From Patescibacteria group bacterium (GTDB taxonomy: Bacteria; Patescibacteriota; Gracilibacteria; BD1-5; UBA6164): a DNA stretch of 64,000 nucleotides. Positions 1 to 64,000 of the stretch are shown here, in pieces; within the stretch, counting starts at the first letter, position 1, and every line of letters begins with the position of its first letter. A model generated the notes under the pieces. That model searched no databases, was not told the origin of the DNA, and saw nothing but the letters and a program-made list of their open reading frames with translations. Both the position numbers and the translations under genes were made by a program. The stretch is taken from NCBI GenBank assembly GCA_034676185.1, contig JAUCCN010000002.1, positions 5,536 through 69,535 of the forward strand. Reading direction: 5' to 3'.

Positions 1-48
1 AGTATCACTTTGCAAAACTTTTATCATCTTTTATTTGAAAATAACTAA
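1..48 (+). CDS. 3' end of an unidentified CDS (partial; possibly the N-terminal piece of a split mutS)
   Basis: The frame is open from the window edge and reads ...SITLQNFYHLLFENN, then TAA at 46-48. It is too short to identify. Confidence 0.25.
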   Translation, partial: SITLQNFYHLLFENN

Positions 49-101
49 AAAGTAATTATATTTTGATTATATGATAAATTTTAAATTTTCAACTCAAAAA
101 T

Positions 102-1481
102 ATGCAAAGCTTACAAGAAATTATTTCACTCATTGAGAGAGCAGTAAAACCTGATGCAAATAATTTGTTGACAGCAGGAGGAATTATTTCAGATAATTTT
201 GACTCAGAAATAGATCATTTAAGAAATTTAGTAAATAATTCAAATCAGTGGTTAAATGAATATACAAAAAATTTAGTTGATCAAACCAGTATTACCACTC
301 TCAAAATTAAATATACTTCTGCTTCAGGATATTTTATAGAAGTTCCACTTTCTCAAAAAGCAAAAATTCCAGAAAATTTTATTCATAAAACTACTTTAGT
401 AAATGCCCTTCGTTTTACTACTCCAGAATTAAGAGAATTTGAAGGAAAAATTATGAATGCTGAAAGTCTTTTGTATGAAAGAGAATATGAGATCTTTAAA
501 AATATTTCTTCTCAAATATTAGAAAAATTTTCTCAAATGAAAGAATATTCTCATAAAATTGCTCAAATTGATTATGTTTCAAACTTATCATATATTGCAT
601 ATGAAAATGATTATGTAAAACCAGAAATTTCTTCTTGATATGATTTAGAAATTCTATGAGCAAGACATCCAATTGTAGAAAAAATAGAAAAGAATTTTAT
701 TTCAAATGATTTATTTTTATCTCAAAAAAAATTTGTAAATATCATCACTTGACCAAATATGTGATGAAAATCTACCTATTTAAGACAAAATGCACTTATT
801 ATTTTAATGAGTCATTTATGAAGTTTTGTGCCAGCAAAAAGTGCAAAAATACCGCTTACCGATAAAATCTTTTCAAGAGTTTGAGCTTCGGATAATCTAT
901 TTTTGTGAGCATCAACATTTATGGTTGAAATGCAAGAGGTAGCAAATATTTTAAACAATTCTACAAAAAATAGTTTTGTTATTATTGATGAAGTTGGAAG
1001 AGGGACTTCAACCTATGATGGTATGAGTCTTGCATGGGCTATTTTAAAAGAAAATCATGATACTATAAAAGCAAAAACTCTCTTTGCTACTCATTATCAT
1101 GAATTAGTTGATGAGTCAAAAAAATTATCTTGAGTTTCAAATTTTTCAGTTGCGGTAAGTGAAAATGAAGAAAATATAGTATTTTTAAGAAAAATTATTC
1201 CTGGAAGTATAAAAAAAAGCTATGGAATTGAAGTTGCAAAACTTGCTTGACTTCCAAGTTCTGTTATTGAAGAAGCGAATAATTTTTTAGCAAATTTTAC
1301 AAAAGAACATACTTTTTCTCAAATGAGTTTATGAAATTTTTGAACTGAAATAAAAGAAAAAATTGTGTACAAAGAGAAAGAAAGTGAAATAGAAAAAGAA
1401 TTAAAAAAAATTGATGTGAATAATTTGACTCCAATTCAAGCATTAAATATATTGGGGGAATTAAAAGGAAAAATGAAATAA
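102..1481 (+). CDS. mutS: DNA mismatch repair protein MutS, C-terminal part only (lever/clamp + ATPase + HTH, 459 aa)
   Basis: With TGA=Gly the track ORFs 102-638 and 921-1133 join. Motifs include LGARHPIVE and Walker A ITGPNMGGKSTYLRQ (Gly codons at 750, 762 and 765 are TGA), plus [21 protein letters not shown] and FATHYHEL. The ATG aligns to about residue 380 of E. coli MutS. An in-frame TAA lies at 75-77 upstream. Confidence 0.85.
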
Positions 1482-1482
1482 A

Positions 1483-1527
1483 AATAAACCAAGCTTTAGT
1501 AAAAATAAGGCATGGTTTATTTTTTTT
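1483..1527 (+). terminator. possible intrinsic terminator after mutS
   Basis: ATAAACCA...TGGTTTAT stem with a large loop, followed by a T8 run. Confidence 0.35.
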
Positions 1528-1553
1528 GACAAAATTTTAAAATATGGTAATAT
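1526..1553 (+). promoter_or_regulatory. sigma70-like promoter of pilin gene 1
   Basis: TTGACA (1526-1531), a 16-nt spacer, then an extended -10 TGgTAATAT. The same architecture lies upstream of the other two pilin genes. Confidence 0.45.
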
Positions 1554-1586
1554 CTACATACTTTATTATTTAATTTTAGGTAAAAA

Positions 1587-4154
1587 ATGGATGACACAAA
1601 TACAAATCATTATAAAAGAAATAAAAAGTTATGAACAAATAAGGCTTTTACTTTAGTAGAGCTGATTATTGTTATTACTATTTTAGCTATTTTAGCAACA
1701 ATAGCTTTTATGAGTTTTCAAGGATATAACAAAAATGCAAGAGACTGAAATAGGGCAACAAGTTTAAAAACTATAGAGACAGGATTAGATTTATATAGCA
1801 TTCAAACTTGAGTGTATCCAGAACCAGAATGAACTATTTCAACTGGGAGTATTAATACCATTGATGGGGAGCAAATATTAGTAAAAAAATGAGTTATCTG
1901 AGATAATACTTCAAGAGTGGTAAGACTTAATACAACTCCAAAAGATCCATTATCACTGACAAATTATGTATATGCGACGACAAATGATAATAGAGAGTAC
2001 CAAATAGGAACTGTCTTGGAAACGTGAGTATCATATTTTCCTTTGATTAAAAATACTTATGCTGATAATTGATATCAAGCAAAAGTTCTGGGGAATTATA
2101 AATGATATATTACTTTTAATAGTTGAGGATTGATTTATATTACAAATATTCCAAGTTTGTTGTGGAGTTGAGATATTTCAGTAAACTTACTAGGAAGTGA
2201 GCCAAAATATATAATAAATAATGGGAAAAATCTTCCATATCATCCAAGTAAATGATATATATCATCAGATGAATTAGGAACTGAAAATCCAATTCAAGTA
2301 ATACAAGAAAAAACTCAAAACACAAATGCAACTCTTATAAGTATTTCAAAAACTGAGTTAGAACAAATCGTCAAAGAATTAAATCAAGATGAAAATTATG
2401 AGCTTCCTCAAGACCTAAAAAATAGTTTAAATGTCGATTCTGCACAAGATATCATCAAAAGTTTTTGAGTAAATAATACACAAGATTTTGAGAGAGTTAT
2501 ATTAGGAAACAAAAATACGACTTCTGGAAAAGTTATTCCAAAAACTCCATGAATATGTTGAGAAGCAGCAACTGCATATGCACATAATATGACAAATTTT
2601 ACAGGATGAGTAAATAATTTTTGTGAGGTAGGAGTTTTAGAAGGAAGTGAACCAATTTTTCCTACTCAATGAAATAATGTTTCATGGATATGTGTTTCTC
2701 CAGATTGAGGAGAAAGTGCTGAATGTAGCGCAAGTAGAGCAAATCCAGATGAAGAAGTAAAAGCATGTAGCGGAAAACCACTCAATTCAAAATATTTTAA
2801 TGGAACAGATGATTATTCAGTTACTGTGCCATTTTGAACTCAAGCTCCAGCTGTGACATATTCAGTAACGCCTACAGAAAATAGTTGTGAATATAGTTGT
2901 ATAAATGGCTATAGTATGAATGCATGAAGATGTAATGATTTGACACCACCAACTTGATGAAGTTTTAACATAAATGAATGAGCTACTAATACAAATGTAA
3001 CAGATATTACTCTGAATATTACTTGTGCTATTGATCAAATTGATGGAAGTGATATTCAGGTAGCTTTTGGAAATACTGCTACTCCAACAAATTGGCAAAA
3101 TTGTACTGGTTCTAAAAGTTTAGTTCATACGATTACTACTTGAGATGGAGTAAAAACAGTATATGTCAGATTTAGAGATAGTGCAGGAAATATGACTACT
3201 GCAATAAGTCAAACTATTACTTATGAAGGAGCATTGTATTATTTTACTACCCATACATTTACAAATTGTTGAATGACAGGAAGGACTTGACCAACTCTTG
3301 CAGCTTGTAGATCATCATATGCAACTAGTTGGGTTGGGAATGATAACTTTTTCAAAGAAGCTCATGCGCAATGAATTCAACTTTGGACAGTTCCGAAAAC
3401 AGGATGGTATAGTATAGATACTTATTGAGCTCAAGGAGGAACATTTCATTTTACTTGATGAAGATGAGTAAGAATGAAATGAGATTTTTATTTAGTAAAA
3501 TGAGAAAAATTAAAAATACTTGTTTGACAAAATGGAGGAAATAGTGGAGATCCTCATTGAAATGAAACTTGATGATGAGGTGGAACATTTGTTACAAATG
3601 CTTCAAACACAGCTCTAATTGTTGCTGGGGGGTGAGGGGGGGCTCCATCTAATACTTATGGAGTTAGTTGTTCTAGAGATATTTCTTCACAATGAGATGC
3701 AACTACGAGTACCTCAGGTAGAACTATTACTTGTAATACTACAGCATCTGGTTGAGCGAGTGGAAACTGATGAGTATCAAATTGATCCCACCAATGATGA
3801 GCTTGATGAGGACTGACTGGAAATTGACAGAACTGAATCGCTCATTGCTCACAACCTCAATGATGAGCAAGTTTTACGAATTGATGAGTTGGAGGACTTT
3901 GAAATTCTTGTTATGTTACTGCTAACTTTTGATGATTTTGATGATGATGATGAGGTGGATTATGATGACCATGAGCTTGATGAGGGTATTCTTGATGAGG
4001 AGTAGCATGATCATGGAGTTCATATTCAACTTATGGTGGTTGAGGAGGATCTTTTAGGGCTGCTACTTATAATTGAAATTCAGTTACGAACCCTCTCGCA
4101 ACTGAGTGAGCAAGATCTGGACACTGACAAGTTATTATTACAGCACTGAATTAA
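1587..4154 (+). CDS. Type IV pilin-like protein (prepilin N-terminus) with Cys-rich modules and a C-terminal ALK/LTK-like glycine-rich domain, 855 aa
   Basis: N-terminus MDDTNTNHYKRNKKLGTNKA/FTLVELIIVITILAILATIAF is a class III signal. The frame was checked codon by codon over long stretches and has many in-frame TGA but no TAA/TAG. The C-terminus reads FTNCGMTGRTGPTLAAC...GIQLWTVPKTGWYSIDTYGAQGG...LKILVGQNGG...LIVAGGGGG...FGGFGGGGGGG...GHGQVIITALN. The stop is TAA at 4152. Confidence 0.85.
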
Positions 4155-4155
4155 T

Positions 4156-4191
4156 AAAAAAGAACATATTTTTAAAATATGTTCTTTTTTT
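4156..4191 (+). terminator. rho-independent terminator
   Basis: AGAACATATT / AATATGTTCT hairpin (4161-4185), extended by A/T runs and followed by T6. Confidence 0.65.
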
Positions 4192-4318
4192 ATTGTAAAT
4201 ATTTCTTCTCCAAAGTAAGATTTAGGTAAGCAATAACAAAATATTTTTTGTTATTTTATAAAAATTTATATAATACAGCCGAATTAATAGATATTTTAGT
4301 ATACATAAACTAAAAAAT

Positions 4319-5407
4319 ATGAAAAAAATAATTATTCTTCACGATACTTTTTTATATAAATGATGAGGAGAAAGGCTCATTATGATGATGGCAAAAGCTC
4401 TTAAAGCTGATATTGCTTCTTGATTTTTTTCTGCTGGAAGTTTTGATTTGAGGAAAGAAGGATTTGAGGGAAAAATGATTCCACTTTCAAGCGAAATTTT
4501 TAAAAAATGATTTCGTCACCTTAAATTAAAGTTTGCGTTTTTAGTAAAAACATGATTTTTAAAAGAATATGACACTATCATTTTTTCAGGAGACAGTATT
4601 AGTGCAGTAAGAAATTGTACAAAAAATCAGAAAAAAATCTATTATTGTCATACTCCACCAAGATATTTATATGATTTGTATGAATTATATTTACAAAAAG
4701 TACCAAAATATTTACAAGGAAGTTTTAAATTGGCTTGTAAAATATTTAGAAAAATGTATGAAAGAGATATTTCTAAAATGGATTTAGTACTTACCAATTC
4801 AAAAAATACTCAAGAAAGAATTAAAAAATTTTTGTGAATCGAAGCTCAAATTCTCTATCCACCAGTAAATTTATGAGAATTTAGATTTCTATGACAAAAA
4901 GATTATTATCTCTCATTTGCAAGACTTTCAGATGCAAAAAGAGTTGATAAAATTGTGGAAGCATTTAAACAAATGCCAGAAAAAAAACTCGTGATTATTT
5001 ATGGAGAAAATGATCCACAAAAAGAAAAAATCTTTGATTTAGCAGCGTGAAGTGAAAATATAGAATTTGTAACTTTACCAGGGAATGAAGGATTTACTGA
5101 CTATGTTGGAAATGCAATTGCAACGCTTTATATTCCAGTTGATGAAGATTTTGGAATGAGTCCAGTTGAAAGTATGGCAGCTTGAAAACCAGTAATTTGA
5201 GTGAGTGATGGAGGATTAAAAGAAACTATTATTGATGGGAAAACGGGGATACTTATAGAAAAAGAAGCAAAAGTAGAAGATATTATTTCAGCAGTTCAAG
5301 AACTCACTCCTGAAAAATGTATTGAAATGAGATATGACTCTGAATACAGAGCTCGTGATTTTTCGCTTGATAGTTTTGAAGAAAAATTAAAATGATTCGT
5401 ACAATAA
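4319..5407 (+). CDS. Glycosyltransferase family 4 (GT-B, GT1/GT4-type), 362 aa
   Basis: With TGA=Gly: N-terminal MKKIIILHDTFLYKGGGERL and C-terminal [37 protein letters not shown] (an E-x7-E-like GT4 signature). The stop is TAA at 5405. Confidence 0.75.
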
Positions 5408-5438
5408 AAAAAATGCTGAATATTCAGCATTTTTTTTA
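5405..5438. terminator. bidirectional hairpin terminator between convergent GT4 gene and htpG
   Basis: AATGCTGAATA/TATTCAGCATT palindrome flanked by A8 and T8. It overlaps the htpG stop codon. Confidence 0.6.
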
Positions 5439-7334
5439 TTTAATAAATTTATTTACTCTATTTATAAATCATCTATAATCTTCTAATTCTCATCATTCTA
5501 ACAAAATAGCTTGTTCGTACACATATTGAATCATATCTTTTAATTTCTCTGATTTAAGATCTTTTTTAAACTCATCAAACATAGAGATAACCAGAGGACT
5601 TTCAGGATTGAGTTCAAGAATTCTTTTTTGAGTTGGAATTGCTTGTCCCATTGCTTTCATCATTTTTTCCATTTGTGGAGTAAGTCATCACTGCTTTGTT
5701 GTAAGAGCTCAAACATTTTCTCCCAGTCTTGATGTTGCTTGAACTTTTTCAAGTTTTTCACTTCAAATAGTATTTTTTATCAGTTCAAATAAATCTTTAA
5801 ATTCTTTTGTTTTTTCTTCAAAATCTTTTTTTTCTTCTTCATTTTGTAATTCAAGGTTTGAAGAGGTAATAGAAGTGATTTTATTTCCATCATATTCGTT
5901 TAAGACTCCAACAATCCATTCATCAATGGTATCAACTAAAAGTAAAACATCAATATTTTTATTTTTAAATTGGTCAATATATGGATTTGCTTTTGCTTCA
6001 GCGAGGTTTTTTGCTGTGATATAATAAATAGTTTTTATTTCTTTTTTTTCTTCGCCTTCACCTTCAGTTTTTTCAATTTTTGCTTTTTGAAGATATTCAT
6101 CAAGAGTGATTTCTTTATTTTCTAAAAGAGAATGAAATTTTACAATCCCAGCAATATCTTCTTTTAAATCTTGTTCATAATAAATTCATTCTTTTAAAAT
6201 TTTTCCGTAATTTTGTAGAAAAGTATTATAATTTTCACCATTTTCTTTGAGTTCAAATTTTAATTTTTCTACGATTTTTTTTGTCAGTCATTTTTTTATT
6301 TTTTCAAGATTGGTATTTGATTGTAACATTTCTCTTGAAATATTGAGTGGAAGGTCAGAAGTTTGAACGACTCCTGAAACAAACCTTAACCACACTGGTA
6401 ATAAATCACGAGCTTTTTCTAAAATCAATACATTTTGTACAAATAATTTTGGCCCATATTCTTTACTTGGGTCATCATTTCCACCAAACATATTTTTTTC
6501 TTGAGGAATAAAAAGAATTGATTTATAACTTATCATTCATTCTGTATTGAGATGAATGTGAGTGAGTGGTTTTTTGAAATCATAACTGAGGGAAGAATAA
6601 AATTCGTTGTATTCTTCATCTTTAATTTCAGATTTATTTTTATTCCAAATTGCTTTGGTTTCGTTTACTTGTTCCCATTTTTTTTCACTATCTTTATTGG
6701 TTTCATTTTCAACTTCTTTCATCATAATTGGCACTCAGACATAATTTGAATGTTTTTTTATCAGTTCTCTGAGTTTCCAATTCTGAGCATATTCATTTTC
6801 TTCTTTTTTGAGGAAAATTTTTATAATCGTTCCTCTTGATGTTTTATTTCATTCACTTAAATCGTATTTTCATTTTCCCTGCGAACTCCAAATAATTGAA
6901 GTTTCAGATTCGTTTGATTTTGTTTCTAGTTCAACTTTTTCTGCAACCATAAAAACAGAATAAAATCCAACTCAAAATTGTCCAATGAGATTATTTTGTT
7001 CTTTTGATTCTTTTAATTTTTCTAGGAAATCTTTGGTTCCAGATTTTGCAATCGTTCAGATATTTTTCATAACTTCTTCACGAGTCATTCAAATTCCATT
7101 ATCTTCAAGGGTAATAATTCCATTTTTTGAATCAGAGTCAATTTTTATTTCAAAATTTGAATTTTCTCATAAATAATTACTGTCAGTTAATGACTTAATT
7201 CTTGCTTTATCTATCGCATCAGAAGCATTTGAAATAAGTTCTCTTAAAAATATTTCTTTATTTGAATAAATACTATGAGTTAAGAGTTCTAAAAGTCTTT
7301 CTGTTTCCGCTTCAAATGAATATTGGTTACTCAT
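5436..7334 (-). CDS. htpG: Molecular chaperone HtpG (Hsp90), 632 aa
   Basis: [65 protein letters not shown] and [11 protein letters not shown]. The C-terminus reads ...[23 protein letters not shown]. Several conserved Gly residues are encoded by TGA. Confidence 0.95.
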
Positions 7335-7356
7335 ATTGTATTCTTTAAAAAATAAA

Positions 7357-7383
7357 TTAGCACATAAATATTGTAAGTGCTAT
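7357..7383 (-). promoter_or_regulatory. CIRCE-like inverted repeat (candidate HrcA operator) in the htpG leader
   Basis: TTAGCACAT-N9-AAGTGCTAT compared with the CIRCE consensus TTAGCACTC-N9-GAGTGCTAA (7/9 matches per arm, exact 9-nt spacer). It overlaps the putative -10. Confidence 0.5.
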
Positions 7384-7409
7384 TTTATTGAATTTTTTTT
7401 AAAAGTCAA
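7382..7409 (-). promoter_or_regulatory. sigma70-like promoter of htpG
   Basis: On the minus strand: TTGACT, a 16-nt spacer, then TAAAAT, about 50 nt upstream of the ATG. Confidence 0.4.
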
Positions 7410-7444
7410 GAAAGAGTTTTATTTATAATTTTTAGTTCGAAAAC

Positions 7445-7472
7445 TTGCAAAAAATATGAAATATGCTAAAAT
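7445..7472 (+). promoter_or_regulatory. sigma70-like promoter of pilin gene 2
   Basis: TTGCAA, a 16-nt spacer, then an extended -10 TGcTAAAAT. Confidence 0.45.
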
Positions 7473-7504
7473 TCGGAGGTACTTATTTTATAACTTTTTG
7501 AGTA

Positions 7505-9670
7505 ATGAAAATACTAAAAATAAAACCAGAAAATGTTTTAAAACATTTTCAAGGTAAAACCAAAGGTTTTACCTTAGTAGAGTTAATCATAGTAATAACT
7601 ATATTATCAATTCTTTCAGTAATAGCTTTTGTAAGTTTTAAAGACTATTCAAAAAGCTCAAGAGATGCAAATAAACTTTCAACCTTTAAAAATATAGAAA
7701 AGGGATTAGATTTGTTTGCTCTTAAAACTGGAAGTTATCCAGAACCAGAATGAGAAGTAACAGAGCTTCTTTGAAGTGGAAATATACTCCTTTTGAAAAA
7801 ATGAATTCTTTGAGAAACTATTTCACAGCAAATTCAAGCAAATAAAACATCAAAAGACCCACTTACCAATGATTATTATACTTATGCAATAACAGAAAAT
7901 AAACAAGAATTTCAGCTTTCAACATTTCTAGAAGATGACTTAGTATGATATACAAACTTACTCTTTTCAAAAATATATGCTAATAATAATTATAAAGCCT
8001 ATGTAATATGAAATTATAAACCAAAGATTTTTGAAGCAAATGGAGTGAGTTATTTTCTACCAAGTTTAATATTTAATTATAGTGGAAGTATAGTAGAGAA
8101 TAAACTAGAAATAAATCAAACAAATGCAGAAAATATATATTATGTAGTCAATAAAGAAAATAATCTGCCATATTGAGGAAATGGAAATACTCAAGTGAAT
8201 AATATAAAAACAAAAGATTTAAGTTATATAAAAGAATTAGAAAACAAATTACTAGAATGAAATGAAAATTTAATACAAGATTTAATAGCTTGAAAAATAA
8301 CAAGTGAAATTACTCCTGACCAAAAAGAAATGATTAAAAATATTATTTCATCTTCAAGTCAAAGTGCAAATAATATAGTATTTCAAAAATGTGAAGCTCA
8401 GGAAATAGATGATTATACTATTTGAGAAACACATCATGGAAATAATTATAATGCTGAAAAACAAATAAATATTACAAATGGAATTCAAGTGTACAAACAA
8501 ATATTTACTTGTAATGATGGAAGTTTTGAAAAAAGTGGAGATGAAATATTTTTATCGCCAAGTTGTGATGAAAACTATGTAGCAAATGGAAATAGTTGTG
8601 AGCTTGATACTTGTAGTTGAGAAAGACCAGATAATAGTGAACTGAACGGAACTCAAGGAACAGCTAGTTGGGCTTGGAGTCAAGAAGAAGCTTGAGTTTG
8701 TAAGTATAAATGTAGCGATTGATTTACTCATCAAAGTTGAGCTTGTAATGATATTACGGCTCCAACTTGATGAAGTTTTACTATAAATTGATGAGCTACT
8801 ACAACCAACTCTACGAGTGTAACTTTAAATATTACTTGTCCAAGTGATGTTTCAAATCCTATACAAGTTGCTTATGGAAATACTTCAAATCCTACAAATT
8901 GGACAACTTGTAATTCTTGAAATATTTCTCATACCTTAACAACTTGAGATGGAAATAAAACTGTTTATGTGAGATTTAGAGATAGTGCTAGTATCCAAAA
9001 TATGACAGGGGATATAAATAGAGAAATTATTTTAAATACATATTATAAATCCTGTTTAGAATTAAAAAATGCTTGAAATAATACGAGTTGAAAATATACA
9101 ATAGCTCCAACATGAAGTCCAATTGATGTATATTGTGAAATGACTACAAGTTGAGGTGGATGGACTTTAATTTGATGAACAAATACAAGTTGATGAAATA
9201 ATGGAGAATGACAAACATATATTGCATTTACAAACTTTTCTAATTATCAACAAAATTGAAAATTATCAAATGCACATATTTCCGATATTTTATCAACAAA
9301 TTCATGACAAAAGTGGATATGGGTACCACAAGAGGCTGTACGGTCGAATACCAATGCATATTGAAAAATTTCAAGTTTTAACTGGGAATCATGAGCGGTA
9401 TTTAATGATTTTAGAATGTATAGTTCTCCCAATTGAACAAATAGCTCTTCACATTGTTGGCATAATAACTCATATTGATTTAGATCATCTTCTCGGTCAT
9501 GAGCTAGTTGTACTGAAACAACGGTAACTCAATGACAATGTAGTTGATGATATGGAAGCACTAATAGGGTATCCTATTGTTGAACTGTTCCTTCTGGAAC
9601 TGCATGACGGTGATGTAGTGATTGTGCTCCTTGAGCATGATCAAGAGCTACATATATTTTAGTTAAATAA
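7505..9670 (+). CDS. Type IV pilin-like protein with shared Cys-rich/Ig-like module and C-terminal fibrinogen-like (YCxxxxxGGGW) domain, 721 aa
   Basis: MKILKIKPENVLKHFQGKTKG/FTLVELIIVITILSILSVIAF. The middle module CNDITAPTGGSFTINGGATTTN...VYVRFRDSA is paralogous to 2931-3195. The C-terminus reads CLELKNAGNNTSGKYTIAPTGSPIDVYCEMTTSGGGWTLIGG. The frame was checked, and the stop is TAA at 9668. Confidence 0.85.
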
Positions 9671-9768
9671 ATAAAATATATAAAATTTTAAATTCCTTGA
9701 CATATTTAAAAAATATGATTAACTTTTCAAGTATTTTAAAAATACAAATATTTTCTAATTTTTAGACT

Positions 9769-10701
9769 ATGAAAAAAATAAATAAGCCTCTTGTTTGAAT
9801 GCTTGCTTTAGCATTTTTAGCATCTCCAGCATTTGTATTTGCTTGAGATGAATCAGAACATGTAAAGACTGAAAAACAACATTTTGAATCCTATTATGAT
9901 CAATTTAAAAAAGAATTTTATCATGATCTTTCAAAATGAAATTTTAGCGGAATTGATAAAAAAATTGCATGATATGAATGAGATATAAAATATTTATCTG
10001 AAAATTCAGAGAGTGAGCATGCGAAACATCTTCCAGTATATAAAGAAAAGCTACAAGCATTAAAAGATGTAAAAGCGAATTTTTTATCTGGAAGTACTAC
10101 TACTTCTCAAATCTCTGAGGAAAATGATACGAGTTATGTTGATAATTTTATAAAAAATTTTTCTACTTATGAAAATCCCTATTCTGTAATTGATACTGAT
10201 TATAAAAATGGTAAGATAAATAAAGTGACATGGCAAAAAGCTTGGAATTATATTCAAGAGCCAAGCAAAAGTGATGTAAAAGATTCTTGAGATAAAAAAA
10301 TTGAGGATATAAAAAAAGATTTTGATAACAAAAAAGAAGATTTGAAAAAATACATGGAAGAAAAAAATACACAAGTAAAAAAAGAATTTGATGATAAAAA
10401 AGGGGATATGAAGAAAAAAGTTGAAGATGTGGTACTTACAACACAATCTCTGGTAAAAAAATATAAGTGAGAGTTTGAAAAAACGCTTGGAGTTAAAATA
10501 GCAAATTTATCAGAAGAGAGAACTACAAAAGTAATACAAAATGTAGAAAAAGCAAGAGAAAAATATAAAGCACTTACTACTATTACAGAAGAACAAAAAA
10601 CAAAATATTTAGCTCAACTGGATGCTTTAAAATTACTTCTTCAAGCAAGGCTAAATGAATTACAAGATATGATTGATATAGAAGCACTTTTTGCTGAATA
10701 G
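9769..10701 (+). CDS. Hypothetical secreted coiled-coil protein, 310 aa
   Basis: Signal peptide MKKINKPLVGMLALAFLASPAFVFA, followed by a Lys/Glu-rich helical sequence. The stop is TAG at 10699. Confidence 0.6.
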
Positions 10702-10703
10702 AT

Positions 10704-10736
10704 AAAAAAAATGAGAATATATATTCTCATTTTTTC
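10704..10736 (+). terminator. rho-independent terminator
   Basis: AAAAAATGAGAATAT/ATATTCTCATTTTTT perfect hairpin with a T-run. Confidence 0.65.
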
Positions 10737-10818
10737 TTTTCTTACATCATCTTTGCAAAAAATATATTGAAAAAAACAAATTTTTTCTATAATAGAGATA
10801 TTATATGATAAAGGGATT

Positions 10819-11985
10819 ATGATGAGTTTGAAAAATATATTGGTGATTTTTTTGGTAAGTTGAGCATTTTTCTGGTATACCATGGTATATTCATCATTTT
10901 ATAAAAATCATGATGTGACATATTCTGGAGTATCTGGGAAAAATATGTATGTTTGAGATCAAATATTATCAAAAACAATAGTAGTTTTTAAATCAAAAGA
11001 AAATATTTCAAACTATGAAATACATTCTTTATGTAAAACAAAAAGTGAATTTTTGTATACTTTACAAACACAAAATTTTTTTTCACTTCAAATAGATGAT
11101 AAAAATTGTAAAAATGGTAATTTTTATTTAAAAGATGATACTGGAAATATTATTTTGAATACTCATTTTACATTAAATATTTTGAGTGATTTTGATTTAT
11201 ATAATAGATTTACAGATTATACTGATACACTTTTAGTGCAAGCAAATCAAAAGCTTTTAACACAAATGCAAAGATTGAAATTATTTGCTTCTGTGGATGA
11301 AAAAATAGCAAATTTTGAATATGTACAAAAACTTAGAATTTATGATGAAGTAGTATATCAAAATAAAAAAATTGAAGAAATACTAGAAAAGAGAAAAATA
11401 AAATATTTGGTTCCTATTATTGGAAAATGACTTCCTGATGGAAAAAATATTTCAAAATTTCCAAATTGAGGTCGTCCGTATAGAGCAAGTTATACGAATG
11501 CCGTACACGAAGGTTGGGATATTGATGCCCCAAATGGTTCAAAAGTAGTTTCAATTGATGATGGAGTGATTGTAAAAGTAATAAATAATTTTACTTTTTC
11601 TGATATAGGAAAAATTAAAAAATGACAAAATTTAACACCAGAAGACAAATTGACAAATCTTGATATTTTAAGAGGAAATCAAGTATGGATAAAAACGATG
11701 AAATGAGATGTAATATTTTATGCTCATTTGAGTAGTGTAGCTTCTGGATTAGAAGTATGACAAACAGTAAAAAGAGGACAACATATTTGAAATACTGGAA
11801 TTACTTGAGTTCCTGATGAGGATTATAAAGATTATCATCTTCACTTTGAACTCAAAAAAAATCCATATAGTAAAGCAAAAGCAGGGAAAAATTCATTGCT
11901 TGATTATATGGCTTGGGATTGGTATTTTAAATGAGAAAGTGTGAAATATATGTTAGAAAATCAATATAAAATTTTTGAAAAATAA
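10819..11985 (+). CDS. M23 family (LytM-type) metallopeptidase with N-terminal membrane anchor, 388 aa
   Basis: HEGWDIDAPNGSKVVSIDDGVIV...YAHLSSVASGLEVGQTVKRGQHIGNTGITG...HLHFEL. The track ORF 11053-11430 is extended through TGA codons. Confidence 0.8.
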
Positions 11986-11986
11986 T

Positions 11987-12442
11987 ATGAAAGATACAGT
12001 AATTACGAAAAATAAAAAAGCATATTTTGATTATGAAGTTCTTGATTCTTGGGAGGCTGGAGTTGAACTTTTTTGACACGAAGTAAAATCGGTGAGAGCT
12101 GGACATGTAAATTTGAAATGAAGTTATATTTCACTTTTATCAGGAAGTCCATATATAAAGTGATTGCATATCACTCCATGGAAAACTTTTGTGAATAAAT
12201 GTATGATGTCTTGAGAGAGAGAAAGAAAGATATTTCTTCATAAAAAAACAAACTCATTTTTACTTGGAAAGCAAAAAGAATGAGGTTTTGCAATTATTCC
12301 ACTTGAACTTTATTTTAAGGGAAGTCTGATAAAACTGAGAGTTTGACTCTGTAAATGAAGAAAAGAATATGATAAAAAACAAGTTCTAAAAGAAAGAACC
12401 CTTGATAAAGAAGCAAAAATGATGATGAAAAAATTTTTGTAA
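11987..12442 (+). CDS. smpB: SsrA-binding protein SmpB, 151 aa
   Basis: [43 protein letters not shown]...IPLELYFKGSLIKLRVGLCKGRKEYDKK. Confidence 0.9.
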
Positions 12443-12464
12443 TTTAATTTTTAATTTTGAAATT

Positions 12465-12923
12465 ATGGAAAAAATTTTTACTCAAACTTTAACTCTTGTA
12501 GTTGGAGGAGTTGCTAAACAAACAACTTTAGAAGATATTTTAAAACAAAGTGATAAAACACTTTTGTATTTTTATCCAAAAAATGATACTCCAGGATGTA
12601 CTTTAGAAAATACTGATTTTACTGCTTTGAAATGAGAATTTCAAGCACTTTGAATTCAACTTATTGGAGTTTCAAAAGATAGTGAAGAGAGTCATCAAAA
12701 ATTTTGTGGAAAATATTCTCTTCAAAATGCGCTTATTTCTGATCCAGATTTAGTGCTTCATAATTTTTTTGGAGCATTTTGAGAAAAAAATAATTATGGA
12801 AAAATAGTTCAAGGAGTGATTCGTTCCACTTTTTTACTTGATAAAGAAGGGAATATTTTGAAAGCTTGGAGAAATGTAAAAGCTACGAATCACGCAAATA
12901 AAATATTGAAAGAAGTTCAATAA
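12465..12923 (+). CDS. bcp: Thiol peroxidase / peroxiredoxin Bcp, 152 aa
   Basis: LLYFYPKNDTPGCTLE active-site motif, plus GVSKDSEESHQKF. Confidence 0.85.
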
Positions 12924-12925
12924 AA

Positions 12926-12952
12926 AAAGATAAGCTTGCTTGTCTTTTTTTA
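12926..12952. terminator. hairpin terminator between convergent bcp and desaturase genes
   Basis: AAGATAAGC...CTTGTCTT stem (one G-U pair) flanked by A and T runs. Confidence 0.45.
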
Positions 12953-12971
12953 TTGAGGAAATTTAAAAATA

Positions 12972-13946
12972 TTAGAGTGTTTTTCCAGTTTTGAGAGTAT
13001 GATAAATTTCTTTGATTCCTTGGATAAAAGTTACATTATGGTAGGGAATTCATTTTTGTTTACAAAATTTTTCTACTTCTTTTCAAACTGCTAAAATATT
13101 TTTTCTTGATACTTGAGGAAATAAATGATGTTCTATTTGTTTATTGAGTCATCAAAATATTTGATTTATGATTTCTCATCCAACTATATTTCTTGAAGTT
13201 CTTGTTTGTAAATCAAGCCAAGCATATTCTTTTATTTTGTTTCCGTCAATAATTTCCATTCCGATATGATTGACCATAAATACAAATGCGAGATGGACTC
13301 AAACAAGGATATAGATACATATTAAATAGAACAATCAGATAATTCCAAAATGTAAGAATAAAAAAAGAGGTAATAAAAAGATATGTAAAATATTCAAAAT
13401 AAGTTCAGTATATTTTTTATTTTCTATTAAAAATTTATATGATAAAAAAATAAGATTAAAATATACAAGTAATGTTGCCAACCAAAATAAAATAGTTTTG
13501 TGTTTCTCAAAAAAAGCACTTTTTCCTGTATTTTTTGTAAAAATTTCGTCATAATCACGAATATCCGTATCATGAATGTCAGAATTGGTAAAAGTATGAT
13601 GTTCAAGATTGTGTTTTTTAAACCACCAAGAACGAGAAAGTCATGTAAAAATATTTCCACTGATAAATGAAAAAAATTTATTTATGTTTGTGTTCTTAAA
13701 ATATTGGTTGTGAATCAGATCATGAGAAATGTATCAAAGTTCTACAATAATGATATAAAACCATATAATAGTAAAAATAATATGAATTTTTCATATAAAA
13801 AATAATCATAATACATATAATAACAGAGTTGTGGTGATCATAAGTGTTCCATATATTGGAGTAGGTTGAAGCAGCTTTGTTTTTAAGAGATGGCTTTTTA
13901 GTTCTTCTAAAAGAAGTTTAAAATCTTGGTATGTATGGTTTTGCAT
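12972..13946 (-). CDS. Membrane fatty-acid desaturase family protein, 324 aa
   Basis: Three His boxes, HDLIH, HNLEHH and QIEHHLFP, with hydrophobic segments between them. The length from ATG to TAA is divisible by 3. Confidence 0.8.
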
Positions 13947-14023
13947 TTTTTTTTTCCAAAGGAAATAAGAGGGATTTGAATATATTATAACAAAGAGCGA
14001 AAAAAATAAAAAAGATTTGTATA

Positions 14024-14704
14024 TTAATTTTCATTATTGAGCTCAGTTTGAGGGAAATTCATATTAATAGGATTTCCAAGAAATTTTGGTTTTACTTTTA
14101 AAATATCAGTACTGAAAAAAGCTTTTGTGCGAGCTAAAACTTCTCTTCTCTCATAATAATCAGCATATATATATTTTTGTAAATCTGTATGAATTCAAAT
14201 ACTTTTTATTTCTAGTTTTTCAGCAATATAAAGAGCTCTTTTGAGATGAAATTCTTGAGTAAATAACAAAGCTTTTTCTACTCAAAATATTTCTCTCGCT
14301 CTATAGAGAGTGTCATAAGTATCAAAACCAGCATAATCAAGATAAATATCATCTTTTTTTACTCATAAATTTATCAAATAATTTCTCATAGAAGTTGGTT
14401 CATCATAATGAGATTTTGAGTTATCGCCAGACACAATAATTTTTGTAATTTTTCCTTCATCATATGCTTTTTTTGCCACTTTGAGTCTATCAGCAAGAAT
14501 ATCAGAAGGGGTTCCTCATTCATATACTCTTGCTCAAAATACAATTCCAACTTCATAACCAGTTATATTATCTTCTCAAGAAAATATTTTGCCTTTTGAG
14601 AAAGAAAGCACGTATAAATTTATAAGAATAACGAGAAAAATTCCAATAAGAACTCATAAAAATCACAGAAAAAATATTTTTTTGAATGAGAATTTATTTT
14701 GCAT
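14024..14704 (-). CDS. sanA: SanA/YdcF (DUF218) family protein, 226 aa
   Basis: An N-terminal TM segment, then GIVFGARVYEGGTPSDILADRLKVAKKAYDEGKITKIIVSGDN...DYAGFDTYDT. Confidence 0.7.
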
Positions 14705-16181
14705 ATATTTGAAGGGATTTATTTTTTAAATTATCTAAAAACATTTGTAGTATTTCTTTGTCTTTTTCTTTGAATGAATTTCAAGAAAGTATATTATTTA
14801 ATTTATTTTCTAAGAGAAGAGTTTTTTCTGGAGAAAGTTTGAACATTTTTAAAATTATTTTTTCTAATTCATTTCTGGAATATCAAATATCAGGGAATAG
14901 ATAAGTAATATCTTGGCATAAAATTTTTCCATATTCAGTGCTATAAAAACTAAAGACATCAAGTCATTGTTCTATATGTAAATAATCATAAAATTTTGGC
15001 ATAATGAAATTATTTACTAGTAAATTATAATCATCATTTTCATTTTTTATAAAAGTATAATATTCATTTGAATTATTGTGTTTATTAGAAAATAGTGAAA
15101 ATGTATCAGCTCCATTATTGAGATATCTTTCATCAATATTTTTTGCTCTCAAAACTTCTTTTCCATTTATTTCTAAAGTGTCAACTCAAAGAATTTTATT
15201 TTTCTTTACGATAAATATATCTCCATTTGGTTTTTTTATAATGGTTTTTATTTGCAAGTCATCATCATATGAAATACGAATTTTTCCATTTTTTATAAAA
15301 GCATAATTATCCCAATCAGTAAGAATAAAATAAAAATTATCATCATCTTTAAAAACAATATCAAAATAATTATGAGTTTTTCCTGAAAAAGAACCTATTT
15401 TTTCAGTATTTTTATAAAAATCATATTCATTTTCTCCCACTGTTTTGAGAGTATATAAATATTTTCCACTTGGAGAAAATTTTGAATAATAAATATTTTC
15501 ACCGATTTCTTTTCCATTTAGAAAAAATGTTTCTTTCCCAGATTTTGCAGAATATCAGATAAATGAAACATTTTTTCCATCATTTGATATATGCACATCT
15601 CTCACATATGCATCAAGTTTTTCAAATAGAATGTTTCCATCTTTTATTACTTTTATTGAATTACTTATTTGATACGCATCAATAAAGAATTTTTTATTTT
15701 CAGAAAAATACCTGGTATGAAATTCAAAATCTTCTACAGGGATGAGTATATCATTGGTAAGCATAAGATTTTTTTGGTTGATAATTACTTCAAGAGCATA
15801 TTTTTTTTCATATTCGTCATAAAAAGCTGACCAATGATTTATATATTCTGCGCTGAGAAGTTTTTGTTTATTTTTGTAGAGGTCTATTTTTTTCCCATTG
15901 TCAATTCCATAGAGAATGTTTCCTTCATATTCCATATAAATATAATTTATTCCAGATTGGTAGAGTTCTTCATTTTTATAGAGATTATTTTTTTCTAAAT
16001 AAAAATTATAATTTCCTTTGTCATAAAAAACAGGGGGTTGTTTTGTTTCTTTTGTTGTATTTATTTCACATTTTTTTGTTCCATAATAAATGGGATATAT
16101 TATTTTTTGTTCACTTGCAAGTGTCGAAATCGTGAAAGAAAAACATACTATGCTGAATAAAAATGTTATTATTTTTTTCAT
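14694..16181 (-). CDS. Hypothetical secreted repeat protein, 495 aa
   Basis: Three same-frame track ORFs (15555-16181, 15186-15440 and 14964-15152) join through TGA=Gly. It has signal peptide MKKIITFLFSIVCFSFTISTLA and recurring Y/F-x-NGK motifs. Its stop overlaps the sanA start by 11 nt. Confidence 0.65.
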
Positions 16182-16313
16182 ATCATAAATTTAAAAATAA
16201 AGTATTATTTGTATAATATATATTTTCATTTTTTTCAGAAAAGAATTTTTTTCTTTTACTTGTAAATTTCCTAAAAAATAGTATATCTAAAATAATATTT
16301 ATAAATAAAAAGT

Positions 16314-16883
16314 ATGAACTATACGATTATATATTCCAATACGAAACATGCACGGATACGATTATTACCAGATAATAGTTTTGAATTAATAATTCCAAAA
16401 AGACTTTCTTGAGATCAAAAATTAGTAGAGCTTTTACTTCAAAAGTGAGAAAAATTACTTCAAAAAAATCTTTCAAAAACTAAAAAGAAAATTGAGGTTT
16501 TAACAAAAGAGTATGTGCTTATTTTTTGAGAAAAAGTTTTACTGAAAGATATTCCAGAAAAATTTGAACTCTATTTATTAGAAAAATTTGAAAAAGAAAG
16601 TATATTTTTTCTGAATAAATATACGGCAAAAATTTGATTTTCGTATCAAAAACTCACTATAAAAACTTTCAAAACAAAATGGGGAAGTTGTAGCAGTAAT
16701 CAAAATATTTCTCTGAATTTTAAGCTCGTTCATCTTCCAATAAAATTTTTAGAATATGTGATTATTCATGAAGTATGTCATTTGAAAGAAAAAAATCATG
16801 GAAAGAACTTTTGGGAGTTGGTGTGAAAATATTGTCCAGAGTATAAGAAAATGAGAAAAGAGCTTAATCAGTATGTATTTTAA
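16314..16883 (+). CDS. YgjP-like (DUF45/M48-type) metal-dependent hydrolase, 189 aa
   Basis: KTKWGSCSSNQNISLNFKLVHLPIKFLEYVIIHEVCHLKEKNHGKNFWELV, containing an HExxH zinc motif. Confidence 0.75.
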
Positions 16884-16914
16884 AAAGAATCTAGAAATTT
16901 CTAGATTCTTTTTA
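16882..16914 (+). terminator. rho-independent terminator
   Basis: AAAAAGAATCTAGAAATTTCTAGATTCTTTTT perfect palindrome. Confidence 0.65.
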
Positions 16915-16925
16915 AAAAATATTTA

Positions 16926-17045
16926 TGGTTCAGCACCATTACAAAATTGAGAACTTTTTTTCAAGAACATAAAGAGTTCAATGTTGCCAATCTTTATAAT
17001 GATGATTATGAGTATTATAGTGAATATAGGTGAAAACAAAGAATT
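16926..17045. repeat. Copy A of a ~115-120 bp dispersed direct repeat
   Basis: It aligns to 17537-17657 without gaps over the core, with high identity judged by eye. The two copies bracket the NUDIX gene. Confidence 0.85.
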
Positions 17046-17051
17046 TTATAA
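16947..17051 (+). CDS. Candidate mini-ORF A (34 aa, TTG start), Tyr-rich peptide
   Basis: LRTFFQEHKEFNVANLYNDDYEYYSEYRGKQRIL. There is no ATG and no clear RBS. Coding is inferred from the substitution pattern relative to copy B. Confidence 0.3.
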
Positions 17052-17063
17052 AAAATAAGAAAA

Positions 17064-17504
17064 TTAATTATTTATAATTAAAAACTTTTCTATAGCTTTT
17101 TTTAAAATATTTGTTTTTGGAGTTTCGTTATCATTTATTTCAATTAATTTTAATCCATTAGCATCTCATCATTTTTCAATATAATTCATATTAAAATCAT
17201 CTTTTATAATATTAACAAGATAAACTATAGCTATAATATGTTCATCTTTTTCTTCTCATTGCCAAACATGTTGTACAAAATCTTCTTCAACAGTTAATAT
17301 TTTTTCAATGTGAAAATCTGATTTTTTTAATCATACTTCCTCTATGATTTCTCTTTCTAAAGATTCAATATTTTTTTCACCATGTTCAATTTTTCATCAA
17401 GGTAAATCATAAAGTCATGTAAATGGTCATCTTCATTTTTTTATTACAACAATATTATCTTTATATTTTAATATTGCATATGCTCAAGTTCTTATTGTTT
17501 TCAT
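17064..17504 (-). CDS. NUDIX hydrolase, 146 aa
   Basis: Nudix box GLYDLPGGKIEHGEKNIESLEREIIEEVGL (Gx5Ex7REUxEExGU). Confidence 0.85.
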
Positions 17505-17536
17505 GGTTAAAATTATTTAATGTAGATTTTTAATTC

Positions 17537-17657
17537 TGGTTCACAACAATGAAAATATTGAGAACATTTTTTCAAGAACATAAAGAATTTAATGTTGCCA
17601 ATCTTTATAATGATTATTATTGATATTATAATGAATATAGGTGAAAACCAAAAGAAT
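17537..17657. repeat. Copy B of the ~115-120 bp dispersed direct repeat
   Basis: See copy A. It sits between the 3' end of the ABC exporter gene and the 5' end of the NUDIX gene. Confidence 0.85.
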
Positions 17658-17659
17658 AA
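17549..17659 (+). CDS. Candidate mini-ORF B (36 aa, ATG start), Tyr-rich peptide
   Basis: MKILRTFFQEHKEFNVANLYNDYYGYYNEYRGKPKE. Its TAA stop directly abuts the stop codon of the convergent ABC gene. Confidence 0.35.
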
Positions 17660-19375
17660 TTAAAACCCACTTTGTAAATCAATCATTTTTTTATAATATC
17701 AGTTTGATTTTACTAAATCATTATGACTTCATCTTTCAATAACAATTCATCATTCAAATACTATAATATCATCAGCATTTTTAACTGTTTGAAGTCTATG
17801 AGCAATAATTAATACAGTTCTTCAAATAAATAATTTCTCAAATGAATTTGAAATACTTTCCTCAGAAAAACTATCTAAAGCAGCAGTAGGTTCGTCTAAT
17901 ATAATAATTTTTGGATCTTTCACAAATAATTTTGCAATAGCAAGTCTTTGTTTTTGTCATCAACTTAATCTAACTCATTTTTCTCATATTTCTGTATTTA
18001 ATCAATCTTTAAAATTATATATAAAACTACACTCAGCAAGTTTTATACAATCTTCTATTTTTTTATCATTAATTAAGTTCTCATCAATTCAATAAATTAA
18101 ATTTTCCAAAATAGTTCCATCAAATACCGAAGGCTCTTGTGTAAGATATCAAATCTCTTTATAATAAGATTTTAAATTAATTTTATTTATAGGTTGTCAA
18201 TCAATAATAATATTTCAATCATTTGCTTTTAAAAATCAAGATATAAGTTTTATTAATGTAGTTTTTCAACTTCAACTTATTCAAACAAAAGCAGTTTTTT
18301 TTCATCCTATTATATTAAGTGAAAAATCTGAGAAAACTTTATTTTCTTCATAAGAGAAACTTATATTTTTTATTTCAATATTTCAATTTTTATAATCAAA
18401 TTTTTCTCAACTTTCGAGTCAGATAATCTCTTTTGTAGTATCAAAAAAGTCCCAAACTTTTTCAATGGAATAAAAATTTTTTGTAAAATTCTTAAAAAAA
18501 GATATAGAATTATTTAAAACTTCTTTTAAAATTCAAAGCATAAGAAAAATTCATACTATTTGAGATATTCATATATTTAATTTAAATGACAAAATTAAAA
18601 CTGATAAGTACACAATAAAAATTACTATTTCAGGAATAATAAACATAGAGAATAAAAAATTATTTAAATGATTATTAAAAGAAATAATATCATCAGTGTG
18701 TTTATTTAAAATGTTTACTTCTCTAAATATTTTATTGTTTTGTAAAATTTCAAATTTTGACATCACTATTTTTACTAGTTGTCTATCATAGTTTATTTTT
18801 GCTTCTGTGACTCAAATTCTATATTTAATAGCCTTATCGTTTAAATATACAAGCAAAATATTTATAATAATGAAAATTATAAAAAAAAATATTATATATA
18901 AGTTTCATAAATCTTTTAAAATAACGAAAGTTGCTATAATTGATATAAATATTTTTGTTATTACTCAGATTGAATCAACTAAAAAATTAGACCAATTTTC
19001 AAATCATTTTGATAAAATTGAAATTATTTTTCAAGTTCATATATTTTCTATATTTGTATTATCAAGTTTATTAAACTGAAGCATATATTTTGTATGAAGT
19101 ATCTTAATTGTACTATAATATAAATCAGCCCATGACCATCTTCTGGTAAAAAAAGAAAATATAAAATAAATAATATTAAATATCAAAAAATAAATAATAA
19201 ATGATTTTAGTGTATCTACTTGATTATTTTGAAATATAAAAACAAAATTTTGTATAAAGTAAACATTAATAACTAAAAAGGCAGATCATAATAATCATGA
19301 AATAATTGCTTTTAGAAAATTAAATTTATTTTGGTATAACGGTTCAAAAAACCTATAAAATTTGTTTTTTTGCAT
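17660..19375 (-). CDS. ABC exporter, fused permease/ATPase (MsbA-like type I exporter), 571 aa
   Basis: Six-TM N-terminal half. Walker A GISGSGKTT (Gly codons are TGA), signature LSGGQKQRLAIA, Walker B IIILDEPTAALD and an H-loop IIAHRL. There is no C39 peptidase domain. Confidence 0.85.
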
Positions 19376-19457
19376 ACTTTAAATAAAGGTAAAACATTAT
19401 TAATTTAATAATAATATATTTTAATACTATTGAAAGTAAAATATTTTTTATAAAATA

Positions 19458-20387
19458 TTATATTTTAATTAAATTTCAAATTCTCTTATCTAGTTCAAAA
19501 TGATTAGGATGAAAGTGTCAATATCAATTACAAGGAGTGAAAGTTATTTCTCAAAAATAAATTTTATTGTTAACAAAATAAAAATCTACTCTTACAAAAG
19601 GGAATCAAGTTGATAATTTTTTTGCATATTCAGTCATAATATCTAAACTTTTGGGCATTATAAAATCTCATTCATATAATCACATTCTACCAATATAAAA
19701 ATCAAGTTTATTTCAACTTAAATCAGACATAAATCTTTTATGTTCGTTATATCTTCATATATCTACTTGTATAAAATCTGGTTCTCAATTAAAACAAAAA
19801 AATTTATAATCTACTAAATCAGGTTGTGAAGGATCTTCTAATAATTCTTCAACAATAATTCTTCTCTCAATATATTTATATTGAAGTTCTCTTCAAATCC
19901 TTGATAAATCTTGATTTAGCCATTCATTTAATTGATTTATTATCTCATTAATATTAATTTTTTCTTTATCTTTAATAATAATATTAAATCCACATCAATG
20001 ATTACATTTTATTACAAATTTACTAGGTAATTGTCAAAAAGGTATATCATAAGGATTTTTTCACTCCCAAAGAAGTTTTGGTAATATTTCATCTCAAATT
20101 TTCTCTGTAATATACTCTCTTACTTTATATTTATCCGCTAACTGTGAAAATATTCAACCAAATTGAGTTATTTTAAATACATTAATTTTTTCATTAAAAG
20201 TTTGAGGATTTCTTAAATTTGGAATTTTTCAAAATTCTTGAAAATATTGCATAGTAATAAATAATTTATCAGGAATTAGTTCTAATAGACTATTTTTAAA
20301 CCTTTTTAATGATTTTGTTACTCATCTAGAAAATCAATTATTTAAATTTTCTTTTAAACTAGCGGGTAAAAATATATTGTTTTTCAT
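19458..20387 (-). CDS. TupA-like ATP-grasp family protein, 309 aa
   Basis: KYKVREYI...LPSKFVIKCNHGCGFNIII...DYKFFCFNGEPDFIQVD...FPFVRVDFYFVNNKIYFGEITFTP. The reading frame was checked for in-frame TAA/TAG over 19458-19800. Confidence 0.7.
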
Positions 20388-20397
20388 AAAATAAACA

Positions 20398-21414
20398 TTA
20401 AGGAATATTTCATAAGTTAATATTAGTTCATAATTCTAACTGATGTTCTTTAACTAATCTTATAGCAGTTTCTAAATCATTACTTGCAATTTTTAATAAT
20501 TTATCAATATTTATAGAGTTTCCAATAATAAACCATCATCTTTCTTTAATTATTTGTTTAGCTAAATCTATGCTATTTAAACTAGCAACATATAATAAAT
20601 CTAATAATCTACTAGGTTTAGATAAAAAAACTATTTCGGCTATTTCTTTAGCATTTAGATTAGGAAAATATTTTTGAAAAATTTCTGGATATAATTGGAT
20701 AGTTTTTAAAATCATTTCTTTTTCATCAATATTTCATCAAGATAATCTTGTTGTTGTTGAATGTTCTCTATATAAATAGTAAGGAAAATTAATAAATCAA
20801 ATATCATTAGTTTTTCATTGTTTTAAACGAGTATTCAATAATCAAATTCAAGCTGACCAATCTTGCCATTTTTTTATTTCCTCATTATAAATTCAGTCCT
20901 TGACAGCATCTTCCAGTCTATATACCATAAAAGTTGAGACATGATGTTTTTTTACAACCAAATCTTCCCTCAATTTATAAGGAGATATAGTATATCAATT
21001 GAATCATCAAAACATAATACAAGAAGAATGTACAAATCAAATATTTTGATTTTGAAGAATATTCATAGCTTTTTCGGAATAGCTTCTTTGATTATTTGAA
21101 AAATTATTATTTAACATATCATCTGCATCTAACATATGAATATAAGGATATTGAGCAATATTTAATCACAAATTGCGTGCATGTTGAGCTCATTTATTTT
21201 CTATATTTCTAATTATTTTTAATCATTTTTGTCAATCAAAAGAGTCCAATACTTTTTCAGTTTCTCATTTATCATTTGATCAGTCATCAGAAATAATTAT
21301 TTCAAATAATATTCAGTTTAAATGTTCTTGAACTGATTTTACTGCTTCAGATAAGTATATTCAGGCATTATAACAAGGAATTATAACACTTATTCATTTT
21401 GATTCTAAAGACAT
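20398..21414 (-). CDS. Glycosyltransferase family 2, 338 aa
   Basis: ISVIIPCYNAGIYLSEAVKSV...EIIISDDGSND...MLDADD (a DxD-type motif). Confidence 0.8.
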
Positions 21415-21427
21415 AAATTATAATAAG

Positions 21428-22762
21428 TTATATTTTAAAACTAATAGAATTACCAGGAGTTAAAATTGAGAGTGATAACTTTTCTAATATTTTCATTGTT
21501 AATTCATGGTCTGATAATTTACTTTTTTCTTCTTTTCACTCTAACCAATTTTTTATTAAAATATATTTTCATTTTCATTCAAAATCTGGATAGGATTTTT
21601 TCTTATAATAAAAATCGTCACCAATCAAATTTTTATTTGATCTAAACAATACATCAGCATTGTATCTTAAGTAATTTTCTGGTTTTTTCATCATATGAGC
21701 ATGCACTGAGTATAGTGTAGATAATTGAACTTCAACATCAGTACAAGGTAAACGTCAGTTTTTATTATATTCTGAAAAGTCAAGACTTGCCCAATCTCTA
21801 CAACAAGGAGTTGTATGTTCAAAAGCAAGAGTTCATAACATTATAACATTATTTTTAGAATTTTTTAGCATAAAATTTGTTACAATATCAGTTTCTCAAT
21901 AATCAAGTAAATTATCAGTATTTAAAAAATTATTATCTAAATCTCATTTAAAATTATTATAAGCATTTTTAGGTATTTTTGAACTTTGGTCAGTAGGATA
22001 AGATACAAATGAATTGATTGTTAATTTAAGTTCATCATTGAATAAATTTTTGTCTATTTGTAAACATTGAGCAAAGACATCTAAATAATGATATGCTCAA
22101 TGATTTAATACTCAAAATCAATATTTATATGGATGATCTTCTCTCGAAATAAATTCATTATATAGATTCCACACTCATGAACTAGTACGAATATGAAAAG
22201 ATGTTATAGGAATTTTATATTTTTCAACTTTTAGTTTTATATTATCTAAAATATCATAATTAAAAATTTCATGGTATCTAGCTCAACTCATTACAGAAAA
22301 GTTTCATTTTTGTTTTTTTGCTTTTTCTATAAGATTTTGCATTTTTGATTCATATAACTCTGGCGCAAATTTTCAATTAATTATTGGTGTAATAATTGGT
22401 TTTTCCACTAAGCAATCAATGGTTTTATCCAAACAATATTCTAAATATCATTCATGAAACCTAGGGTCAGTTGATATAAAAACTTTTAAATCATATTCAC
22501 TTTTTTGTAATTCTTGTATTATTTCATCAAATTCTTTTATATTATTTATATCTCTTCAAGTATTATTATTTTTTAAATAAAAATTAATAATAGGCTTTGT
22601 AGTCAGTTTATTTATTTTATTATCTAATATTTCTTTTTGATATATTAAATCTATAGTAGCATATCAATCAATAATTTTATTATTAATATAATCTTCAATG
22701 AATCTCATGTATTTTCATGTTGCTACAGATCAAAATCAAACAATAAGTAAAAGTTTCTTCAT
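21428..22762 (-). CDS. Gfo/Idh/MocA-like NAD(P)-dependent oxidoreductase, 444 aa
   Basis: N-terminal Rossmann segment MKKLLLIVGFGSVATGKY and the family motif HEGYLEYCLDKTIDCLVEKPI. The C-terminal half is divergent. Confidence 0.55.
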
Positions 22763-22838
22763 AATACAAAAATTTTAAAATAATATATTTTAAACTATAA
22801 AAGTTCTGAATAAGAAAAATACTGAAAAAATAAAGAAA

Positions 22839-25256
22839 TTAAATAATTATTTGAACTCATATATTTTCTCAAATAGTAAAAGTTGTTTTTTTAGATCTAG
22901 AAATTGATATTATTTCATTTAAATATCAATCTAATATTTTTATATCTTCTGAAGACCCTGAGATAATTATTTCAGAACTTTCTTGCCCATATTTTATTGA
23001 ATTTTCAGTTTTATATTTTCTGATTAATGTAACTATTTGAAATAATTTTTCTATGTTTCATTCATTTTCTAAAGGTTTTTGTCATAAAGGAAAAGAATGA
23101 TTATGAATACTTAATTCCTCATTAAATTGTTTAAAATAATTTTGGTAAATTTCTTCAGAAATATGTGGCAAAATAGGAGCAATTAATTTTATTATATTTA
23201 ATAATGCTGTGTATAAAGCATATTGAGAAGATTTTTTCAATCTTTCGCCATTTTCAAATTTTTCAGGATTTAATATTTTTCATTTTACAATTTCTAAATA
23301 ATTATCACAAAAATCGTTCCAGAAAAATTTTTCAAATTCAATTACTGCAAGGCCTACATTAAATGATTCAAAAGATACTTTCATTTTTTCTCAAACGGAG
23401 ATTGATTTATCTATAATCCATTTATCAATAGTTTCTAATTGAGAAATATCATATTCATCTTTCGGGTTAAAATCTCATAAATTTAAAATTGCATATCTAG
23501 AAGCATTCCATAATTTTGTAACTAATTTTTGTCATTTTTTTATTTCTTGATCATCAAATACTATATCTTTTCATAAACTTCATCAACAAGCCCAATATCT
23601 AACTGGATCAGCTCAATATTTATTTATTAATTCTTCAGGAGTAGTTCAAGCATTTGCTTTTGATTTACTAATTTTTTCTCATTTTCAAGCTAAAACATGT
23701 CATGAAATCATAATTTCTTCAAATGGTATTGTTCAAGTATGATAATAACTCATTATTATTGTATATAGTGTCCAAGTTCTAATAATATCATGAGCTTGAG
23801 GTCTTAAACTCATTGGAATTATTTTTTCTTTTAATATATTTTTATTATTTAAAAATCCTGAGTTTATAAGTGGGGTTAAACTACTAGTTGCCCAAGTATC
23901 TAAAACATCTAGTTCTGGATATATATCTTGAATAGTATGTCATTCTGGTAATTTTTCAGGATAATCTTTTAATGGATTTATTGGTAATTGATGTGGTTCA
24001 GGGAGGATAATTTCTCAAGTTTTTTTACTATACCAAATAGGTATTGGTATTCAGAAATATCTTTGCCTTGATATACACCAATCCCATTTTAAATTTTCAA
24101 CCCATTCTATATATCTTTTCTTCATATGAGGAGGATTCCATTTAATCCTTTCTCATGCCTCTAGTAGTTCATTTCTAATTTCAATAGTTTTTATAAACCA
24201 TTGTTTAACGGTAAGTATTTCTGTTGGAGTTCAACATCTTTCATGAGTTCATACATCATGTTTTATGCTTTTAGAACTCAATAATTTATTCATTCAAGAT
24301 AACTTTTCAACTATAACTTTTCTAGCTTTTTTATAAAAAAGTCATTCTAGTTCTATATCTCAAGTATTGCTCATTTTTCAAGATTTATCTAAAATTATTT
24401 GTTCATCTAAAGAATATTTTTTAACCCAATACATATCAGTTTCATCTCAATATGTACAACACATAACAACTCAACTTCATTTTTCTATATCAACTTTATC
24501 ATCTCAAATAATTTTTACTACTTTTCAAAATGGTGTCACAATATCTTCTCAAATTAGATTTACATATCTAGAATCATTTGGATTCACAAAGACAGCTACA
24601 CAAGCTGGCATTAATTCAGGTCTTGTAGTTGAGATAGTTATAGATTCTCAACTTAATAAATTAAATTCTATATCATAGAAAAAACTATCTAATTCTTTTT
24701 TTTCAATTTCAGCTTGTGCAACTGCAGTTTGACATTCAGGACACCATAAGGCAGGAGCTTCTTTATTATATACAGCTCAACTATTTATAAGATTTAAAAA
24801 TGATGTTTGAGATGTTTTTTGAACTTCAGGGGAAATTGTAGAATATGATAAATCCCAATCTACTGAAAATCACATAGAAATCCATAATTTTTTAAATTTT
24901 TCTCTGTATTCTTTAGTTATTTTTAAACATTCTTTATTAAATTCTTCTCTAGATAATTCACTTCATTTTTTTCATATTTCTTTTTCTACTAACCTTTCTG
25001 TTGGTAATCAATTATCATCAAAACCGAATGGGTAAAATAACACGTATCATATCATTTTTTTAAATCTGGCAACAACTTCAGCTTGAGTATAAGAAAATAT
25101 ATGTCATATATGTATTTTACCAGAAACTGTTGGAGGGGGAGTATCAATAGAGTAAATGGGCTTATTAGTAGTTTTATCAAATTTATTTACTCAATTTGTT
25201 TGCCACATTTGCTGTAACTCTCATTCTCTAGTGGAAATATTATATTTATCTTGCAT
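22839..25256 (-). CDS. valS: Valine--tRNA ligase (archaeal/actinobacterial-like short type), 805 aa
   Basis: [16 protein letters not shown] (HIGH), [37 protein letters not shown] and KISKSK (KMSKS). Confidence 0.85.
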
Positions 25257-25454
25257 ATTTTATTATAAAAAAATAAGGTTTAATAATAAATATTTTTTAT
25301 AAAAAGTCAATTTTTTGTATTTTTTAGTTTTCAATATTATTTCTAAAATAAAACCATATGTTCGAACTTTTATAAACAAATAAAAAGTGCCTCAGCTAAG
25401 CTAAAAGCATCTTTTAATTTCTTTAAAAACATCGATTTTTCACAAAATCTATTA

Positions 25455-25529
25455 TGGTTCGGGATATAGGATTCGAACCTATGATGAGAGATTCAGAGTC
25501 TCTAGCCTTACCACTTGGCGAATCCCGAA
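25455..25529 (-). tRNA. tRNA-Gln (anticodon CUG), CCA encoded
   Basis: 75-nt cloverleaf TTCGGGA..GCCAAGTGGTAAGGC..AGAGA-CTCTGAA-TCTCT..TAGGTTCGAATCCTA..TCCCGAACCA. It closely parallels E. coli tRNA-Gln. Confidence 0.85.
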
Positions 25530-25539
25530 TAAAACTATA

Positions 25540-26079
25540 CTAAAGAGTATAGTATTTGTTATAAAATGCTGGAATAGCACTGAGAAATGCAAGCAGAAAT
25601 TGTTCTTTTCTGGTAAGCATATCATCACTCCAAGCTCAAAAAGCTCAATTTTTTTTACTTGCATTTTCTACACCAGTTACTTTTTCAAGAATAATTCATA
25701 AATCTTCTTTATGTGTATAGAGTTTTTTATCAAAATATTGAGGAACCTCCATTAGATTTGAAAAACCAAAATGTCAATTTCCATTTTTATCAAGTATATA
25801 AACCACTCCAAATAAATATGCTTTTTCTCATATTCTTGTTGTTCCACCTTCCATTCCAATATAAAAATCTCAATTACTTATTTCTTTTTTCGCATTGAAC
25901 GCTCTATTTTTTGCTCCAGTCATATTTTCTTCAATACTTAAAGGCATATCACTAATTTCAGAGCTTACATTTAGAGGAATAATTTCAATATTTTCTCCTA
26001 CAAAATAAATACATTTTTTAGTTGCTTCTTCTATTGCAGCAATTTTGGGAGGAGATTGAGTTCAAATAATTATTTTCAT
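25540..26079 (-). CDS. yjjX: Inosine/xanthosine triphosphatase (YjjX/DUF84 NTPase), 179 aa
   Basis: MKIIIGTQSPPKIAAI...TGAKNRAFNA...DFYIGMEGG...NGAFGAGSDDMLTR. The stop is TAG. Confidence 0.65.
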
Positions 26080-26160
26080 ATTTTTTATTACTAAGAAATA
26101 TTTTTGCTATTTTACACAAAATAGAATATAATCAAGATAATTATTATTTTATATTTTTTT

Positions 26161-26865
26161 ATGGTAGATACTATACAATCCCATCAATCAGAAATAATCG
26201 TTCCTGAAGTTGATATGGTGTTACAAGATTTTTTGTTGCTTCAAAAAAGATATCCAGTTATTGCAATAACCGGTCCAGCATGAGTAGGAAAAAGTACTAT
26301 TACTCGTGAATTAGCACAATATTTATGAGCAGTAACTTTTACAGAACTTCCAGAAAATAATCCTTTTTTACAAGTATTAAAAGCAACTTCTTGAAAAGTA
26401 AATGATGTGACTTTATGGACGAATAATCAAAATTATTTTCTTGCTACCGATGTAGCAGAAATTACAAAAGCATTTATTCAAGCGAAAAATTTGCCAATAG
26501 TTTTTGATTTTGCTTTGACTCAACCATTTATTTTTTCTGATATAAATCTAAAATGAACCTATCTTCAAGCTTTTAATGAAATGTATAGATTACAATTTGC
26601 CTCGCTTCCAAAACCTGATATTGTCATTGAAGTGGGAGCTGAGGATGAAACTATTATTCAAAGATTACAATCAAGATGAAAGCATATTGATGAATTTGTG
26701 ATAAAAATGGTGGAAAAAATAAATGGATATTACAAATCCTGAATTGTTCAAGAAAATTATGAGTGAAAGGAAACAAAAGTAATTTATTTTGATAATGGAA
26801 CTCAATTATGAAATCCTTCTCAAATAAGAGAAAAAGTAATTCAAACGCTTGGAAAATTAATATAA
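26161..26865 (+). CDS. Deoxynucleoside kinase family protein, 234 aa
   Basis: P-loop ITGPAGVGKSTITRELA, plus ELPENNPFL and a dNK-like layout. Confidence 0.6.
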
Positions 26866-26893
26866 AAAAACACTTGAAATCAAGTGTTTTTTT
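26864..26893. terminator. bidirectional terminator (dNK gene / rplL)
   Basis: AAAAAAACACTTGAAATCAAGTGTTTTTTT. Confidence 0.65.
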
Positions 26894-26903
26894 ATATTGA
26901 TAA

Positions 26904-27278
26904 TTATTTAACTTCAACAGTAGCTCCTTCAGCTTCTAATTTAGTTTTAATATCATTTGCATCATCTTTAGATACATTTTCTTTAATTACTCATCCTGCA
27001 TCAGCTAAATCTTTAGCTTCTTTTAATCCAAGACCAGTTAATTCTCTAATAACTTTAATAACAGCGATTTTACTTCCTCCTGCTGATTTTAATTCAACAT
27101 TAAATGAAGTTTTTTCTTCAGCTTCAGCAGCTCCTCCAGCAGCAGCAACCATAACTGGTGCAGCAGCAGAAACTCCGAATTCTTCTTCCATAGCTTTTAC
27201 TAAATCATTTAATTCAACGATTGTTAATTCTTTAACTAAATCTAAAATTTTAGTTGCATTAGCACTTAATTCTGCCAT
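26904..27278 (-). CDS. rplL: 50S ribosomal protein L7/L12, 124 aa
   Basis: The track ORF 26991-27278 is extended through one TGA: ...[40 protein letters not shown]. Confidence 0.95.
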
Positions 27279-27377
27279 AATAAAAAATTTAAAAAATAAA
27301 AAATATGATTTGCGATTCTAACTATTAATAGCTAGTTACTAGCTTGGATTGCTCCAAACTAGAATACTAAGTATTAA

Positions 27378-27971
27378 TTAAGCTTGAGTTTCTTCAGATG
27401 GAGTTTCAGAAGCAGTTTCTTTTTTTCCTTCTAATTCACCAACCTTAGATTTTCCTTGAGCTTCAACTTCTTTAGCAGCAGCATCAAAGAATCTTGCCAT
27501 ACCTGAAAGAGGAGACATCATTGATCCAACCAATCTTGAAAGAAGAGTTTCTCTTGAAGGCATAGAAGCAATCACTTTTGTTTCTTCAAGACCATTCACT
27601 TGTCCTTCAAAAATAGAAGCAACCCAACTAATTTTTTGAACTTGAACTTTTTTGTTATATGCTTTTGTAATGTAAGCATTTGCTTTACTTAATCATGCAA
27701 CTGCATCATCATTTGAACAAATTACTCATACTTGTCCTGGTAATAGATTTAAATCTAAATCTATTCCTAAAGCTTCTTTTACAGCAATTCTCACTAAAGT
27801 TTTTTTAGCTAAGTTGTAAGAAGTATTTACTGTTCTTAAATCAGCTCTTAAATCTGAAAATTCAGAAACAGTAAGTCCATTTGTTTGAGCAAATCCGATA
27901 GATTTTGCATTTTTAATATTTTCAATTAAAGTTGAAAGTATTTCACTTTTTTTAGCTCTTGATACAGCCAT
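27378..27971 (-). CDS. rplJ: 50S ribosomal protein L10, 197 aa (acidic C-terminal extension)
   Basis: MAVSRAKKSEILSTLIENIKNAKSIGFAQTNGLTVSEFSDLRADLR... It is joined to ORF 27378-27599 through TGA. The upstream extension of the track ORF (to 28163) is rejected. Confidence 0.9.
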
Positions 27972-28197
27972 AGTATAAAAATTAATAAATATTAAGCTTT
28001 CTAGGAATAAAAAAATCTTTTTACCCAAAGATAAAAAGATAGTATTTTGTGTCATTATAAATGTCTTCAAAATTTCTTTTTTATCTCGGTTGGTCTTAGC
28101 TTGTTGCCAACTGTCTTTGATATAGAAAGTAGTTTGATTATATAGAAAAAAAATTAAAGTCAAATTTTTTGCAAAAAAATAATCTGATATAATCAGA

Positions 28198-28416
28198 CTA
28201 TTTTTTCAATGTTTCAGTTTTTTTCATTCTAGCGTAGAATTTATCAACTGCACCAGTTTTAAGGATTCTTTGTTCTCCAGTGTAGAATGGATGACAATTT
28301 GAACAGATTTCAACTCTTATTTCATCATCTTTTAATGTAGAATTTACTTCAACTACATTTCCACAAGAACAGATATATTTAACTTTTTTTGAAGCTGGAT
28401 GTATTCCTGTTTTCAT
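28198..28416 (-). CDS. rpmE: 50S ribosomal protein L31, 72 aa
   Basis: MKTGIHPASKKVKYICSCGNVVEVNSTL...CSNCHPFYTG. Confidence 0.95.
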   Translation of the reverse strand: MKTGIHPASKKVKYICSCGNVVEVNSTLKDDEIRVEICSNCHPFYTGEQRILKTGAVDKFYARMKKTETLKK

Positions 28417-28473
28417 AATAAATTTGTTGTTTACTTGTCCGCTTGATACGGATCAAAATATAAAATATTGGAT

Positions 28474-28557
28474 TGGTGCCGGAAGAGAGACTTGAACTCT
28501 CACGCGATTAAGCACTGGCTTCTAAGACCAGCATGTCTACCATTTCATCATCCCGGC
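28474..28557 (-). tRNA. tRNA-Leu (anticodon UAG), long variable arm, CCA encoded
   Basis: GCCGGGA...CTGGT-CTTAGAA-GCCAG...GAGAGTTCAAGTCTCTC-TTCCGGC-ACCA. Confidence 0.85.
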
Positions 28558-28626
28558 ATATACACTTAAATGTGAAACTTTAAATGCTAAAATTTATTTA
28601 ACACTTAATATTTCACATTTTTAGAA

Positions 28627-28711
28627 TGGTGGGCCGAGTAAGATTTGAACTTACGAAGGCATAGCCAGCGGATTTACAGTCCGCCCCATTTGACCGCTCT
28701 GGAATCGACCC
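28627..28711 (-). tRNA. tRNA-Tyr (anticodon GUA), long variable arm, CCA encoded
   Basis: GGGTCGA...GCGGA-CTGTAAA-TCCGC...GTAAGTTCAAATCTTAC-TCGGCCC-ACCA. Confidence 0.85.
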
Positions 28712-28785
28712 TTGTATATAAAAAATAGAAAATAAAAATTTATTACAATTGAAATAGTTTCTATTTTCTGTTTATCTTAAAAAGA

Positions 28786-28861
28786 TGGAGCCAATAATCG
28801 GAATTGAACCGATGACCGTTCGCTTACAAGGCGAATGCTCTACCAACTGAGCTATATTGGC
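28786..28861 (-). tRNA. tRNA-Thr (anticodon UGU), CCA encoded
   Basis: GCCAATATAGCTCAGTTGGTAGAGC-ATTCGC-CTTGTAA-GCGAA...ATCGGTTCAATTCCGAT-TATTGGC-TCCA. Confidence 0.9.
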
Positions 28862-29040
28862 TTTTTTCTATACTTCCTATTGAAGCGAGACATATATTAT
28901 GAAAAATATTGATTCTGTCAAAGTTTTTTTTGAAAAAAGTTTATTTTTATTTATTTTTAGCTGTAATGAGCAATATAATAATAATTTTGAGATTTTTTAT
29001 TTCTTATTATTATATAAAAAATATTGTTAAATTATTAAAT

Positions 29041-29952
29041 ATGAATTACAAAAATCAAATAGATTTATTTTTACAAAATAACATTTCTCAAAAAAAAATT
29101 ATAGTAGTATATGGACCAACTGCATGTGGAAAAACTGGACTTGGAATTGAAATTGCAAAATATCTAAATTCAGAAATTATTTCTACTGATTCAAGACAAA
29201 TTTTTAAATATTTAGATATTTGAACTGGAAAAGTTACTGCTCAGGAAATGCAAAATATTCCACATTATATAATTGATATTATTTTTCCTGATACTCAATA
29301 TAGTGTGTGAGAATTTAAAAAAGAAGCCGAAAGACTTATTTCAGAGATTCATTCAAAATGAAAAATTCCTATTTTAGTTGGCTGAACAGGCCTTTATATT
29401 GATAGTGTTATATATGATTTTGATATTCCAGAAGTGCCAGCAGATGAAAATTTAAGAAAAAATTTAGAAAATGAGGCTGCACAATTTTGAACGGAATTTG
29501 TATACGAAAAGCTCAAAAAAATTGATAGTGAATATGCTCAGGAAGTGCATCCAAATAATCTGAATTATGTGATTCGTGGTATAGAAGTAAAAATGCTTAC
29601 GGGAAAATCTAAAAAAGATTTTCAAACAGAAAAAAAATTTAAATATGATACATTTCTCATAACTCCATACGATGGAAATAGAGAAAAATTATATGAAAAA
29701 ATAAATTTTAGAGTGTGAAAAATGTTTGAAGATGGTCTTATTGATGAAGTAAAAAATATTTTAAAAATGTGATATAAAAAAACTGATTTTTGACTTAAAA
29801 CAATCGGATATCAAGAATCAATTGTATACTTAGAATGAAAATATACTCTTGAAGAATTGATTAGAAAAGTTCAACAATGAAATAGAAATTATGCGAAAAG
29901 ACAAATCACTTGGTTTAGAAAGTATAATAATCAAATTTGTTTTGATAAATAA
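29041..29952 (+). CDS. miaA: tRNA dimethylallyltransferase MiaA, 303 aa
   Basis: [21 protein letters not shown]...[19 protein letters not shown]...PILVGGTGLYI. The start is placed at the ATG at 29041 because the upstream part of track ORF 28909 is hydrophobic junk. Confidence 0.85.
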
Positions 29953-30085
29953 AAGAATTTAAATTATATGATTTATTATTATAGAATTTTAAAATATCAT
30001 TATAGCAAGATAAATGAAAAAATATAAAAAATCATATAAATACTTCATCATAAAAATATAATTATTAAAAGTCAAATACAATTTA

Positions 30086-30114
30086 TTGGCAAAAAATATT
30101 TTATATGGTATTAT
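30086..30114 (+). promoter_or_regulatory. sigma70-like promoter of pilB
   Basis: TTGGCA, a 17-nt spacer, then an extended -10 TGgTATTAT. Confidence 0.4.
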
Positions 30115-30162
30115 TATTTTAGATTACTTTTTAATAATAAAAACGTGTCTAAAATAACAGAA

Positions 30163-31485
30163 ATGATAGGGAATTTAACAAAAAAATCTGAAAATAAAAA
30201 ATTATCAAGCTCTTGAGTAGATGACTTATTTTCTGTGTCTGGGGGTGTTTCAGTATGACTCAAATGATCACATCTTTCTATGAATCAAATACAAAAAGAA
30301 GATGATGAAAATATTATTTCTTTTGTAAATGATTTATTTTTAAGCGCGATACAAAAATCAGCTTCTGATATCCATATTGAACCCAGCGATAGAGAAATAA
30401 GAATTCGCTTGAGAATTGATGGTAATTTTATTAATTATAAAAGTTTAGAACTCAAAAAAGCAAATTCTCTTATTGCCAGAATAAAAATTATGGCATATCT
30501 TAGAATTGATGAGCAAAGATTACCTCAAGATGGAAAAATTAATTTTAATCTTTTTTGAGGAAAAAGTATAGACTTAAGAATATCTGTTTTACCTAATATT
30601 TATGGAGAAAAGGTGGTAGTGAGAATTCTTAAAAAAGAAGAAAAACCAGGGGAATTAAAGAATCTTTGAATTTTACCTTATAATATGGTGAAAATAAAAA
30701 AACATCTTTCTGATACTCATGGAATGATTTTAGCTGTTTGACCAACTTGAAGTTGAAAATCAACCACTCTTTTTTCTCTATTAACTCAATTTGATGCTGA
30801 AAAAAACAATATTTCAACATTAGAAGATCCAGTAGAATACAGAATTCCTGGAGTCAATCATACTCAAATCAATCCTGCCATTTGATTTAATTTTGCTGAT
30901 GGACTTAGAGCATTACTCAGACAAGATCCAGATATTATTATGGTATGAGAAATTAGAGATGAGGAAACAGCAAAACTTGCAATAGAGGCATCAATTACAG
31001 GACATTTAGTATTTTCAACTCTACATACTAATTCTGCGGTTCATACTCTATCAAGATTAGTAAATTTATGAGTTGACCCACTTTTGCTTTCTTCAAGTTT
31101 AAGGATGATTATCTCTCAAAGACTGGTGAGAAAGCTTTGTTCGAAATGTAGAGAAAAATATAAACCTGATGAAAAAGTAAAAAATATACTCGTTGGAAAG
31201 GTAGGGAAATTTATGAAAAATAAGGAAGAAATATTTTTATATACAGCAAAAGATTGAGGATGTGCATATTGTAATCATACTGGATATAAATGAAGACTTT
31301 GAATTTATGAAGTATTAGAAATGAATGAAAAAATAGAACAACTTCTTCTTCAAAATGCTTCTCGTACACAACTTGAAATTCAAGCAATTTGAGATGGAAT
31401 GGTAACTATAAAAGAGGATGCATTTCTAAAAGTAGTAATGGGGGATACATCGGTAGAAGAAGTACTTAGTGTGCTTTGAAATTAA
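30163..31485 (+). CDS. pilB: Type IV pilus assembly ATPase PilB/GspE family (short form lacking the long N-terminal domain), ~440 aa
   Basis: ASDIHIEP. Walker [12 protein letters not shown] at 30736-30768, where all three Gly are TGA. Also [33 protein letters not shown] and the tetracysteine CSKC...CAYC. The start is uncertain (ATG at 30163 or GTG at 30145). Confidence 0.85.
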
Positions 31486-31568
31486 AGAGATAAAATGAAA
31501 GAAAAATTTGTATTTTTTCTAAAAATCTGCTATAATAGTAAAGATATATTTTTTAATAGTCGTCTAAA

Positions 31569-31862
31569 ATGAATGTACTTTTGGAAACACTCCTTGAAAA
31601 TGCTTTGCTTACGGATAAAGATCGATATGAAATAAGGCAAATTTTTCAACTCGTAGATGAGAAAAAAAAGCAAAATATTTTAAATAATTTTGAGAGAATT
31701 CTCTCTAGCATTGCACAAATAAAAATTGAAATGAGAGAACAGCAAGAAATTTTACTTGGAAGGGCTATTTCAAATATTGAAAGATCTCTGAAACAAGCAA
31801 GAAATAAATGAATTAAAAATGCTACTACTTCGAGTATACAAAATTTAAAACAAATATTATAA
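31569..31862 (+). CDS. Hypothetical helical protein, 97 aa
   Basis: Track ORF 31569-31811 is extended through one TGA to the TAA at 31860. Confidence 0.5.
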
Positions 31863-31885
31863 TTTATTTTCTAAAACAAAAACAA

Positions 31886-32236
31886 ATGTCTAAAAATAGA
31901 GAAAATAGTTCAAGAAATAGTCCTGAATTATCAAAAAAAATAAATCAAATGCAAACACCAGATTTAGAAGAAAAAATAGATTTTTTAAGAGCATGTTGAG
32001 TAGAAGAACAATATTTAAATATGTTTGCTACTGCTGCGGTTGAAACAACAAATAGATTAGTAGAAGCTTTGTGAGATAATCCGACTCAAGAAGAAGTTGC
32101 TATTGTAAATGGAAATATGGAGTTAGTTAAATTGAGACTAGAACAATATACTACTGCAAGAGTTCGTGAAGTAACGATGCTTTGAGCAAATAATTCCTAT
32201 TCTGCAAATGATGATTTGTATTCAGATGCTGCATAA
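31886..32236 (+). CDS. Hypothetical protein, 116 aa
   Basis: ATG to TAA with three in-frame TGA. There are no recognisable motifs. Confidence 0.45.
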
Positions 32237-32265
32237 AAAAAATCTCTTTTTAGAGATTTTTTTCT
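32235..32265. terminator. bidirectional terminator overlapping nth 3' end
   Basis: AAAAAAAATCTCTTTTTAGAGATTTTTTT. Confidence 0.55.
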
Positions 32266-32876
32266 TTGTAAGGACATAAATCAAGTAAAACACAACTTTT
32301 ACATTTTGGATTTTTTGCAGTACAATAATATCTTCCAAAAAGTATTAAAGTATGATGAAGACGAGCAAGGTCTTCTTTTTTGAGTTTTTTTTCTGCGATC
32401 TTATCAGTTTCTAAAGGAGTTTTTGTTTTTACAATACCAAGACGATTCAGCACTCTATGTACATGTGTATCAACTGCAAGATAAGGTTCATTTTTTGCTA
32501 CAGAAAGCCAAACTTTAGCTGTTTTTACTCCAACTCAAGGCAATTTTTGTAATTCAATAAGATTTTCAGGAATTTTTTGTGAATATTCTTCAGTAAGCAT
32601 TTTGGCAGTGAGAAAAATATTTTTTGCTTTTGAATTATAGAGTCAGATTTTATTTATATTTTCTTTAATTTCATCTTCTCATAACTTGAATAATTCTTCT
32701 GGAGTTGAGAATTTTGTAAAAAATATTTCATTTACTTTATTTACTTGTTTATCTGTAGTTTGAGCAGACATAATAATAGCAATAAGAAGTTGAAAAATAT
32801 TTTTAAATTCTAACTCTGTTTTAGGATTTGGAAAAAGCTCATCAAGTCTTGTGATAGTTTCTTTTAAATTTTTCAT
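32250..32876 (-). CDS. nth: Endonuclease III (Nth), 208 aa
   Basis: Two same-frame track ORFs join. It has the HhH motif LPGVGVKTAKV, VDTHVHRV and the 4Fe-4S motif CTAKNPKCKSCVLLDLC. Confidence 0.9.
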
Positions 32877-32940
32877 TTTTTATTTTGTATTAGAAATATT
32901 TTTTTTATTATATAGAAAAATTTAAATTTTATAAATATTT

Positions 32941-33660
32941 ATGTACAAAAAACCATTTTATATTACAGATTGTGTTTGAAATAATGCACTTTCTTTTTCA
33001 AAAAGAGAAAATAAAAAATTATTTGTTCCAAGTTTGATAGAAATATCTGATTTTTCTCAGATTGAATTATGAGATGAGGTTGTTTTTGAGGATTTTGATT
33101 TTGATAATCATTTAGTTTCAGCAAAATGATTGAAAAATTTTTATAAAATTACTTGGCAAGGGAAAAATATTTATCTTTTTGATAATCATAATCATGCACT
33201 TTATTTTTGGTATTTAGCGAAAAGTGAGGGAATTATTTGAGAAAATAATATTTTATATCATGTGGATGAACATGCGGATACTCGAATTCCTGAGAAAATT
33301 ATTTCATATAACGATACAAAAGATTTACAAAAAATTTTTGATTATACGAATTTTTTAGTAAATGTTTGAAATTATATTGTTCCAGCAGTAGAAAATAATT
33401 TGCTTCAAGAAGTGGTACAAATTAGAAGTGAAAATGATTTATTATCGTATAATTTTGAAAAAAAGGAAACTTTACCAGTTATTTTAAATTTGGATTTAGA
33501 TTTTTTTGAACCAAATTTGGATTATATCGATTATGAACTTAAGAAAAAAGTAGTTTTAGATATTGCAAAAAAAGCAAAAGTTATTACGGTTGCAACAAGT
33601 CCATTTTTTATAGATCAAGAATTGGCATTAAAAGTATTTAAGGATTTATTTTATGAATAA
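32941..33660 (+). CDS. UPF0489-like protein, 239 aa
   Basis: FDNHNHALYFWY...HVDEHADT...LNLDLDFF pattern. The family assignment is from memory and needs an HMM check. Confidence 0.45.
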
Positions 33661-33688
33661 AAAAACTTCCAATTTGGAAGTTTTTTTA
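33660..33688. terminator. bidirectional terminator (UPF0489 gene / dnaN)
   Basis: AAAAAACTTCCAATTTGGAAGTTTTTTT. Confidence 0.65.
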
Positions 33689-34807
33689 TTATATTTTTAA
33701 CGGCATTATGATATGTCTAAATCCATCTTTTTTATTATCTTCAGAAATTCCTGTAATAAGAATTGGAGAAAGTGGAGATTCAAAACTAATGGAAATATGG
33801 CTTGCTTCAATCGCTCATAGAGCTTCAAGTAAATATTCACTATTGAGTCCCACAATGGCTTCTTCTCATTCTACAGATCAAATTAAATGAATTTTTGCTT
33901 CTCAGATTTGAGTTTGAGAAGTTTCAATTAAAATTCCAGTTTCATTTGAAATACTCATTTTTATAGAATAATTGGTTTCTCTTGAAAGAAGATTGATTTT
34001 TTTGAGTCCTGAAATCAAATCAAATTTATTTATAATAGCTCTTGTATTAAAAGAAACAGGGAAAAATCATTCATAATCAGGGAATTTCCCATTTAAAAGT
34101 CTCGAGTAAAATTTTGTATTTCCAAAAATGAAACCAATTTGATTTTCTCAAACAATTACTTTAATCTCAGTTTTTTCTGAAAGTAAGCTTCTGAGTTCAA
34201 ATGCTGTTTTACTTGGGATAATTTGTGAAAAATTTCCTGAAATATTTTCTCCAGTTTCCACTTTATATTCACTCATTCTGAAACTATCGGTAGTAGCAAA
34301 TTTTGCTTCATTTGTTTCAATATTTACAAAAATTCAAGCCAGTGTTGGTCTGATATTTCATTCTGCAGCAGAGAAAAGGGTTTTCTCTATTGATTTTTTG
34401 ATAATTTCTGATTTGAAAGTAAATGTAGAAGTTTCTTTTATAGCAGGAATGAGAGGAAAATCAGAAGCAGGATTTCCTTTAATTTTTATTTTTGAAGTTT
34501 CAGTTTTAATTTCTAAAGAATTATCATTTAAAAGTTCAAGGTGAACATTGTCATCTTCTAAAAGAGTTATATAATTAGTAAAAATTTTTGATGGAATACA
34601 AAAAGATCCCTCATTTTCTATTTTTATATTTTGTGATACAATATGCTCGATTGCCATTTCTAAATTATTGGCTGTAAAAACTATATTTGAAAAATTTACT
34701 TTGATGAGAATATTTTCTAAAATCGGAGTAGTAGAAATATTTGCTGTCGCGTGATTTACTGTATCTAAAGCAGTTTTTAGTGTTAAAGTATCAATTTGAA
34801 ATTTCAT
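33689..34807 (-). CDS. dnaN: DNA polymerase III beta sliding clamp, 372 aa
   Basis: Track ORF 34358-34807 is extended through TGA: ...RPTLAGIFVNIE...ATDSFRMSEYK...KFPDYEGFFP. The length is typical for DnaN. Confidence 0.9.
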
Positions 34808-35020
34808 AAGTTCAAGTTAAAAAATATTTACCTTTCAGTATATGAAAATAACAAAAATGTGCAAAGTTTTTGACTGTTTTTTTGTTAAAAAGTTTTAATA
34901 AAAATTGATAATACTCATATTATATAATTTACTACACTTAATTATATTTTATTTTAAATGCCTATGAACTAACAAAAATTAATTCTTTTTTATAAATTTA
35001 TATTATTAATTTTTATATTT

Positions 35021-35941
35021 ATGAATAAATATTTTAAATTATTTGCTTTATGAATTGCAATGCTATTTTTACCAATTATATCTTATGCAAATTCACAACT
35101 TTCAACTTCTTCTACAGCAAATGTTCAGAGTATTCCTGCTCAAGATAAACTAGATGCTTTTTTAGTAAAAGTAGCTGGAATGAGACAAAGTTTAAATGAT
35201 GATACGAAATATAAAAGTTTACTTACTCAAATAGAACAACAACTACAAACACTTTGAGAAAGATATAAATCAAATACAACTATATCTCAAATGATAGCCT
35301 ACTTAAATTCAGGGATAACAAATATCAAAAGAGAATTTGGAGAAAATAAAGATATGGATGATTTTTTCTGTGCACTTCTTGGAAATTGTTGAGAATCTTC
35401 TCCTATTACTGATATTGAAAAGACAACTAAAGGAGGAAATACATCTAGCTGAAGTTTTAAGTGAAGTAGAGCATGATTAGTATATATCCAATCAGATGAA
35501 AATGGAGCTCATACAAATGGAAATACTCCGGTCCGTAATACTCAATTAGATTCAGTAAGATATCCATTTACAAGTATAGAATGTCCGACAGGATTTGAAA
35601 GAATGTGAATTTGAATGAGAAAAGAAAATAATGGAAAAAATAATTATCAAGTATTTACTTGTGTAAAAACAACAGAAGCCAATCTTAATAGTTTTGGTGC
35701 AAATGAGCCTCATTCAAGTATTTTAGAAACTGCTGCGACTCAAACTGTACCAGCAAATAATGGAGGATATAATAATGATTATATAGAGCCAGAACAAGTA
35801 TATATTCCATTTTCTGACCTTAAATTAGACAATGCAAAATTGAATTTTCCAGATAGGATGTATATATTAGTTCCTGGATTACTCGAACCAGCACATAGAG
35901 AGGAATATATTGAATATTATAGAAATTATTACTTTAATTAA
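35021..35941 (+). CDS. Hypothetical secreted protein, 306 aa
   Basis: Signal peptide MNKYFKLFALGIAMLFLPIISYA. Three same-frame segments join through TGA. Confidence 0.55.
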
Positions 35942-35967
35942 AATAGAGCAGATTGGATGTTAAAATC

Positions 35968-36016
35968 TATGAATAAAAAAACTCAGACAAAGATTTTCTG
36001 AGTTTTTTTATTCATA
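35968..36016. terminator. long inverted repeat / bidirectional terminator
   Basis: ATCTATGAATAAAAAAACTCAGA...TCTGAGTTTTTTTATTCATAGAT. The right arm includes the ftsQ-like stop codon. Confidence 0.55.
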
Positions 36017-36967
36017 GATACTTTTGATATTTTGCTTACATTGAAATTCATTATCTTTTGCACAGTAAATAATTTTTTCATTGATTCTTAAATCAATATA
36101 GACGATTCAGATTTTTACAGTACTAGCATAATTTTTATTAAAAATACTTAGTTTCTCAATCTGGACTTCTTCTTCTTTATTTAAATCAAAAATAATTCTC
36201 ATTTCGTTTTGATCAATCAAATGTACTTCAGCTTCTTTATAATAATAAATAACTGTTTTTATATCAATAAATGAATTATTTTGGTGGAGAGTATCAATGA
36301 TATTTTTTATTTTTGCAATCGTAGTTTCTTTAAATATTTTTTTGTAATCAATTACTCAAATATTATTTAATCATACTATATTTATTTTTTGAATTTCTTC
36401 TTTTTCTTTTGATGGTACTACTACTCCATTTTGAGTAATTTCATAGAATTTATTTTCATATTCAAGTCAAAAAATACTCTCAAAGCTTTTCAAAATTATT
36501 TTTATATTATCAGGCATAATTTTTCTGATATAAATCTCTTTTATATTTGGCTGATGTGATAAAATAGCTTGTGTGATATTGCTTTTATCTTCAAAAAGTA
36601 TTGGTTTATATCTAAATTTTTCTACTCATCTATATGCTAAATCAATATTTACTAAATCATCTTCCCTGAGTATATCAATACTTTTGATAGAAAAATAATG
36701 TGAGAAAAATAACACATAAAAACTTGTTCAAAGTAGAAATACTCAAACTATGTAATAGTATAAATTCATCTTTTTTATTTCTCAAAATGTGTTTTCAAAC
36801 TCAAGTTTTGAAGTAAATAATTTAAATTTACTTCTTTTTGATTTATATTTTGGAGTATTTTCCTCTTGAACATAGAGTTTAGATTTTTCTCTTTTTATAT
36901 TTTTTTTGAATTTTTTTTGGGAGAAAAAATGAGCATACTTTTCGTAGATTTTTTTAAAACTTTTCAT
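36008..36967 (-). CDS. ftsQ: FtsQ/DivIB-like cell division protein (basic N-tail, TM, POTRA-like), 319 aa
   Basis: Track ORF 36782-36967 continues through TGA in the same frame. It has a Lys-rich tail, a TM segment YYYIVGVFLLGTSFYVLFF, then IKEIYIRKIMPDNIKIILKSFESIFGLEYENKFYEITQNGVVV. Confidence 0.5.
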
Positions 36968-36969
36968 AA

Positions 36970-37311
36970 TTATTCAGTCTCTAGAGAATTAATTTTGTTT
37001 ATCAAATTGGTTGAAAATTCCATTTCACTACTATAGCGAAATCTTACGATTGGAGTTTTTCTGAGAGTAATATTTTTATTAATCGCTTCCTTTACTAATT
37101 GTGCGTAATTTGCAAGGGTTTTACAAAGTTTTTCACCGTTTTTTAATGAACTTACAAATACATCTAAATAAGACATATCAGAAGCAAGCTCTACATCATT
37201 TACGGTAATCAGTCAAAATTCGCTTTGTATTTCAAGAGTGCTTTCTAAAATACAATTTCAAACGATTTCTTTGAGCATTGAATTCATTTTTTTGAGTCTA
37301 TCTTGTTTCAT
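36970..37311 (-). CDS. rbfA: Ribosome-binding factor A, 113 aa
   Basis: MKQDRLKKMNSMLKEIVGNCIL...LITVNDVELASDMSYLDVFVS...LRKTPIVRFRYS. Confidence 0.8.
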
Positions 37312-37414
37312 TTTCTTTAATTATGAAGTATTTTTTTCTCATTGTATGGAAGAGTTTTGATTTGACAAATTTAAATTTTAAATAAAATAGAGGCACTTTA
37401 ATAATAACTATCTT

Positions 37415-37420
37415 AAGGAG
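37415..37420 (+). promoter_or_regulatory. Shine-Dalgarno sequence of rpsU
   Basis: AAGGAG lies 8 nt upstream of the ATG. Confidence 0.6.
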
Positions 37421-37428
37421 ATAGAAAA

Positions 37429-37629
37429 ATGATTTACGCTGTTAGAAACGAATGAGAAACAAATGATAAACTTATTCTTAGATATAAAAAACTTTTTTTC
37501 CAATCAAGAATCGCTAACAAATTAAAAGCAGAAAGATATGCTGTAAGAGATTTAAGTGCTAGAAAAACAAGAGAAAAAGCTATCATTAGAGAAACATACA
37601 GAAGTTTAAACAATAAAGTGTACTTCTAA
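37429..37629 (+). CDS. rpsU: 30S ribosomal protein S21, 66 aa
   Basis: MIYAVRNEGETNDKLILRYKKLFFQSRIANKLKAERYAVRDLSARKTREKA. The layout is basic and S21-like. Confidence 0.7.
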
Positions 37630-37635
37630 TAAAAA

Positions 37636-37666
37636 TAAAAACCTCATTTGAGGTTTTTATTTTTTG
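37636..37666 (+). terminator. rho-independent terminator
   Basis: AAAAACCTCATTTGAGGTTTTT followed by a T-run. Confidence 0.65.
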
Positions 37667-37721
37667 TAAAAAAAATATTTCGATATACTATAAAAAATAC
37701 TCTTTTTAAATTATTTTTATT

Positions 37722-38603
37722 ATGGATAAAGTAAAAAAAGCAATTATACTTGCAAATATAACTGCCATCTTTTTAGCAATTATTAAATTTACAACAGGAA
37801 TTTTAACAGGAAGTTTAGCCGTATTATCTTCTGCACTTGATTCACTTCTTGATTTTTTTGTTTCTCTTTTTAATTTGTATGTTTTGAAAAAAAGTGAGAA
37901 AAAATTTGATGAAAATTATAATTATTGACAAGGAAAGATTCAATGAGTTGGAGCTGTTTTAGAGTGAGCTATTGTATGATTTTCATGAATTATGGTTATT
38001 TATCTTGCTATTGAAAAGATTCTTTCTCAATCATATATTTCTCAAGTAGATGTTTCTTTGTATGTGATGCTTGTTTCTATTTGTGTTACTGGAGGACTTG
38101 TTTTTTATCTTACGAAAGTTTCTAAAGAGGTAAATCATTTGACTTTGAAAGCTGATATATTGCATTATAAAACAGATTTATTTACCAATTTTTGAATTAT
38201 TTGAGGTCTGATTTTGATAAAAATAACATGATTTTATATCTTGGATACGGTGATTTGAATTTTAATTTGAGGATATATTTTGCTTTCAAGTAAGGGAATT
38301 ATTGAAGAGTGATATCATATGTTGATGGATAGAAAAATAGAGGATGAGAGAATAAAGGAAATTATAGAAATTATTCAAACAACAGATAAACAAATTACTT
38401 GATATCATTTTTTAAAAACAAGAAGGTCTGGAAATGATATTTTTGTAGATTTTCATTTAGTGTTTAATCAAAATATTACTTTACTCAACGCTCATAGTAT
38501 TTCTGATAAAATAGAATATAAAATTAGAAATATTATTCCTGATGCAATTGTCTCAATCCATCTTGATCCATTTGATGATAGTGAAAGAGAATATACAAGA
38601 TAA
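37722..38603 (+). CDS. Cation diffusion facilitator (CDF) family metal efflux transporter, 293 aa
   Basis: SLAVLSSALDSLLDF in TM2, HYKTDLFTN in TM5, and a C-terminal cytoplasmic domain ending ...HLDPFDD. Confidence 0.75.
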
Positions 38604-38667
38604 TAATTTCATTTGATAAGATATTTTTTATCTATATAATAAAAAAAATAAATTTTCACTATACATT

Positions 38668-40044
38668 ATGTTCAAAAAAATTGTGTGACTTTGATTTTCT
38701 ACCAAAGGAAAAAATGCAAAAGATGTAGAAAAATATATTTCTGAATTAGTTCAATGATGAGCTAATGAATTTTTTACTGGATATAATCCGCCATATTGGT
38801 ATGAAAAATTTGGTTTTGAAGTTTCTCCAAATGGAAGATTTGCTGAACACGAACAAATTACTGATTATGAAAGTTTAAAATTAGTTGTTCAAGAAGTTCA
38901 TAAACACGGTTTTGAACTTTTTATCAATTTAAATGCTTGGTATTATACAGATATTACTTTCCCATACATTCAAAAAATGATTGAGGAATTTATTGAGCTT
39001 TGAATTGATGGAATTATTTGTGGAAATGTAAGTGTTTTAGAGTATTTAAAAGAAATAAATTATAAATGAAAAATAAATATTTCTACTATTATGGCTGTGT
39101 ATAATACAGAAGCAATTAGATTTTTCTTGGAAAATTATACTATCAATAAAGTAATTTTATCTCGTGAAATTACTCTTAGAGAAATAGAAAATATTGTAAC
39201 GACTTTTCCTGAAACAAAATTTGAAGTTTTTGGAGAAGGGGATTTTTGTAGATACAATAATGGTCTTTGTTATGCAGAACATAAATATTGAGCAAGAGAT
39301 ATTTGTACGGTAGTAGTGAATGATCTCATTTTTAAGAAAAAATTTAGAGCTGATTTTAAGAAAGTTATTTTAGATAATTCTTTATCAGATTTAGATAAAA
39401 TTGGTATGTTTGATGATGATTTTGAAGATATTTTTGATAAAATTTCAAATATTTTAACAAAAATTGAGCTTGGATTTGAAGATATGGATTTTTTGAAAAA
39501 AGAATTATTTTCTATTTATAAAATTTCAAAAAAGAGAGTAGATTTATTTTTTGATGCTATCTCGTGAGCAAATAGTGATAAAAATAAAAAAATTATTATT
39601 TATTTTAAATGACTGACTTATATTTTACAAAATTATACTATTTTGGAAGAGCAAGAGAAAATTGAATTACTGAATTTAAGAGAAGAGCTTGAAAAATCTA
39701 TAAAAACAGGAATGCAATATTTTTTCTCAAAGATAAAACAAGTTTGATGAGAACCTAAATTAAAGGCTTTAGAAACAGGATTATTTTATGCAAAATGAGA
39801 TAATTTAAATTTATATAGTTATTTATTTTTCTCAAAATTTCCAAATATTGAAACAGTAAAATTTCCAACTCGTGGAAGAAGTTATAATGAAAAAATTAAA
39901 ACAATTGCAGAAACGGTTGATGCTGGAGAGGTAAATCAAAATTATATTGAAAGATGAGTAAGTATTGAAAGAAGTCATTATGATTTAACCTATCTTTTTG
40001 GAGAAAAATTATGGTTTAGAAATATGTTACAAGATAAGTTTTAA
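38668..40044 (+). CDS. Peptidase U32 family protein with long helical insertion, 458 aa
   Basis: ELFINLNAWYY, GIDGIICGNVSVLEYL, STIMAVYNTEAIRFF, VILSREITLREI and EVFGEGDFCRYNNGLC. Confidence 0.65.
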
Positions 40045-40068
40045 AAGCCGAAAGGCTTTTATTTTTTT
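40044..40068 (+). terminator. rho-independent terminator
   Basis: AAAAGCC-GAAA-GGCTTTT followed by a T-run. Confidence 0.65.
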
Positions 40069-40078
40069 ATGTTAAAAA

Positions 40079-40107
40079 TTTTACTAATTTTAAAAAATAT
40101 GTATACT
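40079..40107 (+). promoter_or_regulatory. candidate promoter of the structured RNA / mod leader
   Basis: TTTTAC, a 17-nt spacer, then TATACT. Confidence 0.35.
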
Positions 40108-40323
40108 TGGCGAGCCAAGATTCTAAGTCCTTTATTCTCAAACTTTCCGTTTTATTAGTAAGAAAGTGCGGTTTTATGCCGTACCCACTTCTTGATATAA
40201 TAAGACGGAGAGGATTGAGAATCTTGGCAGAAACTCAAAATCGGTATAAAGCCGCACTTTTTGTATTTCTGCCACTATATTTTATTTTTTCTTGGCACCT
40301 AGTTTATTACTAAGTGCTTTTTA
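40106..40323 (+). ncRNA. Unclassified structured RNA (independent sRNA or cis-regulatory leader of the Type III mod gene)
   Basis: It is locally GC-enriched in an AT-rich genome. Nested helices are 40115-40124/40218-40227 (10 bp), 40147-40155/40200-40208 (9 bp) and 40160-40168/40186-40193. Competing helices are 40163-40171/40252-40260 (9 bp) and 40226-40233/40266-40273 (8 bp). A terminal hairpin at 40295-40317 is followed by T5. Confidence 0.5.
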
Positions 40324-40325
40324 TT

Positions 40326-42176
40326 ATGAATAATTTATCTTTAATTGAGTTACTTCCAAAGGTAGTAGCAGATTGAAAAAAAGAAGTTGAGAAGATTATG
40401 GAGAATATCTCCGAGTGAAACAAAATCAAACTTCAAACAAATGAAATAGTAGTTCCCGCAAAGGACTCTATGAAAACTAATTTTAAATTTTGAGAAACAA
40501 ATCTTGAAATTGAAAACTGGCAAAATCGTCTCGTATACGGAGACAATATTCTTGTTATGTCTGCACTTCTTGCTGGAGATTTTGCAAATAATCTTGAATC
40601 TCTCAGATGAAAAATAGATCTTATTTATATAGATCCTCCTTTTGATAGCAAAGCTGACTATAGAACAAAAATCACTCTACCAGGAACAGAACTTGAGAAA
40701 AAACCAACTGTCTTAGAACAATTTGCTTATAGTGATACTTGGAAAGACGGAACTATAAGTTATCTGAAGATGATGTATCCAAGACTTGCTCTTATGAGAG
40801 AATTGTTAAGTGAAACTTGAAGTATTTATGTGCATATTGATTGGCATGTAGGGCATTATGTTAAAATATTACTTGATGAAATTTTTGGGAAACATTCTTT
40901 CAGAAATGAAATAATTTGGTGATATCAATGGTGATGAGTTGGGAAAAGGGAATTTGCAAAGAAACATGATACAATTTATTGGTATTCTAAATCAGATAAG
41001 GAAAGTGATAAATGGATTTTTAATGAAAAAGAAATGAGAGAACCATATATTACTAAAGATGCTAGATGGCATAATAATCAGGATGGAAAACTTTTTAGAG
41101 ATTTATGGGATGATATTCCTGTAATAAATACTATGTCTAAGGAGAGAATAAATTATTGAACTCAAAAACCAGAAAAACTTTTAGAAAGAATTATAAAAGC
41201 AAGTTGTCCCGAATGATGAATTGTTTGTGATTTTTTTGGTGGAAGTGGAACTACTGCAAGTGTAGCAGAAAAATTATGAAGAAAATGGATTAGTTCAGAT
41301 ATTGGAAAACCTTCTGTCATGATTCAAAGAAAAAGATTTATAGATAATGAAGCAAAAACATTTTTGTATCAATCTATTTGAGACTATCAAAAAGAATATC
41401 TTGCACAAACTCATGGAACAAGTTTTAGAATTTGAGATTTAGCAAAGTTAATTTTACATATGTATTGAGCTATTCCGGATGAAACAAGAACATATGCAAA
41501 TGTTTGACATATTCAAGGAACAAAAACATTAGTTATAGCTGATAGTCCAAATAAGTTAACTAATTTAAATACTTTAAAAAAAGCATTATATTTAAAAGAC
41601 ACTTTCCAATGATGATATTGGGAAAAAGTAGTAGTTTTAGGATGGAATTTTAGCTCAACTATTTCATTGGAACTCAGAGAATTAAACTCAGAAGAAATAG
41701 AAGTGCTTGTGATACCGCCAGATTTACTTGATAAACTGAAAACCAAACAAGGGTATAAAAAACTCGTGGATAGTTGAGCTGTGAAATTTAGCTCACTGCA
41801 ATATCTTGATATTTTTACTCCTGAAAGAATTATATCTTGAGAACAAGAACAAATAAATATAAAACTAAAAAATTATATTATTCTTACTCCTGATGCTCTA
41901 CCACTTGATGAAAAAAATAAAGAACTTTTAAAACCAATTATTGCTAATAGTCCTTTGGATTTAATAGAATATTGGAGTGTAGATACTGATTATGACTGAA
42001 AAATATTTAGAAGTGTTTGGCAAGATTATAGGCAAAATACTGAAAATGATAATGATGATTTAAGAGTTATTAAAGAAGCAAAAATTATAGTTCCCAAAAA
42101 GGCTTGAAAAAGAAAAATTTGTGTAAAAGCAGTTGATGTATTTGGATGGGAAAGTGAAGTGTTAATGGAAGTTTAG
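40326..42176 (+). CDS. mod: Type III restriction-modification system methyltransferase (Mod, beta-class N6-adenine/N4-cytosine MTase), 616 aa
   Basis: Motif [11 protein letters not shown] precedes motif [12 protein letters not shown] (beta-class order), with [11 protein letters not shown]. An uncharacterised C-terminal extension of about 300 aa follows. The stop is TAG. Confidence 0.8.
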
Positions 42177-42194
42177 TTTTATAATTATTATTTT

Positions 42195-42413
42195 ATGAAT
42201 AATAAAGAATTATTAAAAGATAGTTTAGAAAATAAATTATTTCTTAAAAATAAAATTTATCAGGAGCAATATGATAGATTAAAAATATTATATTTCATTT
42301 CTTGAATACCGTTACTACCATTAAAAGAATTTAATAAAGGTAAGAAAAATAATGTTATAAATTGAGGATATAGGGGAAAAGTTATTGTCTACAATGAAAA
42401 TTGATGAAAGTAA
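42195..42413 (+). CDS. Hypothetical small protein between mod and res, 72 aa
   Basis: ATG to TAA with five in-frame TGA: MNNKELLKDSLENKLFLKNKIYQEQYDRLKILYFISGIPLLPLKEF... Confidence 0.4.
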
Positions 42414-42443
42414 AAAATTATATTTTTATAATAATAAATAAAT

Positions 42444-45353
42444 ATGAATCCAAATTTACAACTCTCTCAAGATATCACAAACATCGTAAATGATAGCTTT
42501 ATATCTTGAGAAATGCTTGAAAAAGTAAGTCCTGTTACTCGTGAACTCCTACATTTTTGGTTTGATGAAAACTGGACTATAAACAGAAATATAAATTTTC
42601 ATGAAGGACAAAAACAGGCAATACTTAATACTATTTATTTAACTGAAATATTAAAAATTAAAAATGTAGCAGATATTTATAAATCAGTAAGTCCAGATCT
42701 CATTTTAGAAAAATCAATTTGATTAAAATATATAGAATCTGATAGATTTGATTATAAAAGACTTTGTTATAAAATGGCAACTGGGACAGGTAAAACTTGG
42801 GTTTTATCAGCACTTCTTATTTGGCAATATCTTAACTATAAATATCAAAAAGAAAATGATATTTTTGACAGTGAAGTAAAATTTTCTTCTAATTTTCTTG
42901 TAGTTGCTCCATGACTTATCGTTTATGAAAGACTTTTAGATGCTTTTTCTTGAAAAATAGTTTGAGAAAAAAGAGATTTTTCTACTTCAGATTTTAAAAA
43001 TTTTCAAGATTTATTTATTCCAGAAGATTATAGAGAAAGTGTTTTTTCATTTGTTCAGTCTAGCATAGTTACCAAAGAAGAAATTGGAAGAAAAATTATT
43101 TGAGATGGGCAAATAATTATTACAAATTGGCATATTTTTCTAGAAAATGAAGAAATAACAGAAGAAGATTTTGAAAATATTGATATTTATAAAGAAACTG
43201 AAAAAGTTATAAAATCCCTTCTTCCAGCAACTCCTTGAATAAGTGCTTGAAATAGTCTTGAAACTCTTGATAATAAATACTCTTCTAAACCAGAACTAGA
43301 ATATTTAAAAAGATTAAAAAATCTTGTAGTTTTCAATGATGAAGCTCATCATTTATGAGAATCAAACTCAAAAACTGATGATGAAGAAGAAAAAAAATGG
43401 CAACAAGCTATGATAGATATAGCAAAAAATAAAAAAGAGCACTTTTTACAACTCGATTTTACAGCAACTCCATATATTCAAAAATGAAAAGAAAAACAAT
43501 ATTTTCCTCATATAATTGTTGATTTTGATATAGTAAAAGCGATGAAACAATGACTTATAAAATCCCTTGTTTTAGATAAAAGAAAAGAAATTGCTACTTT
43601 ATCAAATGATGAGCTTGAATTTAAAGCAGTCAGGGAAAATGGAAAAGTAATTTCGCTTTCAAAATGACAAGAAATTATGCTTCAAGCATGACTCAAAAAG
43701 CTAAAAATATTAAATGATAGTTTTACAAAAGATTGAAAAAATAAAACTCCAAAAATGCTCGTTGTTTGTGAAGATACAGAAGTAGTTCCATTTGTAGAAA
43801 AATTCTTAGTAGACTTATGATATAACGAAGATGAATTTGTTTCAATACACTCAAATAAAAAATGAGATATGTATGATGAAGATAAAAAGAAAGTTTTTTG
43901 ACTTGATATATGAGAAAATCCAAAAGTTGTTATTTCAGTTTTGATGCTGAGAGAATGATTTGATGTAAATAACATTTGTGTAATAGTTCCACTAAGAAGT
44001 AGTACTTCTTGAGTTTTGCTTGAACAAACGATTTGAAGATGATTAAGACTTATGTGGAGATGAGACCAGGCTTTAGATGAAGCAAAAGCAGAAAATAGAA
44101 AAAGACTTTTTCAAGAGAAAAAATCACCAAATAATTATTATGATATACTTTCGGTTGTTGAACACCCAGCTTTTGAAGAATTTTATAGAGATTTAATGAA
44201 CTCTTGAGAAATAGCATTTTGAATTGATGAAAATGAGCTTGATGAAAAAGATAGAGAGAAAATTACCTGAGAAATAGAAACTATTTCTCTAAAATCTGAT
44301 TATAAAGATTTTGATATAGCTTTTCCTTTGATTATGTCAGATATTGAAGAAATTTTAAAAGCTCCAGAATATAGTATAAATGCACTTTCAAGTTATCCTT
44401 GAGATTATAAAGAGCTCAAAAAAATGGTTGGAACCAAAGAAAAATTTATACAAGAAGCAGTTTTATCTGGAACGAGATTTTGAGATTATGATGTAGATAT
44501 CGGTATTTTAACAGCAAATAGTTATAATGAATATTTAGCAAGATTAACAAGAAAAGTAGCTGATGCAGTTTGATGAGGAGAATTTGATATAAAGAAAAAT
44601 TCTAAAAATTATAATTTAATGCAAATAAATCTTCCTCAAATTACAAGACTTAATCAAGAATATATTGAAAATAAATTATTTTCTCAAAAATTTGAACCTT
44701 TAGAAGATAATAATTGGAAAATTCTTATGATAGATGATATAGCAAAATTTATTATAAAAGAACTCATACAAATTATTGAAAATGCAAAACAAGTGGAAAC
44801 TATTTGAGAAATACAAGTAATAAACAAATATTTAAGCGAAGTTGACAGCATAAAATTAAGAGAAAATTTTTCTATACCAGTTTCAAAGTCTATTTTTGAA
44901 AAGTTGCCTTTTCCTTCAAATAAATGATGACTTGAAGAAGCTTTTATTCGTTTTGTTGATAATGAAAGCTTAGTAGAAAGTTTTTGTAAAATATTTGAAT
45001 TTAAACATTTGTTTTTTAGGATGAGATATATAAGAGATGACGGAATACCGTCATATTATTATCCTGATTTTATTTTAAAAACTGATGAAAAGATATATTT
45101 AGTTGAAACAAAAGCAACTCGTGATATGAATAATCAAAATGTGAGAAGAAAAGAAAATGCTACACTTTCATATCTCAGAAAAATAAATGATTTACCACCA
45201 AATTTTAGACAAGAGAGAATTTGGGAATATGTGCTTTTAAGTGAAGATAAATTTTATATTTATACAAAAAATAATGCAAATATAAAAGAAATTTTGGAAA
45301 GTTCAAAAATATTGGATTTAAAGGGAAATTGAAATCAAGTAGCATTTTTTTAA
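42444..45353 (+). CDS. res: Type III restriction endonuclease Res subunit (SF2 helicase + PD-(D/E)xK nuclease), 969 aa
   Basis: Walker A MATGTGKTW, DEAH box VFNDEAHHL, FTATP and VLMLREGFDVNNI. The C-terminal nuclease motif is YYPDFILK...IYLVETKAT. Many track fragments are in the same frame. Confidence 0.85.
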
Positions 45354-45430
45354 TATCTCTCTTTTTTAAATCTTTTGTAAAAATAAAAAAAATAAATACT
45401 ATTTTTCTAGTATTTATTTTTTATTTTTCT

Positions 45431-46432
45431 ATGCACCAAATAGATTTTCTCACGACTATTATTGATAACTTTTGAGATGCAGGATTTGCTTTTCATCTTG
45501 CTATTTCTTTGCTCTATAATGATAACAATTTACAGATTCGTTTTTTTTGTGATGATAAAGAATTATTTTTACAACTGAAAGGAAATCTTGAAATTCAAAA
45601 TCTTACTTATTATGATTTAAAAGATTTTGAAAAAGAGAAACCATCAGAAACCATATATAATTTTTTTGATAGAAAAATAAATTTTGAATATCTACATAGT
45701 TTTTCGTACAATATAAAACTTATAAATTTTTCCTATTTTCTTATGCACGATGGAGTACAAAACCTGCATAATACTTCATATCAATCAAAAAATGTATCTG
45801 TAACACATTATATTCCATCTCTTTTACCAGAGTGAGGTTGAGTAATCATATCTCCACATATAGAATCATTTAAAAATGAAATAAAAGAAAAATGAATTCT
45901 CTCAGCAAGAAAAGTTTTATTTCCTTCTTTAACAGAAACAGATTATCAAAAAACTTGGATTTCTATTTTTTGTTATAAAGAAACTTTTGAAGAAATAAAA
46001 GAAACCATTTTACAAGATACAGAAAATTTTTATCTTCTTTTTCAATATCAACTGCAAGCTAAAAATGTAGTAAATATGCCATTTGTAGATATCATACAAT
46101 ATGAAAAAATATTATGTATTTGTGATAAAAATCTTGTGAGAGGAGAGAATAGTTTTGTTTGAGCATTATGAACTTGAAAACCATTTTTATGGGATATTTA
46201 TAAAGAACATAATAAAGCACATCAATATAAAATACAAGATTTTTGTCAATATTTGCAAACTATTGGAGATTTTGTAAATTATTTTGAGATATTTACTCTA
46301 TTTAATGAAGAAAAGCAAAGAAAATATTTTCAAAAATTTTGCTTAGAAAAATATATGTGAGACTTTGAAAAAATACCATATTTACTCTCTTCAAATGCAA
46401 ATCTTTTAAAAAATATAAAAAAATACCTCTAA
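45431..46432 (+). CDS. earP: EarP-like EF-P arginine rhamnosyltransferase (DUF2331), 333 aa
   Basis: N-terminus MHQIDFLTTIIDNFGDAGFAFHLAISL and C-terminal NLVRGENSFVGALGTGKPFLWDIYKEHNKAH. Both match EarP hallmark regions as recalled from memory. Confidence 0.6.
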
Positions 46433-46435
46433 TTT

Positions 46436-46464
46436 TTGATTTTTTATATATTTTATGTTACAAT
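46436..46464 (+). promoter_or_regulatory. sigma70-like promoter of surface protein gene
   Basis: TTGATT, a 17-nt spacer, then an extended -10 TGtTACAAT. Confidence 0.45.
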
Positions 46465-46496
46465 ACTTGTGCTTATTTATATTTTAATTTTTTTAT

Positions 46497-47420
46497 ATGA
46501 TGAATACAAAAAAAATAATTACAGCTTTTGCAATTTCTGCATTTACTGTGACTACTTTTGCACAAGAATTACCAGTTGCAACTACTGCAGCTCCTCTTGT
46601 ACAAGAAAAAACTATTAATCTTACTTCAACTTCTATTGTTTGAGTAGATACTATTGATGCAAATACTGTATCAGTAAGACTTTCAAACCAATTAGGAGAA
46701 ATTTCTTCAACTTCTGAAGCTAAAATTTTAGAAGATGTAGCAGTTTCTGAAGTAACAAAAGATCCAGATAATGCAAAAAAAATCCATATTACTCTTGGTG
46801 GTGAACTTCAAGAAGCAACAAATTATAGTATAATTTCTGTGTCTGAAGGGCTTGATAGTAGTATTGATTTTACTTTCTCTAAAAATGAAAAAGAAGTAAA
46901 AAATACTCTTGTTCCTTCTGAAGGACAAGTATGAATTGCTTCTCTTACATTTATTGATGGAAAAAATATAGAAGTTGCTTTAAATCAAGATGGAACTCTT
47001 CCAGTATATGAATTTAAAGTTTTTAAAGAAATTTCTTCTGTATCAATGTTTGCTGATACTACAAATTTAAATATTCAATTAGAAACTCCGTTATTACCAA
47101 GCAAAGATTATATTTTGATTTTAAATTTAAGAGATAAAGAAAATAAAGATATAGAAGTAGAAAATTCTTTATATGATTTTGTAAGTAGTGAGTTTACTCT
47201 TCCTCCAGTAGAAGAAGTAATTCTTGAAAATGAAGTGCCAGCAGTAGAGGAAGCTCCTGCAGAGAATGTAGAAAACCAAATAACTCAACCTATTGAGGAA
47301 GTTGCGATGAATGTTTCGCAAACTCCTGATACTGGGGCAAAAACAAATGTATTATTATTTGCAACTTTTATTTTAACTTTGTCTATATTTTTAATAAGAA
47401 GAAAAGATTTTAAAATGTAG
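46497..47420 (+). CDS. Secreted surface protein with LPXTG-like C-terminal sorting signal, 307 aa
   Basis: Signal peptide MMNTKKIITAFAISAFTVTTFA. The C-terminus reads SQTPDTGAKTNVLLFATFILTLSIFLIRRKDFKM (xTG motif, TM segment and basic tail). Confidence 0.7.
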
Positions 47421-47482
47421 ATTTTTCTCTATAATAAGTAGTAAGATTTATTCTTACTGCTTTTTACTTGTAAATATTTTTT

Positions 47483-48565
47483 ATGCAATGAACTATTAGA
47501 CCAGATTATATTTTGAGAGATCAACTTTTACAAGTTATGATTGATAACGAAGGAAGTGATATGTATATTACTGTTGGCACGTATCCCGCAATAAAAATTT
47601 GATGAGATATTGTAAAAATAGATGAGTGACTTACTATACTCACTTGGAAAGATACTATGGAATTTACTCAATCAATTGTAACTGAAAAACAACATGAATA
47701 TTTAGTAAAATCGAAAAATCTTGATTTTGCATTTTCTTTCTCTGGAAGAAGATTTAGAGTAAATGTTTCGTTTCAGATGTCAAATTATATGGTAGTTATT
47801 AGACTGCTTGGAAATAAAATACCAACAGTTGATGATTTATGACTTCCAGCAATTTACAAAGAAATTACGAAACTTTGACAATGATTGATCCTTGTAACAG
47901 GACCAACAGGAAGTGGAAAATCAACGACTCTAGCAGCTATGATAAATTTTATTAATCAAAATTATAATAAACATATTATCACGATTGAAGATCCGGTTGA
48001 GTATCTTCATCCGCATGGAAAATCTATTGTAGAACAAAAAGAAATTGGAAAGGATATTCCGGATTATAAAACAGCACTTGCTTGAGCTATGAGACAAAAT
48101 CCACAAGTTATTTTATTTTGAGAAATGAGAACCACTGAAGAAATTGAAATGGCTTTAACACTTGCTGAAACGGGACATTTAGTGTTTTCTACTCTCCATA
48201 CTCGTTCTGCATATCAAACGATTTCAAGAATTATTGATAGTTTTGAATCTGGTCAACAAAATCAAATCAGACTTCAACTTGCTGATAGTTTGGTAGGAGT
48301 ATTTTCTCAAAGACTCCTGAAAGCGAGTGATGGAAGTGGAGTAAAATTAGTAAAAGAAATTCTTACTCGTACTTCGGCAGTGGTAAATTTAATTAGAGAA
48401 AATGATCTCCATCAGATTCCTTCAGTGATGCAAATGTGATCAAGAGATGGAATGCAAATTTTAGAAAAAGATATTATTGAACTTATCAATTTATGATATA
48501 TTTCAGAAGAAGAATGACTCAAATATGCAAATAATCCTAAAATTGTAAAAGAATGAATGAATTAA
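47483..48565 (+). CDS. pilT: Type IV pilus retraction ATPase PilT, 360 aa
   Basis: GSDMYITVG, Walker [25 protein letters not shown]-like [25 protein letters not shown] and AVVNLIRE. Confidence 0.9.
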
Positions 48566-48594
48566 AAAAATCCTGAAATTTTCAGGATTTTTTT
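48564..48594. terminator. bidirectional terminator
   Basis: AAAAAAATCCTGAAATTTTCAGGATTTTTTT. Confidence 0.65.
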
Positions 48595-48596
48595 AA

Positions 48597-49130
48597 TTAT
48601 TCTTTTGGAATTACTGCTTCAATAGCTGCAAAGGTTGCTTCTTTTCAAAGGGGAAGTATGATAGTGAGACTATCTCAAATTTCTCATTTAAAGTGAGTTA
48701 CCGCAGCTGTAAGTAGATTATATGTTTTTCCTTCTGCTACGACTTGGTATTTTCCATTTTCTTTTACAAGAAGTCCAACTTTTGTTTCTCTTTCAATAGG
48801 TTGAATTTGTTTGTAGAGCATTTTTCCGCTTCCATCAATCGTAAGTTTGAGTTTATCTCATTGTACGAGCTTTGATTTTGAAGCATAATTTGATGGAACT
48901 GGATATCTGTGTCCATCTGCTCAGAGCATTTCTTCTCAAGTAAATACTCCTTCAACGATTTTATTATCATCAGTTCTATATTCTGTCAGTCAAGAAGTAT
49001 CAAGTGAGAGTTCACTAGAGTCAATATTATTTTCTTTTAAAACTTCGCTTAAAAGTTTTTTGGCATTTCTGATTGATTTTTCAGCTGATTCTATGAAATC
49101 TTTTATAGCAATAATTCTTTTTTGTTCCAT
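48597..49130 (-). CDS. Conserved hypothetical protein, 177 aa
   Basis: The frame with TGA=Gly gives ...GVFTGEEMLGADGHRYPVPSNYASKSKLVQGDKLKL... The competing standard-code track ORF 48764-48970 is in another frame and is rejected. Confidence 0.55.
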
Positions 49131-49223
49131 TTTTGTTTTTATATTAAAAAATATTTAGGTTTATTATATGGGAAACGATTTTTTTTGTAAATGAAAAAGG
49201 TATTTACAATTTTTAAATATTAT

Positions 49224-50306
49224 TTATACATTATTTAATAATTTTTGTAATACATCACTAAAAAAAAGTACTCCATATATTCATAAAGCAAGAAATGGGC
49301 CAAAAGGCATTTTTGTATCTAATGGTACTTTTGAAGATTTGATTCATAAAACTTTTTTTATTTTATGTAAAAACTTTTTTTGCTGCTTATAATATTCTCT
49401 TGTTTTTGTGTAGATAATAATTCCAATTCATACAATACTTCCTAAAAAATAGGAAAGTAAAACTGCATGAAAGCTAAGGCTTACTCAAGCTATAAGTCAC
49501 ATTAAAATTCCAATTCTTAGATCACCTCACCCCATCCAACTTCCTCCAGAAAAGAGTATTTGTAAAAATAAAAATAAAAATACAAAAAAACTCCCAAGTA
49601 TAGCACTTCCTATACTTGATTGTTCAAAATCTATGTACAAGAAATATTTTATAAAAATAAGAATTCCTCATAAACTAAGAAGTATGAGTATATCGTATAT
49701 TTCTTTTAATCATTTGAGCATAATGAGATAAAAGCTTCCAATCATAAGAACTCAAAAACCTATGAACATAAATAATTCTCCCTGAGAAAAATTACTTGAA
49801 TATCCAGGAAGGATTGAAATAATATGAAAATCTGGAATGAGGCTTTGGATTGCAATAGTAATAAAAGTAATACTTATTAATCCAAATAAAATACTATCAG
49901 GAATTTCCAAATAGAGAATATCGTAGAAAACATATACAATAGTAAAAAATGAAAAAAGTAAAAAAAATCATAAAGAATATATTTCTTTCATATTTCATTC
50001 TAAAAGAAGCGAAAAATCAATGAGAAAATATCCAACGAGCATAAAAAGTAATCCAGTTGCCATTTCCAGTATAGGATATATAAAACTAATTTTTTCTTTG
50101 CAATATCTACATTTTCCACCATTTCATAAAAATGAAAAAATAGGAATTAAATCAAGTATTCAAAGAGTATGTTTGCATTTTGGACATTCACTTCTTCCTC
50201 AAATAATTCAAGATTTTTTATGTTTGAGTCTATGAGTAACTACTGACGAAAAACTTCAAAATAAAGTTCAAAATATAAAAAGATAGAGGTAGAATAATAT
50301 TTCCAT
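49224..50306 (-). CDS. pilD: Prepilin peptidase (A24 family leader peptidase/N-methyltransferase PilD), 360 aa
   Basis: Zinc-binding CPKCKHTL...GKCRYCKEKISFIYPILE, a multi-TM body, GGGDLRIG and MPFGPFLALG. Confidence 0.85.
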
Positions 50307-50438
50307 ATTAAGTATTTTATAAATAATAGAGGGATTATATAGAAAAAATGAATTTTTGGAAATTTTTAGAATGAAGAAAGTTGCAAAAAAAATATTTTAT
50401 ATTATAGTAGCGAAACTTAATTATTAAACATATTTTAT

Positions 50439-50657
50439 ATGGAAAAAATTACCATTGAACTTCCAGGTGAATATAGAGAAACTATGGACTTTTTAAAACA
50501 AGTATTAGCTGGAAAAAGTTGAGAACCAGTAAAAGATGATACCGAATTATTTGAAGTATTAATTTCTGGATTTATGGCAATGATAGATCAAGAAATGCAA
50601 CAAAATGATCATACACATCATCATGAACATGGAGAACATTGCAATCACGATCACTAA
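50439..50657 (+). CDS. Hypothetical small protein with His-rich C-terminus, 72 aa
   Basis: ...QQNDHTHHHEHGEHCNHDH, with the stop at TAA 50655. Confidence 0.5.
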
Positions 50658-50660
50658 AAT

Positions 50661-50695
50661 AAAAATCACTTTTTAAAAAAAAGTGATTTTTTATT
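50661..50695 (+). terminator. rho-independent terminator
   Basis: AAAATCACTTTT..AAAAGTGATTTT hairpin followed by a T-run. Confidence 0.6.
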
Positions 50696-50760
50696 TTGAA
50701 AAATTTGTTAATAGAGAGAATATGAGTATATTTTACAAAAATAAATACTAATTTGAAAAA

Positions 50761-51960
50761 ATGTATAAAATTGGAATAGATGAAGCAGGGAGATGACCTT
50801 GGATTTGACCAGTAGTAGCTTGTAGTTTAACTTTTAATAAAAATAATCTTCCAGATAAAAATTTTCTTTGAGAATTAGGAGATTCTAAAAAACTTACTGA
50901 GAAAAAAAGAGAAGAATTATTTGAAAAGCTAATAAAACTTTCTACTTGAGAAGAACCACAAGTATATTTTTGAGTGTGAGTAGTGGATAATTATGTCATT
51001 GATGAGATAAATATTAAACAAGCAAATAAAGAAGCTATGAGGAGAAGTTTAGTAGAGCTTTTAAGAAAAATAGATAAAAAAAAGATTGAGGGAGTTTTAG
51101 TAGATGGAAATGACAATTATATATTTGAAGAGTTAGAAAAGAAACCGATTTATATTATTGAAGGAGATGCGAAAGTAGTTGAAATTGGAGCAGCTTCTAT
51201 TATAGCGAAAGTTTTTAGAGATAAACTTATGTCTACCTATGCAGTATTATATCCAAATTTATGATTGGAAAAGCACAAATGATATGGAACAAAAAAACAT
51301 AGAGAGTATTTGAACGAACCTTCAAAAATTACTGGAATTCATAGAATTTCCTATAAACCAGTAAAAAAAATATCAGAGCAAAAACCAAAACTACTTTTGC
51401 ATATATGTTGCTGACCAGATGCAAGTATTCCTATAGTTGATTTAAAAAAGGATTATGAAGTGATTTGTTTTTGGTATGACCCAAATATTCAACCAAAAAA
51501 AGAATATAATAAAAGATTAAAAGCTTTAAAAAAAGTTTGTGAGATAGAATGAGTTACTTGGATAGAATGAGAGTATGATGTGGTGAATTTTTTTCAGGAA
51601 ATAAAATGACTTGAACATACTCCTGAAAGATGAGAAAAATGTGTGAAATGTTATGATATGCGACTCAAAAGAACCGCAATTGAAGCACAAAAACTTTGAA
51701 TTACCTATTGGACTTCAACTCTTCTCACTTCTCCGCATAAAGATATAGAAAAAATGTTTGAAATAGGAGAGAAATATTCACAAGATTTTTTATCAGAGTG
51801 AACCATAAAAAAGAAATTAGAGTTTTTAAAAATTGCATTTCGAAAAAATAATTGATTTTTAAGAAGTGTAGAGTATTGTAAAACCCATGATATTTATAGA
51901 CAAAATTATTGTGGATGTATTTATTCAGATACTTTTCAGTGAGAAAATTTTAGTTGATAA
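50761..51960 (+). CDS. rnhB: Fusion protein: ribonuclease HII (N-terminal ~200 aa) + epoxyqueuosine reductase QueH/DUF208 (C-terminal ~190 aa), 399 aa
   Basis: The N-terminal part has IGIDEAGRGPWIGPVVA, DSKKL and KGYGTKKH...ITGIHRISYKP. A single frame then continues into LLLHICCGPDA...FWYDPNIQP..EY..R...ERGEKCVKCYDMRL...TSPHK...YRQNYCGCIYS. Confidence 0.75.
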
Positions 51961-51970
51961 ATTTTAATAT

Positions 51971-52516
51971 ATGTCAATTTTTGATGGATTAAAAGCTAAA
52001 GAGCAAGAAAAAAAAGTAAAAAATAAAAAAGAGCTTTTGCAGGAGCAAGAAGCAACTCTTGATTTTCAAAAATCTCAAAAAAGAATTCGAGAAAAAATCA
52101 AAACAAAAGAAGCTCTTGATATGCTTAAAGAACTCGTAGATGCTTGATTTTTAACTCAAGAATCAGTAGAAAAATTTTCTTGATGAGAAAGACTTTCTAC
52201 CAAAGAAGTGAAAGAAATATTAGAAAAAATTACTGAACTTCAAACTCTTGAAACTTCTCATAAACTTTTACCAAAACAACTCATCATTTCACCAGAAGAA
52301 TATCTTGAGGCTTTATGAGATTTTGAGAAAAAAAAGGCACTTCTTCAAAAAATTGATCAAGCACTTGATACTATTTATATGAATATGGGAAGCGGATTTA
52401 TTTTTTCTGTTTTTTCTTTTCTCTCTTATAATTTATTTTTATCTCAAAATGTGAGACAAATTCAATGAAATTTGATAGATATAAAAAATGATATTCTTAC
52501 TACTAACACTCTTTAG
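51971..52516 (+). CDS. Hypothetical protein with C-terminal TM segment, 181 aa
   Basis: Lys/Glu-rich helical N-terminus, then GSGFIFSVFSFLSYNLFL. The stop is TAG. Confidence 0.5.
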
Positions 52517-52518
52517 TT

Positions 52519-53397
52519 ATGAATTTATTTATCGCGATGTTATCGACTCTTTTTTCTTCTCTTTGAGATATTTTCTTTAAAAAAGCTTTAAGATATAATA
52601 TCAATTTATGGAATAATGATTTTTTAGGACAAATATTTCCTTTATTTGCTTTTGTCTTTGCCTATTATTATTTAGAATTTCAGTTTGATACGACTTTATA
52701 TTTATCTTGGAAAGTACTTGCTTATATATTGCTCTCTCTCTTTTTTTATACGATTGGAAGATATTTTCATGCAAAGATTTTTAAAGTGGAAAAAATTATT
52801 CACTTGCTTCCATACGAGAATTTAAGTAAAATATTTACTATTATTTTTTCTTTTTATCTTTTTAGTGATATTTCAACTCTTAGCTTTTTGATAACTCTTT
52901 TTACTATTTTTGTACTTATTGTTTCAAGTATTGATTTTAAAAATGTTACTTTTTGAAAAAATATTCTTATTTTTTCTTTTTCGCATTTACTTTTATCTGT
53001 TTGAAACTTGATTGTAGGATATATTTTACTTGAAACTTCTGCTTGAGGATTGGGTGTGAGTGGATATAGTTTTATTACTACTTATTTAGTGATGTGAGTG
53101 GTTATATTTTTGTTTCCATTTTTCCTATTAAAATGGTATGGAGAATTGAGAAATGTGGATTTTTGATTTTATACATATAGATGAATTTCTTGATTTTTAT
53201 CTTGGTTTTCATGGTTTTTATCACTGGTAGTTATTTCTTATTTATGACTTTCAGTTTCTGTATTACTTTCATTTTTGTGAATTTTTTCTACTCTCTTTTT
53301 TGCTTTTTTTATTTTAAGAGAAATCCCAAGAAGAAAAGATATTTTTTTGACTTTCATTGTTTTAGTTTTAATATCAGTGTGATTTTATTTTAAATAG
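52519..53397 (+). CDS. DMT/EamA-like multi-pass membrane transporter, 292 aa
   Basis: About ten hydrophobic segments. The frame was verified codon by codon from 52954 to TAG at 53395. Track ORF 53181-53393 is off-frame. Confidence 0.55.
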
Positions 53398-53406
53398 TTT
53401 GTGAGA

Positions 53407-54126
53407 ATGAAAAAAATATACAAAGATAAAATTTGCAATATCTCAAATACTGATATATACGATAATACCTTTTTATTCCCTTATTTAGAAACTCAATTTG
53501 AGAGTCAAGAGAGAGAAGTTTTTTTTATGTGAGAATTACTTTTACAAAAAGAAAATACACAACTTCTTGATAATTTATGAGATAAATATGGAATGTTTTC
53601 TAATGTGTATAGCGAAAAAGATGAACTGAATATCTTTCAAAATCTTTTTGATTATGCTATAAGGAATCATAAAAAAATCCATATTGTTTGAGTGACTCTT
53701 GAAGAAGAAATAAAAATTTTAGAAGAGTATTATGCAAGTCTTGGTTTTATGAGAGAAGATATCAATTGTTTTAAAGTTGATTTTAGGGAAGTACTTGTTT
53801 CTGTTTCAGTGCATATTGAAAATCTTATGTGGAGGGGGAGTGATTATAAAAGAATGGGGAAAGAAATATTTTTTCTTCCTCCTATTCGCGAAGCCTGACT
53901 TACAAAAGCAATGTTTAAATGAATAAATAGAGGAGTTATTGCTTGAATGTATATGAAAGATTTTGATGATTGAAAAAAAGAATTTTTAAAAAATTGTTTA
54001 CTTTCTGAACATATTCTTCCACTTACTCTTGGGAAAGTTTTATGTTATAACTTAGAAGATATCGGTTTTGTATGAGAAAAAAAAGATTTATATATTAATT
54101 ATGAAAGAAAAGAAATTGAAAAGTAA
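53407..54126 (+). CDS. Hypothetical protein, 239 aa
   Basis: ATG to TAA. Track ORF 53692-53898 is in the same frame and is extended through TGA. There is no confident family assignment. Confidence 0.5.
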
Positions 54127-54148
54127 AGAATTTTAAATAAGAAAAATT

Positions 54149-54844
54149 TTATTTTTCAAATAATTTTTCTATCTCACTTTCTTCTAAATATTTCCATTCT
54201 CAAAGAGCTAAATCTCATAGTTCAAGATTTCAAATACTCACTCTTTTGAGTTCTATAACTGTATTTCAAATTGCTTCAAACATTTTTTTGATTTGATGAA
54301 ATCTTCCTTCGCTAATAGATAAATATATGGTATTTTCATTTATTTGTTCTACTTTTGCAGGTTTAGAAATACTCTCATCAATTTTCACTCCGTTTTCTAA
54401 TTTTTGTATATCTTTTTGAGAGATATGTTTTTCTCAAACGACAAAATATTTTTTGAAAATATCTTTTTTTGGAGAAATAATTTTATGAGTAAGATCTCAA
54501 TTATTGGTCAGAAGAAGTAAGCCAGAAGTATCAAAATCAAGTCTTCCTACTATATCAATAATTTGACTATAAGGACAATCTTGTAATAAATCTAAGTAAC
54601 TTATATGTCATCATTCAGATTTTTTGCTTGAAATATATCAAATAGGTTTATTAAGTATTACATACATAAATTCTTTGTATTCAATGCTATCTTCTCAAAT
54701 AGAAATAATATCTCAAAATTTAATATCAAAATCTTTTTCATAAATAGTTTCTCCATTTACCTGAATATATTCATTTTTTATAAATTGAATGATTTGTTTT
54801 CTAGAACCGTATCATAAATTAGAAATAAATTTATCAATTCTCAT
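54149..54844 (-). CDS. rsuA: rRNA pseudouridine synthase (RsuA/RluB family, S4 domain + catalytic domain), 231 aa
   Basis: MRIDKFISNLGYGSRKQ (S4 domain), YVILNKPIGYIS, and the catalytic GRLDFDTSGLLLLTNNGDL. Confidence 0.8.
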
Positions 54845-54883
54845 ACTTTTTACCTATAAAATAAACTAGAATTCTACTATATA

Positions 54884-54925
54884 AAAAAATCCTAAAAAAC
54901 CAAGTTTTTAGGATTTTTTATTTTT
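54884..54925 (-). terminator. rho-independent terminator of surface protein gene
   Basis: AAAAATCCTAAAAA..TTTTTAGGATTTTT hairpin with a flanking T-run on the minus strand. Confidence 0.6.
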
Positions 54926-54933
54926 TAAATTTT

Positions 54934-56322
54934 TTAAGCACTTTTTCTTCTTATAAAGAATACTCCAGCCCCAAGAGAAAGAGCAATAAGTACGAATAAC
55001 ATTTCTTTTGGTCCAGTTTGTACTTTTGTCATACTTGAGTAGTTTGTACTTTCCACATTACATACATCATCTTTAAAGACTGCTTTTACTGCAAAATTAT
55101 CATATTCAACAGTATCTCATTGTATAATGATTTCATATTGATTTTGTGTAACATTTTCAATAAGAGTCATATTTTCACCACTTCTATCTTTTTTATATAC
55201 ATTATAACTTGAAGCTTTTTCTACTTTATCCCAAGAAATAACTGATTTTGATTTTAATTTTACTGAAGATATATTTTTTACTTCCAATTCTTTTTTAAAG
55301 TCATCACAATTTACTTCTACTGGGGAGGTATCTTCTTCAGTAGAAGCAAGAAGTTCTACTGCTTTTACTTTTATAGATTTTACTTTATCTGCTTTTGTTT
55401 CAAGTCAGAGTTCATTTTTCATAACTACATTTATATCGTATTCTCATTCATTTTTAGGAGTAGAAATAGTTCCGATATATGTTCCTGATTTTTCTTCTTT
55501 TAAAGAAGTTACCATATCATTTATAATAATATTGAGAGAAGTAAGACCATTAGTTGCTTCTACACTTACTCAAACACTACTTTCTGAATTATATTCTTCT
55601 AAATTTGGATTGAGAGAAATACTTTTAAATACAGGAGCATTTGACTCTACTTTAAAAAATATTTCTTTTGAACTTCATATAATAGTTCAGTCAGCATCAA
55701 GTAATTCTGCAACAAAAACATTTTCTCAAGATGGAATATTGTTTATTTCTATTTCAAAAATTCATTCAGCATTACTAATTGTTTCTGTACTTGAATCATT
55801 ATTGAGAAGAATTTTGACTTTATGATTTTTAGAAGCCGTTCCACTTACTTTTATTTTGTTTGCTCCTATTGTAATTCATTCTTCAGGATATTTAATAGCA
55901 ATATCTCCTTCTACTTTAGTTCACCCATCAGCAGTAACTTCTATTTCACTGTATCAAAATATATCATAATTAGAATTATCATACACACTAATATCTTGAA
56001 TTCAAGCCTTTGTAAATTTAATAGCATTTTCAAATTTTACCACTCATCCATCACTTGCTTTAAAGGTATAGAGATTTTCTTCTAAAATTCCAGGAAATAC
56101 GGCTTCTTTATCTGTTTGAGAAAATATAAGTATTTCACCAACATAGTCTTTTACTACATTTCCACTTTTATCTACTGCTTTTAAAGTAATATCAATAGAT
56201 TCTCCAACTTTTACTTTTATTGGATTGGCTTCAATCTCAAAACGATCAACAGATGCAGCAGAAGCAAAATGGAAAAATCATATTCCTAAAAGAAGAGTTA
56301 GAATTCTTTTTAAATTTTTCAT
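54934..56322 (-). CDS. Secreted Ig-like/FN3-like repeat surface protein with LPXTG-like C-terminal sorting signal, 462 aa
   Basis: Signal peptide MKNLKRILTLLLGIGFFHFASA and beta-rich repeats. The C-terminus reads MTKVQTGPKEMLFVLIALSLGAGVFFIRRKSA. Confidence 0.7.
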
Positions 56323-56418
56323 AATTTTTATTTTATAAATTTAAACTACACTTGTATTTTACTACAAAATTTTTATATTTACAACTCAAATATACTTTAC
56401 AAATATTTAAAATATGGT

Positions 56419-57468
56419 TTAAATAAATAAATTATTTGTTTCTTGCTTTTCTAAAGCAGTTATTGATGTATAAATTATTTGTAAATGAGAGAGTGTTTGC
56501 AGAAGTAAATCAATATGATCACTGTCTAACTCACTTCACAAATCATCAATAAGTAATAGGGGAGTTTTTCCCGTTTTGTTTCGAATATATTCTATTTCAA
56601 TGAGTTTTAGAGAAATAATAATACTTTTTATTTCTCATCTAGAAGCAAAAGACACAAGTTCTTTTCCATCAACACGGATATTAAAATCATCAATATGAGG
56701 TCAAATATGAGTTTTCCCTAAGATAATATCTCTTTCAAAATGAGTATCTAAATATTCTTGCATACTTTTTTCTATGTTTGAGAGGTCTACTTTTGAAATA
56801 TACTCATAATTTAAATTTTCTACAGGATTTTTGAGAAAATAGTTTTTTCTAATAATTTGTTCTCAAATAAAATCTCCAAGTGGAATTCTATATTCATAAA
56901 TTTTTTTTGCAAGGAGAATAAATTCTTTGTTCCAAAACTCTATTTCTTCTTTTTTTGATTTTTCTTCAAAAATATTTTTTAAAACTCTATTTCTATTTTT
57001 TACTATTTTTTCATAGGCTTTTAAAAGAGAGTCATATTCAGGAAAAATATTTGTCAGGATTTCATCTAAAAAATCTCTTCTCATTTTTGGTCCAAGATAA
57101 AATAAATTCATATGAGTAGGCGAGAAATAAGATACTTTTAATATATTTTCAAATAAATGTTTTTTGGTAACTTTTTTTCCGTTGAGAGTAAAAATTTTTT
57201 TATTTTGTTCCTGGTCAAAAGAAAAACCTAAAGTATGTTGTAGATTATTTTCTAAAAAAACTCCTTCAAGATACATATATTTTTCTCAATTCTTTAAAAC
57301 ATCTTCGATTCATAAAGAAGTATGAGAACGAAAAAAAAGATAGGAAATTGCTTGTAAAATATTTGTTTTTCCTGCTCCATTTTTTCAGATGATGGCATTG
57401 CTTTTTTGAAAATATAAATCCATATTTTCTATGGATCTAAAATGAATAATTTTAACTTTTTGTAGCAT
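56419..57468 (-). CDS. recF: DNA replication and repair protein RecF, 349 aa
   Basis: Walker A IIGKNGAGKTNILQAI, GPHIDDF, SRGEIKS and Walker B PLLLIDDLGSELD. Confidence 0.9.
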
Positions 57469-57473
57469 TATTT

Positions 57474-57764
57474 TTATTTCATTATATCACTAATTGCAAT
57501 TTGATTTGCAATTACTTTTTGCTCAGAACAAGCAAGTAAACTACTTGGAGAAAATTCTCTTTTTTCTTCATCATCTTTTAAAGGATGTTGAGCTTTTGAT
57601 ATTACATTTACAGTTGGAGTTACATTTGAAGTATCAATTTCATTTAATAAACTGACATATTTTAAGATAGAATTTATGCTTCCAACTAACTTTTCTTCAT
57701 TTTTTGGTTCCAATTTTGAAAGATTTTTTGCAATTTTATGAATTTCTTCTTGTGTTATGCTCAT
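57474..57764 (-). CDS. gatC: Asp/Glu-tRNA amidotransferase subunit C, 96 aa
   Basis: The intact track ORF reads MSITQEEIHKIAKNLSKLEP...VSLLNEIDTSNVTP. Confidence 0.8.
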   Translation of the reverse strand: MSITQEEIHKIAKNLSKLEPKNEEKLVGSINSILKYVSLLNEIDTSNVTPTVNVISKAQHPLKDDEEKREFSPSSLLACSEQKVIANQIAISDIMK

Positions 57765-57828
57765 TTTTAAATATATTATTGGGTAAATCGTGTGATTTAA
57801 TATATTATTAAATATTAAAAAATCAAGT

Positions 57829-58146
57829 ATGGATTATAAAAAAGAATTGAAAAAATCTTTTCAAAATGGACCACTTCTATTACAACATAGATATTTAGCA
57901 TCAAGAAATGTGTTTATGTACATGAGTTTTTTATTTTTTTTGAATTACTTTTTTGTTTGAGCAAAATTTTTTGATACTTTGTTTATAAATACTCTTCCAT
58001 ATATGTATGTATGATTTTTACTTACATTTATGGGATTTATTTATTTTTTTCTTTGGAAAGCTTTTTCTCCTAACTCATTTATAAGGATATGAATTTTGTG
58101 AATACTTATAGTTTTATTTGGTATAAGTATGTATCCAATTTTTTAG
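57829..58146 (+). CDS. Hypothetical membrane protein, 105 aa
   Basis: Three hydrophobic segments. The stop is TAG. Confidence 0.45.
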
Positions 58147-58166
58147 TTTATAATGCTTTTTGGTGT

Positions 58167-58709
58167 ATGAAAAAATATTTTATAATTTTCCTTTTATTTT
58201 TATTTTCTTGTTCTTCAGGGGAAGAATGAGTGGTAACTTGACTGGTTCTTCATGAAGGCTCTGGGTTTGATATGAGTATTCCATCTAATTGGGAAACTAT
58301 CACTCAAGAATCAAATATGCTTCCAAATCCTAAAAATTCTCAAATAGCATTAGCAGTTTCTTCACAAGATTTAAAATATGGTTTTTCCAATAATCTTTTA
58401 ATTCTTTCACAAGATTTAGATAAAACTATTTCTTCTACTGATTTTTCTATTTGAAATTATGTAGGTTCAACAAAAGAATATCTTGAATTTGTAAAATTAG
58501 ATTCTAAAAATATAGATTTTATAAATGGGGAAAAATCAAATATTTATGTGTTTGAAGCAAAATATAATCCCCAAACTCCAAGATTTAAATATATTCAAAC
58601 AGGAGTTGTTTGTGAAAAGAAAGGATATCTTATTACTGTTGCACTTTCAACGGATGTAAAAGATACTTCAAAATATGAAGAAGTTATAAAAACATTTCAA
58701 TGTAAATAA
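58167..58709 (+). CDS. Hypothetical lipoprotein, 180 aa
   Basis: Lipobox MKKYFIIFLLFLFS-C-SS. Track ORF 58272-58454 is in the same frame. Confidence 0.6.
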
Positions 58710-58734
58710 AAAACTCCTATAAAGGAGATTTTTA
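58708..58734 (+). terminator. rho-independent terminator
   Basis: AAAAACTCCTATAAAGGAGATTTTT. Confidence 0.6.
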
Positions 58735-58749
58735 TTTACATTGAAACAT

Positions 58750-58776
58750 AAAAAAAGGTTCATAGAACCTTTTTTA
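58750..58776 (-). terminator. rho-independent terminator of rplY
   Basis: AAAAAAGGTTCATAGAACCTTTTTT. Confidence 0.6.
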
Positions 58777-59391
58777 TTATTTTTCTGCTTTTGGATCAGC
58801 TGGAAGATCAGCTTGAGGAGCAGTTGTATCAATTACTTCATCTTTTGGTTTTACTGCAATTGCTACTACTTCATCTTGAGAAGTAAGTATTTCATATTTA
58901 TCAGAAATATTGATATCAGAAACTTTTATATTGTCTCCAATTTTTTCTAATTTTGCAAGATCAACTTCAAAGTTATCAACTAAATCAGTTGGTAAACATT
59001 TTACTTCTACTTGTTTTAGAACTTCTTCAATAATTGCTGATTCTTCTATTTTTGCTTTTGATACTCAAACAAAAGTAAGAGGAATATGAGTATGAACTTT
59101 TTCTCATTTTGTAATAGCATAAAAGTCAACATGAATAATGTCCCCACTTACAGGAGCTTTTTGAATTTCATGAAATAAAACATCTATTGTTTTACCATCT
59201 ACATCAAGAGAAACAATACGATTTTCTCAAGCAACACGGTATGCTTTTAAAACATCAGAGCTTCCTAATTTAATACTAAGAGCTTCTTGTTTTTGTCCAT
59301 ATACTATTGCAGGAACTCATTTGTTAGCTCTGAGTGATTTTACTTCTTCTCAAGCCTCTCTTTTTTGGCTTTTTAATACTATTTTTTCCAT
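58777..59391 (-). CDS. rplY: 50S ribosomal protein L25/general stress protein Ctc, 204 aa
   Basis: LRANKGVPAIVYGQKQEALSIKL...VLFHEIQKAPVSGDIIHVDFYAI. Confidence 0.85.
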
Positions 59392-59604
59392 ATCTATTTT
59401 ATTGATTTAAAATATTATAAATGAGTTTTATCTACTAAAGATAAAACATAAGCACGAAAGATTTTATTCAAAAATGAAAAATTATCAAAAGTTTTTTTTA
59501 TTTTCTTTTTTCAGCTTTATAATAAGGCAAAAAAATAATTAAATTTGAAAAAAATAAAAACTTTTTTATAATTTTTGACGTTTTAATTTTTAATTTCAAT
59601 ATAT

Positions 59605-60375
59605 ATGGGAAGAGGACCAGTAATCGCTGCAAAAAAAAATCAATCAAATGCTGCAAAGCAAAAAGTATTTACTATTCATGCAAAACTAATTGCTATTGCA
59701 TCGGAAAAATGATGAGATCCAGATAAAAATCCATCTCTTCAAGATGCGATAGAAAAAGCAAGAAAAGATAATGTACCAAATGATAATATTGCAAGAGCTA
59801 TCAAAAAATGAACCGGTGAAGATAAATCTTGATCTCAAATTAATCAAATTGTTTATGAGTGATACTGAGCTTCTGGAGTTGCTGTAATTGTTACAACTCT
59901 TACAGATAATAAAAATAGAACTGCTCCAAATATGAGACATATTTTTTCAAAATATGGATGAAGTTTATGAGAACCAGGAAGTGTGAGTTTTGTATTTGAA
60001 AAAAAATGAATTCTTATTATTGATTTAGAAAATTATTCAAAAGAGAGTTTAGAAGAATTGGTTTTTGAAACAGCTGTGGATGATTTTTTTGAAGAAGAAT
60101 GAATGTTTAAAGTAATTACTTCTTTGGAAGATTTTAGTGAGGTGAAAAAGTTTTTTCAAGAAAAAAATATTTCTTTTGAATTTGCAGATATTGACTATAT
60201 TCCTTCAAATATAGTAGAAGTTGATGATTTTGATAAAGCTTTAAAATTAACAAAAATGTTAGAGGCATTTGCTGAGGATGAAGATGTGGAAAAAGTATCA
60301 GTAAATATGCATATTTCACCCGACTTACAAAAAGAAGTAGATGAATTTATTGAGAAAAATACATTTAGAACATAA
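59605..60375 (+). CDS. yebC: YebC/PmpR family DNA-binding transcriptional regulator, 256 aa
   Basis: [31 protein letters not shown]...[21 protein letters not shown]. Confidence 0.9.
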
Positions 60376-60378
60376 AAT

Positions 60379-60412
60379 AAAAAAGAGTTATTTCAAGTAA
60401 CTCTTTTTTATT
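60379..60412. terminator. bidirectional terminator
   Basis: AAAAAGAGTTA..TAACTCTTTTT, an 11-bp stem. Confidence 0.6.
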
Positions 60413-62314
60413 TTATCTTACGATTAACTTTTCATCTTTTATTTCAAAATTTACTTTATAGATTCCACTTTTTGTCAGAATACTGAGCTCTCCATCTCTT
60501 GGAACATAAAATCATAAAATACTTTCCATTTTTCCTTCAATTTGTCCTCTATAAGTGAGGCTTTTTGTATCAGTAAATACTTTTGTATTTGGTTCAAAAA
60601 CCCAAATTTTATCATTCAAATACATATAAATATAATTGAGATTGTTTCTTACTACCAGTTTTACTTTACTGTTTCATATAGTATAATTTTGAGGAAGTTT
60701 ATTTAAAACAATACTTTCTAATCTGTATTTTGGAGAAGAGAAAAATTTAAATAATTTTCCATCATCTTTCAGCATATAAATTCAACCATCAATTCAAATA
60801 GAAACTATTTTAGTAAGGTTTTTTGAGTCATTATCATTTAAATATGGAACTCAAGAAGTATATGACCCGGAACTTGGGGCATGTTTATATACTTGATTTT
60901 GTGAGGTATTTGACATATAAATATTGTTGTTATATGTTTCAATATAAGAACTTCATTGCCAAGTAGTTTGTCCTATTACATTTATATAACTAAATTTTCA
61001 GTCTTTTGTTAATTTTATAACTCTTTGTTTTTTGGTGGTAAGAATAATATCATCCCCAACACTCACTCCATCAAGAAATTCATCATCAACTTCTAACTCA
61101 CTAAAGAGATTATTTTTAATATCTTGTCCTGAAATGATAGGACCATATACTGAACTTTTTCCTATTACATAGAGTTTTTTCCCAGTTTCAATAAGTTTTA
61201 TTCCATCATCAAAATTTCATTTAAAAATCAGATTTCCCGTATTTCCTTCAAATACTTCAATTCCATTAAATTGTTTTTTTATAATTGATATATCATCATA
61301 GATATTTTTAATATCATTCATAAACAATTCTTGATCAGCTACTTTCGCAATAAGTTCTTCAGCTTTATTTATATTGAGTTCAAAGGTTTCTTTATTGGCA
61401 AGATTTTGGTTTGCAAGACGAATATATTCTCTTGCTTGGATAAGATTATTTTTATATTCAGTTGTTTTTGAATTTTCAATACCTTTTCATAAAATTCCTG
61501 AAATCATATAAAAAAGTATAAAAGTAGAAATAATAATTCCTCCTAAAAATAGAATATTTTTTACAATTTTTCATCTTGCTTCTATTTTTTCTTTTATAAT
61601 CATCGAAAGTGCAATAGTTTTTTTTGAAAAATTATTATCAAGGAGTTTGTAATATATATTTTTTGCTTTTTCTAATTTGTAATTTACACTACTTCAAGCA
61701 GAAGCATAGTCTGAAAAAATTCAACCAAGAGAAATATTTGATGCGACTTTTTCATCTTTTAAAATATCAGCAATATTATCAGTAATTTTTGATATCTCAT
61801 TTAAACTTCCTATATCTTTCCAATCACTCGTAGTAAGATATTCTCATATATTTTGGCTAGAAAATATTACTACTTCTCAGTAAGTAATTTTTCAGCTTGA
61901 TATATAATCAAAAGAAGTCGCTTTTTCATTTTTATCACTGATTTCTATGACTTCTTTTTTTTGATTTATTAAAAAACAACTTGCTTTTCCGATTTTTGCA
62001 AAATGAAGATTATTTTTTTCTAACAGTCCGATTATAATATGTAAATCGTGTAAATTATTTTCTTTATCTTTGAGAGTTTTTAAGAAAAAATTAATACTTT
62101 CAAGACTTACAGAAAAAGTATTATAGACATCTTTTGTAGTAATGGTGTCTAAAAGATAATCTACTACTTTATTTAAAAGAGGAGTGATGATTTTTTTATT
62201 TTGACTATCTATTAAAATAAAACAATTTATATGTTCATCAATTTGAATATTTTTTCAAGTAGTAGTGTTTTCAGAGAGATCTGTTTGATAATCTTTTACA
62301 TTAAAATGAAACAT
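60413..62314 (-). CDS. Hypothetical single-pass membrane protein (cytoplasmic N-domain, TM, large beta-rich extracytoplasmic domain), 633 aa
   Basis: ATG at 62314 to TAA at 60413, length divisible by 3. The TM segment is ILFLGGIIISTFILFYMISGIL. The C-terminal half has recurring hydrophobic-Y/G beta-strand patterns. Confidence 0.6.
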
Positions 62315-62472
62315 AAAAAAATGAGTTAATAACTAATAATATATTTCTTGAAAGCAAATATAATAAAAAATATTTTTTTTGCAATTTTTTATATGGTATC
62401 TGGACAAAAATTTTTATCGTAATTTATTTTCCATGTTTTGAGTAAAAAGTCAATAAAGAGACAAAAAATCAT

Positions 62473-62500
62473 TTGACAAAAAAATTAAGAGTGCTAAAAG
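62473..62500 (+). promoter_or_regulatory. sigma70-like promoter of pilin gene 3
   Basis: TTGACA, a 16-nt spacer, then an extended -10 TGcTAAAAG. Confidence 0.45.
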
Positions 62501-62572
62501 TATATTACTTATAAAAAAGAAAGTTTAAAAGAGAATTTAATTTTCTATAATTTAATTTTTAAATAATAGTAT

Positions 62573-64000
62573 ATGAAAACTATAAATACAAAAAAGAAAT
62601 CTCTTCCTACATCTTACTGAACGAAAAGAGAAGAAAAAGTTTGTTTTTCTATGAATGTAAAGAAAGGAATTTGAAAATGATTTACTCTCGTTGAACTCAT
62701 TATTGTCATTACTATTTTGGCAATTTTAGCAACGATTGCTTTTATTTCATTTAAAAACTATTCTTGAAATGCTAGAGATGGAAATAGAATAGCAACTGTA
62801 AAAAATCTTCAAAGTGGTTTAGATCTCTACCAAATTAAAGTATGAAATTACCCATTTCCAGACGGTGATCAGATTCTTACTGGAACCATAAATGATCAAC
62901 CTCTTGCCTATAAATGAGAAATAGGAAATAATATAGTAAGCCAAATCAAGTTTTCTAAACTTCCAAGTGATCCAGAAGAATCAAATCAAAAATATGTATA
63001 TGGAATTACCTCCAATAAACAACAATATCAAATCTGAACTGTATTAGAAAACCCAGTGAGTTATGAACCTTACTTTATAACTCCAACATATGCAAATACA
63101 AATTCATATAAAGCAAAAGTAGAATGAAATTATAAATGATATATTTTATTTTTAAGTTGAGGGACAACGTGGATAGCTAATATTCCAAGTCTTATCTATA
63201 ATTTTACTGGAACATTAAGTGGAAGTGGAATAGATTTACTCAATCAAGCTCAAACATACTATTCAGTAAATACTTGAAATAATCTTCCATATCAACTGAA
63301 GAATGCAAAAAATATAAATCAAGAAGAAAGTGATCAAGTCCTTAAAAATAAAACCTGAAATACAGAAGCAAAGCTAGTAACTCTATCAAAAGAAGAATTA
63401 TTAACATATTTTAATAGTGAGGAGGAAACTCCAACTCTTACAACCTGAATAACTAGCGGAGAATTATTATGAAGTTTTTGAGTAAATAATAAAGAAAGTT
63501 TAGAAATTCTTGTTACTTGAAATGCATCTCCACTAACTCCACCAGCCCCAACTACCGTAAACGGAACTTGTGGAAGTGCCAATAAAATATACGAACATAC
63601 AGATACAACATATTGAACTGGTACATTTTGTGAGAGCGGAATTTCAAATCCAGCAACTCCAGTGTTTCCAACTGAATGAACCCCAACTACTTGGACTTGT
63701 GAATGAAGCGGAACTCCTACTTGAACTACTGCAAACTGTACTGCTAATAAGGCATCTTCCCTAACAAGTGTAAGCCAAACTCAATGTACATCAGCTTGAT
63801 GGGCTTGGATATCAGAGGCAAATGATGTATACATTTGAGATACGAGATGAAACTGATTTTGTATTTCACCAACTATAGATATATGAGACTTAGCTGGACA
63901 ATGAATATCATGGAATGGATGGGGAAATCTTTCATCAAATATAAATTATAATGGATGGAATACAGATACCTGGGCAAGTACTATCAGAGATAGTGATGTC
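62573..64000 (+). CDS. Type IV pilin-like protein 3 (partial, runs off the window)
   Basis: ...MNVKKGIGKG/FTLVELIIVITILAILATIAF. An alternative start is ATG at 62651. It shares GNYKGYI..F.SGG...IANIPSL and the Cys motif CGSANKIY...FCESG...WTCEGSG..ANCTA with pilin 1. The frame is open to position 64000. Confidence 0.8.

Follow-up and report, generated by a model that had tools for sequence, protein, structure and literature searches.

The window, meaning the whole 64,000-nucleotide stretch of DNA that was analysed, has a G+C content of about 26% and carries the genes and RNA features listed in Table 1, a gene content typical of CPR bacteria, with parts of a type IV pilus and a reduced metabolism. 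Re-calling reading frames under tables 11 and 25, a check proposed in the original prediction, separated the two codes clearly. Under table 11, the stop-to-stop open reading frames (ORFs) of at least 100 aa amount to 4,638 aa in total and the longest reaches 212 aa, whereas with TGA as a sense codon the longest stop-to-stop ORF extends to 972 aa. When ORFs were required to start with ATG, to encode at least 60 aa and not to overlap, with TGA read as sense, 60 of them covered 91.7% of the window. In-frame TGA was present in 58 of these 60 ORFs, at about 12 per gene on average, in agreement with the claims that TGA is a sense codon throughout the window and that a standard-code annotation of the contig, with its fragmented ORFs, would be wrong. 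The predicted total of about 68 genes was not recovered; our count is 60 ORFs and four tRNAs, plus a few possible small ORFs.

Table 1. Features of the 64,000-nucleotide window, with positions on the forward strand.
Feature	Position	Strand	Details
Chromosomal segment, Gracilibacteria-type bacterium	1-64000		60 ORFs of at least 60 aa, readable only with TGA as sense
MutS, C-terminal part	102-1481	+	459 aa, corresponding to E. coli MutS 400-850
Pilin-like protein	1587-4154	+	74 TGA; N-terminal methylation motif, Gly-rich C-terminus
HtpG (Hsp90)	5436-7334	-	GQFxVGFYS at 6957-6983
Three of the four CGG codons	9341-9610	+	Starts 9341, 9494 and 9608; variable C-terminal domain of pilin-like g05
Fourth CGG codon	16353-16355		
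Low-GC block, g14-g19	17064-25256	-	TGA is 149 of 167 Gly codons (89%)
ABC exporter	17660-19375	-	33 TGA vs 3 GGN; Walker A and LSGGQ signature
Valyl-tRNA synthetase	22839-25256	-	44 TGA; HIGH motif HIxH at 25101-25112
tRNA-Gln(CTG)	25455-25528	-	ARAGORN and Rfam
Ribosomal protein L7/L12	26904-27278	-	Single TGA at 26991-26993 (DAGx)
L10 leader	28001-28138	-	In the tRNA region 25455-28861
tRNA-Leu(TAG)	28474-28557	-	ARAGORN and Rfam
tRNA-Tyr(GTA)	28627-28711	-	ARAGORN and Rfam
tRNA-Thr(TGT)	28786-28861	-	ARAGORN and Rfam
PilB/GspE-type ATPase	30163-31485	+	Walker A xPTxSxKST at 30739-30765
PilT Walker motif	47900-47926	+	GGN at the same three glycines written TGA in PilB
RNase HII-QueH fusion	50761-51960	+	18 TGA

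Codon counts over the 60 ORFs gave 721 TGA, 580 GGN and 138 TGG. Read as Gly, TGA is the commonest Gly codon of the window, with 55% of all Gly codons, and the Gly content of the proteins is 6.6% (otherwise 3.0%); if TGA were Trp, the Trp content would reach 4.4%. The share of TGA among Gly codons is 50% outside the low-GC block, and in g13 (16314-16883, + strand), which adjoins that block, it is five of seven. The genes for the ribosomal proteins L7/L12, L10 and L31 show a share of 0-14%, as weak selection against UGA in strongly expressed genes might produce. The low G+C content of the window would favour drift from GGA to TGA.

Valyl-tRNA synthetase (ValRS), aligned with 91 homologues of normal Trp content, served as the main test case for the identity of the codon. 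The enrichment of Gly opposite in-frame TGA that the original prediction called for was found: 27 of the 44 TGA columns were Gly-majority (hypergeometric p = 2.9e-28, with 42 Gly-majority columns among 805). Where columns were at least 80% conserved, TGA stood opposite Gly 17 times and opposite Ser once, and each of the 12 TGG codons of the window in conserved columns met a Trp consensus. At the 20 Trp-majority columns the window codon was TGG (17), TTT (2) or TTA (1), and never TGA. In six homologues that carry the names of Cyanobacteriota, Clostridia or Firmicutes, 127 of the 264 cells opposite TGA were Gly and none was Trp. The tRNA-synt_1 Pfam profile scored 298.5 bits with TGA translated as Gly, versus 207.5 bits as Trp.

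Alignment of MutS, GspE, HtpG and QueH with their PDB homologues, which come from organisms with the standard code, placed TGA opposite Gly in 27 of 48 positions and never opposite Trp. By protein, Gly was found opposite nine of the 12 TGA codons of the MutS part (E. coli MutS), nine of the 12 that fall inside the PilB/GspE alignment (GspE, PDB 4pht), seven of 17 in HtpG (E. coli HtpG, none opposite Trp) and two of seven in QueH (T. maritima QueH, likewise without Trp). The Walker A motif of MutS, at 750-776, reads tga cca aat atg tga tga aaa tct acc (xPNMxxKST), with TGA at 750, 762 and 765, and that of PilB reads tga cca act tga agt tga aaa tca from 30739, with TGA at 30739, 30748 and 30754; both sets of positions, as originally claimed, could be read directly from the DNA. 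The PilT and PilB Walker codons are an internal control for the equivalence of TGA and GGN. The TGA codons described for the ABC Walker A and LSGGQ motifs were located on the minus strand, at 18257-18283 (xISxSxKTT) and 17945-17968 (LSxxQKQR), respectively. Two further examples fared less well. The TGA said to encode an invariant Gly in the MutS motif LGARHPIVE, at 657-659, aligns with the Glu of E. coli TEGRHPVVE, while in place of the invariant GRHP Gly the window has an Ala codon (LxARHPIVE). The L7/L12 position in DAGG is Gly-majority but not invariant: of 32 loci whose labels name standard-code taxa, 21 have GGN and eight have Lys at this site.

Profile searches separated the two translations in other families as well. 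ABC_tran scored 110.1 bits on the ABC exporter with TGA as Gly and 56.6 bits with TGA as Trp, and Fibrinogen_C gave 33.8 bits with Gly versus no match with Trp, the cost of translating TGA as Trp instead of Gly being 53 to 91 Pfam bits. The ALK/LTK glycine-rich-domain profile matched the pilin-like protein below threshold, and only with TGA as Gly. Roughly 40% of the TGA codons fall in variable columns, with other residues in the homologues; this is expected for any codon, and not every TGA is individually proven to be Gly.

Codon interchange was analyzed with tblastn, under code 25, in the DNA of 85 related loci. Opposite a window TGA the related loci had TGA in 439 cases, GGN in 199 and TGG in none, although the use of code 25 slightly favours Gly pairing where alignments are weak. 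Among alignments of at least 90% identity, from which this bias is absent, TGA was kept in 226 of 233 cases and all seven changes were from TGA to GGN. Window TGG codons aligned with TGA in 0 of 143 pairs, so that no interchange of TGA and TGG was seen among 850 + 143 aligned codon pairs.

Stop codons of the 59 complete ORFs were 51 TAA and eight TAG. The claim that every gene ends in TAA or TAG and that none needs TGA as a stop therefore holds as a count, but taking TGA as sense makes it true by construction. The C-termini of MutS, GspE, HtpG and QueH coincide with the ends of their PDB homologues, and TGA occurs within the last 10 codons of 12 genes versus 18 expected, that is, without enrichment. 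With C-termini that match those of homologues and no surplus of TGA towards the 3' ends, the view that UAA and UAG would be the only terminators is supported.

None of the window's four tRNAs (ARAGORN, Rfam; 64 kb) has the anticodon UCA, and no tRNA(UCA) was detected in the rplL loci of 46 relatives. No release-factor Pfam domain was found in the 49 scanned ORFs of the 64-kb window. Glycine identity elements expected in a tRNA(UCA) are G1:C72, C2:G71, G3:C70 and U73. Because the window holds neither a tRNA(UCA) nor a release-factor gene, the decoding mechanism is taken from the literature on the clade: the expected decoder of UGA would be a tRNA-Gly of its own that carries the anticodon UCA (PMC8629427; preprint 10.64898/2026.05.24.727570), release factor 2 would have been lost, all BD1-5 genomes examined reportedly lacking its gene prfB (PMC6851277), and RF1 would handle both UAA and UAG.

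The best match to L7/L12, at 99% identity, is JAUCDK010000015.1, from a Patescibacteria group bacterium, followed by many MAGs labelled Candidatus Gracilibacteria, among them the closed genome CP042461.1, and all named homologues of the RNase HII-QueH fusion are Gracilibacteria. The Gracilibacteria/Absconditabacteria lineage corresponds to GTDB class JAEDAM01. The source clade proposed from the letters alone, the CPR clade of Gracilibacteria and Absconditabacteria (SR1), fits, since Candidatus Gracilibacteria or Patescibacteria group is the label of the nearest genomes. The reading of TGA as Gly is supported by every test run, namely alignment columns, GGN interchange, profile scores and composition. 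With high confidence we assign the window to the chromosome of a CPR bacterium of Gracilibacteria (BD1-5) type using NCBI translation table 25, in which UGA is an ordinary Gly codon and UGG alone specifies Trp. The window agrees with table 25 in both of these assignments, in its UAA and UAG stops, in its low G+C content and in its nearest genomes, and no difference appeared among the features tested in it.

Under a standard code, the in-frame TGAs would have to stem from pseudogenisation or from sequencing or assembly errors, and the fragmented table 11 ORFs are all that speaks for this. It is refuted by the restriction of in-frame stops to TGA (no in-frame TAA or TAG across a coding density of 92%), by the conservation of TGA in independent assemblies and by its strong concentration on Gly columns. 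A table 4 code, with TGA as Trp, would equally account for a sense UGA, an AT-rich reduced genome and a coding density that recovers when TGA is read through; it is the code of Mycoplasmatales and several insect endosymbionts, and coding-density tools cannot tell it from table 25. The public protein collection that was searched translates this contig with table 4, and its copy of the ValRS (P0001) has Trp at 44 of 44 TGA positions, and table 4 has been reported inside Patescibacteriota, in Minisyncoccia lineages (preprint 10.64898/2026.05.24.727570). The column and codon-pair data nevertheless refute it and leave it with a negligible probability, as TGA columns of the window are Gly and never Trp, Trp stands opposite TGA in none of the standard-code homologues examined, and TGA interchanges with GGN, not with TGG; the loss of Pfam bits and the inflated Trp content argue in the same direction. 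A dual role, with UGA as Gly inside genes and as terminator for some genes or contexts, is very unlikely given the matching C-termini, the lack of 3' enrichment, the internal TGAs of nearly every ORF and the reported absence of RF2. It draws on four ORFs (g47, g26, g39 and g43) in which TGA lies one to three codons before TAA, and where the sequence alone would also accommodate termination at TGA.

A further variant would keep table 25 and add a reassignment of CGG, and/or CGA, from Arg to Trp. Codetta predicts CGA and CGG as Trp in Absconditabacteria and CGG as Trp in some Gracilibacteria (PMC8629427). The window resembles the extended Absconditabacteria code in UGA as Gly, in AGA as the dominant Arg codon and in the rarity of CGA and CGG (seven and four among 19,570 codons), and in the column of one CGA, at residue 115 of g30, 11 distant Gracilibacteria loci have TGG. 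Yet the four closest relatives in which this codon differs have AGA or AGG there, and other CGA codons of the window align with AGA, AGG or AAA in relatives, whose own CGA and CGG stand opposite window AGA 82 and 14 times, respectively. For the two CGA codons of QueH (51661-51663 and 51841-51843), the alignment column is Arg in 86 of 86 and 85 of 86 clade homologues, respectively, and T. maritima QueH, too, has Arg opposite one of the two. Because of these QueH columns, CGA is still an Arg codon, unlike in the extended Absconditabacteria code, and its reassignment to Trp is disfavoured. All four CGG codons lie in unconserved regions without an informative homologue column and hence speak neither for nor against CGG as Trp. 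We consider a reassignment of CGG besides UGA in this lineage, and the variant as a whole, unlikely.

Table 25, which best describes the window, has been known for Gracilibacteria since 2013, and the original prediction rightly called the reassignment established; the code of Candidate Division SR1 and Gracilibacteria was reportedly described that year by Campbell et al. and Rinke et al. Proteomic data have validated the assignment of UGA to Gly in BD1-5 (Hanke et al. 2014, PMC4032931). The code being known, the point of the finding is therefore a practical one: public protein databases often mistranslate such TGA codons as Trp.

When TAA, TAG and TGA were all treated as stops in this window of about 26% G+C, the longest stop-to-stop frame was 212 aa and the combined length of frames of 100 aa or more was 4,638 aa, whereas with TAA and TAG as the only stops frames extended up to 972 aa, as expected from the original prediction that reading TGA as a sense codon merges fragmented frames into full-length genes. 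Sixty non-overlapping ATG-started ORFs (at least 60 aa, TGA as sense) cover 91.7% of the window; in-frame TGA is present in 58 of them, and the 59 complete ORFs terminate in TAA (51) or TAG (8). The supportable gene content is thus about 60 ORFs plus four tRNA genes on which ARAGORN and Rfam agree (Gln-CTG, Leu-TAG, Tyr-GTA and Thr-TGT), fewer than the roughly 68 genes first proposed. Numerous full-length Pfam matches extend across in-frame TGAs, for example in SmpB (1-142 of 143), IPPT (1-242 of 243) and all three DnaN domains. There is no enrichment of TGA near gene ends, with 12 genes carrying one in their last ten codons against 18 expected, and the C-termini of MutS, GspE, HtpG and QueH lie within a few residues of the ends of their structural homologues; in four ORFs a TGA stands one to three codons ahead of the TAA, and the sequence cannot fix their true end. 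The MutS ORF starts at 102, with in-frame TAA codons upstream at 42-44 and 75-77, and it aligns only with the part of E. coli MutS from residue 400 to 850; the mismatch-binding half at the N-terminus is either absent or encoded by an ORF of its own.

Coordinates of the features discussed, counted from the window start (x, TGA codon)
Feature	Position	Strand	Remarks
MutS Walker A, xPNMxxKST	750-776		tga cca aat atg tga tga aaa tct acc
Pilin-like protein g02	1587-4154
HtpG motif GQFxVGFYS	6957-6983	-	sequence read
Pilin-like protein g05	7463-9670
ORF g13	16314-16883	+	adjoins the low-GC block
Low-GC block (g14-g19)	17064-25256	-	NUDIX protein, ABC exporter, TupA-like ATP-grasp protein, GT2 glycosyltransferase, protein of no assigned family, ValRS
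ABC exporter signature, LSxxQKQR	17945-17968	-
ABC exporter Walker A, xISxSxKTT	18257-18283	-
ValRS HIxH motif	25101-25112	-	sequence read
Ribosomal-protein genes	26904-28416, 37429-37629, 58777-59391		L7/L12, L10, L31, S21-like, L25
L10 leader	28001-28138		Rfam RF00557, 47.5 bits
PilB/GspE ATPase	30163-31485
PilB Walker A, xPTxSxKS	30739-30765		tga cca act tga agt tga aaa tca
CGA at residue 115 of g30	33283-33285		UPF0489 protein
Type III restriction-modification pair	40326-45353
Mod methylase	40326-42176		N6_N4_Mtase
Res helicase-nuclease	42444-45353		ResIII
EarP match	45431-46432		PF10093, E = 1e-34
Predicted surface proteins	46497-47420, 54934-56322
PilT retraction ATPase	47483-48565
Prepilin peptidase	49224-50306		A24 N-terminal domain
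RNase HII-QueH fusion	50761-51960
Third pilin-like protein	62573-64000

The TGA codons reported in the Walker A motifs of MutS and PilB, and in both the Walker A motif and the signature of an ABC exporter, were all recovered, and further in-frame TGAs lie in motifs of ValRS and HtpG. As an internal control, the PilT Walker A motif, GPTGSGKST, uses GGN for the three glycines that PilB encodes by TGA. Two of the positions originally listed as invariant glycines call for correction. In the MutS element LxARHPIVE, the TGA at 657-659 lies opposite a Glu of E. coli MutS, and Ala replaces the invariant Gly of GRHP; in L7/L12, Gly is the majority but not the invariant residue at the TGA, being found in 21 of the 32 loci whose labels place them in standard-code taxa. 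Two TGAs of L10 align with an Ala/Gly and a Gly/Pro column, which fits Gly.

The reading to be weighed against Gly is Trp, the meaning of TGA in table 4. With 721 TGA, 580 GGN and 138 TGG codons in the window, Gly content is 6.6% if TGA is Gly and 3.0% otherwise, while TGA as Trp would bring Trp content to an implausible 4.4%. For a test free of any assumed amino acid, ValRS was aligned, with its 44 TGA codons entered as X, to 120 database homologues. Trp-rich sequences (5 to 7.6% Trp, about 1% Gly) made up 24 of these and are recoded relatives translated with table 4; 91 homologues had normal composition. Among these 91, Gly is the majority residue at 27 of the 44 TGA columns but at only 42 of 805 columns in total (hypergeometric p = 2.9e-28), the window codon at those 42 columns being TGA in 27 and GGN in 6, whereas the 20 Trp-majority columns correspond to TGG (17), TTT (2) and TTA (1), and never to TGA. 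Where columns were at least 80% conserved, TGA matched Gly 17 times and Ser once, TGG matched Trp in 12 of 12, and the remaining observed codons kept their standard meanings. Six homologues whose names place them in Cyanobacteriota, Clostridia or Firmicutes have Gly in 127 of their 264 cells opposite TGA and no Trp there.

Comparison of four window proteins with solved structures from standard-code organisms gave the same picture: Gly lies opposite TGA at 9 of 12 positions in E. coli MutS, 9 of 12 in GspE (PDB 4pht, against PilB/GspE), 7 of 17 in E. coli HtpG and 2 of 7 in T. maritima QueH, where the others are Ala, Ser and Asp. Pooled, this amounts to 27 of 48 against a background of about 7%, with no Trp. 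Pfam scores were also higher with TGA as Gly than as Trp, at 298.5 versus 207.5 bits for tRNA-synt_1 and 110.1 versus 56.6 bits for ABC_tran; Fibrinogen_C in the pilin-like g05 (33.8 bits) and the ALK/LTK glycine-rich domain in g02 (21.8 bits, full length but below threshold) gave no hit with Trp. At the DNA level, codon pairs were taken by tblastn from 80 loci around rplL (one genome per species) and from five short contigs of 1 to 9 kb within the window's span, found in Logan through GatC and ValRS look-ups; the search used code 25, which may bias weak alignments but not near-identical ones. Opposite the window's TGA stood TGA in 439 pairs, GGN in 199 and TGG in none, and of the 143 pairs that involve a window TGG none has TGA as its partner. 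In alignments of at least 90% identity, all seven substitutions at TGA yield GGA or GGT, and ten GGA codons are replaced by TGA. Since TGA exchanges with GGN and never with TGG, it behaves within the clade as a synonym of GGN. Alignment columns, structures, Pfam scores and codon exchange thus agree on the predicted assignment of UGA to Gly; the observation is confirmed, and these sequence comparisons support its interpretation as table 25.

tRNA-Gly(UCA) was not found within the 64-kb window by ARAGORN or Rfam, nor was a tRNA(UCA) found by ARAGORN in 46 Gracilibacteria/Patescibacteria rplL loci, and no release-factor domain was found in the 49 window ORFs scanned with Pfam. We therefore infer the decoding machinery from the literature: UGA would be decoded by tRNA-Gly(UCA), its expected decoder (PMC8629427). 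In a BD1-5 enrichment, proteomics confirmed UGA as Gly, with 97 peptides unique to a Gly database and 3 to a Trp database (PMC4032931), and in BD1-5 genomes prfA was detected and prfB in none (PMC6851277). In Gracilibacteria-labelled genomes without tRNA-Gly(UCA), RF2 is present and UGA terminates translation (PMC8629427). One related Gracilibacteria locus (L008) carries at its own positions 2164-2238, adjoining a tRNA-Gln, a tRNA with a two-base 'anticodon (ag)' to which ARAGORN assigned no identity.

Codetta has predicted that CGG means Trp in some Gracilibacteria, and that both CGA and CGG do so in Absconditabacteria (PMC8629427). The window contains seven CGA and four CGG codons. CGA behaves in its aligned columns as Arg: two CGA codons of QueH fall in columns that are Arg in 86 of 86 and 85 of 86 clade homologues, one of them also lying opposite Arg in T. 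maritima QueH, and other CGA codons stand opposite AGA, AGG or AAA in close relatives. We considered the CGA at residue 115 of g30, which is TGG in 11 distant Gracilibacteria loci, as a hint of CGA as Trp, and rejected it: four of the closest relatives carry AGA or AGG, which makes a clade-specific change from Trp to Arg the better reading. Columns split in this way between Arg and Trp could lead profile-based methods astray when CGA/CGG reassignment is inferred. Three of the four CGG codons lie in the variable C-terminus of g05, and none falls in an informative column.

The best L7/L12 match, 99% identical, is JAUCDK010000015.1 ('Patescibacteria group bacterium R32x_41d_il_Bin2.17'). Numerous MAGs bearing the label Candidatus Gracilibacteria follow at 70 to 90%, among them the closed genome CP042461.1 at 73%; every named sequence among the best 120 hits to the RNase HII-QueH fusion also bears the name Gracilibacteria. 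Assignment to Gracilibacteria (BD1-5) instead of Absconditabacteria would rest on these database labels and the CGA result. UGA as Gly is already known here, being the established NCBI table 25 of Gracilibacteria and Absconditabacteria in a lineage already present in public databases, and current code predictors recognise it.

Use of TGA is uneven across the window, where it accounts for 55% of Gly codons. In the low-GC block of 20 to 25% G+C, TGA makes up 149 of 167 Gly codons (89%) versus 50% elsewhere (Fisher p = 1.4e-23), and TTA makes up 71% of Leu codons versus 43%; in the adjoining g13, TGA supplies 5 of 7 Gly codons. The block may represent a compositional island, or selection may be relaxed in it. 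In the five ribosomal-protein genes, of which the S21-like one was recognised by eye only, TGA contributes 9 of 39 Gly codons and GGN the other 30 (p = 5e-5 versus other genes), which suggests that UGA may be disfavoured for Gly in highly expressed genes. The overall pattern would fit AT mutational pressure set against selection in such genes.

Several other genes deserve mention. An N-terminal methylation motif is shared by three large pilin-like paralogues, which are probably pilus-tip adhesins; g02 has 74 TGA codons and a Gly-rich C-terminus, and the fibrinogen-C-like domain of g05 contains a GGGW motif. The type IV pilus genes for PilB/GspE, PilT and prepilin peptidase are dispersed. RNase HII and the epoxyqueuosine reductase QueH are fused in a single ORF, and since all of the best 120 hits share the two-domain architecture, the fusion is conserved in the clade. 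One ORF matches EarP, the EF-P arginine rhamnosyltransferase, a family described mainly from beta- and gammaproteobacteria. A 72-aa ORF separates Mod and Res of the type III restriction-modification pair. Because the longest L10 ORF runs at its 5' end into the L10 leader upstream of rplJ, translation probably begins further downstream, at the Met of MAVSRAKK at about 27971. Two predicted surface proteins, for which the Pfam scan found no matches, end in xTG, a hydrophobic stretch and RRK, resembling a sortase sorting signal.

The copy of the window ValRS stored in a public protein collection (P0001) differs from it only in having Trp at each of the 44 TGA codons, so that the encoding contig does not translate to the stored protein. 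Besides the Trp-rich sequences among the ValRS hits, the best 120 RNase HII-QueH hits include at least 66 of the same kind; most proteins of the clade in the collection therefore appear to be table 4 mistranslations. Coding-density tools select table 4. The original warning against standard-code annotation is well founded, as table 11 splits nearly every gene, and it should be widened, since table 4 puts Trp in place of more than half of all glycines. Such translation damages Walker A motifs, the ABC signature and HIGH motifs, loses tens of bits in profile searches and conceals Gly-rich domains, turning g02 into a poly-Trp string. The value of this result is therefore practical, for annotation: when public collections are mined for CPR proteins, structures or domain architectures, retranslation with table 25 is advised.

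Follow-up and report, generated by a model that had tools for sequence, protein, structure and literature searches.

A predicted modular type IV pilin of Gracilibacteria with a strain-variable head related to the TG domain of ALK and LTK

Background

A survey of modular pilins has catalogued more than 1,200 such proteins in 264 architectures, and predicts for them a location at the tip and a direct role as adhesins, two modular pilins of S. sanguinis, PilB (vWA module) and PilC (lectin module), being tip adhesins (PMC8179133). Among the architectures in Dataset S1 of that survey are IPR012902-PF12810 (n=2) and IPR012902-PF12810x3 (n=1), together with IPR012902-(IPR013545-)IPR002181, in which the extra module is fibrinogen-like (8+2 proteins), and Dataset S2 includes a PilY1 with PF12810; the combination of a pilin with PF12810 was thus already tabulated in 2021, uncommented (PMC8179133), and no PF12810 pilin was described or discussed in the literature that we searched. 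Within the Patescibacteria, PilX2 of TM7x (Nanosynbacter lyticus) is a large minor pilin with a beta-propeller and PilX1 has a jelly-roll; deletion of PilX2 halved host binding while filaments were still made, and the C-terminal domains are said to be diversifying (PMC11623550). A comparable arrangement is found in the tail fibre protein gp24 of phage Pam3, where a TNF-like and glycine-rich module has a conserved stem and a hypervariable tip which is the receptor-binding end, and where the hypervariable loops have been proposed to set host specificity (PMC9608196).

Here we describe g2, a gene encoding a large pilin-like protein in a 64-kb window (by which we mean the whole stretch of DNA that was analysed, at its full length), and compare it with these systems.

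Results

TGA is read as glycine in the window

TGA is a sense codon throughout the window, where open reading frames of at least 100 amino acids came to a total of 22,953 amino acids with TGA as sense, compared to 2,073 with TGA as stop. As judged by sequence comparison TGA is glycine here and not tryptophan, which we regard as proven: the TGA codons of the HtpG gene fall on invariant glycines of the GHKL fold (DNGxGM, GTIAKSGT, GQFGVGFYS) and never on tryptophan, and in an alignment of the g2 head with 64 homologues glycine makes up 83% and tryptophan 0.1% of the residues in the 50 TGA columns, glycine 79% of those in the 31 GGN columns, and tryptophan 66% of those in the 4 TGG columns. Code 25 and the named relatives indicate that the organism is one of the Gracilibacteria (Candidatus Altimarinota), JAUCDK010000029.1 being the sole GTDB-representative relative, and the bacterium is tiny and probably host-dependent.

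TGA supplies 708 of the 1,272 glycine codons of the window (56%) and 50 of the 81 in the g2 head (62%). The original prediction, that the poly-Gly tracts of the head are written as runs of TGA, is correct as to the codons, and the DNA quoted for it at 3930-3959 (TGA TGA TTT TGA TGA TGA TGA TGA GGT GGA) was confirmed and is in frame; there is nothing special in these runs though, because at the window-wide frequency of TGA they are normal codon usage, and on this comparison the idea that the poly-Gly tracts are specially enriched in TGA was rejected. The choice of code does matter for anyone searching for such proteins, as a major protein collection reads TGA as Trp in these pilins, turning the glycine tracts into tryptophan tracts and hiding the domain. 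One of the database proteins referred to below, P0121, is the code-4 product of the pilin gene of the window itself.

Architecture of g2

The 855-aa pilin-like reading frame and the motifs quoted from it were all found as first described, and the placing of the C-terminal domain at 3235-4154 was essentially correct, the head ending at 4151 with the stop codon after it. The features of the gene are:

1526..1553, plus strand: promoter-like site, TTGACA, 16-nt spacer and TAATAT with an upstream TG, 34 nt 5' of the start codon
1587..4154, plus strand: g2, predicted modular type IV pilin of 855 aa (table 25; 74 TGA codons in frame, read as Gly; TAA stop at 4152-4154)
1587..1646, plus strand: class III leader, aa 1-20, MDDTNTNHYKRNKKLGTNKA, with predicted cleavage at Ala20/Phe21
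1647..1718, plus strand: alpha1-N hydrophobic helix FTLVELIIVITILAILATIAFMSF, aa 21-44, as read from sequence, with Glu at mature position +5
1728..2006, plus strand: putative pilin globular module, GspG/T2SSG-like, aa 48-140 (Pfam T2SSG E 0.038; TIGR01710 E 3e-8, sub-cut-off)
2289..2498, plus strand: small helical stalk module, aa 235-304, from the AF2 model of the orthologue P0126 (its residues 129-198, pLDDT 83-94)
2514..2885, plus strand: Cys-rich stalk segment, aa 310-433, with Cys 324, 346, 369, 380 and 394 (low model confidence)
2892..3224, plus strand: Ig/PKD-like beta-sandwich, aa 436-546 (pLDDT 76-91), directly before the head and common to the paralogue g5
3231..4151, plus strand: C-terminal head, a TNF-like and glycine-rich ("TG") domain with ALK/LTK homology, aa 549-855 (307 aa)
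4152..4195, plus strand: terminator-like hairpin and then a U-run, directly 3' of the stop codon (-14.2 kcal/mol, z -5.9)

The N-terminus carries a genuine prepilin signal, in agreement with the class III signal peptide named in the original prediction: PF07963 matches aa 18-41 with 27.3 bits (gathering cut-off, GA, 21.2) and TIGR02532 scores 26.7 bits against a cut-off of 16.3. The cleavage motif is KA|FTLVE, and Ala stands at -1 in 72 of 117 members of the pilin family. The DNA of the hydrophobic helix is 100% identical to that of the related contigs L001, L004 and L005, the g2 orthologues in L004 and L005 being syntenic. The segment that follows the helix weakly suggests a divergent pilin core, and the closest curated pilin models to g2 are GspG and ComGC, both below cut-off.

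In the stalk, the helical module gave no family match, and the Cys-rich segment is conserved in the paralogues and in distant stalk lineages. The Ig/PKD-like module has a Foldseek match to the PKD domain 4xed (TMt 0.74, E 1.8e-3) and a weak one to Pfam Big_13, and has about 72% nucleotide identity to g5 at 8744-8988. With a prepilin motif, an Ig-like module and a TG head, g2 falls under the definition of a modular pilin given by Raynaud et al. (2021).

Of the flanking signals, the promoter-like site has 10 of 12 consensus matches, which is weak evidence, and such sites in the region are not above shuffled sequence (14 found compared to 17.6 expected). The hairpin folds better than any of 200 shuffles, and was missed by a consensus terminator scan because its stem has too few G-C pairs. 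The gene downstream encodes a GT1 glycosyltransferase.

The head is homologous to the TG domain of ALK and LTK

The resemblance to ALK and LTK noted in the original prediction was borne out by searches of the PDB. With phmmer the head matched eight ALK/LTK chains (E 5e-10), with a bias of 53.8 in the Gly-rich half, and with every TGA masked it still matched at E 4e-9 with a bias of 0.4, in the TNF-like half. A profile of the head family reached ALK with E 6.8e-37 in two stretches, extending to the C-terminal GHG.V.I strand, and the profile of the TNF-like part alone scored 89.8 bits with a bias of 0.1. Against a family HMM built without the window sequence the head scored 401 bits, and 161 bits (bias 0.0) when all of its glycines were masked, compared to -20 bits for the best of 1,000 global shuffles and 10 bits for the best of 1,000 block shuffles. 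These sequence comparisons confirm the head as a true homologue of the ALK/LTK TG domain, with a likeness that is non-compositional. In Pfam the outcome was divided, as PF12810 matched aa 604-854 with E 2.1e-4 over positions 6-243 of its 243-position profile, at 21.8 bits, which is below the gathering cut-off of 24.5 bits (an operational threshold); the relatives P0031 and P0076 exceed it, at 39.7 and 30.7 bits respectively.

The fold was approached through models of two relatives, P0001 and P0126, and not through the exact window sequence. P0001 has a head 57% identical to that of g2 (BLASTP) and a model with pLDDT above 90, and P0126 is a correctly translated orthologue with a head 68% identical. 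For each of the two, all 21 of the 21 significant Foldseek matches in the PDB were ALK or LTK (E to 3.5e-16, TMt 0.70-0.71), with no phage chain (neither Pam3 gp24 nor S16 gp38) among them. By way of these models, the head is predicted to be a TNF-like beta-sandwich interwoven with a glycine-rich subdomain. The models have long Gly-rich stretches at pLDDT above 90 that are neither helix nor strand by DSSP; in ALK, polyglycine-II helices have been described (PMC12227593).

The nearest relatives of the head are bacterial, with 50-59% identity compared to 28-31% for ALK and LTK. The domain family comprises 12,306 microbial and phage clusters, 55 viral structure models match it (cyanophage proteins included), the head itself matches the phage families phrog_22713 (E 5.8e-33) and phrog_7388, and the domain is also found in phage structural-gene regions. 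With these 12,306 clusters and 55 viral matches ALK is an outlier of the family and not its model, so that the label "receptor-like" given in the original prediction is misleading for what is a widespread prokaryotic and phage module. The lack of phage chains among the 21 PDB matches indicates that the head family is closer to ALK than to the solved phage tips.

The head differs between strains with near-identical stalks

What is new here is that between strains with 98-100% identical stalks and flanks the head drops to 41-74% DNA identity while its scaffold is kept. The divergence is concentrated in one block:

3301..4050, plus strand: hypervariable block in the head, approximately aa 572-822, DNA identity 41-74% to syntenic strains

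The 98-100% identity to the syntenic strains holds in the stalk (1351-2850) and downstream from 4051 or 4201, while blastn gave no alignment across 3537-4116 for L004 or across 3594-3955 for L005; L001, from a related MAG, stops at window position 3207, 24 nt before the head. The divergence between head alleles is saturated. In the proteins P0121-P0126 stalks of 93-97% identity carry heads of 55-69% identity, and P0128 and P0130 have stalks that are 100% identical and heads that are 67% identical; conversely, heads 74-79% identical were found between stalk lineages that are themselves only 47% identical. Stalk and head phylogenies are therefore discordant, with head types common to distant stalk lineages. 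Through all of this, each of the eight head alleles retains 17-18 of the family's 18 invariant positions and 34-42 of its 42 near-invariant ones; the Cys pattern after the first pair is variable even among these bacterial alleles.

A six-frame table-25 translation of the 64-kb window gave no second TG domain, and the window holds no DNA repeat, silent head copy or template repeat of the head. Allelic replacement out of a population-wide pool is a better fit to the head variation than cassette or DGR diversification. Divergence at this locus is not confined to the head: the upstream MutS-like gene is 69-89% identical at 151-1350.

Paralogous pilins and pilus machinery

The window encodes two further large pilins of this kind and several components of a type IV pilus machinery:

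7445..9670, plus strand: g5, paralogous modular pilin of 741 aa, with leader, pilin and Ig-like modules as in g2 and a fibrinogen-C (GGGWT) head
30145..31485, plus strand: g25, PilB/GspE-type assembly ATPase (PF00437 T2SSE, 417 bits)
47483..48565, plus strand: g43, PilT-like retraction ATPase of 360 aa (PF00437, 142 bits)
49224..50306, minus strand: g45, prepilin peptidase (PilD, peptidase A24; PF06750 94.9 bits, PF01478 23.8 bits)
62651..64000, plus strand: third paralogous modular pilin (alternative start 62573), which runs off the window and has a full length of 723 aa (P0141)

The three large pilin paralogues are scattered in the window and monocistronic, and neither a small major pilin nor a canonical minor-pilin operon adjoins g2. 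The head of g5 matches PF00147 with 33.8 bits (GA 22) and NF040941 with 52.8 bits (cut-off 30), and that of the third pilin has no Pfam family match; g5 is missing from L004 and L005, as an indel at 7434-9685. Elsewhere in the Gracilibacteria, pilins built on the chassis of g2 have heads of lectin, LRR, fibrinogen and SPRY type. The orthologous architecture in L006 has T2SSF and T2SSE genes a few kb away.

Discussion

A proposed role for g2

Our favoured reading, which we think probable to a modest degree, is that g2 encodes a modular type IV pilin with an exchangeable head, and that this head is an adhesin for contact with host or prey. We infer that the prepilin peptidase of the window would remove the 20-residue leader at Ala20/Phe21 and that the alpha1-N hydrophobic helix would then allow the PilB-powered machinery to build the protein into a type IV filament. 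There it may occupy the tip or be a rare subunit, as the roughly 800 extra residues of g2 leave only these two placements possible. The stalk, with its helical, Cys-rich and Ig-like modules, would hold out the 307-aa head, in which the TG fold known from ALK and LTK may offer an invariant glycine scaffold bearing loops that are replaced wholesale between strains. Such replacement points to the head as the ligand-binding, specificity-determining part of the protein, most probably an adhesin touching the surface of a host or prey cell, after which retraction driven by PilT would draw the cells together. The paralogues on the same chassis with different heads (fibrinogen-C and others) may represent a repertoire of adhesins. 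A host-contact role was already suggested in the original prediction, and it is one that we infer too; hypervariability with a conserved scaffold is as expected of a surface contact determinant, and its occurrence at strain level strengthens the case.

It is less likely that the prepilin signal serves for export and anchoring only, so that g2 is a surface adhesin or fibril held by its N-terminal helix outside any retractile pilus, akin to the archaeal bindosome-type proteins or to pseudopilins, with a head that still binds a ligand. In its favour, g2 adjoins no major pilin or minor-pilin operon, the three large paralogues are scattered and monocistronic, the curated models that g2 resembles best are those of the pseudopilin GspG and of ComGC (each short of its cut-off), and most single minor-pilin deletions in TM7x are without phenotype (PMC11623550); but PilB, PilT and PilD are all encoded in the window, the orthologous architecture of L006 is near T2SSF and T2SSE, and there is perfect conservation of two features required for filament assembly, the Glu at +5 and the alpha1-N helix. 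Rather improbable, in our view, is that the head varies because it is the target of pilus-binding phages, predators or competitors and escapes them under negative frequency-dependent selection, its own ligand being invariant or the head being mainly structural. Extreme allelic divergence on a conserved scaffold, with head types common to lineages, is typical of surface antigens under escape, and the homologous domains in phages show that the module moves between phage and cell, but in those modules, homologous or analogous, that have been studied best, it is the variable glycine-rich tip that binds (PMC9608196), and the sister pilins bear binding domains (lectins, fibrinogen-C, LRR) that suggest a probe role for the head position.

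We give little credence to g2 being the tip of a competence-type (Com) pilus with a head that captures DNA for nucleotide scavenging. CPR pili have often been proposed to take up DNA (PMC11452946, PMC8080830) and the N-terminus has a weak ComGC-like match, but DNA is an invariant ligand that would not favour hypervariable heads, no DNA-binding family match was found in g2, and the thin pilus of TM7x with its large minor pilin made no contribution to competence (PMC11623550). That the likeness to ALK is an artefact of glycine composition, or that an animal was the recent source of the domain, we regard as having next to no probability: the HMMER bias of the Gly-rich half and the PF12810 score below its gathering cut-off could suggest as much, but the artefact was rejected on the scores with all Gly masked (161 bits, shuffles at most 10 bits) and of the TNF-like part (89.8 bits at bias 0.1), and a recent capture on the closer identity to bacterial relatives and on the thousands of clusters of the family, many of them in phages.

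A wider possibility, which we put forward tentatively and do not favour strongly, is that the TG fold is in origin a prokaryotic and phage receptor-binding module, and that in Gracilibacteria it serves on type IV pili as an exchangeable, hypervariable tip whose allele sets the host or prey cell to which the bacterium can attach. Recombination would swap the alleles between strains and between lineages, and perhaps also with phages, in the manner of tail-fibre tips.

To our knowledge, experimental support for pilus adhesins in the Patescibacteria exists only in the Saccharibacteria. The gene g2 is a concrete candidate for a specificity determinant of host recognition in the Gracilibacteria, being one of a set of pilins that combine a common chassis with different heads, and having a head that alone is replaced between near-identical strains. 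The head alleles could serve as markers that connect strains with their hosts, or could be expressed and assayed for binding. More widely, the ligand-binding fold of ALK and LTK is part of a very large family in microbes and phages, which put it to use at fibre and pilus ends, and this bears on the origin of the animal receptor domain.

Comparison with known systems

Like the modular pilins of the survey (PMC8179133), g2 joins an N-terminal class III signal and pilin to a bulky C-terminal functional module. It is unlike those of S. sanguinis in having a stalk of about 400 aa between pilin and head where they have a short loop, and unlike the listed modular pilins generally in its use of code 25 and in a head that is hypervariable and exchanged among stalk lineages. 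PilX1 and PilX2 of TM7x are likewise type IV pilus subunits of Patescibacteria with a large C-terminal domain, but they belong to the Saccharibacteria, have other head folds and are without the canonical PilD signal that g2 has.

The TG supradomain of ALK and LTK (7NX1, 7LRZ, 7MZY, 7NWZ) is homologous to the g2 head over the whole domain, with the motifs FTxCG..G..GPT...C (both Cys), GIQ.W.VP, ILVGQ.G, GGGGG.T(F/Y)V, (I/V)AGGGGG, GGFGGGGGG and GHG.V.I common to both, but the identity is only 27-31%, the Cys pattern past the first pair is different, and the domain is on a pilin and not on a receptor. No EGF-like module, transmembrane helix or kinase follows the TG domain in g2, which ends 1 residue past the PF12810 match (854/855), and the idea of g2 as an ALK-family receptor was rejected since no kinase family was found and the protein ends with the TG domain. 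We know of no ALKAL-type cytokine in bacteria.

DGR-diversified receptor-binding proteins are common in CPR bacteria, and these proteins, like Neisseria pilE/pilS, have in common with g2 a localised hypervariability in an exposed part between conserved flanks, which in g2 could serve as recombination anchors. The g2 head is unlike DGR products in showing whole-segment divergence and indels and not adenine-specific substitutions. The phage tips, gp24 of the myocyanophage Pam3 and gp38 of Salmonella phage S16, with TNF-like and/or polyglycine structure at the fibre's distal end, are trimeric and chaperone-dependent, whereas g2 has no adjoining chaperone, its next gene being the GT1 glycosyltransferase; yet a conserved glycine scaffold bearing hypervariable segments is a feature of Pam3 gp24 and of the g2 head alike.

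Reading frame and genetic code

The large modular pilin genes of the window are as follows.

1587..4154, + strand: g2, the pilin gene under study, 855 amino acids with TGA read as sense, 74 in-frame TGA codons
7445..9670, + strand: g5, a paralogous pilin with leader, pilin and Ig-like modules as in g2 and a fibrinogen-C/GGGWT head
~62651 (alternative start 62573)-64000, + strand: third large modular pilin, running off the window; 723 amino acids at full length (P0141)

When TGA was treated as a stop, g2 broke into fragments. The motifs and DNA stretch quoted in the original prediction are all correct in the sequence. The recoding holds across the whole window, where open reading frames of at least 100 amino acids sum to 22,953 amino acids with TGA as sense versus 2,073 with TGA as stop. 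With TGA masked as X, the window HtpG aligned with E. coli HtpG (E 7e-135), the X positions coinciding with GHKL glycines that are invariant (DNGxGM, GTIAKSGT, GQFGVGFYS) and in no case with Trp. Across 64 homologues of the g2 head (amino acids 549-855), alignment columns at its 50 TGA codons were 83% Gly and 0.1% Trp, compared to 79% Gly at its 31 GGN codons and 66% Trp at its 4 TGG codons. TGA is glycine rather than tryptophan here (genetic code 25), and among named relatives Candidatus Altimarinota (Gracilibacteria) and 'Patescibacteria group' MAGs come nearest.

TGA is the commonest glycine codon in the window (708 of 1,272, 56%), so poly-glycine written in TGA is expected of any glycine-rich protein in this genome; the TGA runs singled out earlier are present in the head but are not a special feature of it (50 of 81 glycine codons, 62%). 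Glycine codon choice shows a strong local contrast elsewhere, TGA making up 86-96% of glycine codons in five consecutive genes, g15-g19 (17660-25256, - strand, GC 0.20-0.25; including ABC transporter, glycosyltransferase-like and ValRS genes), and only 20% in their neighbour g12 (14694-16181), against the window average of 56%.

The public protein collection stores the g2 product only as a TGA=Trp version (P0121, 'WWFWWWWWGG...'), an unnamed record whose sole family annotation is PF07963, and the correct translation was not found among ~15 billion public sequences. To judge from how much Trp they contain, 109 of the 120 best stalk relatives seem to be mistranslated likewise, and P0140 and the third pilin P0141 are also stored with TGA as Trp (code 4), a translation which turns the Gly tracts of this lineage's proteins into Trp tracts.

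Homology of the g2 head to the ALK/LTK TG domain

On sequence comparison, the g2 head is homologous to the TG domain (the ligand-binding region, TNF-like plus glycine-rich) of ALK/LTK, bearing out the original prediction. A phmmer search of the head against all PDB chains matched only ALK and LTK ectodomains and C. elegans SCD-2 (best E 5e-10), and masking of all TGA residues left a match (E 4e-9, bias 0.4) for the TNF-like part, residues 1 to ~107 of the head, the masked positions pairing mostly with Gly of ALK. A profile of the head and 64 relatives matched ALK/LTK at E 6.8e-37 in two stretches, the TNF-like one scoring 89.8 bits (bias 0.1) and the Gly-rich one, which extends to the terminal GHG.V.I strand, 37.7 bits. 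The objection that glycine composition alone produces the resemblance did not survive: against a family HMM built without the window sequence the head scored 401 bits, and 161 bits at zero bias with all glycines masked, compared to maxima of -20 bits for 1,000 global and 10 bits for 1,000 local-block shuffles. PF12810, the Pfam ALK/LTK glycine-rich family, was covered nearly end to end by the head but at 21.8 bits, under the 24.5-bit threshold, which some relatives pass.

The fold is seen in predicted models of relatives. P0001, the closest relative (57% identity over 99% of the head by BLASTP), has a model with pLDDT above 90 throughout the domain, and P0126, the g2 orthologue (stalk 95% and head 68% identical), has one with pLDDT 85-97 in the TNF-like part. 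Each gave 21 significant PDB matches, all to ALK/LTK TG structures (E down to 3.5e-16, TMt 0.70-0.71, rmsd 4.3-5.8 Å); the next-best match was at E 1.1 for P0001 and, for full-length P0126, was a PKD domain on the Ig-like stalk module (E 1.8e-3).

The TG domain outside animals and on known pilins

The TG domain is common beyond animals: clustered at 50% identity, the sequences from an exhaustive profile search fall into 12,306 clusters at an E cut-off of 1e-3 and 3,709 at one of 1e-30. Giant proteins with several matched stretches are frequent among them, and partner domains include fn3, Ig-like, MopE, FG-GAP and a Flp-type pilin leader. The last is joined to a TG domain in P0008 (GAB5388772.1, from an alphaproteobacterial MAG), while P0267, P0341 and P0354 are giant TG proteins (3,377-4,907 amino acids) bearing type IV pilin leaders, so the fold has come to be mounted on type IV filament anchors repeatedly. 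Among phage families the head hits phrog_22713 (E 5.8e-33) and phrog_7388. It also matches 55 structure models of viral proteins, which come from cyanophages (syn9 'Gp38' among them), phages of Caulobacter and actinobacteria, and giant viruses, and many of which carry the automatic label 'receptor protein-tyrosine kinase'; in two annotated phages the TG gene lies among structural or collagen-like fibre genes.

Modular pilins, with a functional module grafted onto a pilin module, are an established class whose adhesin function has been shown experimentally (PMC8179133). Dataset S1 of that study lists IPR012902-PF12810 in 2 proteins, one triple-PF12810 pilin and pilin-fibrinogen architectures (8+2), and its Dataset S2 a PilY1 with PF12810; PF12810 pilins are tabulated there without discussion of any, and a full-text literature search for 'PF12810' matched only an unrelated fungal genome paper. 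The pilin and PF12810 architecture had already been tabulated before this analysis and, with a common microbial domain and normal codon usage, the setting is less exotic than originally proposed; the observation itself is confirmed, and its interpretation is supported by homology, the prepilin signal and head hypervariability.

A hypervariable, exchangeable head

A search with the g2 pilin and stalk (amino acids 1-548) found a large Gracilibacteria family with diverse heads (fibrinogen-C, FISUMP, LamG lectin, LRR/BspA, SPRY, COLFI and LCCL), TG heads occurring in 10 of the top 120 stalk relatives. Within the window's own lineage, stalks were 93-97% identical at the protein level and heads only 55-69%, and P0128 and P0130 combine 100% identical stalks with 67% identical heads. 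Between lineages with 47% identical stalks, heads reached 74% (P0124/P0128) and 79% (P0125/P0130) identity. A DNA identity profile of the window against two syntenic relatives (contigs L004 and L005) stood at 98-100% over 1351-2850, ~90% over 2851-3300 and 41-74% over 3301-4050, with 98-100% resuming at 4051 (L005) or 4201 (L004); blastn gave no alignment for 3537-4116 (L004) or 3594-3955 (L005). The contig of a third relative (L001) stops at window position 3207, 24 nt short of the head, which fits an assembly break at the polymorphic segment.

In each of the eight head alleles, 17-18 of the family's 18 invariant positions and 34-42 of its 42 near-invariant ones are retained, while loops, indels and the later Cys positions vary; the folds are intact and their surfaces diversified. 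The 64-kb window holds no silent head copy or template repeat. A local cassette or DGR fits less well than replacement of alleles out of a population pool. The 3' part (151-1350) of g1, the MutS-like gene upstream (102-1481), has 69-89% DNA identity to three relatives in which the sequence beside it is 93-100% identical, and thus the locus is mosaic beyond the head, which is by far its most divergent part. What is new here is that the head is hypervariable between strains and shared across lineages, which makes it a concrete candidate for a determinant of specificity in a lineage that is uncultivated.

The paralogue g5 is a strain-specific insertion or deletion of 2.25 kb, the whole gene being missing from the otherwise syntenic L004 and L005 (indel 7434-9685), and the C-terminal head of the third pilin is without a match to any Pfam family. 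In L005 (GCA_050252855.1, JBFWKD010000004.1) a frameshift divides the pilin orthologue (5672-6007 / 6001-8211) into a 111-amino acid N-terminal ORF with the prepilin motif and a 736-amino acid remainder, a state that may reflect a pseudogene, phase variation at this site or an error in sequencing. Elsewhere in the window, two adjacent large genes (40314-42176 and 42444-45353, + strand), by eye a putative DNA methyltransferase and helicase/restriction subunit, look like a type III-like restriction-modification pair.

Prepilin signal and proposed role of g2

The g2 N-terminus is a predicted prepilin, scoring 27.3 bits against PF07963 (cut-off 21.2) and 26.7 bits against TIGR02532 (cut-off 16.3), with a predicted cleavage site between KA and FTLVELIIVITILAILATIAFMSF, a basic leader of 20 residues and a Glu at +5; in the pilin family Ala is usual at -1 (72 of 117). 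A PilB-type ATPase (417 bits), a PilT-like ATPase and a prepilin peptidase are encoded in the window. A promoter-like site, weakly indicated, precedes g2, which has a strong terminator-like hairpin (-14.2 kcal/mol, z -5.9) and is probably monocistronic. A GT1-family glycosyltransferase gene (4319-5407, + strand) adjoins its 3' end, a position kept in L004 and L005, and a candidate role in pilin glycosylation is conceivable.

We favour, as reasonably probable, a reading of g2 as a modular pilin at the pilus tip, with a TG head that would be a host- or prey-contact adhesin; PilD would process the prepilin, PilB would assemble the product into a pilus and PilT would retract it. The product may instead be a surface-anchored adhesin outside any pilus, which we consider unlikely. 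That phage or predator escape drives the variability of the head is more doubtful still, and a competence pilus is very improbable. A composition artefact, tested above by glycine masking and shuffling, or capture from an animal is scarcely credible.

The functional steps of the favoured tip adhesin are drawn from precedents. S. sanguinis PilB is the modular-pilin precedent for an adhesin role (PMC8179133), and TM7x PilX2 is needed for efficient host binding (PMC11623550). The third, gp24, is the solved tail fibre of cyanophage Pam3, which ends in a TNF-like and glycine-rich module and is described as having a conserved glycine stem and a hypervariable tip recognising the host (PMC9608196).

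What the first reader, a model, noticed from the sequence alone, without database searches (positions are those of the whole stretch)
9040..9670. Second pilin carries a fibrinogen-like (YCxxxxxGGGW) C-terminal domain
Pilin 2 shares its N-terminal pilin domain and a central module with pilin 1, but it ends in a different domain. That domain begins SCLELKNAGNNTSGKYTIAPTGSPIDVYCEMTTSGGGWTLIGG. This matches the hallmark start of fibrinogen-related domains (C..L...G...SG.Y.I.P.......V.CDM....GGGWT), which in animals are glycan and ligand recognition modules.

Two paralogous pilins therefore display two different eukaryote-type recognition domains. This looks like a cassette system for host or prey attachment.
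Basis: partly seen in the sequence, partly recalled or inferred. Interest (0 to 1): 0.7.

Follow-up and report, generated by a model that had tools for sequence, protein, structure and literature searches.

The report
Swappable fibrinogen-like head on pilin
A 721-residue type IV pilin of an uncultured Gracilibacteria-type bacterium (which reads TGA as glycine) ends in a real but divergent fibrinogen-related domain, and a near-identical strain has that domain's DNA replaced as one block, so it is probably an exchangeable attachment head, a rare example of a known design.

Summary
The window reads TGA as glycine (code 25). The gene at 7505-9670 then encodes a 721-aa prepilin. Its last 211 residues (9035-9667) pass Pfam Fibrinogen_C (33.8 bits, cutoff 22) and NCBIfam GGGWT_bact (52.8 bits, cutoff 30). 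A profile comparison with canonical fibrinogen-related domains (FReDs) gives 99.2% probability over the A and B subdomains. The ligand-binding P subdomain is remodelled: the Ca-site aspartates and the GGWW motif are gone, and extra cysteines are present.

The cassette idea is supported by comparison between strains. One metagenome contig is 96.5% identical up to window 9035, unrelated over 9036-9662, and homologous again from 9663. Another contig carries the same domain (81% nt, dN/dS 0.11) behind a different pilin N-terminus. No silent copies lie in the window.

This specific domain variant is rare: 2 full-length matches among 1.84 billion representative proteins. The design itself is known. 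Pilin plus fibrinogen-C is already listed among modular pilin architectures, and lectin-like minor pilins mediate host binding in Saccharibacteria.

Function as an adhesin is inferred. No usable 3D model could be made, because the tools refuse code-25 translations.

The parts
7505..9670 (+). Pilin 2 gene: 721-aa modular type IV prepilin (code 25, 44 TGA = Gly codons, TAA stop at 9668-9670)
   Evidence: It is the same protein as P0001 in the public collection, which was translated there with TGA = Trp.
7505..7567 (+). Leader peptide MKILKIKPENVLKHFQGKTKG, with the predicted prepilin-peptidase cleavage site G21|F22
   Evidence: PF07963 30.1 bits (cutoff 21.2) and TIGR02532 28.6 bits (cutoff 16.3) over aa 18-42. 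An alternative ATG at 7463 cannot be excluded.
7568..7639 (+). Hydrophobic alpha1-N helix FTLVELIIVITILSILSVIAFVSF with Glu5, the filament assembly interface
   Evidence: Read directly from the sequence. It is nearly identical in the three pilins of the window.
7640..8740 (+). Pilin globular part (weak T2SSG match, aa 57-147) followed by a long Cys-containing stalk
   Evidence: PF08334 18.4 bits, below its cutoff of 21; TIGR01710 32.9 bits, below its cutoff. Shares 36% identity with pilin 1.
8741..9019 (+). Conserved beta-rich module (ACNDITAPTGG...VYVRFRDSA) immediately upstream of the variable head. It is present in pilin 1 and in all pilin2-type genes examined, so it is a likely left-hand homology arm for cassette exchange.
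   Evidence: 73% nt identity to pilin 1 at 2931-3184. Present in P0002-P0005. Only weak Big_13 and CBM_6 similarity, below threshold.
9035..9667 (+). Fibrinogen-related-like C-terminal domain (aa 511-721), which is also the exchangeable cassette (9036-9662)
   Evidence: Breakpoints. dN/dS 0.11 against L001.
9050..9172 (+). A subdomain with the hallmark motif: Cys517...YC(544) pair and TSGGGWT
   Evidence: NF040941, aa 516-556, full profile 1-46. Cys, Tyr and GGW columns are invariant in the alignment with bacterial homologues.
9173..9421 (+). B-subdomain-like region (GKLSNAHISDIL..., QKWIWVP, AYGKISSFNW), homologous to the FReD core sheet
   Evidence: hhalign local alignment, query 3-129 to template 3-126, probability 99.2%. 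The Pfam match ends at aa 595.
9422..9667 (+). Remodelled P-subdomain-like region with six Cys (C141, C159, C169, C182, C194, C197 of the domain). YGFRSSSRSGASC stands where canonical domains have FSTxDxDNDxxNCA. There is no GGWW motif. It ends in the strand TYILVK.
   Evidence: Only the global hhalign covers it. The Cys pattern and the YGSTNRV and CxDC-PG motifs are shared with the repeats of the multi-domain protein P0218.
9663..9905 (+). Right-hand flank where homology to the L002 strain resumes (85.5%): the last codons, the stop, the intergenic spacer and the start of the downstream gene
1587..4154 (+). Pilin 1: paralogous 855-aa modular pilin with the same N-terminus and conserved module but an ALK/LTK glycine-rich-domain-like head
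62573..64000 (+). Pilin 3: third large paralogue, cut by the window end. Its N-terminal type is the one that carries the FReD-like cassette in contig L001.
   Evidence: L001 nt 1767-2603 matches window 62681-63511 at 69.5%.
47483..48565 (+). PilT/PilB-family secretion ATPase (pilus motor)
   Evidence: PF00437 142.4 bits
49224..50306 (-). Prepilin peptidase (PilD-like), needed to process the three pilins
   Evidence: PF06750 94.9 bits; PF01478 23.8 bits, just under its cutoff of 26.5

Best explanation
Pilin 2 is a modular type IV pilin of a Gracilibacteria-lineage (Patescibacteria/CPR, genetic code 25) bacterium. A class III signal peptide and a hydrophobic alpha1 helix let the prepilin peptidase process it and the pilus machinery insert it into a filament, most likely at or near the tip as a low-abundance subunit. 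A roughly 460-residue stalk ends in a conserved beta-rich module, which carries a 211-residue head. The head is a divergent fibrinogen-related domain: the A and B subdomains are conserved, and the P subdomain is rebuilt with extra disulfides and without the canonical calcium site. The head is the ligand-binding end and most probably binds a surface structure, likely a glycan, on the cells this host-dependent bacterium attaches to. Pilus retraction by the PilT-type ATPase would then pull the two cells together. The DNA for the head behaves as a cassette. It is bounded on the left by the conserved module and on the right by the gene end and downstream spacer, and homologous recombination at these arms swaps heads between strains and between pilin paralogues, changing binding specificity without touching the assembly part.

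Shown: the gene and its code, the pilin signature, the FReD homology, purifying selection on the head, the block replacement between strains, and the mosaic relationships. Inferred: incorporation into pili, position in the filament, ligand class, and role in host attachment.
For: Code 25 and an intact 721-aa ORF.

Pilin signature above curated cutoffs, plus a prepilin peptidase and a T2SSE-family ATPase in the same window.

FReD homology:
- PF00147 33.8 bits, above the cutoff of 22; NF040941 52.8 bits, above the cutoff of 30.
- Solved FReDs and intelectins down to E 1.4e-6 with the single sequence, and 3.5e-14 with a family profile.
- hhalign 99.2% over domain residues 3-129.
- The global alignment matches total length and the P-domain cysteine pair.

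The head is under purifying selection: dN/dS 0.113 at dS 0.94.

Cassette behaviour:
- L002 is 96.5% identical over window 7273-9035, has no similarity over 9036-9662, and is 85.5% identical from 9663.
- The replacing domain is a different FReD-like variant, PF00147 28 bits.
- L001 carries the same head (81% nt, 82% aa) behind a pilin-3-type N-terminus.
- L003, L004 and pilin 1 carry other heads after the same conserved module.

Precedent:
- Modular pilins use a grafted module for adhesion, and the architecture IPR012902-IPR002181 is listed 8 (+2) times (PMC8179133).
- Lectin-like minor pilins with C-terminal domains are needed for host binding in Saccharibacteria (PMC11623550).
- Gracilibacteria use code 25, express type IV pili, and are predicted to be host-attached (PMC11452946).
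Against: No 3D model of this domain could be obtained. The tools refuse the code-25 translation. The Trp-mistranslated version gave pLDDT 39.8. The proxy (P0218 repeat) gave pLDDT 44.7, and its Foldseek hits, although all FReDs, have TM about 0.22.

The last 82 residues have no local sequence match to any canonical FReD. The calcium-site aspartates and the GGWW motif are absent, so lectin activity cannot be carried over from ficolins.

The globular pilin domain matches T2SSG only below threshold. No small major pilin and no minor-pilin operon lie next to the gene. Nothing here shows expression or assembly.

The cassette evidence rests on single short metagenome contigs (L001 10.2 kb, L002 2.7 kb). 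The L001 gene has an in-frame TAA.
Confidence: 0.65

Rival explanations
1. The protein is not a pilus subunit. The class III signal peptide and hydrophobic helix serve only as a membrane anchor, or as a pseudopilin-like stalk of a secretion system. The FReD-like head is then displayed on the cell surface at the end of a long stalk, independent of any filament.
For: At 721 aa it is far larger than assembling major pilins. The T2SSG and GspG models match only below their cutoffs. The three large pilins are scattered, not in a pilus operon, and no small major pilin lies in the 64 kb.
Against: The alpha1 helix, including Glu5, is almost identical in all three paralogues, as expected for co-assembly. 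A prepilin peptidase and a PilT/PilB-family ATPase are present. Comparably large modular pilins are modelled or shown to be in pili (PMC8179133, PMC11623550).
Confidence: 0.15
2. The head is a FReD-fold module that binds a protein or serves another purpose, such as self-recognition or aggregation, rather than acting as a glycan lectin.
For: The P subdomain lacks the calcium-site aspartates and the GGWW motif of lectin-type FReDs. Many animal FReDs (angiopoietins, FGL1, fibrinogen) bind proteins, and they appear among the hits at similar scores.
Against: The best single-sequence hits are the glycan-binding intelectins XEEL and intelectin-1, but only over the shared N-terminal part. The one CPR system tested points to glycan binding by pilin heads. 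Neither point is decisive.
Confidence: 0.2
3. The domain is a recent acquisition from an animal or other eukaryote (a truly eukaryote-type domain), and the local rise in G+C marks the transfer.
For: G+C rises to 35-37% in 9305-9670 against 21-31% in most of the gene (one 150-nt bin near 8555 reaches 40%). FReDs are best known from animals.
Against: The bacterial model NF040941 scores higher than the general Pfam model. The only full-length relatives are two code-25 pilins. 24 of the Gly codons in the domain are TGA, which is the host's own usage. Archaeal-type and bacterial pilin-FReD fusions recur.
Confidence: 0.04
4. The feature is an artefact: a chimeric assembly joining a pilin gene to unrelated DNA, or a decaying pseudogene tail.
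For: The breakpoint with L002 sits exactly at the domain start. The homologue in L001 has an in-frame TAA in its N-terminal part.
Against: An independent contig from another sample (L001) is colinear at 81% identity across the junction, window 8719-9682. The reading frame is open for 721 codons. dN/dS is 0.11. The same protein is in an NCBI record on a 107-kb contig.
Confidence: 0.02

Closest known systems
Modular type IV pilins of Streptococcus sanguinis: PilB (vWA module) and PilC (concanavalin-A-like lectin module); Raynaud et al. 2021 (PMC8179133), Shahin et al. 2023 (PMC9934059)
   Same: An N-terminal pilin module carries a grafted, independently known binding domain at its C-terminus. 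The module gives the pilus its adhesive specificity, and the subunit is expected to be a low-abundance one near the tip. The paper's Dataset S1 already lists pilin + fibrinogen C-terminal domain (IPR012902-IPR002181) as an architecture: 8 proteins, plus 2 with an extra domain.
   Different: Here a roughly 460-residue stalk with a conserved beta-rich module separates pilin and head, rather than a short loop. The head is a FReD-like fold that has not been studied on any pilin. The organism is a code-25 CPR bacterium. Head exchange between strains is documented here.
Lectin-like minor pilins PilX1/PilX2 of Saccharibacteria (Nanosynbacter lyticus TM7x), PMC11623550
   Same: CPR episymbiont. These are large pilins with extra C-terminal domains that resemble lectins. 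PilX2 is needed for efficient host binding, and binding is sugar-inhibitable. This is the closest functional analogue.
   Different: The head folds differ (jelly-roll and beta-propeller against FReD-like), the phylum differs, and there is no sequence relationship between the heads. Function is tested there and untested here.
Animal fibrinogen-related domain lectins (ficolins, tachylectin 5A, FIBCD1) and intelectins (XEEL, intelectin-1)
   Same: The A subdomain with its disulfide and the YC(D/E)MTTxGGGWT motif; the B-subdomain core; the overall domain length; a terminal beta strand ending in a basic residue.
   Different: The calcium-site Asp residues, the GGWW motif and the residues after the second canonical Cys are not conserved, and there are two extra Cys pairs. 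Similarity to intelectins does not go beyond the shared N-terminal segment. The domain is fused to a pilin rather than to collagen or coiled-coil oligomerisation regions.
Bacterial 'fibrinogen-like YCDxxxxGGGW domain-containing protein' family (NCBIfam NF040941)
   Same: Full-length match to the 46-position model, well above its cutoff. As in many other members found in metagenomes, the domain ends in a hydrophobic-x-hydrophobic-K/R strand.
   Different: The model covers only the first 46 residues. The remaining 165 residues of this domain have only two full-length relatives among 1.84 billion representatives. The closest beyond those is the three-repeat protein P0218 at 26% identity.
Neisseria pilE/pilS antigenic variation and swapping of phage receptor-binding-protein heads
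   Same: A variable C-terminal, surface-exposed part is exchanged by recombination at conserved flanks, while the assembly part stays constant.
   Different: No silent donor copies occur within the 64-kb window. The exchange seen is between strains and paralogues and involves whole unrelated domains, not mini-cassettes within one fold.

Membership tests
Fibrinogen-related domain (Pfam PF00147 / FReD) | Score above the curated gathering threshold of the family model | tested here: met
   33.8 bits against a cutoff of 22, E 3.9e-8. The match covers only profile positions 2-85 of 221.
Fibrinogen-related domain (Pfam PF00147 / FReD) | A subdomain: first disulfide pair and the YC(D)M..(D)GGGWT motif | tested here: met
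   SC...VYCEMTTSGGGWT. The columns are invariant in alignments with bacterial and canonical members.
Fibrinogen-related domain (Pfam PF00147 / FReD) | B subdomain core (WLGN..I..L; strand pair; A.Y..F.V motif region) | tested here: met
   hhalign local alignment, query 3-129 to template 3-126, probability 99.2%, E 2e-19.
Fibrinogen-related domain (Pfam PF00147 / FReD) | P subdomain: D-x-D-x-D calcium site, NCA...GGWW(Y/F)..C disulfide loop, ligand pocket residues | tested here: not met
   Not reached by local alignments. In the global alignment the Asp positions read S-R-S-G, GGWW is absent, and only the Cys pair (C159-C169, with a 10-residue step between the cysteines against 13 in canonical domains) is kept.
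Fibrinogen-related domain (Pfam PF00147 / FReD) | FReD three-dimensional fold | tested here: inconclusive
The mistranslated version gave pLDDT 39.8. The proxy P0218 repeat gave pLDDT 44.7; the top 50 Foldseek hits are all FReDs but with TM about 0.22.
Bacterial GGGWT domain (NCBIfam NF040941) | Score above the curated cutoff over the whole 46-position model | tested here: met
   52.8 bits against a cutoff of 30, aa 516-556, profile 1-46/46.
Type IV pilin (prepilin with class III signal peptide) | N-terminal cleavage/methylation motif G|FTLxE with Glu5, followed by about 20 hydrophobic residues | tested here: met
   PF07963 30.1 bits (cutoff 21.2); TIGR02532 28.6 bits (cutoff 16.3); sequence KG|FTLVELIIVITILSILSVIAFV.
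Type IV pilin (prepilin with class III signal peptide) | Cognate machinery in the genome (prepilin peptidase, assembly/retraction ATPase) | tested here: met
   PF06750 94.9 bits at 49224-50306(-); PF00437 142.4 bits at 47483-48565. PilC, PilM, PilN and PilO were not looked for.
Type IV pilin (prepilin with class III signal peptide) | Globular pilin fold after alpha1 | tested here: inconclusive
   PF08334 T2SSG 18.4 bits, below its cutoff of 21; GspG and ComGC equivalog models far below their cutoffs.
Type IV pilin (prepilin with class III signal peptide) | Physical incorporation into a filament | not testable with these tools
   Needs proteomics of sheared pili or imaging.
Modular pilin (sensu Raynaud et al. 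2021) | IPR012902-type N-terminus plus at least one extra domain not specific to pilus biology | tested here: met
   PF07963 plus PF00147 in one ORF. The architecture IPR012902-IPR002181 is listed in Dataset S1.
Intelectin / X-type lectin | Intelectin-specific region following the FReD-like segment | tested here: not met
   XEEL and intelectin-1 are the top solved hits, but alignments stop at domain residues 63-88 (130 for the lamprey serum lectin with the family profile). This domain has 211 residues, while the matched intelectin chains are 279-333 residues.

The most novel reading that the evidence does not exclude
Large pilins of Gracilibacteria may form a head-swapping system comparable to phage receptor-binding proteins. 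A constant assembly and stalk part ends in a conserved module that acts as a recombination arm, and whole lectin-like domains are exchanged between strains and paralogues to retarget the pilus to new host or prey cell envelopes. The heads seen so far are two FReD variants, an ALK-type glycine-rich domain and at least two unknown folds. In this reading the FReD variant here, with its rebuilt, disulfide-rich P subdomain, has a ligand specificity not seen in animal FReDs, and head identity predicts host range.
Probability: 0.25. Interest if true: 0.7.

Novelty: new member of a known kind. Interest (0 to 1): 0.45.

Why it matters
Code-25 Patescibacteria depend on other cells: the only cultivated examples (Absconditabacteria) are predators, Gracilibacteria themselves are uncultivated, and how any of them recognise a host or prey is largely unknown. 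A pilin whose tip domain is a recognisable, strongly constrained binding fold, and whose tip alone is replaced between near-identical strains, gives a concrete candidate for the host-specificity determinant and a way to test it: express the heads and probe host envelopes or glycan arrays.

There is also a practical point. Public protein sets translate this gene with TGA as Trp, and the precomputed Pfam annotation of that record lists only the pilin motif. The domain is therefore invisible in existing annotation. The same is probably true for many surface proteins of code-25 lineages.

Against that, grafting binding domains onto pilins is an established principle. Pilin-FReD fusions are already catalogued, and allelic replacement of adhesin heads is common in bacteria. 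This extends known biology rather than overturning it.

Tried and rejected
- **Structure prediction of the real domain.** Structure prediction and the search of protein representatives refuse any sequence that is not a table-11 translation of the window or a database hit.
- **AlphaFold on the mistranslated sequence.** The public Trp-mistranslated sequence with a 16-row alignment gave pLDDT 39.8, which is unusable.
- **AlphaFold on a proxy.** The nearest correctly translated relative (P0218 repeat 1) gave pLDDT 44.7. All Foldseek hits were FReDs but with TM about 0.22, so I treat this only as consistent, not as proof.
- **Word-indexed homologue search with the Gly version of the domain.** It found nothing. 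This was caused by the database's Trp translations, not by absence.
- **Looking up the encoding contig of P0001.** Not on record.
- **Genome-collection scan with the whole pilin.** No relative found. A scan with HtpG then placed the window next to Patescibacteria and Gracilibacteria MAGs. The closest MAGs show no pilin motif within 1 kb upstream of htpG, so synteny could not be followed.
- **JGI metagenome scans.** The first used peptide patterns containing Gly/Trp positions that cannot match TGA, so it was not a fair test. A hand-made DNA pattern for HCWHNNSY-TGA-F found nothing.
- **Silent cassettes or a diversity-generating-retroelement template repeat in the window.** None found.
- **Promoter and terminator scan.** Not above shuffled expectation.
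- **Literature search on bacterial FReDs.** It returned nothing relevant.
- **Intelectin membership.** Rejected, because similarity stops after the shared N-terminal segment.
Full report
**Genetic code and gene model**

With the standard bacterial code, the region 7400-9700 is a string of short ORFs. All in-frame stops of the long frame starting at 7505 are TGA. The window has about 26% G+C. Reading TGA as a sense codon restores full-length genes all along the 64 kb, ending in TAA or TAG.

Three observations show that TGA means Gly and not Trp:
- In the orthologous gene of contig L002, TGA codons of the window align with TGA (24 times) or GGA/GGG (7 times), and never with TGG.
- In the orthologous C-terminal domain of contig L001 the counts are 18 TGA/TGA and 7 TGA/GGA, again with no TGG.
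- The invariant GGGW motif is spelled S-TGA-GGT-GGA-TGG in the window; the public code-4 translation of the L001 gene spells it GGWW, which puts the TGA at its third glycine.

HtpG, the neighbouring gene, is 95% and 86% identical to those of two 'Patescibacteria group' MAGs and about 67% identical to those of several 'Candidatus Gracilibacteria' MAGs. Gracilibacteria are known to use code 25 (PMC11452946).

The gene 7505-9670 encodes 721 residues with 44 TGA codons. The same protein is present in the public collection (P0001, NCBI, 107-kb contig), but translated with Trp at every TGA. Its precomputed Pfam annotation lists only the pilin motif.

**Check of the observation**

Support for the fibrinogen-related call:
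- Pfam Fibrinogen_C matches residues 514-595 with 33.8 bits (cutoff 22, E 3.9e-8). This covers only profile positions 2-85 of 221.
- NCBIfam NF040941, 'fibrinogen-like YCDxxxxGGGW domain', matches residues 516-556 over its whole length with 52.8 bits (cutoff 30).
- Against solved structures, the single sequence finds 68 chains at E up to 1 (about 35 at or below 1e-3). These are intelectins (XEEL, 1.4e-6), FGL1, ficolins, angiopoietins, tenascins and fibrinogen chains, always over the first 60-85 residues of the domain.

**How much of a fibrinogen-related domain (FReD) is there**

I re-translated the orthologue from L001 with code 25 and aligned it with the window's domain. I compared that small profile with nine canonical FReDs taken from the database hits.
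- The local hhalign alignment has probability 99.2% (E 2e-19). It runs from domain residue 3 to 129 against template 3-126, so it covers the A subdomain and the B-subdomain core. GKLSNAHISDIL lies on WLGNDNIYRIT, QKWIWVP on the ELRIDL strand, and AYGKISSF on AYARYGTF.
- The last 82 residues align only in global mode. There, total length matches (211 against 211 of 227). YGFRSSSRSGASC lies on FSTSDRDNDKSCA, and C159...C169 lies on the canonical P-subdomain disulfide. However, the calcium-site aspartates read S-R-S-G and the GGWW motif is missing.
- The final strand TYILVK corresponds to the hydrophobic-x-hydrophobic-K/R ending of bacterial relatives (xIWVR) and of canonical domains (MKIRP).
- The extra cysteines and the motifs YGSTNRV and CxDC-PG are shared with the three repeats of an 1152-residue multi-domain protein, P0218 (HGSTGRVC, CDDTCYPGP). 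It is only 26% identical overall.

I conclude that this is a complete but divergent FReD in which the lobe that forms the ligand pocket in animal lectins has been rebuilt.

A direct structural test failed for technical reasons. The prediction tool refuses code-25 translations. The Trp-mistranslated sequence gave pLDDT 39.8. The P0218 proxy gave pLDDT 44.7; its 50 best Foldseek hits are all FReDs but with TM about 0.22, which is consistent but not probative.

**The carrier is a type IV pilin**

Residues 18-42 match the prepilin cleavage/methylation motif above both curated cutoffs. The sequence reads KG|FTLVELIIVITILSILSVIAFV, with the conserved Glu5.

The window holds three such genes (1587-4154, 7505-9670, 62573 to beyond 64000), with almost identical alpha1 helices. 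It also holds a prepilin peptidase (49224-50306, minus strand) and a PilT/PilB-family ATPase (47483-48565).

Pilin 2 and pilin 1 are 36% identical over residues 17-524 and 16-562, and then diverge completely. Just before the divergence both have a conserved module, ACNDITAPTGG...VYVRFRDSA (window 8741-9019; 73% nt identity to 2931-3184).

Pilin 1 ends in a domain that matches the ALK/LTK extracellular TNF-like/glycine-rich region in solved structures (E 5e-10 over residues 8-275 of the domain). It matches PF12810 just below threshold.

**Cassette behaviour**

This is the strongest new result.
- Contig L002 (ENA metagenome assembly) is 96.5% identical to the window from 7273 to 9035. It has no detectable similarity for its next 711 nt, opposite window 9036-9662. 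It is homologous again (85.5%) from 9663 to 9905.
- The replaced block is exactly the FReD-like domain. The N-terminal 510 codons differ by only dS 0.09.
- The replacing domain is a different FReD-like variant (YCDMTDQDGGWTL; PF00147 28 bits), about 23% identical to the window's domain.
- Conversely, contig L001 (another sample) carries the same head together with the conserved module (81% nt over window 8719-9682; 82% aa over the 211-residue head). There it sits behind an N-terminal part that resembles pilin 3.
- The head is under strong purifying selection (dN 0.106, dS 0.936, ratio 0.113).
- Pilin2-type genes in L003 and L004 keep the N-terminus and the conserved module but end in two further, unassigned domains.
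- Other Gracilibacteria pilins recovered with the full-length query carry LamG, BspA-type LRR, He_PIG, LCCL and other modules according to their precomputed annotation.
- No second copy of the cassette and no template-like repeat exists in the window. The evidence is therefore for exchange between strains and paralogues, not for programmed switching.

**Distribution**

A full HMMER scan of 1.84 billion representative proteins with the domain profile gave 271 hits at E up to 1e-3. The profile had to be the Trp version, because only that was accepted. Only two hits cover the whole domain: the window's own protein and the L001 protein. The rest match the first 45-60 residues or are canonical FReDs.

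This is a lower bound, because code-25 genes translated with code 11 would be shredded. Two scans of JGI metagenome contigs found nothing, and the first of these could not have matched TGA-encoded glycines.

Fusion of a pilin N-terminus to a FReD is not unique. Two short bacterial pilins (P0118, P0120), one protein with an archaeal class III signal (P0101) and another code-25 pilin (P0068) have it.

**Comparison with what is known**

Raynaud et al. (PMC8179133) defined modular pilins and showed that the vWA module of S. sanguinis PilB is an adhesin. They listed 264 architectures, and their Dataset S1 includes IPR012902-IPR002181 (pilin + fibrinogen C-terminal domain) 8 times, plus 2 with an extra domain. 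None of these has been studied.

In Saccharibacteria, minor pilins with lectin-like C-terminal domains have been identified. PilX2 is needed for efficient host binding, and binding is sugar-sensitive (PMC11623550).

Gracilibacteria express type IV pili and are predicted to live attached to hosts (PMC11452946).

The present protein is thus a new, divergent member of a known design. What is new is the FReD variant, its occurrence on a long-stalked pilin in a code-25 lineage, and the clean evidence that the head is exchanged as a block.

**Most likely mechanism**

The prepilin peptidase removes the 21-residue leader. The alpha1 helix docks the subunit into a filament built by the pilus machinery. 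Size and precedent suggest a position near the tip. The stalk holds the FReD-like head away from the filament, and the head binds a surface ligand of the partner cell, with a glycan as the leading candidate. Retraction then brings the cells together. Recombination at the conserved module (left arm) and the gene end/spacer (right arm) replaces the head and changes specificity.

The shown and inferred steps are listed under the best explanation. I put about 0.9 on the domain identity, 0.85 on cassette exchange, and 0.6 on pilus-mediated adhesion as the function.

**Verdict**

The finding is real and correctly interpreted in its main points, and the cassette idea is reinforced. It is of moderate interest because the principle and even the architecture are already catalogued. 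It is nevertheless useful as a concrete, testable candidate for host-specificity determination in Gracilibacteria, and as an example of how the wrong genetic code hides domains in public annotation.

Noticed in passing
window 3400-4154 (C-terminus of pilin 1, gene 1587-4154): Pilin 1 ends in a domain homologous to the extracellular TNF-like/glycine-rich region of the ALK and LTK receptor kinases. Solved ALK/LTK chains match at E 5e-10 over about 270 residues, including FTxCGxxGxxGPTxAxC. PF12810 scores 21.8 bits, just under its cutoff of 24.5.
   Followed up: partly
whole window; public proteins P0001, P0016, P0002-P0005: Public protein collections (NCBI, Logan, ENA) hold these genes translated with TGA = Trp (code 4) instead of Gly (code 25). 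The precomputed Pfam annotation of P0001 therefore lacks the fibrinogen domain. The word-indexed search with the correct sequence found nothing, and structure prediction on the stored sequence fails.
   Followed up: yes
L001 1602-4175 (stop at 1980-1982): The pilin gene that carries the orthologous FReD-like head in contig L001 has one in-frame TAA at codon 127, inside the pilin domain. The gene caller split it into a 126-aa and a 589-aa product. It may be a pseudogene, a sequencing error, or a phase-variable gene.
   Followed up: no
window 9769-11985: Immediately downstream of pilin 2 lie a secreted, Lys/Glu-rich coiled-coil-like protein (9769-10701; signal-peptide-like N-terminus; only a sub-threshold apolipoprotein match) and a membrane-anchored M23 peptidase (10711-11985; PF01551 59.3 bits). 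A cell-wall-cutting enzyme next to an attachment pilin would fit a predatory or parasitic contact zone.
   Followed up: partly
L003 134-2971 and L004 259-2106: Two further pilin2-type genes keep the N-terminus and the conserved module, then end in Cys/Trp/Asn-rich domains of 285 and 143 residues with no Pfam match. The L003 gene also has an extra inserted copy of the Cys-rich stalk segment.
   Followed up: partly
window 62573-64000: A third large pilin paralogue is cut by the window end, so its head is unknown. Its N-terminal type (69.5% nt to L001) is the one that carries the FReD-like cassette in another strain.
   Followed up: partly
window 8555-8700 and 9305-9670: G+C rises locally to 35-40% inside a gene that is otherwise 21-31% G+C (150-nt bins). 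One rise lies in the Cys-rich segment before the conserved module and the other in the second half of the FReD-like head. It may reflect amino-acid composition (Cys, Gly, Ser, Thr, Arg) or foreign origin.
   Followed up: no
window 40326-45353: Two long ORFs (616 and 969 aa) look like a DNA methyltransferase (IYIDPPF motif) followed by a helicase/restriction-type subunit, i.e. a probable restriction-modification system. This is judged from the sequence motif only and was not run against any library.
   Followed up: no
P0101, P0118, P0120, P0068 (database hits): Fusions of a class III signal/pilin N-terminus with a fibrinogen-type domain recur in unrelated uncultured lineages. One has an archaeal-type signal (PF04021), and its FReD keeps the canonical NCA...WWY..C P-subdomain motifs.
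   Followed up: partly

Follow-up and report, generated by a model that had tools for sequence, protein, structure and literature searches.

The stretch of DNA analyzed here, referred to below as the window, comprises 64 kb from a Gracilibacteria genome in which code 25 is in use. Proteins of the window were reached through homologue searches, and synteny of the U32 gene with relatives exposed the insertion of a 5.4-kb restriction-modification (R-M) island at 40045-45430. Three close relatives (L001-L003) lack this entire segment, and in these the stop codon of U32 lies 2 nt from the start of EarP. The plus strand of the island carries mod (40326-42176; PF01555), encoding a Type III methyltransferase of 616 aa with TGA read as glycine, and res (42444-45353; PF04851), encoding a Type III restriction subunit of 969 aa. 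Between them lies a small ORF of 72 aa (42195-42413), the homologue of which in L007, 97 aa in length, gave no match in a Pfam scan. A Mod protein 96% identical to that of the window (P0121) is represented by a protein record without a contig. No recombinase gene is encoded in the island.

The block between U32 and mod, itself part of the island, was noticed as GC-richer in an earlier note on this DNA, which described it as a structured RNA with competing helices; its GC content is 0.36-0.37 compared with 0.18-0.26 in its flanks. A terminator hairpin (AAAAGCCGAAAGGCUUUU plus U-run, 40042-40061, plus strand), identified in a terminator scan, marks the left edge of the insertion and would insulate it from upstream transcription. 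The earlier note ascribed this terminator to the U32 gene; the comparison with relatives assigns it instead to the inserted island, and in L007, L011, and L012 a terminator hairpin is likewise found just 5' of the leader promoter. The promoter proposed for the block is of the sigma-70 type (40080-40107, plus strand; -35 TTTACT, 16-nt spacer, -10 TATACT). It proved to be real but weak in the window copy (TTTACT-16-TATACT); seven of the nine homologues scanned have TTGCAA-16-TAnAnT, equally spaced at -33 from the G of GCCAA. This conserved distance places the predicted transcription start at G40114, the first base of the segment designated A below, and a 5' hairpin at 40106-40119 that had been suggested to sequester one arm, while present in the sequence, would consequently lie mostly upstream of the transcript; it is also absent from the other homologues. 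No second promoter was found between the terminator-type hairpin T (see below) and the ATG of mod, these few bases providing neither room nor signal, and none is consistently placed across homologues. The first gene controlled from this promoter is predicted to be mod.

Folding of the leader RNA

The leader RNA (40114-40322, plus strand; ~209 nt from predicted start to end of the U-tract) is delimited by folding and by ten homologues with a common architecture. Among 5,104 tiles covering both strands of the 64 kb, 40114-40322 on the plus strand gave the most stable 212-nt fold (-72.5 vs -30.7±7.9 kcal/mol), and the top three tiles all overlap the leader block, with the tRNA cluster ranking behind. 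The plus-strand fold of the block (-74.6 kcal/mol) has a z-score of -7.9 and was equaled by none of 200 shuffled sequences, in keeping with a genuine structured RNA; the minus-strand fold has a z-score of -5.65. G.U pairs occur on the plus strand in the X:X'' runs (0-3 per homologue) and in P1, and since these would become C.A mismatches on the minus strand, the leader is indicated to be a real plus-strand RNA. A scan for antisense promoters detected no positionally conserved minus-strand promoter inside the leader; the sole recurrent minus-strand match (8/12) falls in the coding start of mod and is missing from EcoRI-like cassettes.

All segments described here are on the plus strand. Segment A (40114-40130), the 5' strand, is predicted to pair either with segment M (40210-40228), forming P1 (40114-40130 with 40210-40228, containing 40115-40124/40218-40227), or through its first 7 nt (GCCAAGA) with preT (UCUUGGC, 40290-40296), forming a closing helix. 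P2 joins 40146-40157 to a 3' strand placed by folding at 40198-40209, and contains 40147-40155/40200-40208. P3 is built from segment X (40160-40181), which comprises the purine-rich 5' strand of P3, its loop, and the first bases of X', and from X' itself (40178-40194), the P3 3' strand and imperfect local partner of X, in which all homologues have G.U pairs and a bulge; the flank of P3 folds as 40160-40168/40186-40193. The long interrupted hairpin made of these three helices in the earlier note is probably a folding intermediate: the helices are present, but the full-length minimum free energy (MFE) structure is a three-way junction closed by the 5' end, in the window as in all homologues.

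Segment X'' (40241-40263; z = -8.9), a contiguous distal partner of X ending in an invariant C-UUUUU, lies in the loop of the P4 hairpin (40226-40273; GGCAGAAA / UUUCUGCC, pairing 40226-40233/40266-40273). X and X'' together provide a helix of 21 contiguous bp (40161-40181 with 40242-40262; core 40163-40171/40252-40260), with a predicted energy for X of -32.3 kcal/mol compared with -12.5 kcal/mol for its pairing with the local X'. This is the strongest helix of the leader. It forms a pseudoknot with P1, P2, and P4, and nested folds that accommodate it lie 9-29 kcal/mol above the MFE. M also has an alternative partner. In window-type leaders, as seen in the MFE of the window, L007, and L038, this is AUUCUCAA (40134-40141), which pairs with UUGAGAAU (40215-40222) and stands in for the segment A2 of other homologues, A2 pairing being weak in the window type. 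Every helix that had been listed from the window is thus present in its sequence.

The leader ends in element T (40295-40322), consisting, as previously described, of a hairpin at 40295-40317 and U5 at 40318-40322, followed by AUU and the ATG at 40326. The T stem in the window (9 bp with a conserved C.A mismatch, -8.5 kcal/mol) shares its base with the last two bases of preT, and the element ends 3 nt 5' of the mod ATG. Such a hairpin occurs in all ten homologues, its 9-bp stem ranging from -8.5 to -8.8 kcal/mol, and is followed by U5-8, with 0-3 nt separating the U-tract from the ATG in every copy. By sequence criteria T is therefore an intrinsic-terminator-type element, and termination is predicted. 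Its stem is invariant in 8/10 homologues; L038 and L040 have unrelated perfect stems but retain the hairpin, U-run, and ATG, and one compensatory C-G to G-C change involves the window and L025. The closing helix A:preT takes just the two basal G-C pairs of T, and folds in which T is enforced cost 0-0.7 kcal/mol more. Given so small an overlap and cost, T could be constitutive rather than switched. No Shine-Dalgarno motif was found upstream of any of the 50 window genes checked, which makes a hairpin 8 nt from the AUG unusual for this genome and mimicry of such a site by X (AAGGAGG in some homologues) irrelevant.

Homologues and covariation

The ten distinct homologues belong to seven unrelated sequence groups and occupy several genomic sites, and every copy lies directly 5' of the start codon of an R-M methyltransferase in the same orientation. 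Three methylase families are found downstream, namely two distant Type III mod families and one EcoRI-like methylase that is paired with a GmrSD_N/HNH nuclease (domains PF01555 Mod, PF13651 EcoRI_methylase, PF04851 ResIII, and GmrSD_N+HNH). The same leader precedes the genes of Mod homologues that are 75-78% identical. The cassettes are mosaic: leaders L005 and L012 are much alike, yet from the ATG onward the sequence changes to methylases of different families. The connection to R-M is hence stronger than the earlier note had it, the element traveling with an R-M island and preceding three methyltransferase families. When genome collections were scanned with the T-hairpin pattern, four true matches were obtained; metagenomes yielded 15, of which only L025 and L029 were true. 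The other 13, together with all 5 viral matches, were rejected as ordinary terminators of ~40% GC phage or Firmicute contigs, which fit the pattern by construction. No further leader copy was found in the window or in other loci.

Sequence similarity between groups is limited to the last ~40 nt or is absent, and the architecture is kept through compensatory changes; L040 has no BLAST similarity to the other leaders yet shares the same architecture. Covariation was counted across a small sample of 10 sequences from 7 groups, in ungapped blocks that we anchored on landmarks (in one alignment, A6, with a register fitted for each sequence). On this basis P1 was 90% paired compared with 67% after shuffling, with 13/16 pairs changed on both sides, M:A2 together with P4 was 78% paired (63% shuffled), and X:X'' was 89% paired (65% shuffled) with a covariation score of 0.73 vs 0.25, values reached by 0/500 shuffles in each case. 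As an alignment-free complement, duplex energies were compared between cognate and non-cognate X:X'' pairs, which came to -24.0 and -9.1 kcal/mol, respectively, across homologues. In one metagenome-assembled genome (MAG) that carries two copies, the cognate energies are -29.7 and -28.3 kcal/mol, whereas the cross pairings reach -16.8 and -10.4 kcal/mol. The P2 sequence of L007 is wholly replaced with pairing retained, and in L025 and L012 the complementarity between 5' end and preT, read by eye from the sequences, is extended and covarying. The variable stems cannot be aligned by sequence, and plain MAFFT with RNAalifold therefore detected no more than the P1 end and T. Neither of the conditions that the earlier note named as refuting its reading holds: the element is conserved with covariation among the homologues, and the ORF 40107-40313 is not conserved. 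The comparison shows a leader predicted to consist almost entirely of covarying helices, several strands of which have two alternative partners: M has two exclusive conserved partners (A and A2) and X has two (X' and X''), both sets lying upstream of T.

Separated by ~60 bp, X and X'' form a long and nearly perfect inverted repeat, and it might be supposed that they constitute a DNA-level element, either a 21-bp repeat at which site-specific inversion (phase variation) takes place or a recombination or cassette-junction site, with RNA structure as a by-product. The mosaic cassettes, with the L005 and L012 leaders joined at the ATG to different methylase families, would suit such a site. We regard this as very improbable, as ten copies share one orientation, the island encodes no recombinase, and the G.U pairs of X:X'' are valid only in plus-strand RNA. 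In addition, recombinase sites are normally conserved in sequence whereas X/X'' is variable, and an inversion site would leave unexplained why P1, P2, P4, M:A2, and T covary too. An inverton in particular was rejected, the promoter being located outside the repeats.

The only invariant columns of the leader are GCCAA/UUGGC, the C-UUUUU run, and T, while junctions and loops are AU-rich and variable, and no conserved unpaired pocket was detected among the homologues. Although the three-way junction with a P1-like closing helix, complementary arm loops, and a terminator beyond loosely recalls purine riboswitches, the metabolite- or ion-sensing riboswitch that had been considered for this block is scarcely credible, and slightly less so than the inversion site: its junction and loop sequences are not conserved, R-M enzymes rather than metabolic genes lie downstream, and Rfam provides no match even at E <= 10. 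In Rfam 15 at gathering thresholds, the whole window contains only 4 tRNAs and an L10 leader. In E-value mode (E <= 10) the best match in 39900-40500, to a plant miRNA hairpin, scored 31.8 bits where the threshold is 63, and all others had E > 0.4; ARAGORN detected no tmRNA. Both Rfam modes and ARAGORN therefore uphold the earlier view that the block matches none of tmRNA, RNase P, SRP, 6S, T-box, or riboswitches. The absence of the whole 40045-45430 segment from L001-L003 speaks against a housekeeping RNA (6S, SRP, RNase P), which would belong to the core genome of relatives.

An open frame of 68 codons (40107-40313) does exist in the window, but the chance that the block is a small protein gene appears negligible. 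Among the nine homologues examined, ORFs agree in neither position, frame, nor length, the start of the frame also varies, the L011 leader is devoid of any ATG-initiated ORF of at least 12 codons, and substitutions are compensatory for pairing rather than synonymous. A leader-peptide attenuator was likewise discarded: no conserved short ORF overlaps the first strand, and, as the RNA begins at strand A, there is no upstream space for a leader peptide.

Proposed mechanism and alternative readings

R-M systems are self-toxic mobile modules, expression of which needs to be limited and to be timed on entry into a new cell. Known means of control are C-proteins, autorepression by the methylase, antisense transcripts, and phase variation. 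We consider it somewhat probable (roughly 0.55) that the leader represents a previously undescribed family of ~195-255-nt cis-acting leader or attenuator RNAs that undergo programmed strand exchange and form the 5' module of Gracilibacteria R-M cassettes. Such a cassette would consist, in order, of an upstream terminator, its own promoter, the leader, the methyltransferase, and the nuclease.

The predicted folding order is the same in all ten homologues, the folding pathway being identical at four transcript lengths. A and M would pair first, giving the long hairpin P1-P2-P3 with the imperfect X:X' at its tip. Once transcribed, X'' would be complementary to X along an unbroken 15-21 bp that take in the P3 loop. 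In most homologues A2, a second copy of A, would then capture M and so free the 5' end, which may finally pair with preT and close the molecule directly against the base of T. T would be expected to stop most transcripts, leaving a compact sRNA with paired ends, and the leader probably acts in cis, such that the fold present when T is transcribed would set the fraction of polymerases and ribosomes reaching the methyltransferase-nuclease operon. The choice of fold may be biased by folding kinetics, by accumulated leader RNA acting through X/X'', by RNase III, or by a host factor. In a host with few regulators, expression of a self-toxic cassette would in this way be limited or timed by RNA alone, independently of the gene concerned.

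It is also possible, though on balance unlikely, that the terminated ~210-nt product is a stand-alone sRNA that functions in trans, perhaps recognizing nascent leaders of its own kind through the private X/X'' address or binding a host or cassette protein, and that operon expression is mere read-through. The closed three-way junction of the full-length MFE, with the 5' end stacked on T, is a shape typical of stable sRNAs, and the T stem, invariant in 8/10 homologues, would suit a protein-binding site. X/X'' is highly variable yet always matched, and the two copies within a single MAG do not cross-pair. However, the start codon follows the U-tract at a fixed distance (0-3 nt) in every copy and no other operon promoter is evident, which argues that the RNA is at least also a 5' leader. 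X, X', and X'' have no target in mod or res mRNA above background, a cis X'' would always outcompete a trans copy, and the occurrence of two unrelated nuclease types speaks against a specific interaction between RNA and nuclease as an antitoxin.

A related and doubtful proposition, to which we give less credence than to either the stand-alone sRNA or the constitutive module discussed below, is that of an RNA-only autoregulator with a private address, in which the hypervariable but always matched ~20-nt X/X'' would allow a terminated (or RNase III-processed) leader to act only on nascent leaders of the same cassette. If this were true, read-through would vary with the time elapsed since entry or with copy number, and the leader would be an RNA counterpart of the C-proteins, telling co-resident R-M cassettes apart in the manner of incompatibility groups.

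The leader may alternatively be a constitutive module that insulates the cassette, shields the 5' end of the mRNA, and damps expression by means of a leaky terminator, with the alternative helices serving as folding chaperones. We judge this to be less likely again than the stand-alone sRNA. The upstream terminators that belong to the cassette and the pairing of the 5' end in the final fold are both consistent with such a role, as are the small energetic effect of the closing helix on T and the failure to find a sensor. Yet two partners for M and two for X appear to be under selection in seven independent lineages, which exceeds the needs of a stabilizer or insulator, for which a simple 5' hairpin and a weak terminator would suffice.

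The attenuator reading, if borne out, would mean that a sense-strand leader common to unrelated methylase families offers a new, portable, and protein-independent solution to the control of R-M. The setting is that of candidate-phyla-radiation bacteria, with tiny genomes, few regulators, an altered code, and initiation that is not led by Shine-Dalgarno sequences. The leader would also be an unusually clear natural case of multi-step strand exchange, in which two strands have two conserved partners each and one long helix is nucleated in a hairpin loop, features that recommend it as a model for studying co-transcriptional folding. Of practical use is that the motif marks autonomous R-M cassettes in Gracilibacteria genomes. 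Matching no described RNA family, the leader is a candidate RNA-only control device for self-toxic defense genes.

Comparison with known systems

Purine-type riboswitches adopt a 'tuning fork' three-way junction with kissing loops and arms of ~7 bp. The leader resembles them in its closing helix at the 5' end, its side-by-side arms with complementary apical regions, and the terminator downstream. It differs in having arms of 20-30 bp, in a loop-loop complementarity of 15-21 bp that invades the stem, and in its unconserved junction nucleotides and lack of metabolic context.

Described modes of R-M control comprise C-proteins, methylase autorepression, and the antisense RNAs of EcoRI and Eco29kI (PMC3874152, PMC3141266). 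The presumed purpose is shared, namely to limit or time a methylase-nuclease pair on a mobile cassette, but the device here would be a structured sense-strand leader common to three methylase families. A review of the field makes no mention of riboswitch-type RNA control of an R-M system (PMC3874152). No C-box, C-protein, or reverse promoter was identified with the leader cassettes.

In hok, the 5' and 3' ends of the mRNA are closed by a fold-back, a metastable hairpin is formed, and refolding is triggered by 3' trimming. The leader is reminiscent of this arrangement in its sequential, mutually exclusive helices, in a metastable 5' structure that is later replaced, in a long-range pairing by which the molecule is closed with its own 5' end, and in being tied to an addictive, self-toxic module. 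Programmed mRNA refolding is documented for the hok/sok-type toxin mRNAs of type I toxin-antitoxin systems (PMC3874152). Unlike these, the leader has neither an antisense RNA gene nor a toxin peptide, its closing helix lies inside the leader rather than between the 5' and 3' ends of an mRNA, and a trigger for refolding is not evident.

Transcriptional attenuators driven by countertranscripts reportedly control the rep genes of the plasmids pT181, pIP501, and pAMbeta1 (Novick et al. 1989). The leader departs from the pT181 type in that no antisense promoter or countertranscript is conserved, the 'antisense' X'' being contained in the same transcript, in that R-M enzymes rather than replication initiators would be controlled, and in an overlap with the terminator of merely 2 bp. 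In both, however, a helix-rich leader of ~200 nt places an intrinsic terminator right before the start codon of the gene under control, a strand nearer the 5' end is able to pair with the 5' flank of that terminator, and the complementary segments are variable and specificity-determining, in each case on a mobile element that needs to control its own dosage in the host.

A folded RNA block at the head of a Type III R-M island

The window has a G+C content of 25.8% over 64 kb, and its genes open only with TGA as a sense codon. The host genome reads TGA as Gly (genetic code 25): conserved glycine motifs (e.g., in 50761-51960), among them DEAGRGP..GP of RNase HII, appear solely under that reading. 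The start regions of the window's genes (50 gene starts) are A/U-rich, and a Shine-Dalgarno-like motif, looked for within 25 nt upstream, was found in none of the 50. Upstream of the RNA block (40114-40322, plus strand) lies a U32 peptidase gene; the proteins closest to its product (60-92% identity) carry the annotation Candidatus Gracilibacteria. In three close relatives (L001-L003) the EarP gene, located at 45431-46432 in the window, begins 2 nt after the U32 gene; window positions 40045-45430 are therefore an insertion, a 5.4-kb Type III R-M island placed precisely between the stop of the U32 peptidase gene and the start of EarP, at a site that is empty in L001-L003 and occupied in L007. 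Neither an integrase nor a target duplication was noticed at the island. In L002 the U32 locus is preceded, at a distance of a few kb, by a diversity-generating-retroelement-like pair, bAvd and a reverse transcriptase (1262-3236).

The island comprises, in order, a terminator hairpin (40042-61, from a terminator scan), a promoter, the RNA block, the Type III gene mod (ATG at 40326; PF01555), a 72-aa ORF (42195-42413, plus strand) and res (PF04851); the block is part of this R-M cassette and not of the U32 gene. L007 has a 97-aa ORF whose C-terminal part is a homologue of the 72-aa ORF; small ORFs at this position in other cassettes are unrelated (107 aa in L005 and L008, 188 aa in L037, 125 aa in L038). 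Two of these small ORFs, those of L005 and L007, were scanned and gave no Pfam match.

An earlier note had described the block as GC-enriched and built from a set of listed helices; its G+C is 0.36-0.37 (40100-40299), that of the flanks 0.18-0.26, and every one of the helices was found in the window sequence. The plus strand folds at -74.6 kcal/mol (z = -7.9), the minus strand with z = -5.65. Among 5,104 folds of 212-nt tiles covering the whole window on both strands, the top three by stability all overlapped the block, ahead of the tRNA cluster; the best reached -72.5 kcal/mol, where the mean was -30.7 (sd 7.9). The next most stable folds after the block arise from two long palindromes between convergent genes at 48560-48598 (19 nt, 100% complementary) and 58695-58746 (24 nt, 96% complementary), which are probably bidirectional terminators. 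No second copy of the block occurs within the window. At gathering thresholds, Rfam 15 recognized in the whole window only four tRNA genes (Leu, Tyr, Thr, and Gln; 28474-28861 and 25455-25528, minus strand, by Rfam and ARAGORN) and the L10 ribosomal-protein leader RF00557 (28001-28138, minus strand, 47.5 bits), and a permissive scan of 39900-40500 returned noise only, one such match being a plant miRNA hairpin whose score was half the threshold. In neither mode was the block matched to a known family, and ARAGORN found no tmRNA. Neither for R-M systems nor for Gracilibacteria did full-text literature searches turn up a description of a structured leader or a riboswitch-like RNA. C-proteins, methylase autoregulation, and the EcoRI and Eco29kI antisense RNAs are the controls named in a review of R-M regulation, in which riboswitches nowhere appear.

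Putative leader copies ahead of three methylase families

Relatives of Mod at 75-78% identity have an alignable 280-340-nt block upstream, located at the U32|EarP site as in the window (L007/L037) or at other sites (L005/L014, L008/L035/L036, L038/L039). The block is absent upstream of a 65% identical Mod in L009, from an organism correctly read with the standard code. The hairpin at the 3' end served as a search pattern for GTDB genomes, metagenomes, and viral sequences. In the GTDB genomes it matched the further copies L011, L012, and L013 together with L014; their sources are Ca. Altimarinus, a MAG of Gracilibacteria, and one labelled Peribacteria. The metagenomes contributed two true copies, L025 and the partial L029. 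The other metagenome and viral matches (L015-L024, L026-L028, L030-L034) were rejected as unrelated terminators, retrieved because the pattern itself specified the stem: GGCACCUA../..UAAGUGC followed by a U-run is an ordinary gene-end terminator in phage or Firmicute-like contigs of ~26-43% GC. L040, reached through the gene behind L025, has a leader that BLAST does not relate to any of the others and that precedes a second Type III system whose Mod is only 33% identical to that of the window over the catalytic core and whose Res has 751 aa.

In L011, L012, L013, and L029 the gene downstream of the leader is not mod but an EcoRI-type adenine methylase (PF13651, E = 8.5e-130), followed in L011 and L013 by a ~360-aa gene that in L011 encodes a GmrSD_N + HNH nuclease. 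In total, ten distinct leaders were collected; they fall into seven groups that cannot be aligned with one another and stand ahead of three methylase families, and in all ten the U-tract ends 0-3 nt before the ATG. The element is physically fused to the starts of R-M methyltransferase genes of these families in mobile Gracilibacteria cassettes. The leaders of L005 (3783-4000) and L012 (6523-6742) share 84% identity across most of their length, the former preceding a Type III mod and the latter an EcoRI-like methylase, and the sequences switch at the ATG; the leader therefore behaves as an exchangeable 5' module. One MAG (Ca. Altimarinus BE2012_25_8) carries two copies with different R-M types, L011 (4676-4873) and L014 (3728-3945), whose X and X'' strands (defined below) do not cross-pair (cognate about -29, cross -10 to -17 kcal/mol).

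Architecture, covariation and predicted folding order

A promoter of the form TTGCAA-16-TAnAnT lies at a fixed distance in seven of nine homologues scanned; that of the window is weaker (TTTACT-16-TATACT) and its position places the predicted RNA start at the G of GCCAA (40114). Strand A at the RNA 5' end (40114-40130) is complementary to strand M (40210-40228), forming P1, which encloses P2 (40146-40157/40198-40209) and the apical hairpin P3, where purine-rich X (40160-40181) has an imperfect partner, X' (40178-40194), every homologue showing either a bulge or G.U pairs there. The loop of hairpin P4 (40226-40273), 3' of M, carries X'' (40241-40263), a contiguous complement of X that spans the P3 loop too; unbroken X:X'' runs measure 15-21 bp and -23 to -32 kcal/mol (z = -6.7 to -9.7 vs shuffles). 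Most homologues possess, 3' of P4, a second copy of A, termed A2, that pairs with M (match 12/12 in L005, L012, L013, and L040, 11/12 in L008); window-type leaders are without A2 and AUUCUCAA (40134-41) instead pairs with part of M. The RNA's first 7-8 nt are complementary to the segment preT (40290-40296, ..UUGGC), a complementarity that, read by eye, is extended in a lineage-specific manner in L025 and L012. The terminator-type element T (40295-40322) consists of a 9-bp hairpin, in which a C.A mismatch is conserved, and a U5-8 run; the stem is identical in eight of ten homologues and shows one compensatory change (C-G to G-C); in L038 and L040 the stem is wholly different, with hairpin, U-run, and ATG retained.

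Sequence-only alignment breaks down in the variable stems, and so ungapped blocks were anchored on landmarks of our choosing (the RNA start, the GGC ending M, and the G starting A2), into which MAFFT inserted no gaps. Across ten sequences from seven groups, the cells paired in P1 amount to 90% against 67% after column shuffling (covariation score 0.63 vs 0.18; slid registers 34-53%), in M:A2 plus P4 to 78% against 63% (0.46 vs 0.21), and in X:X'', aligned with one fitted register per sequence, to 89% against 65% (0.73 vs 0.25; slid registers 46-57%), with 0/500 shuffles reaching the observed value in each; both sides have changed in 13 of 16 P1 pairs. Alignment-free duplex energies are consistent with this, cognate and other-group pairings giving -24.0 and -9.1 kcal/mol for X:X'', -11.9 and -7.2 for X:X', and -16.3 and -8.0 for A:M. 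The close relatives L005 and L012 differ by a G-to-A substitution in the P3 loop, which is accompanied by a matching C-to-U substitution in X''. The conservation and covariation proposed for testing in the earlier note were thus both found, and these comparisons establish a conserved, covarying structured element on the plus strand with its own promoter signal.

The unbroken X:X'' runs each contain 0-3 G.U pairs on the plus strand, which would be C.A mismatches on the minus strand; the plus-strand RNA is therefore the selected molecule, and no antisense promoter is conserved. An element acting at the DNA level is very improbable; an inversion switch is argued against by the single orientation of all copies and the lack of a recombinase in the island. 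The alternative that ORF 40107-40313 is a protein gene has a negligible probability, since the leader ORF is not conserved: its 68-codon frame is not retained, no other ORF is conserved across homologues, and in the L011 leader no ORF of 12 or more codons starts with ATG.

In thermodynamic predictions, which underlie all leader structures and do not model pseudoknots, the ten homologues fold essentially alike. Transcripts ending after M or after X'' are predicted to form a long P1-P2-P3 hairpin with X'' dangling; once A2 is made, M is predicted to switch to it (7/9 homologues first tested, and L040), freeing the 5' end. The full-length MFE fold is a three-way junction with closing helix A:preT and arms H1 (P2 + P3) and H2 (M:A2 + P4, X'' in the loop), followed by T. 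The contest between A:preT and T is limited to T's two basal G-C pairs, and folds in which T is kept complete are 0-0.7 kcal/mol less stable. X:X'' would form a pseudoknot with P1, P2, P4, and M:A2, and nested folds containing it are 9-29 kcal/mol less stable; it would therefore form as a loop-seeded tertiary or pseudoknot helix, by transient invasion of P3, or as an intermolecular contact. In these predictions M has two mutually exclusive partners, A and A2, as X has X' and X''.

Regulatory readings and nearest analogues

We favor a cis-acting leader or attenuator, with a probability of about 0.55. The element would be transcribed as the 5' leader of the methylase-nuclease operon, T terminating some share of transcripts; read-through mRNA would present T 8 nt from the AUG in a genome that otherwise appears reliant on unstructured AU-rich starts, and the strand-exchange pathway may set the amount of methylase and nuclease produced. 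A functional stable sRNA is unlikely; X, X', and X'' had no targets in mod or res beyond background. Somewhat less likely again is a constitutive insulator or stabiliser module. A riboswitch is more improbable even than a DNA-level element, as no conserved unpaired nucleotides able to form a ligand pocket exist among the homologues.

A countertranscript is a defining feature of pT181-type attenuators, and a toxin peptide with its antisense RNA is one of hok-type refolding mRNAs. The two systems are the nearest mechanistic analogues of the cis-acting leader (hok is reviewed in PMC3874152), yet the countertranscript of the former and the toxin peptide and antisense RNA of the latter were looked for in the leader and are absent. 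Its likeness to the pT181 and hok systems is one of resemblance, not membership.
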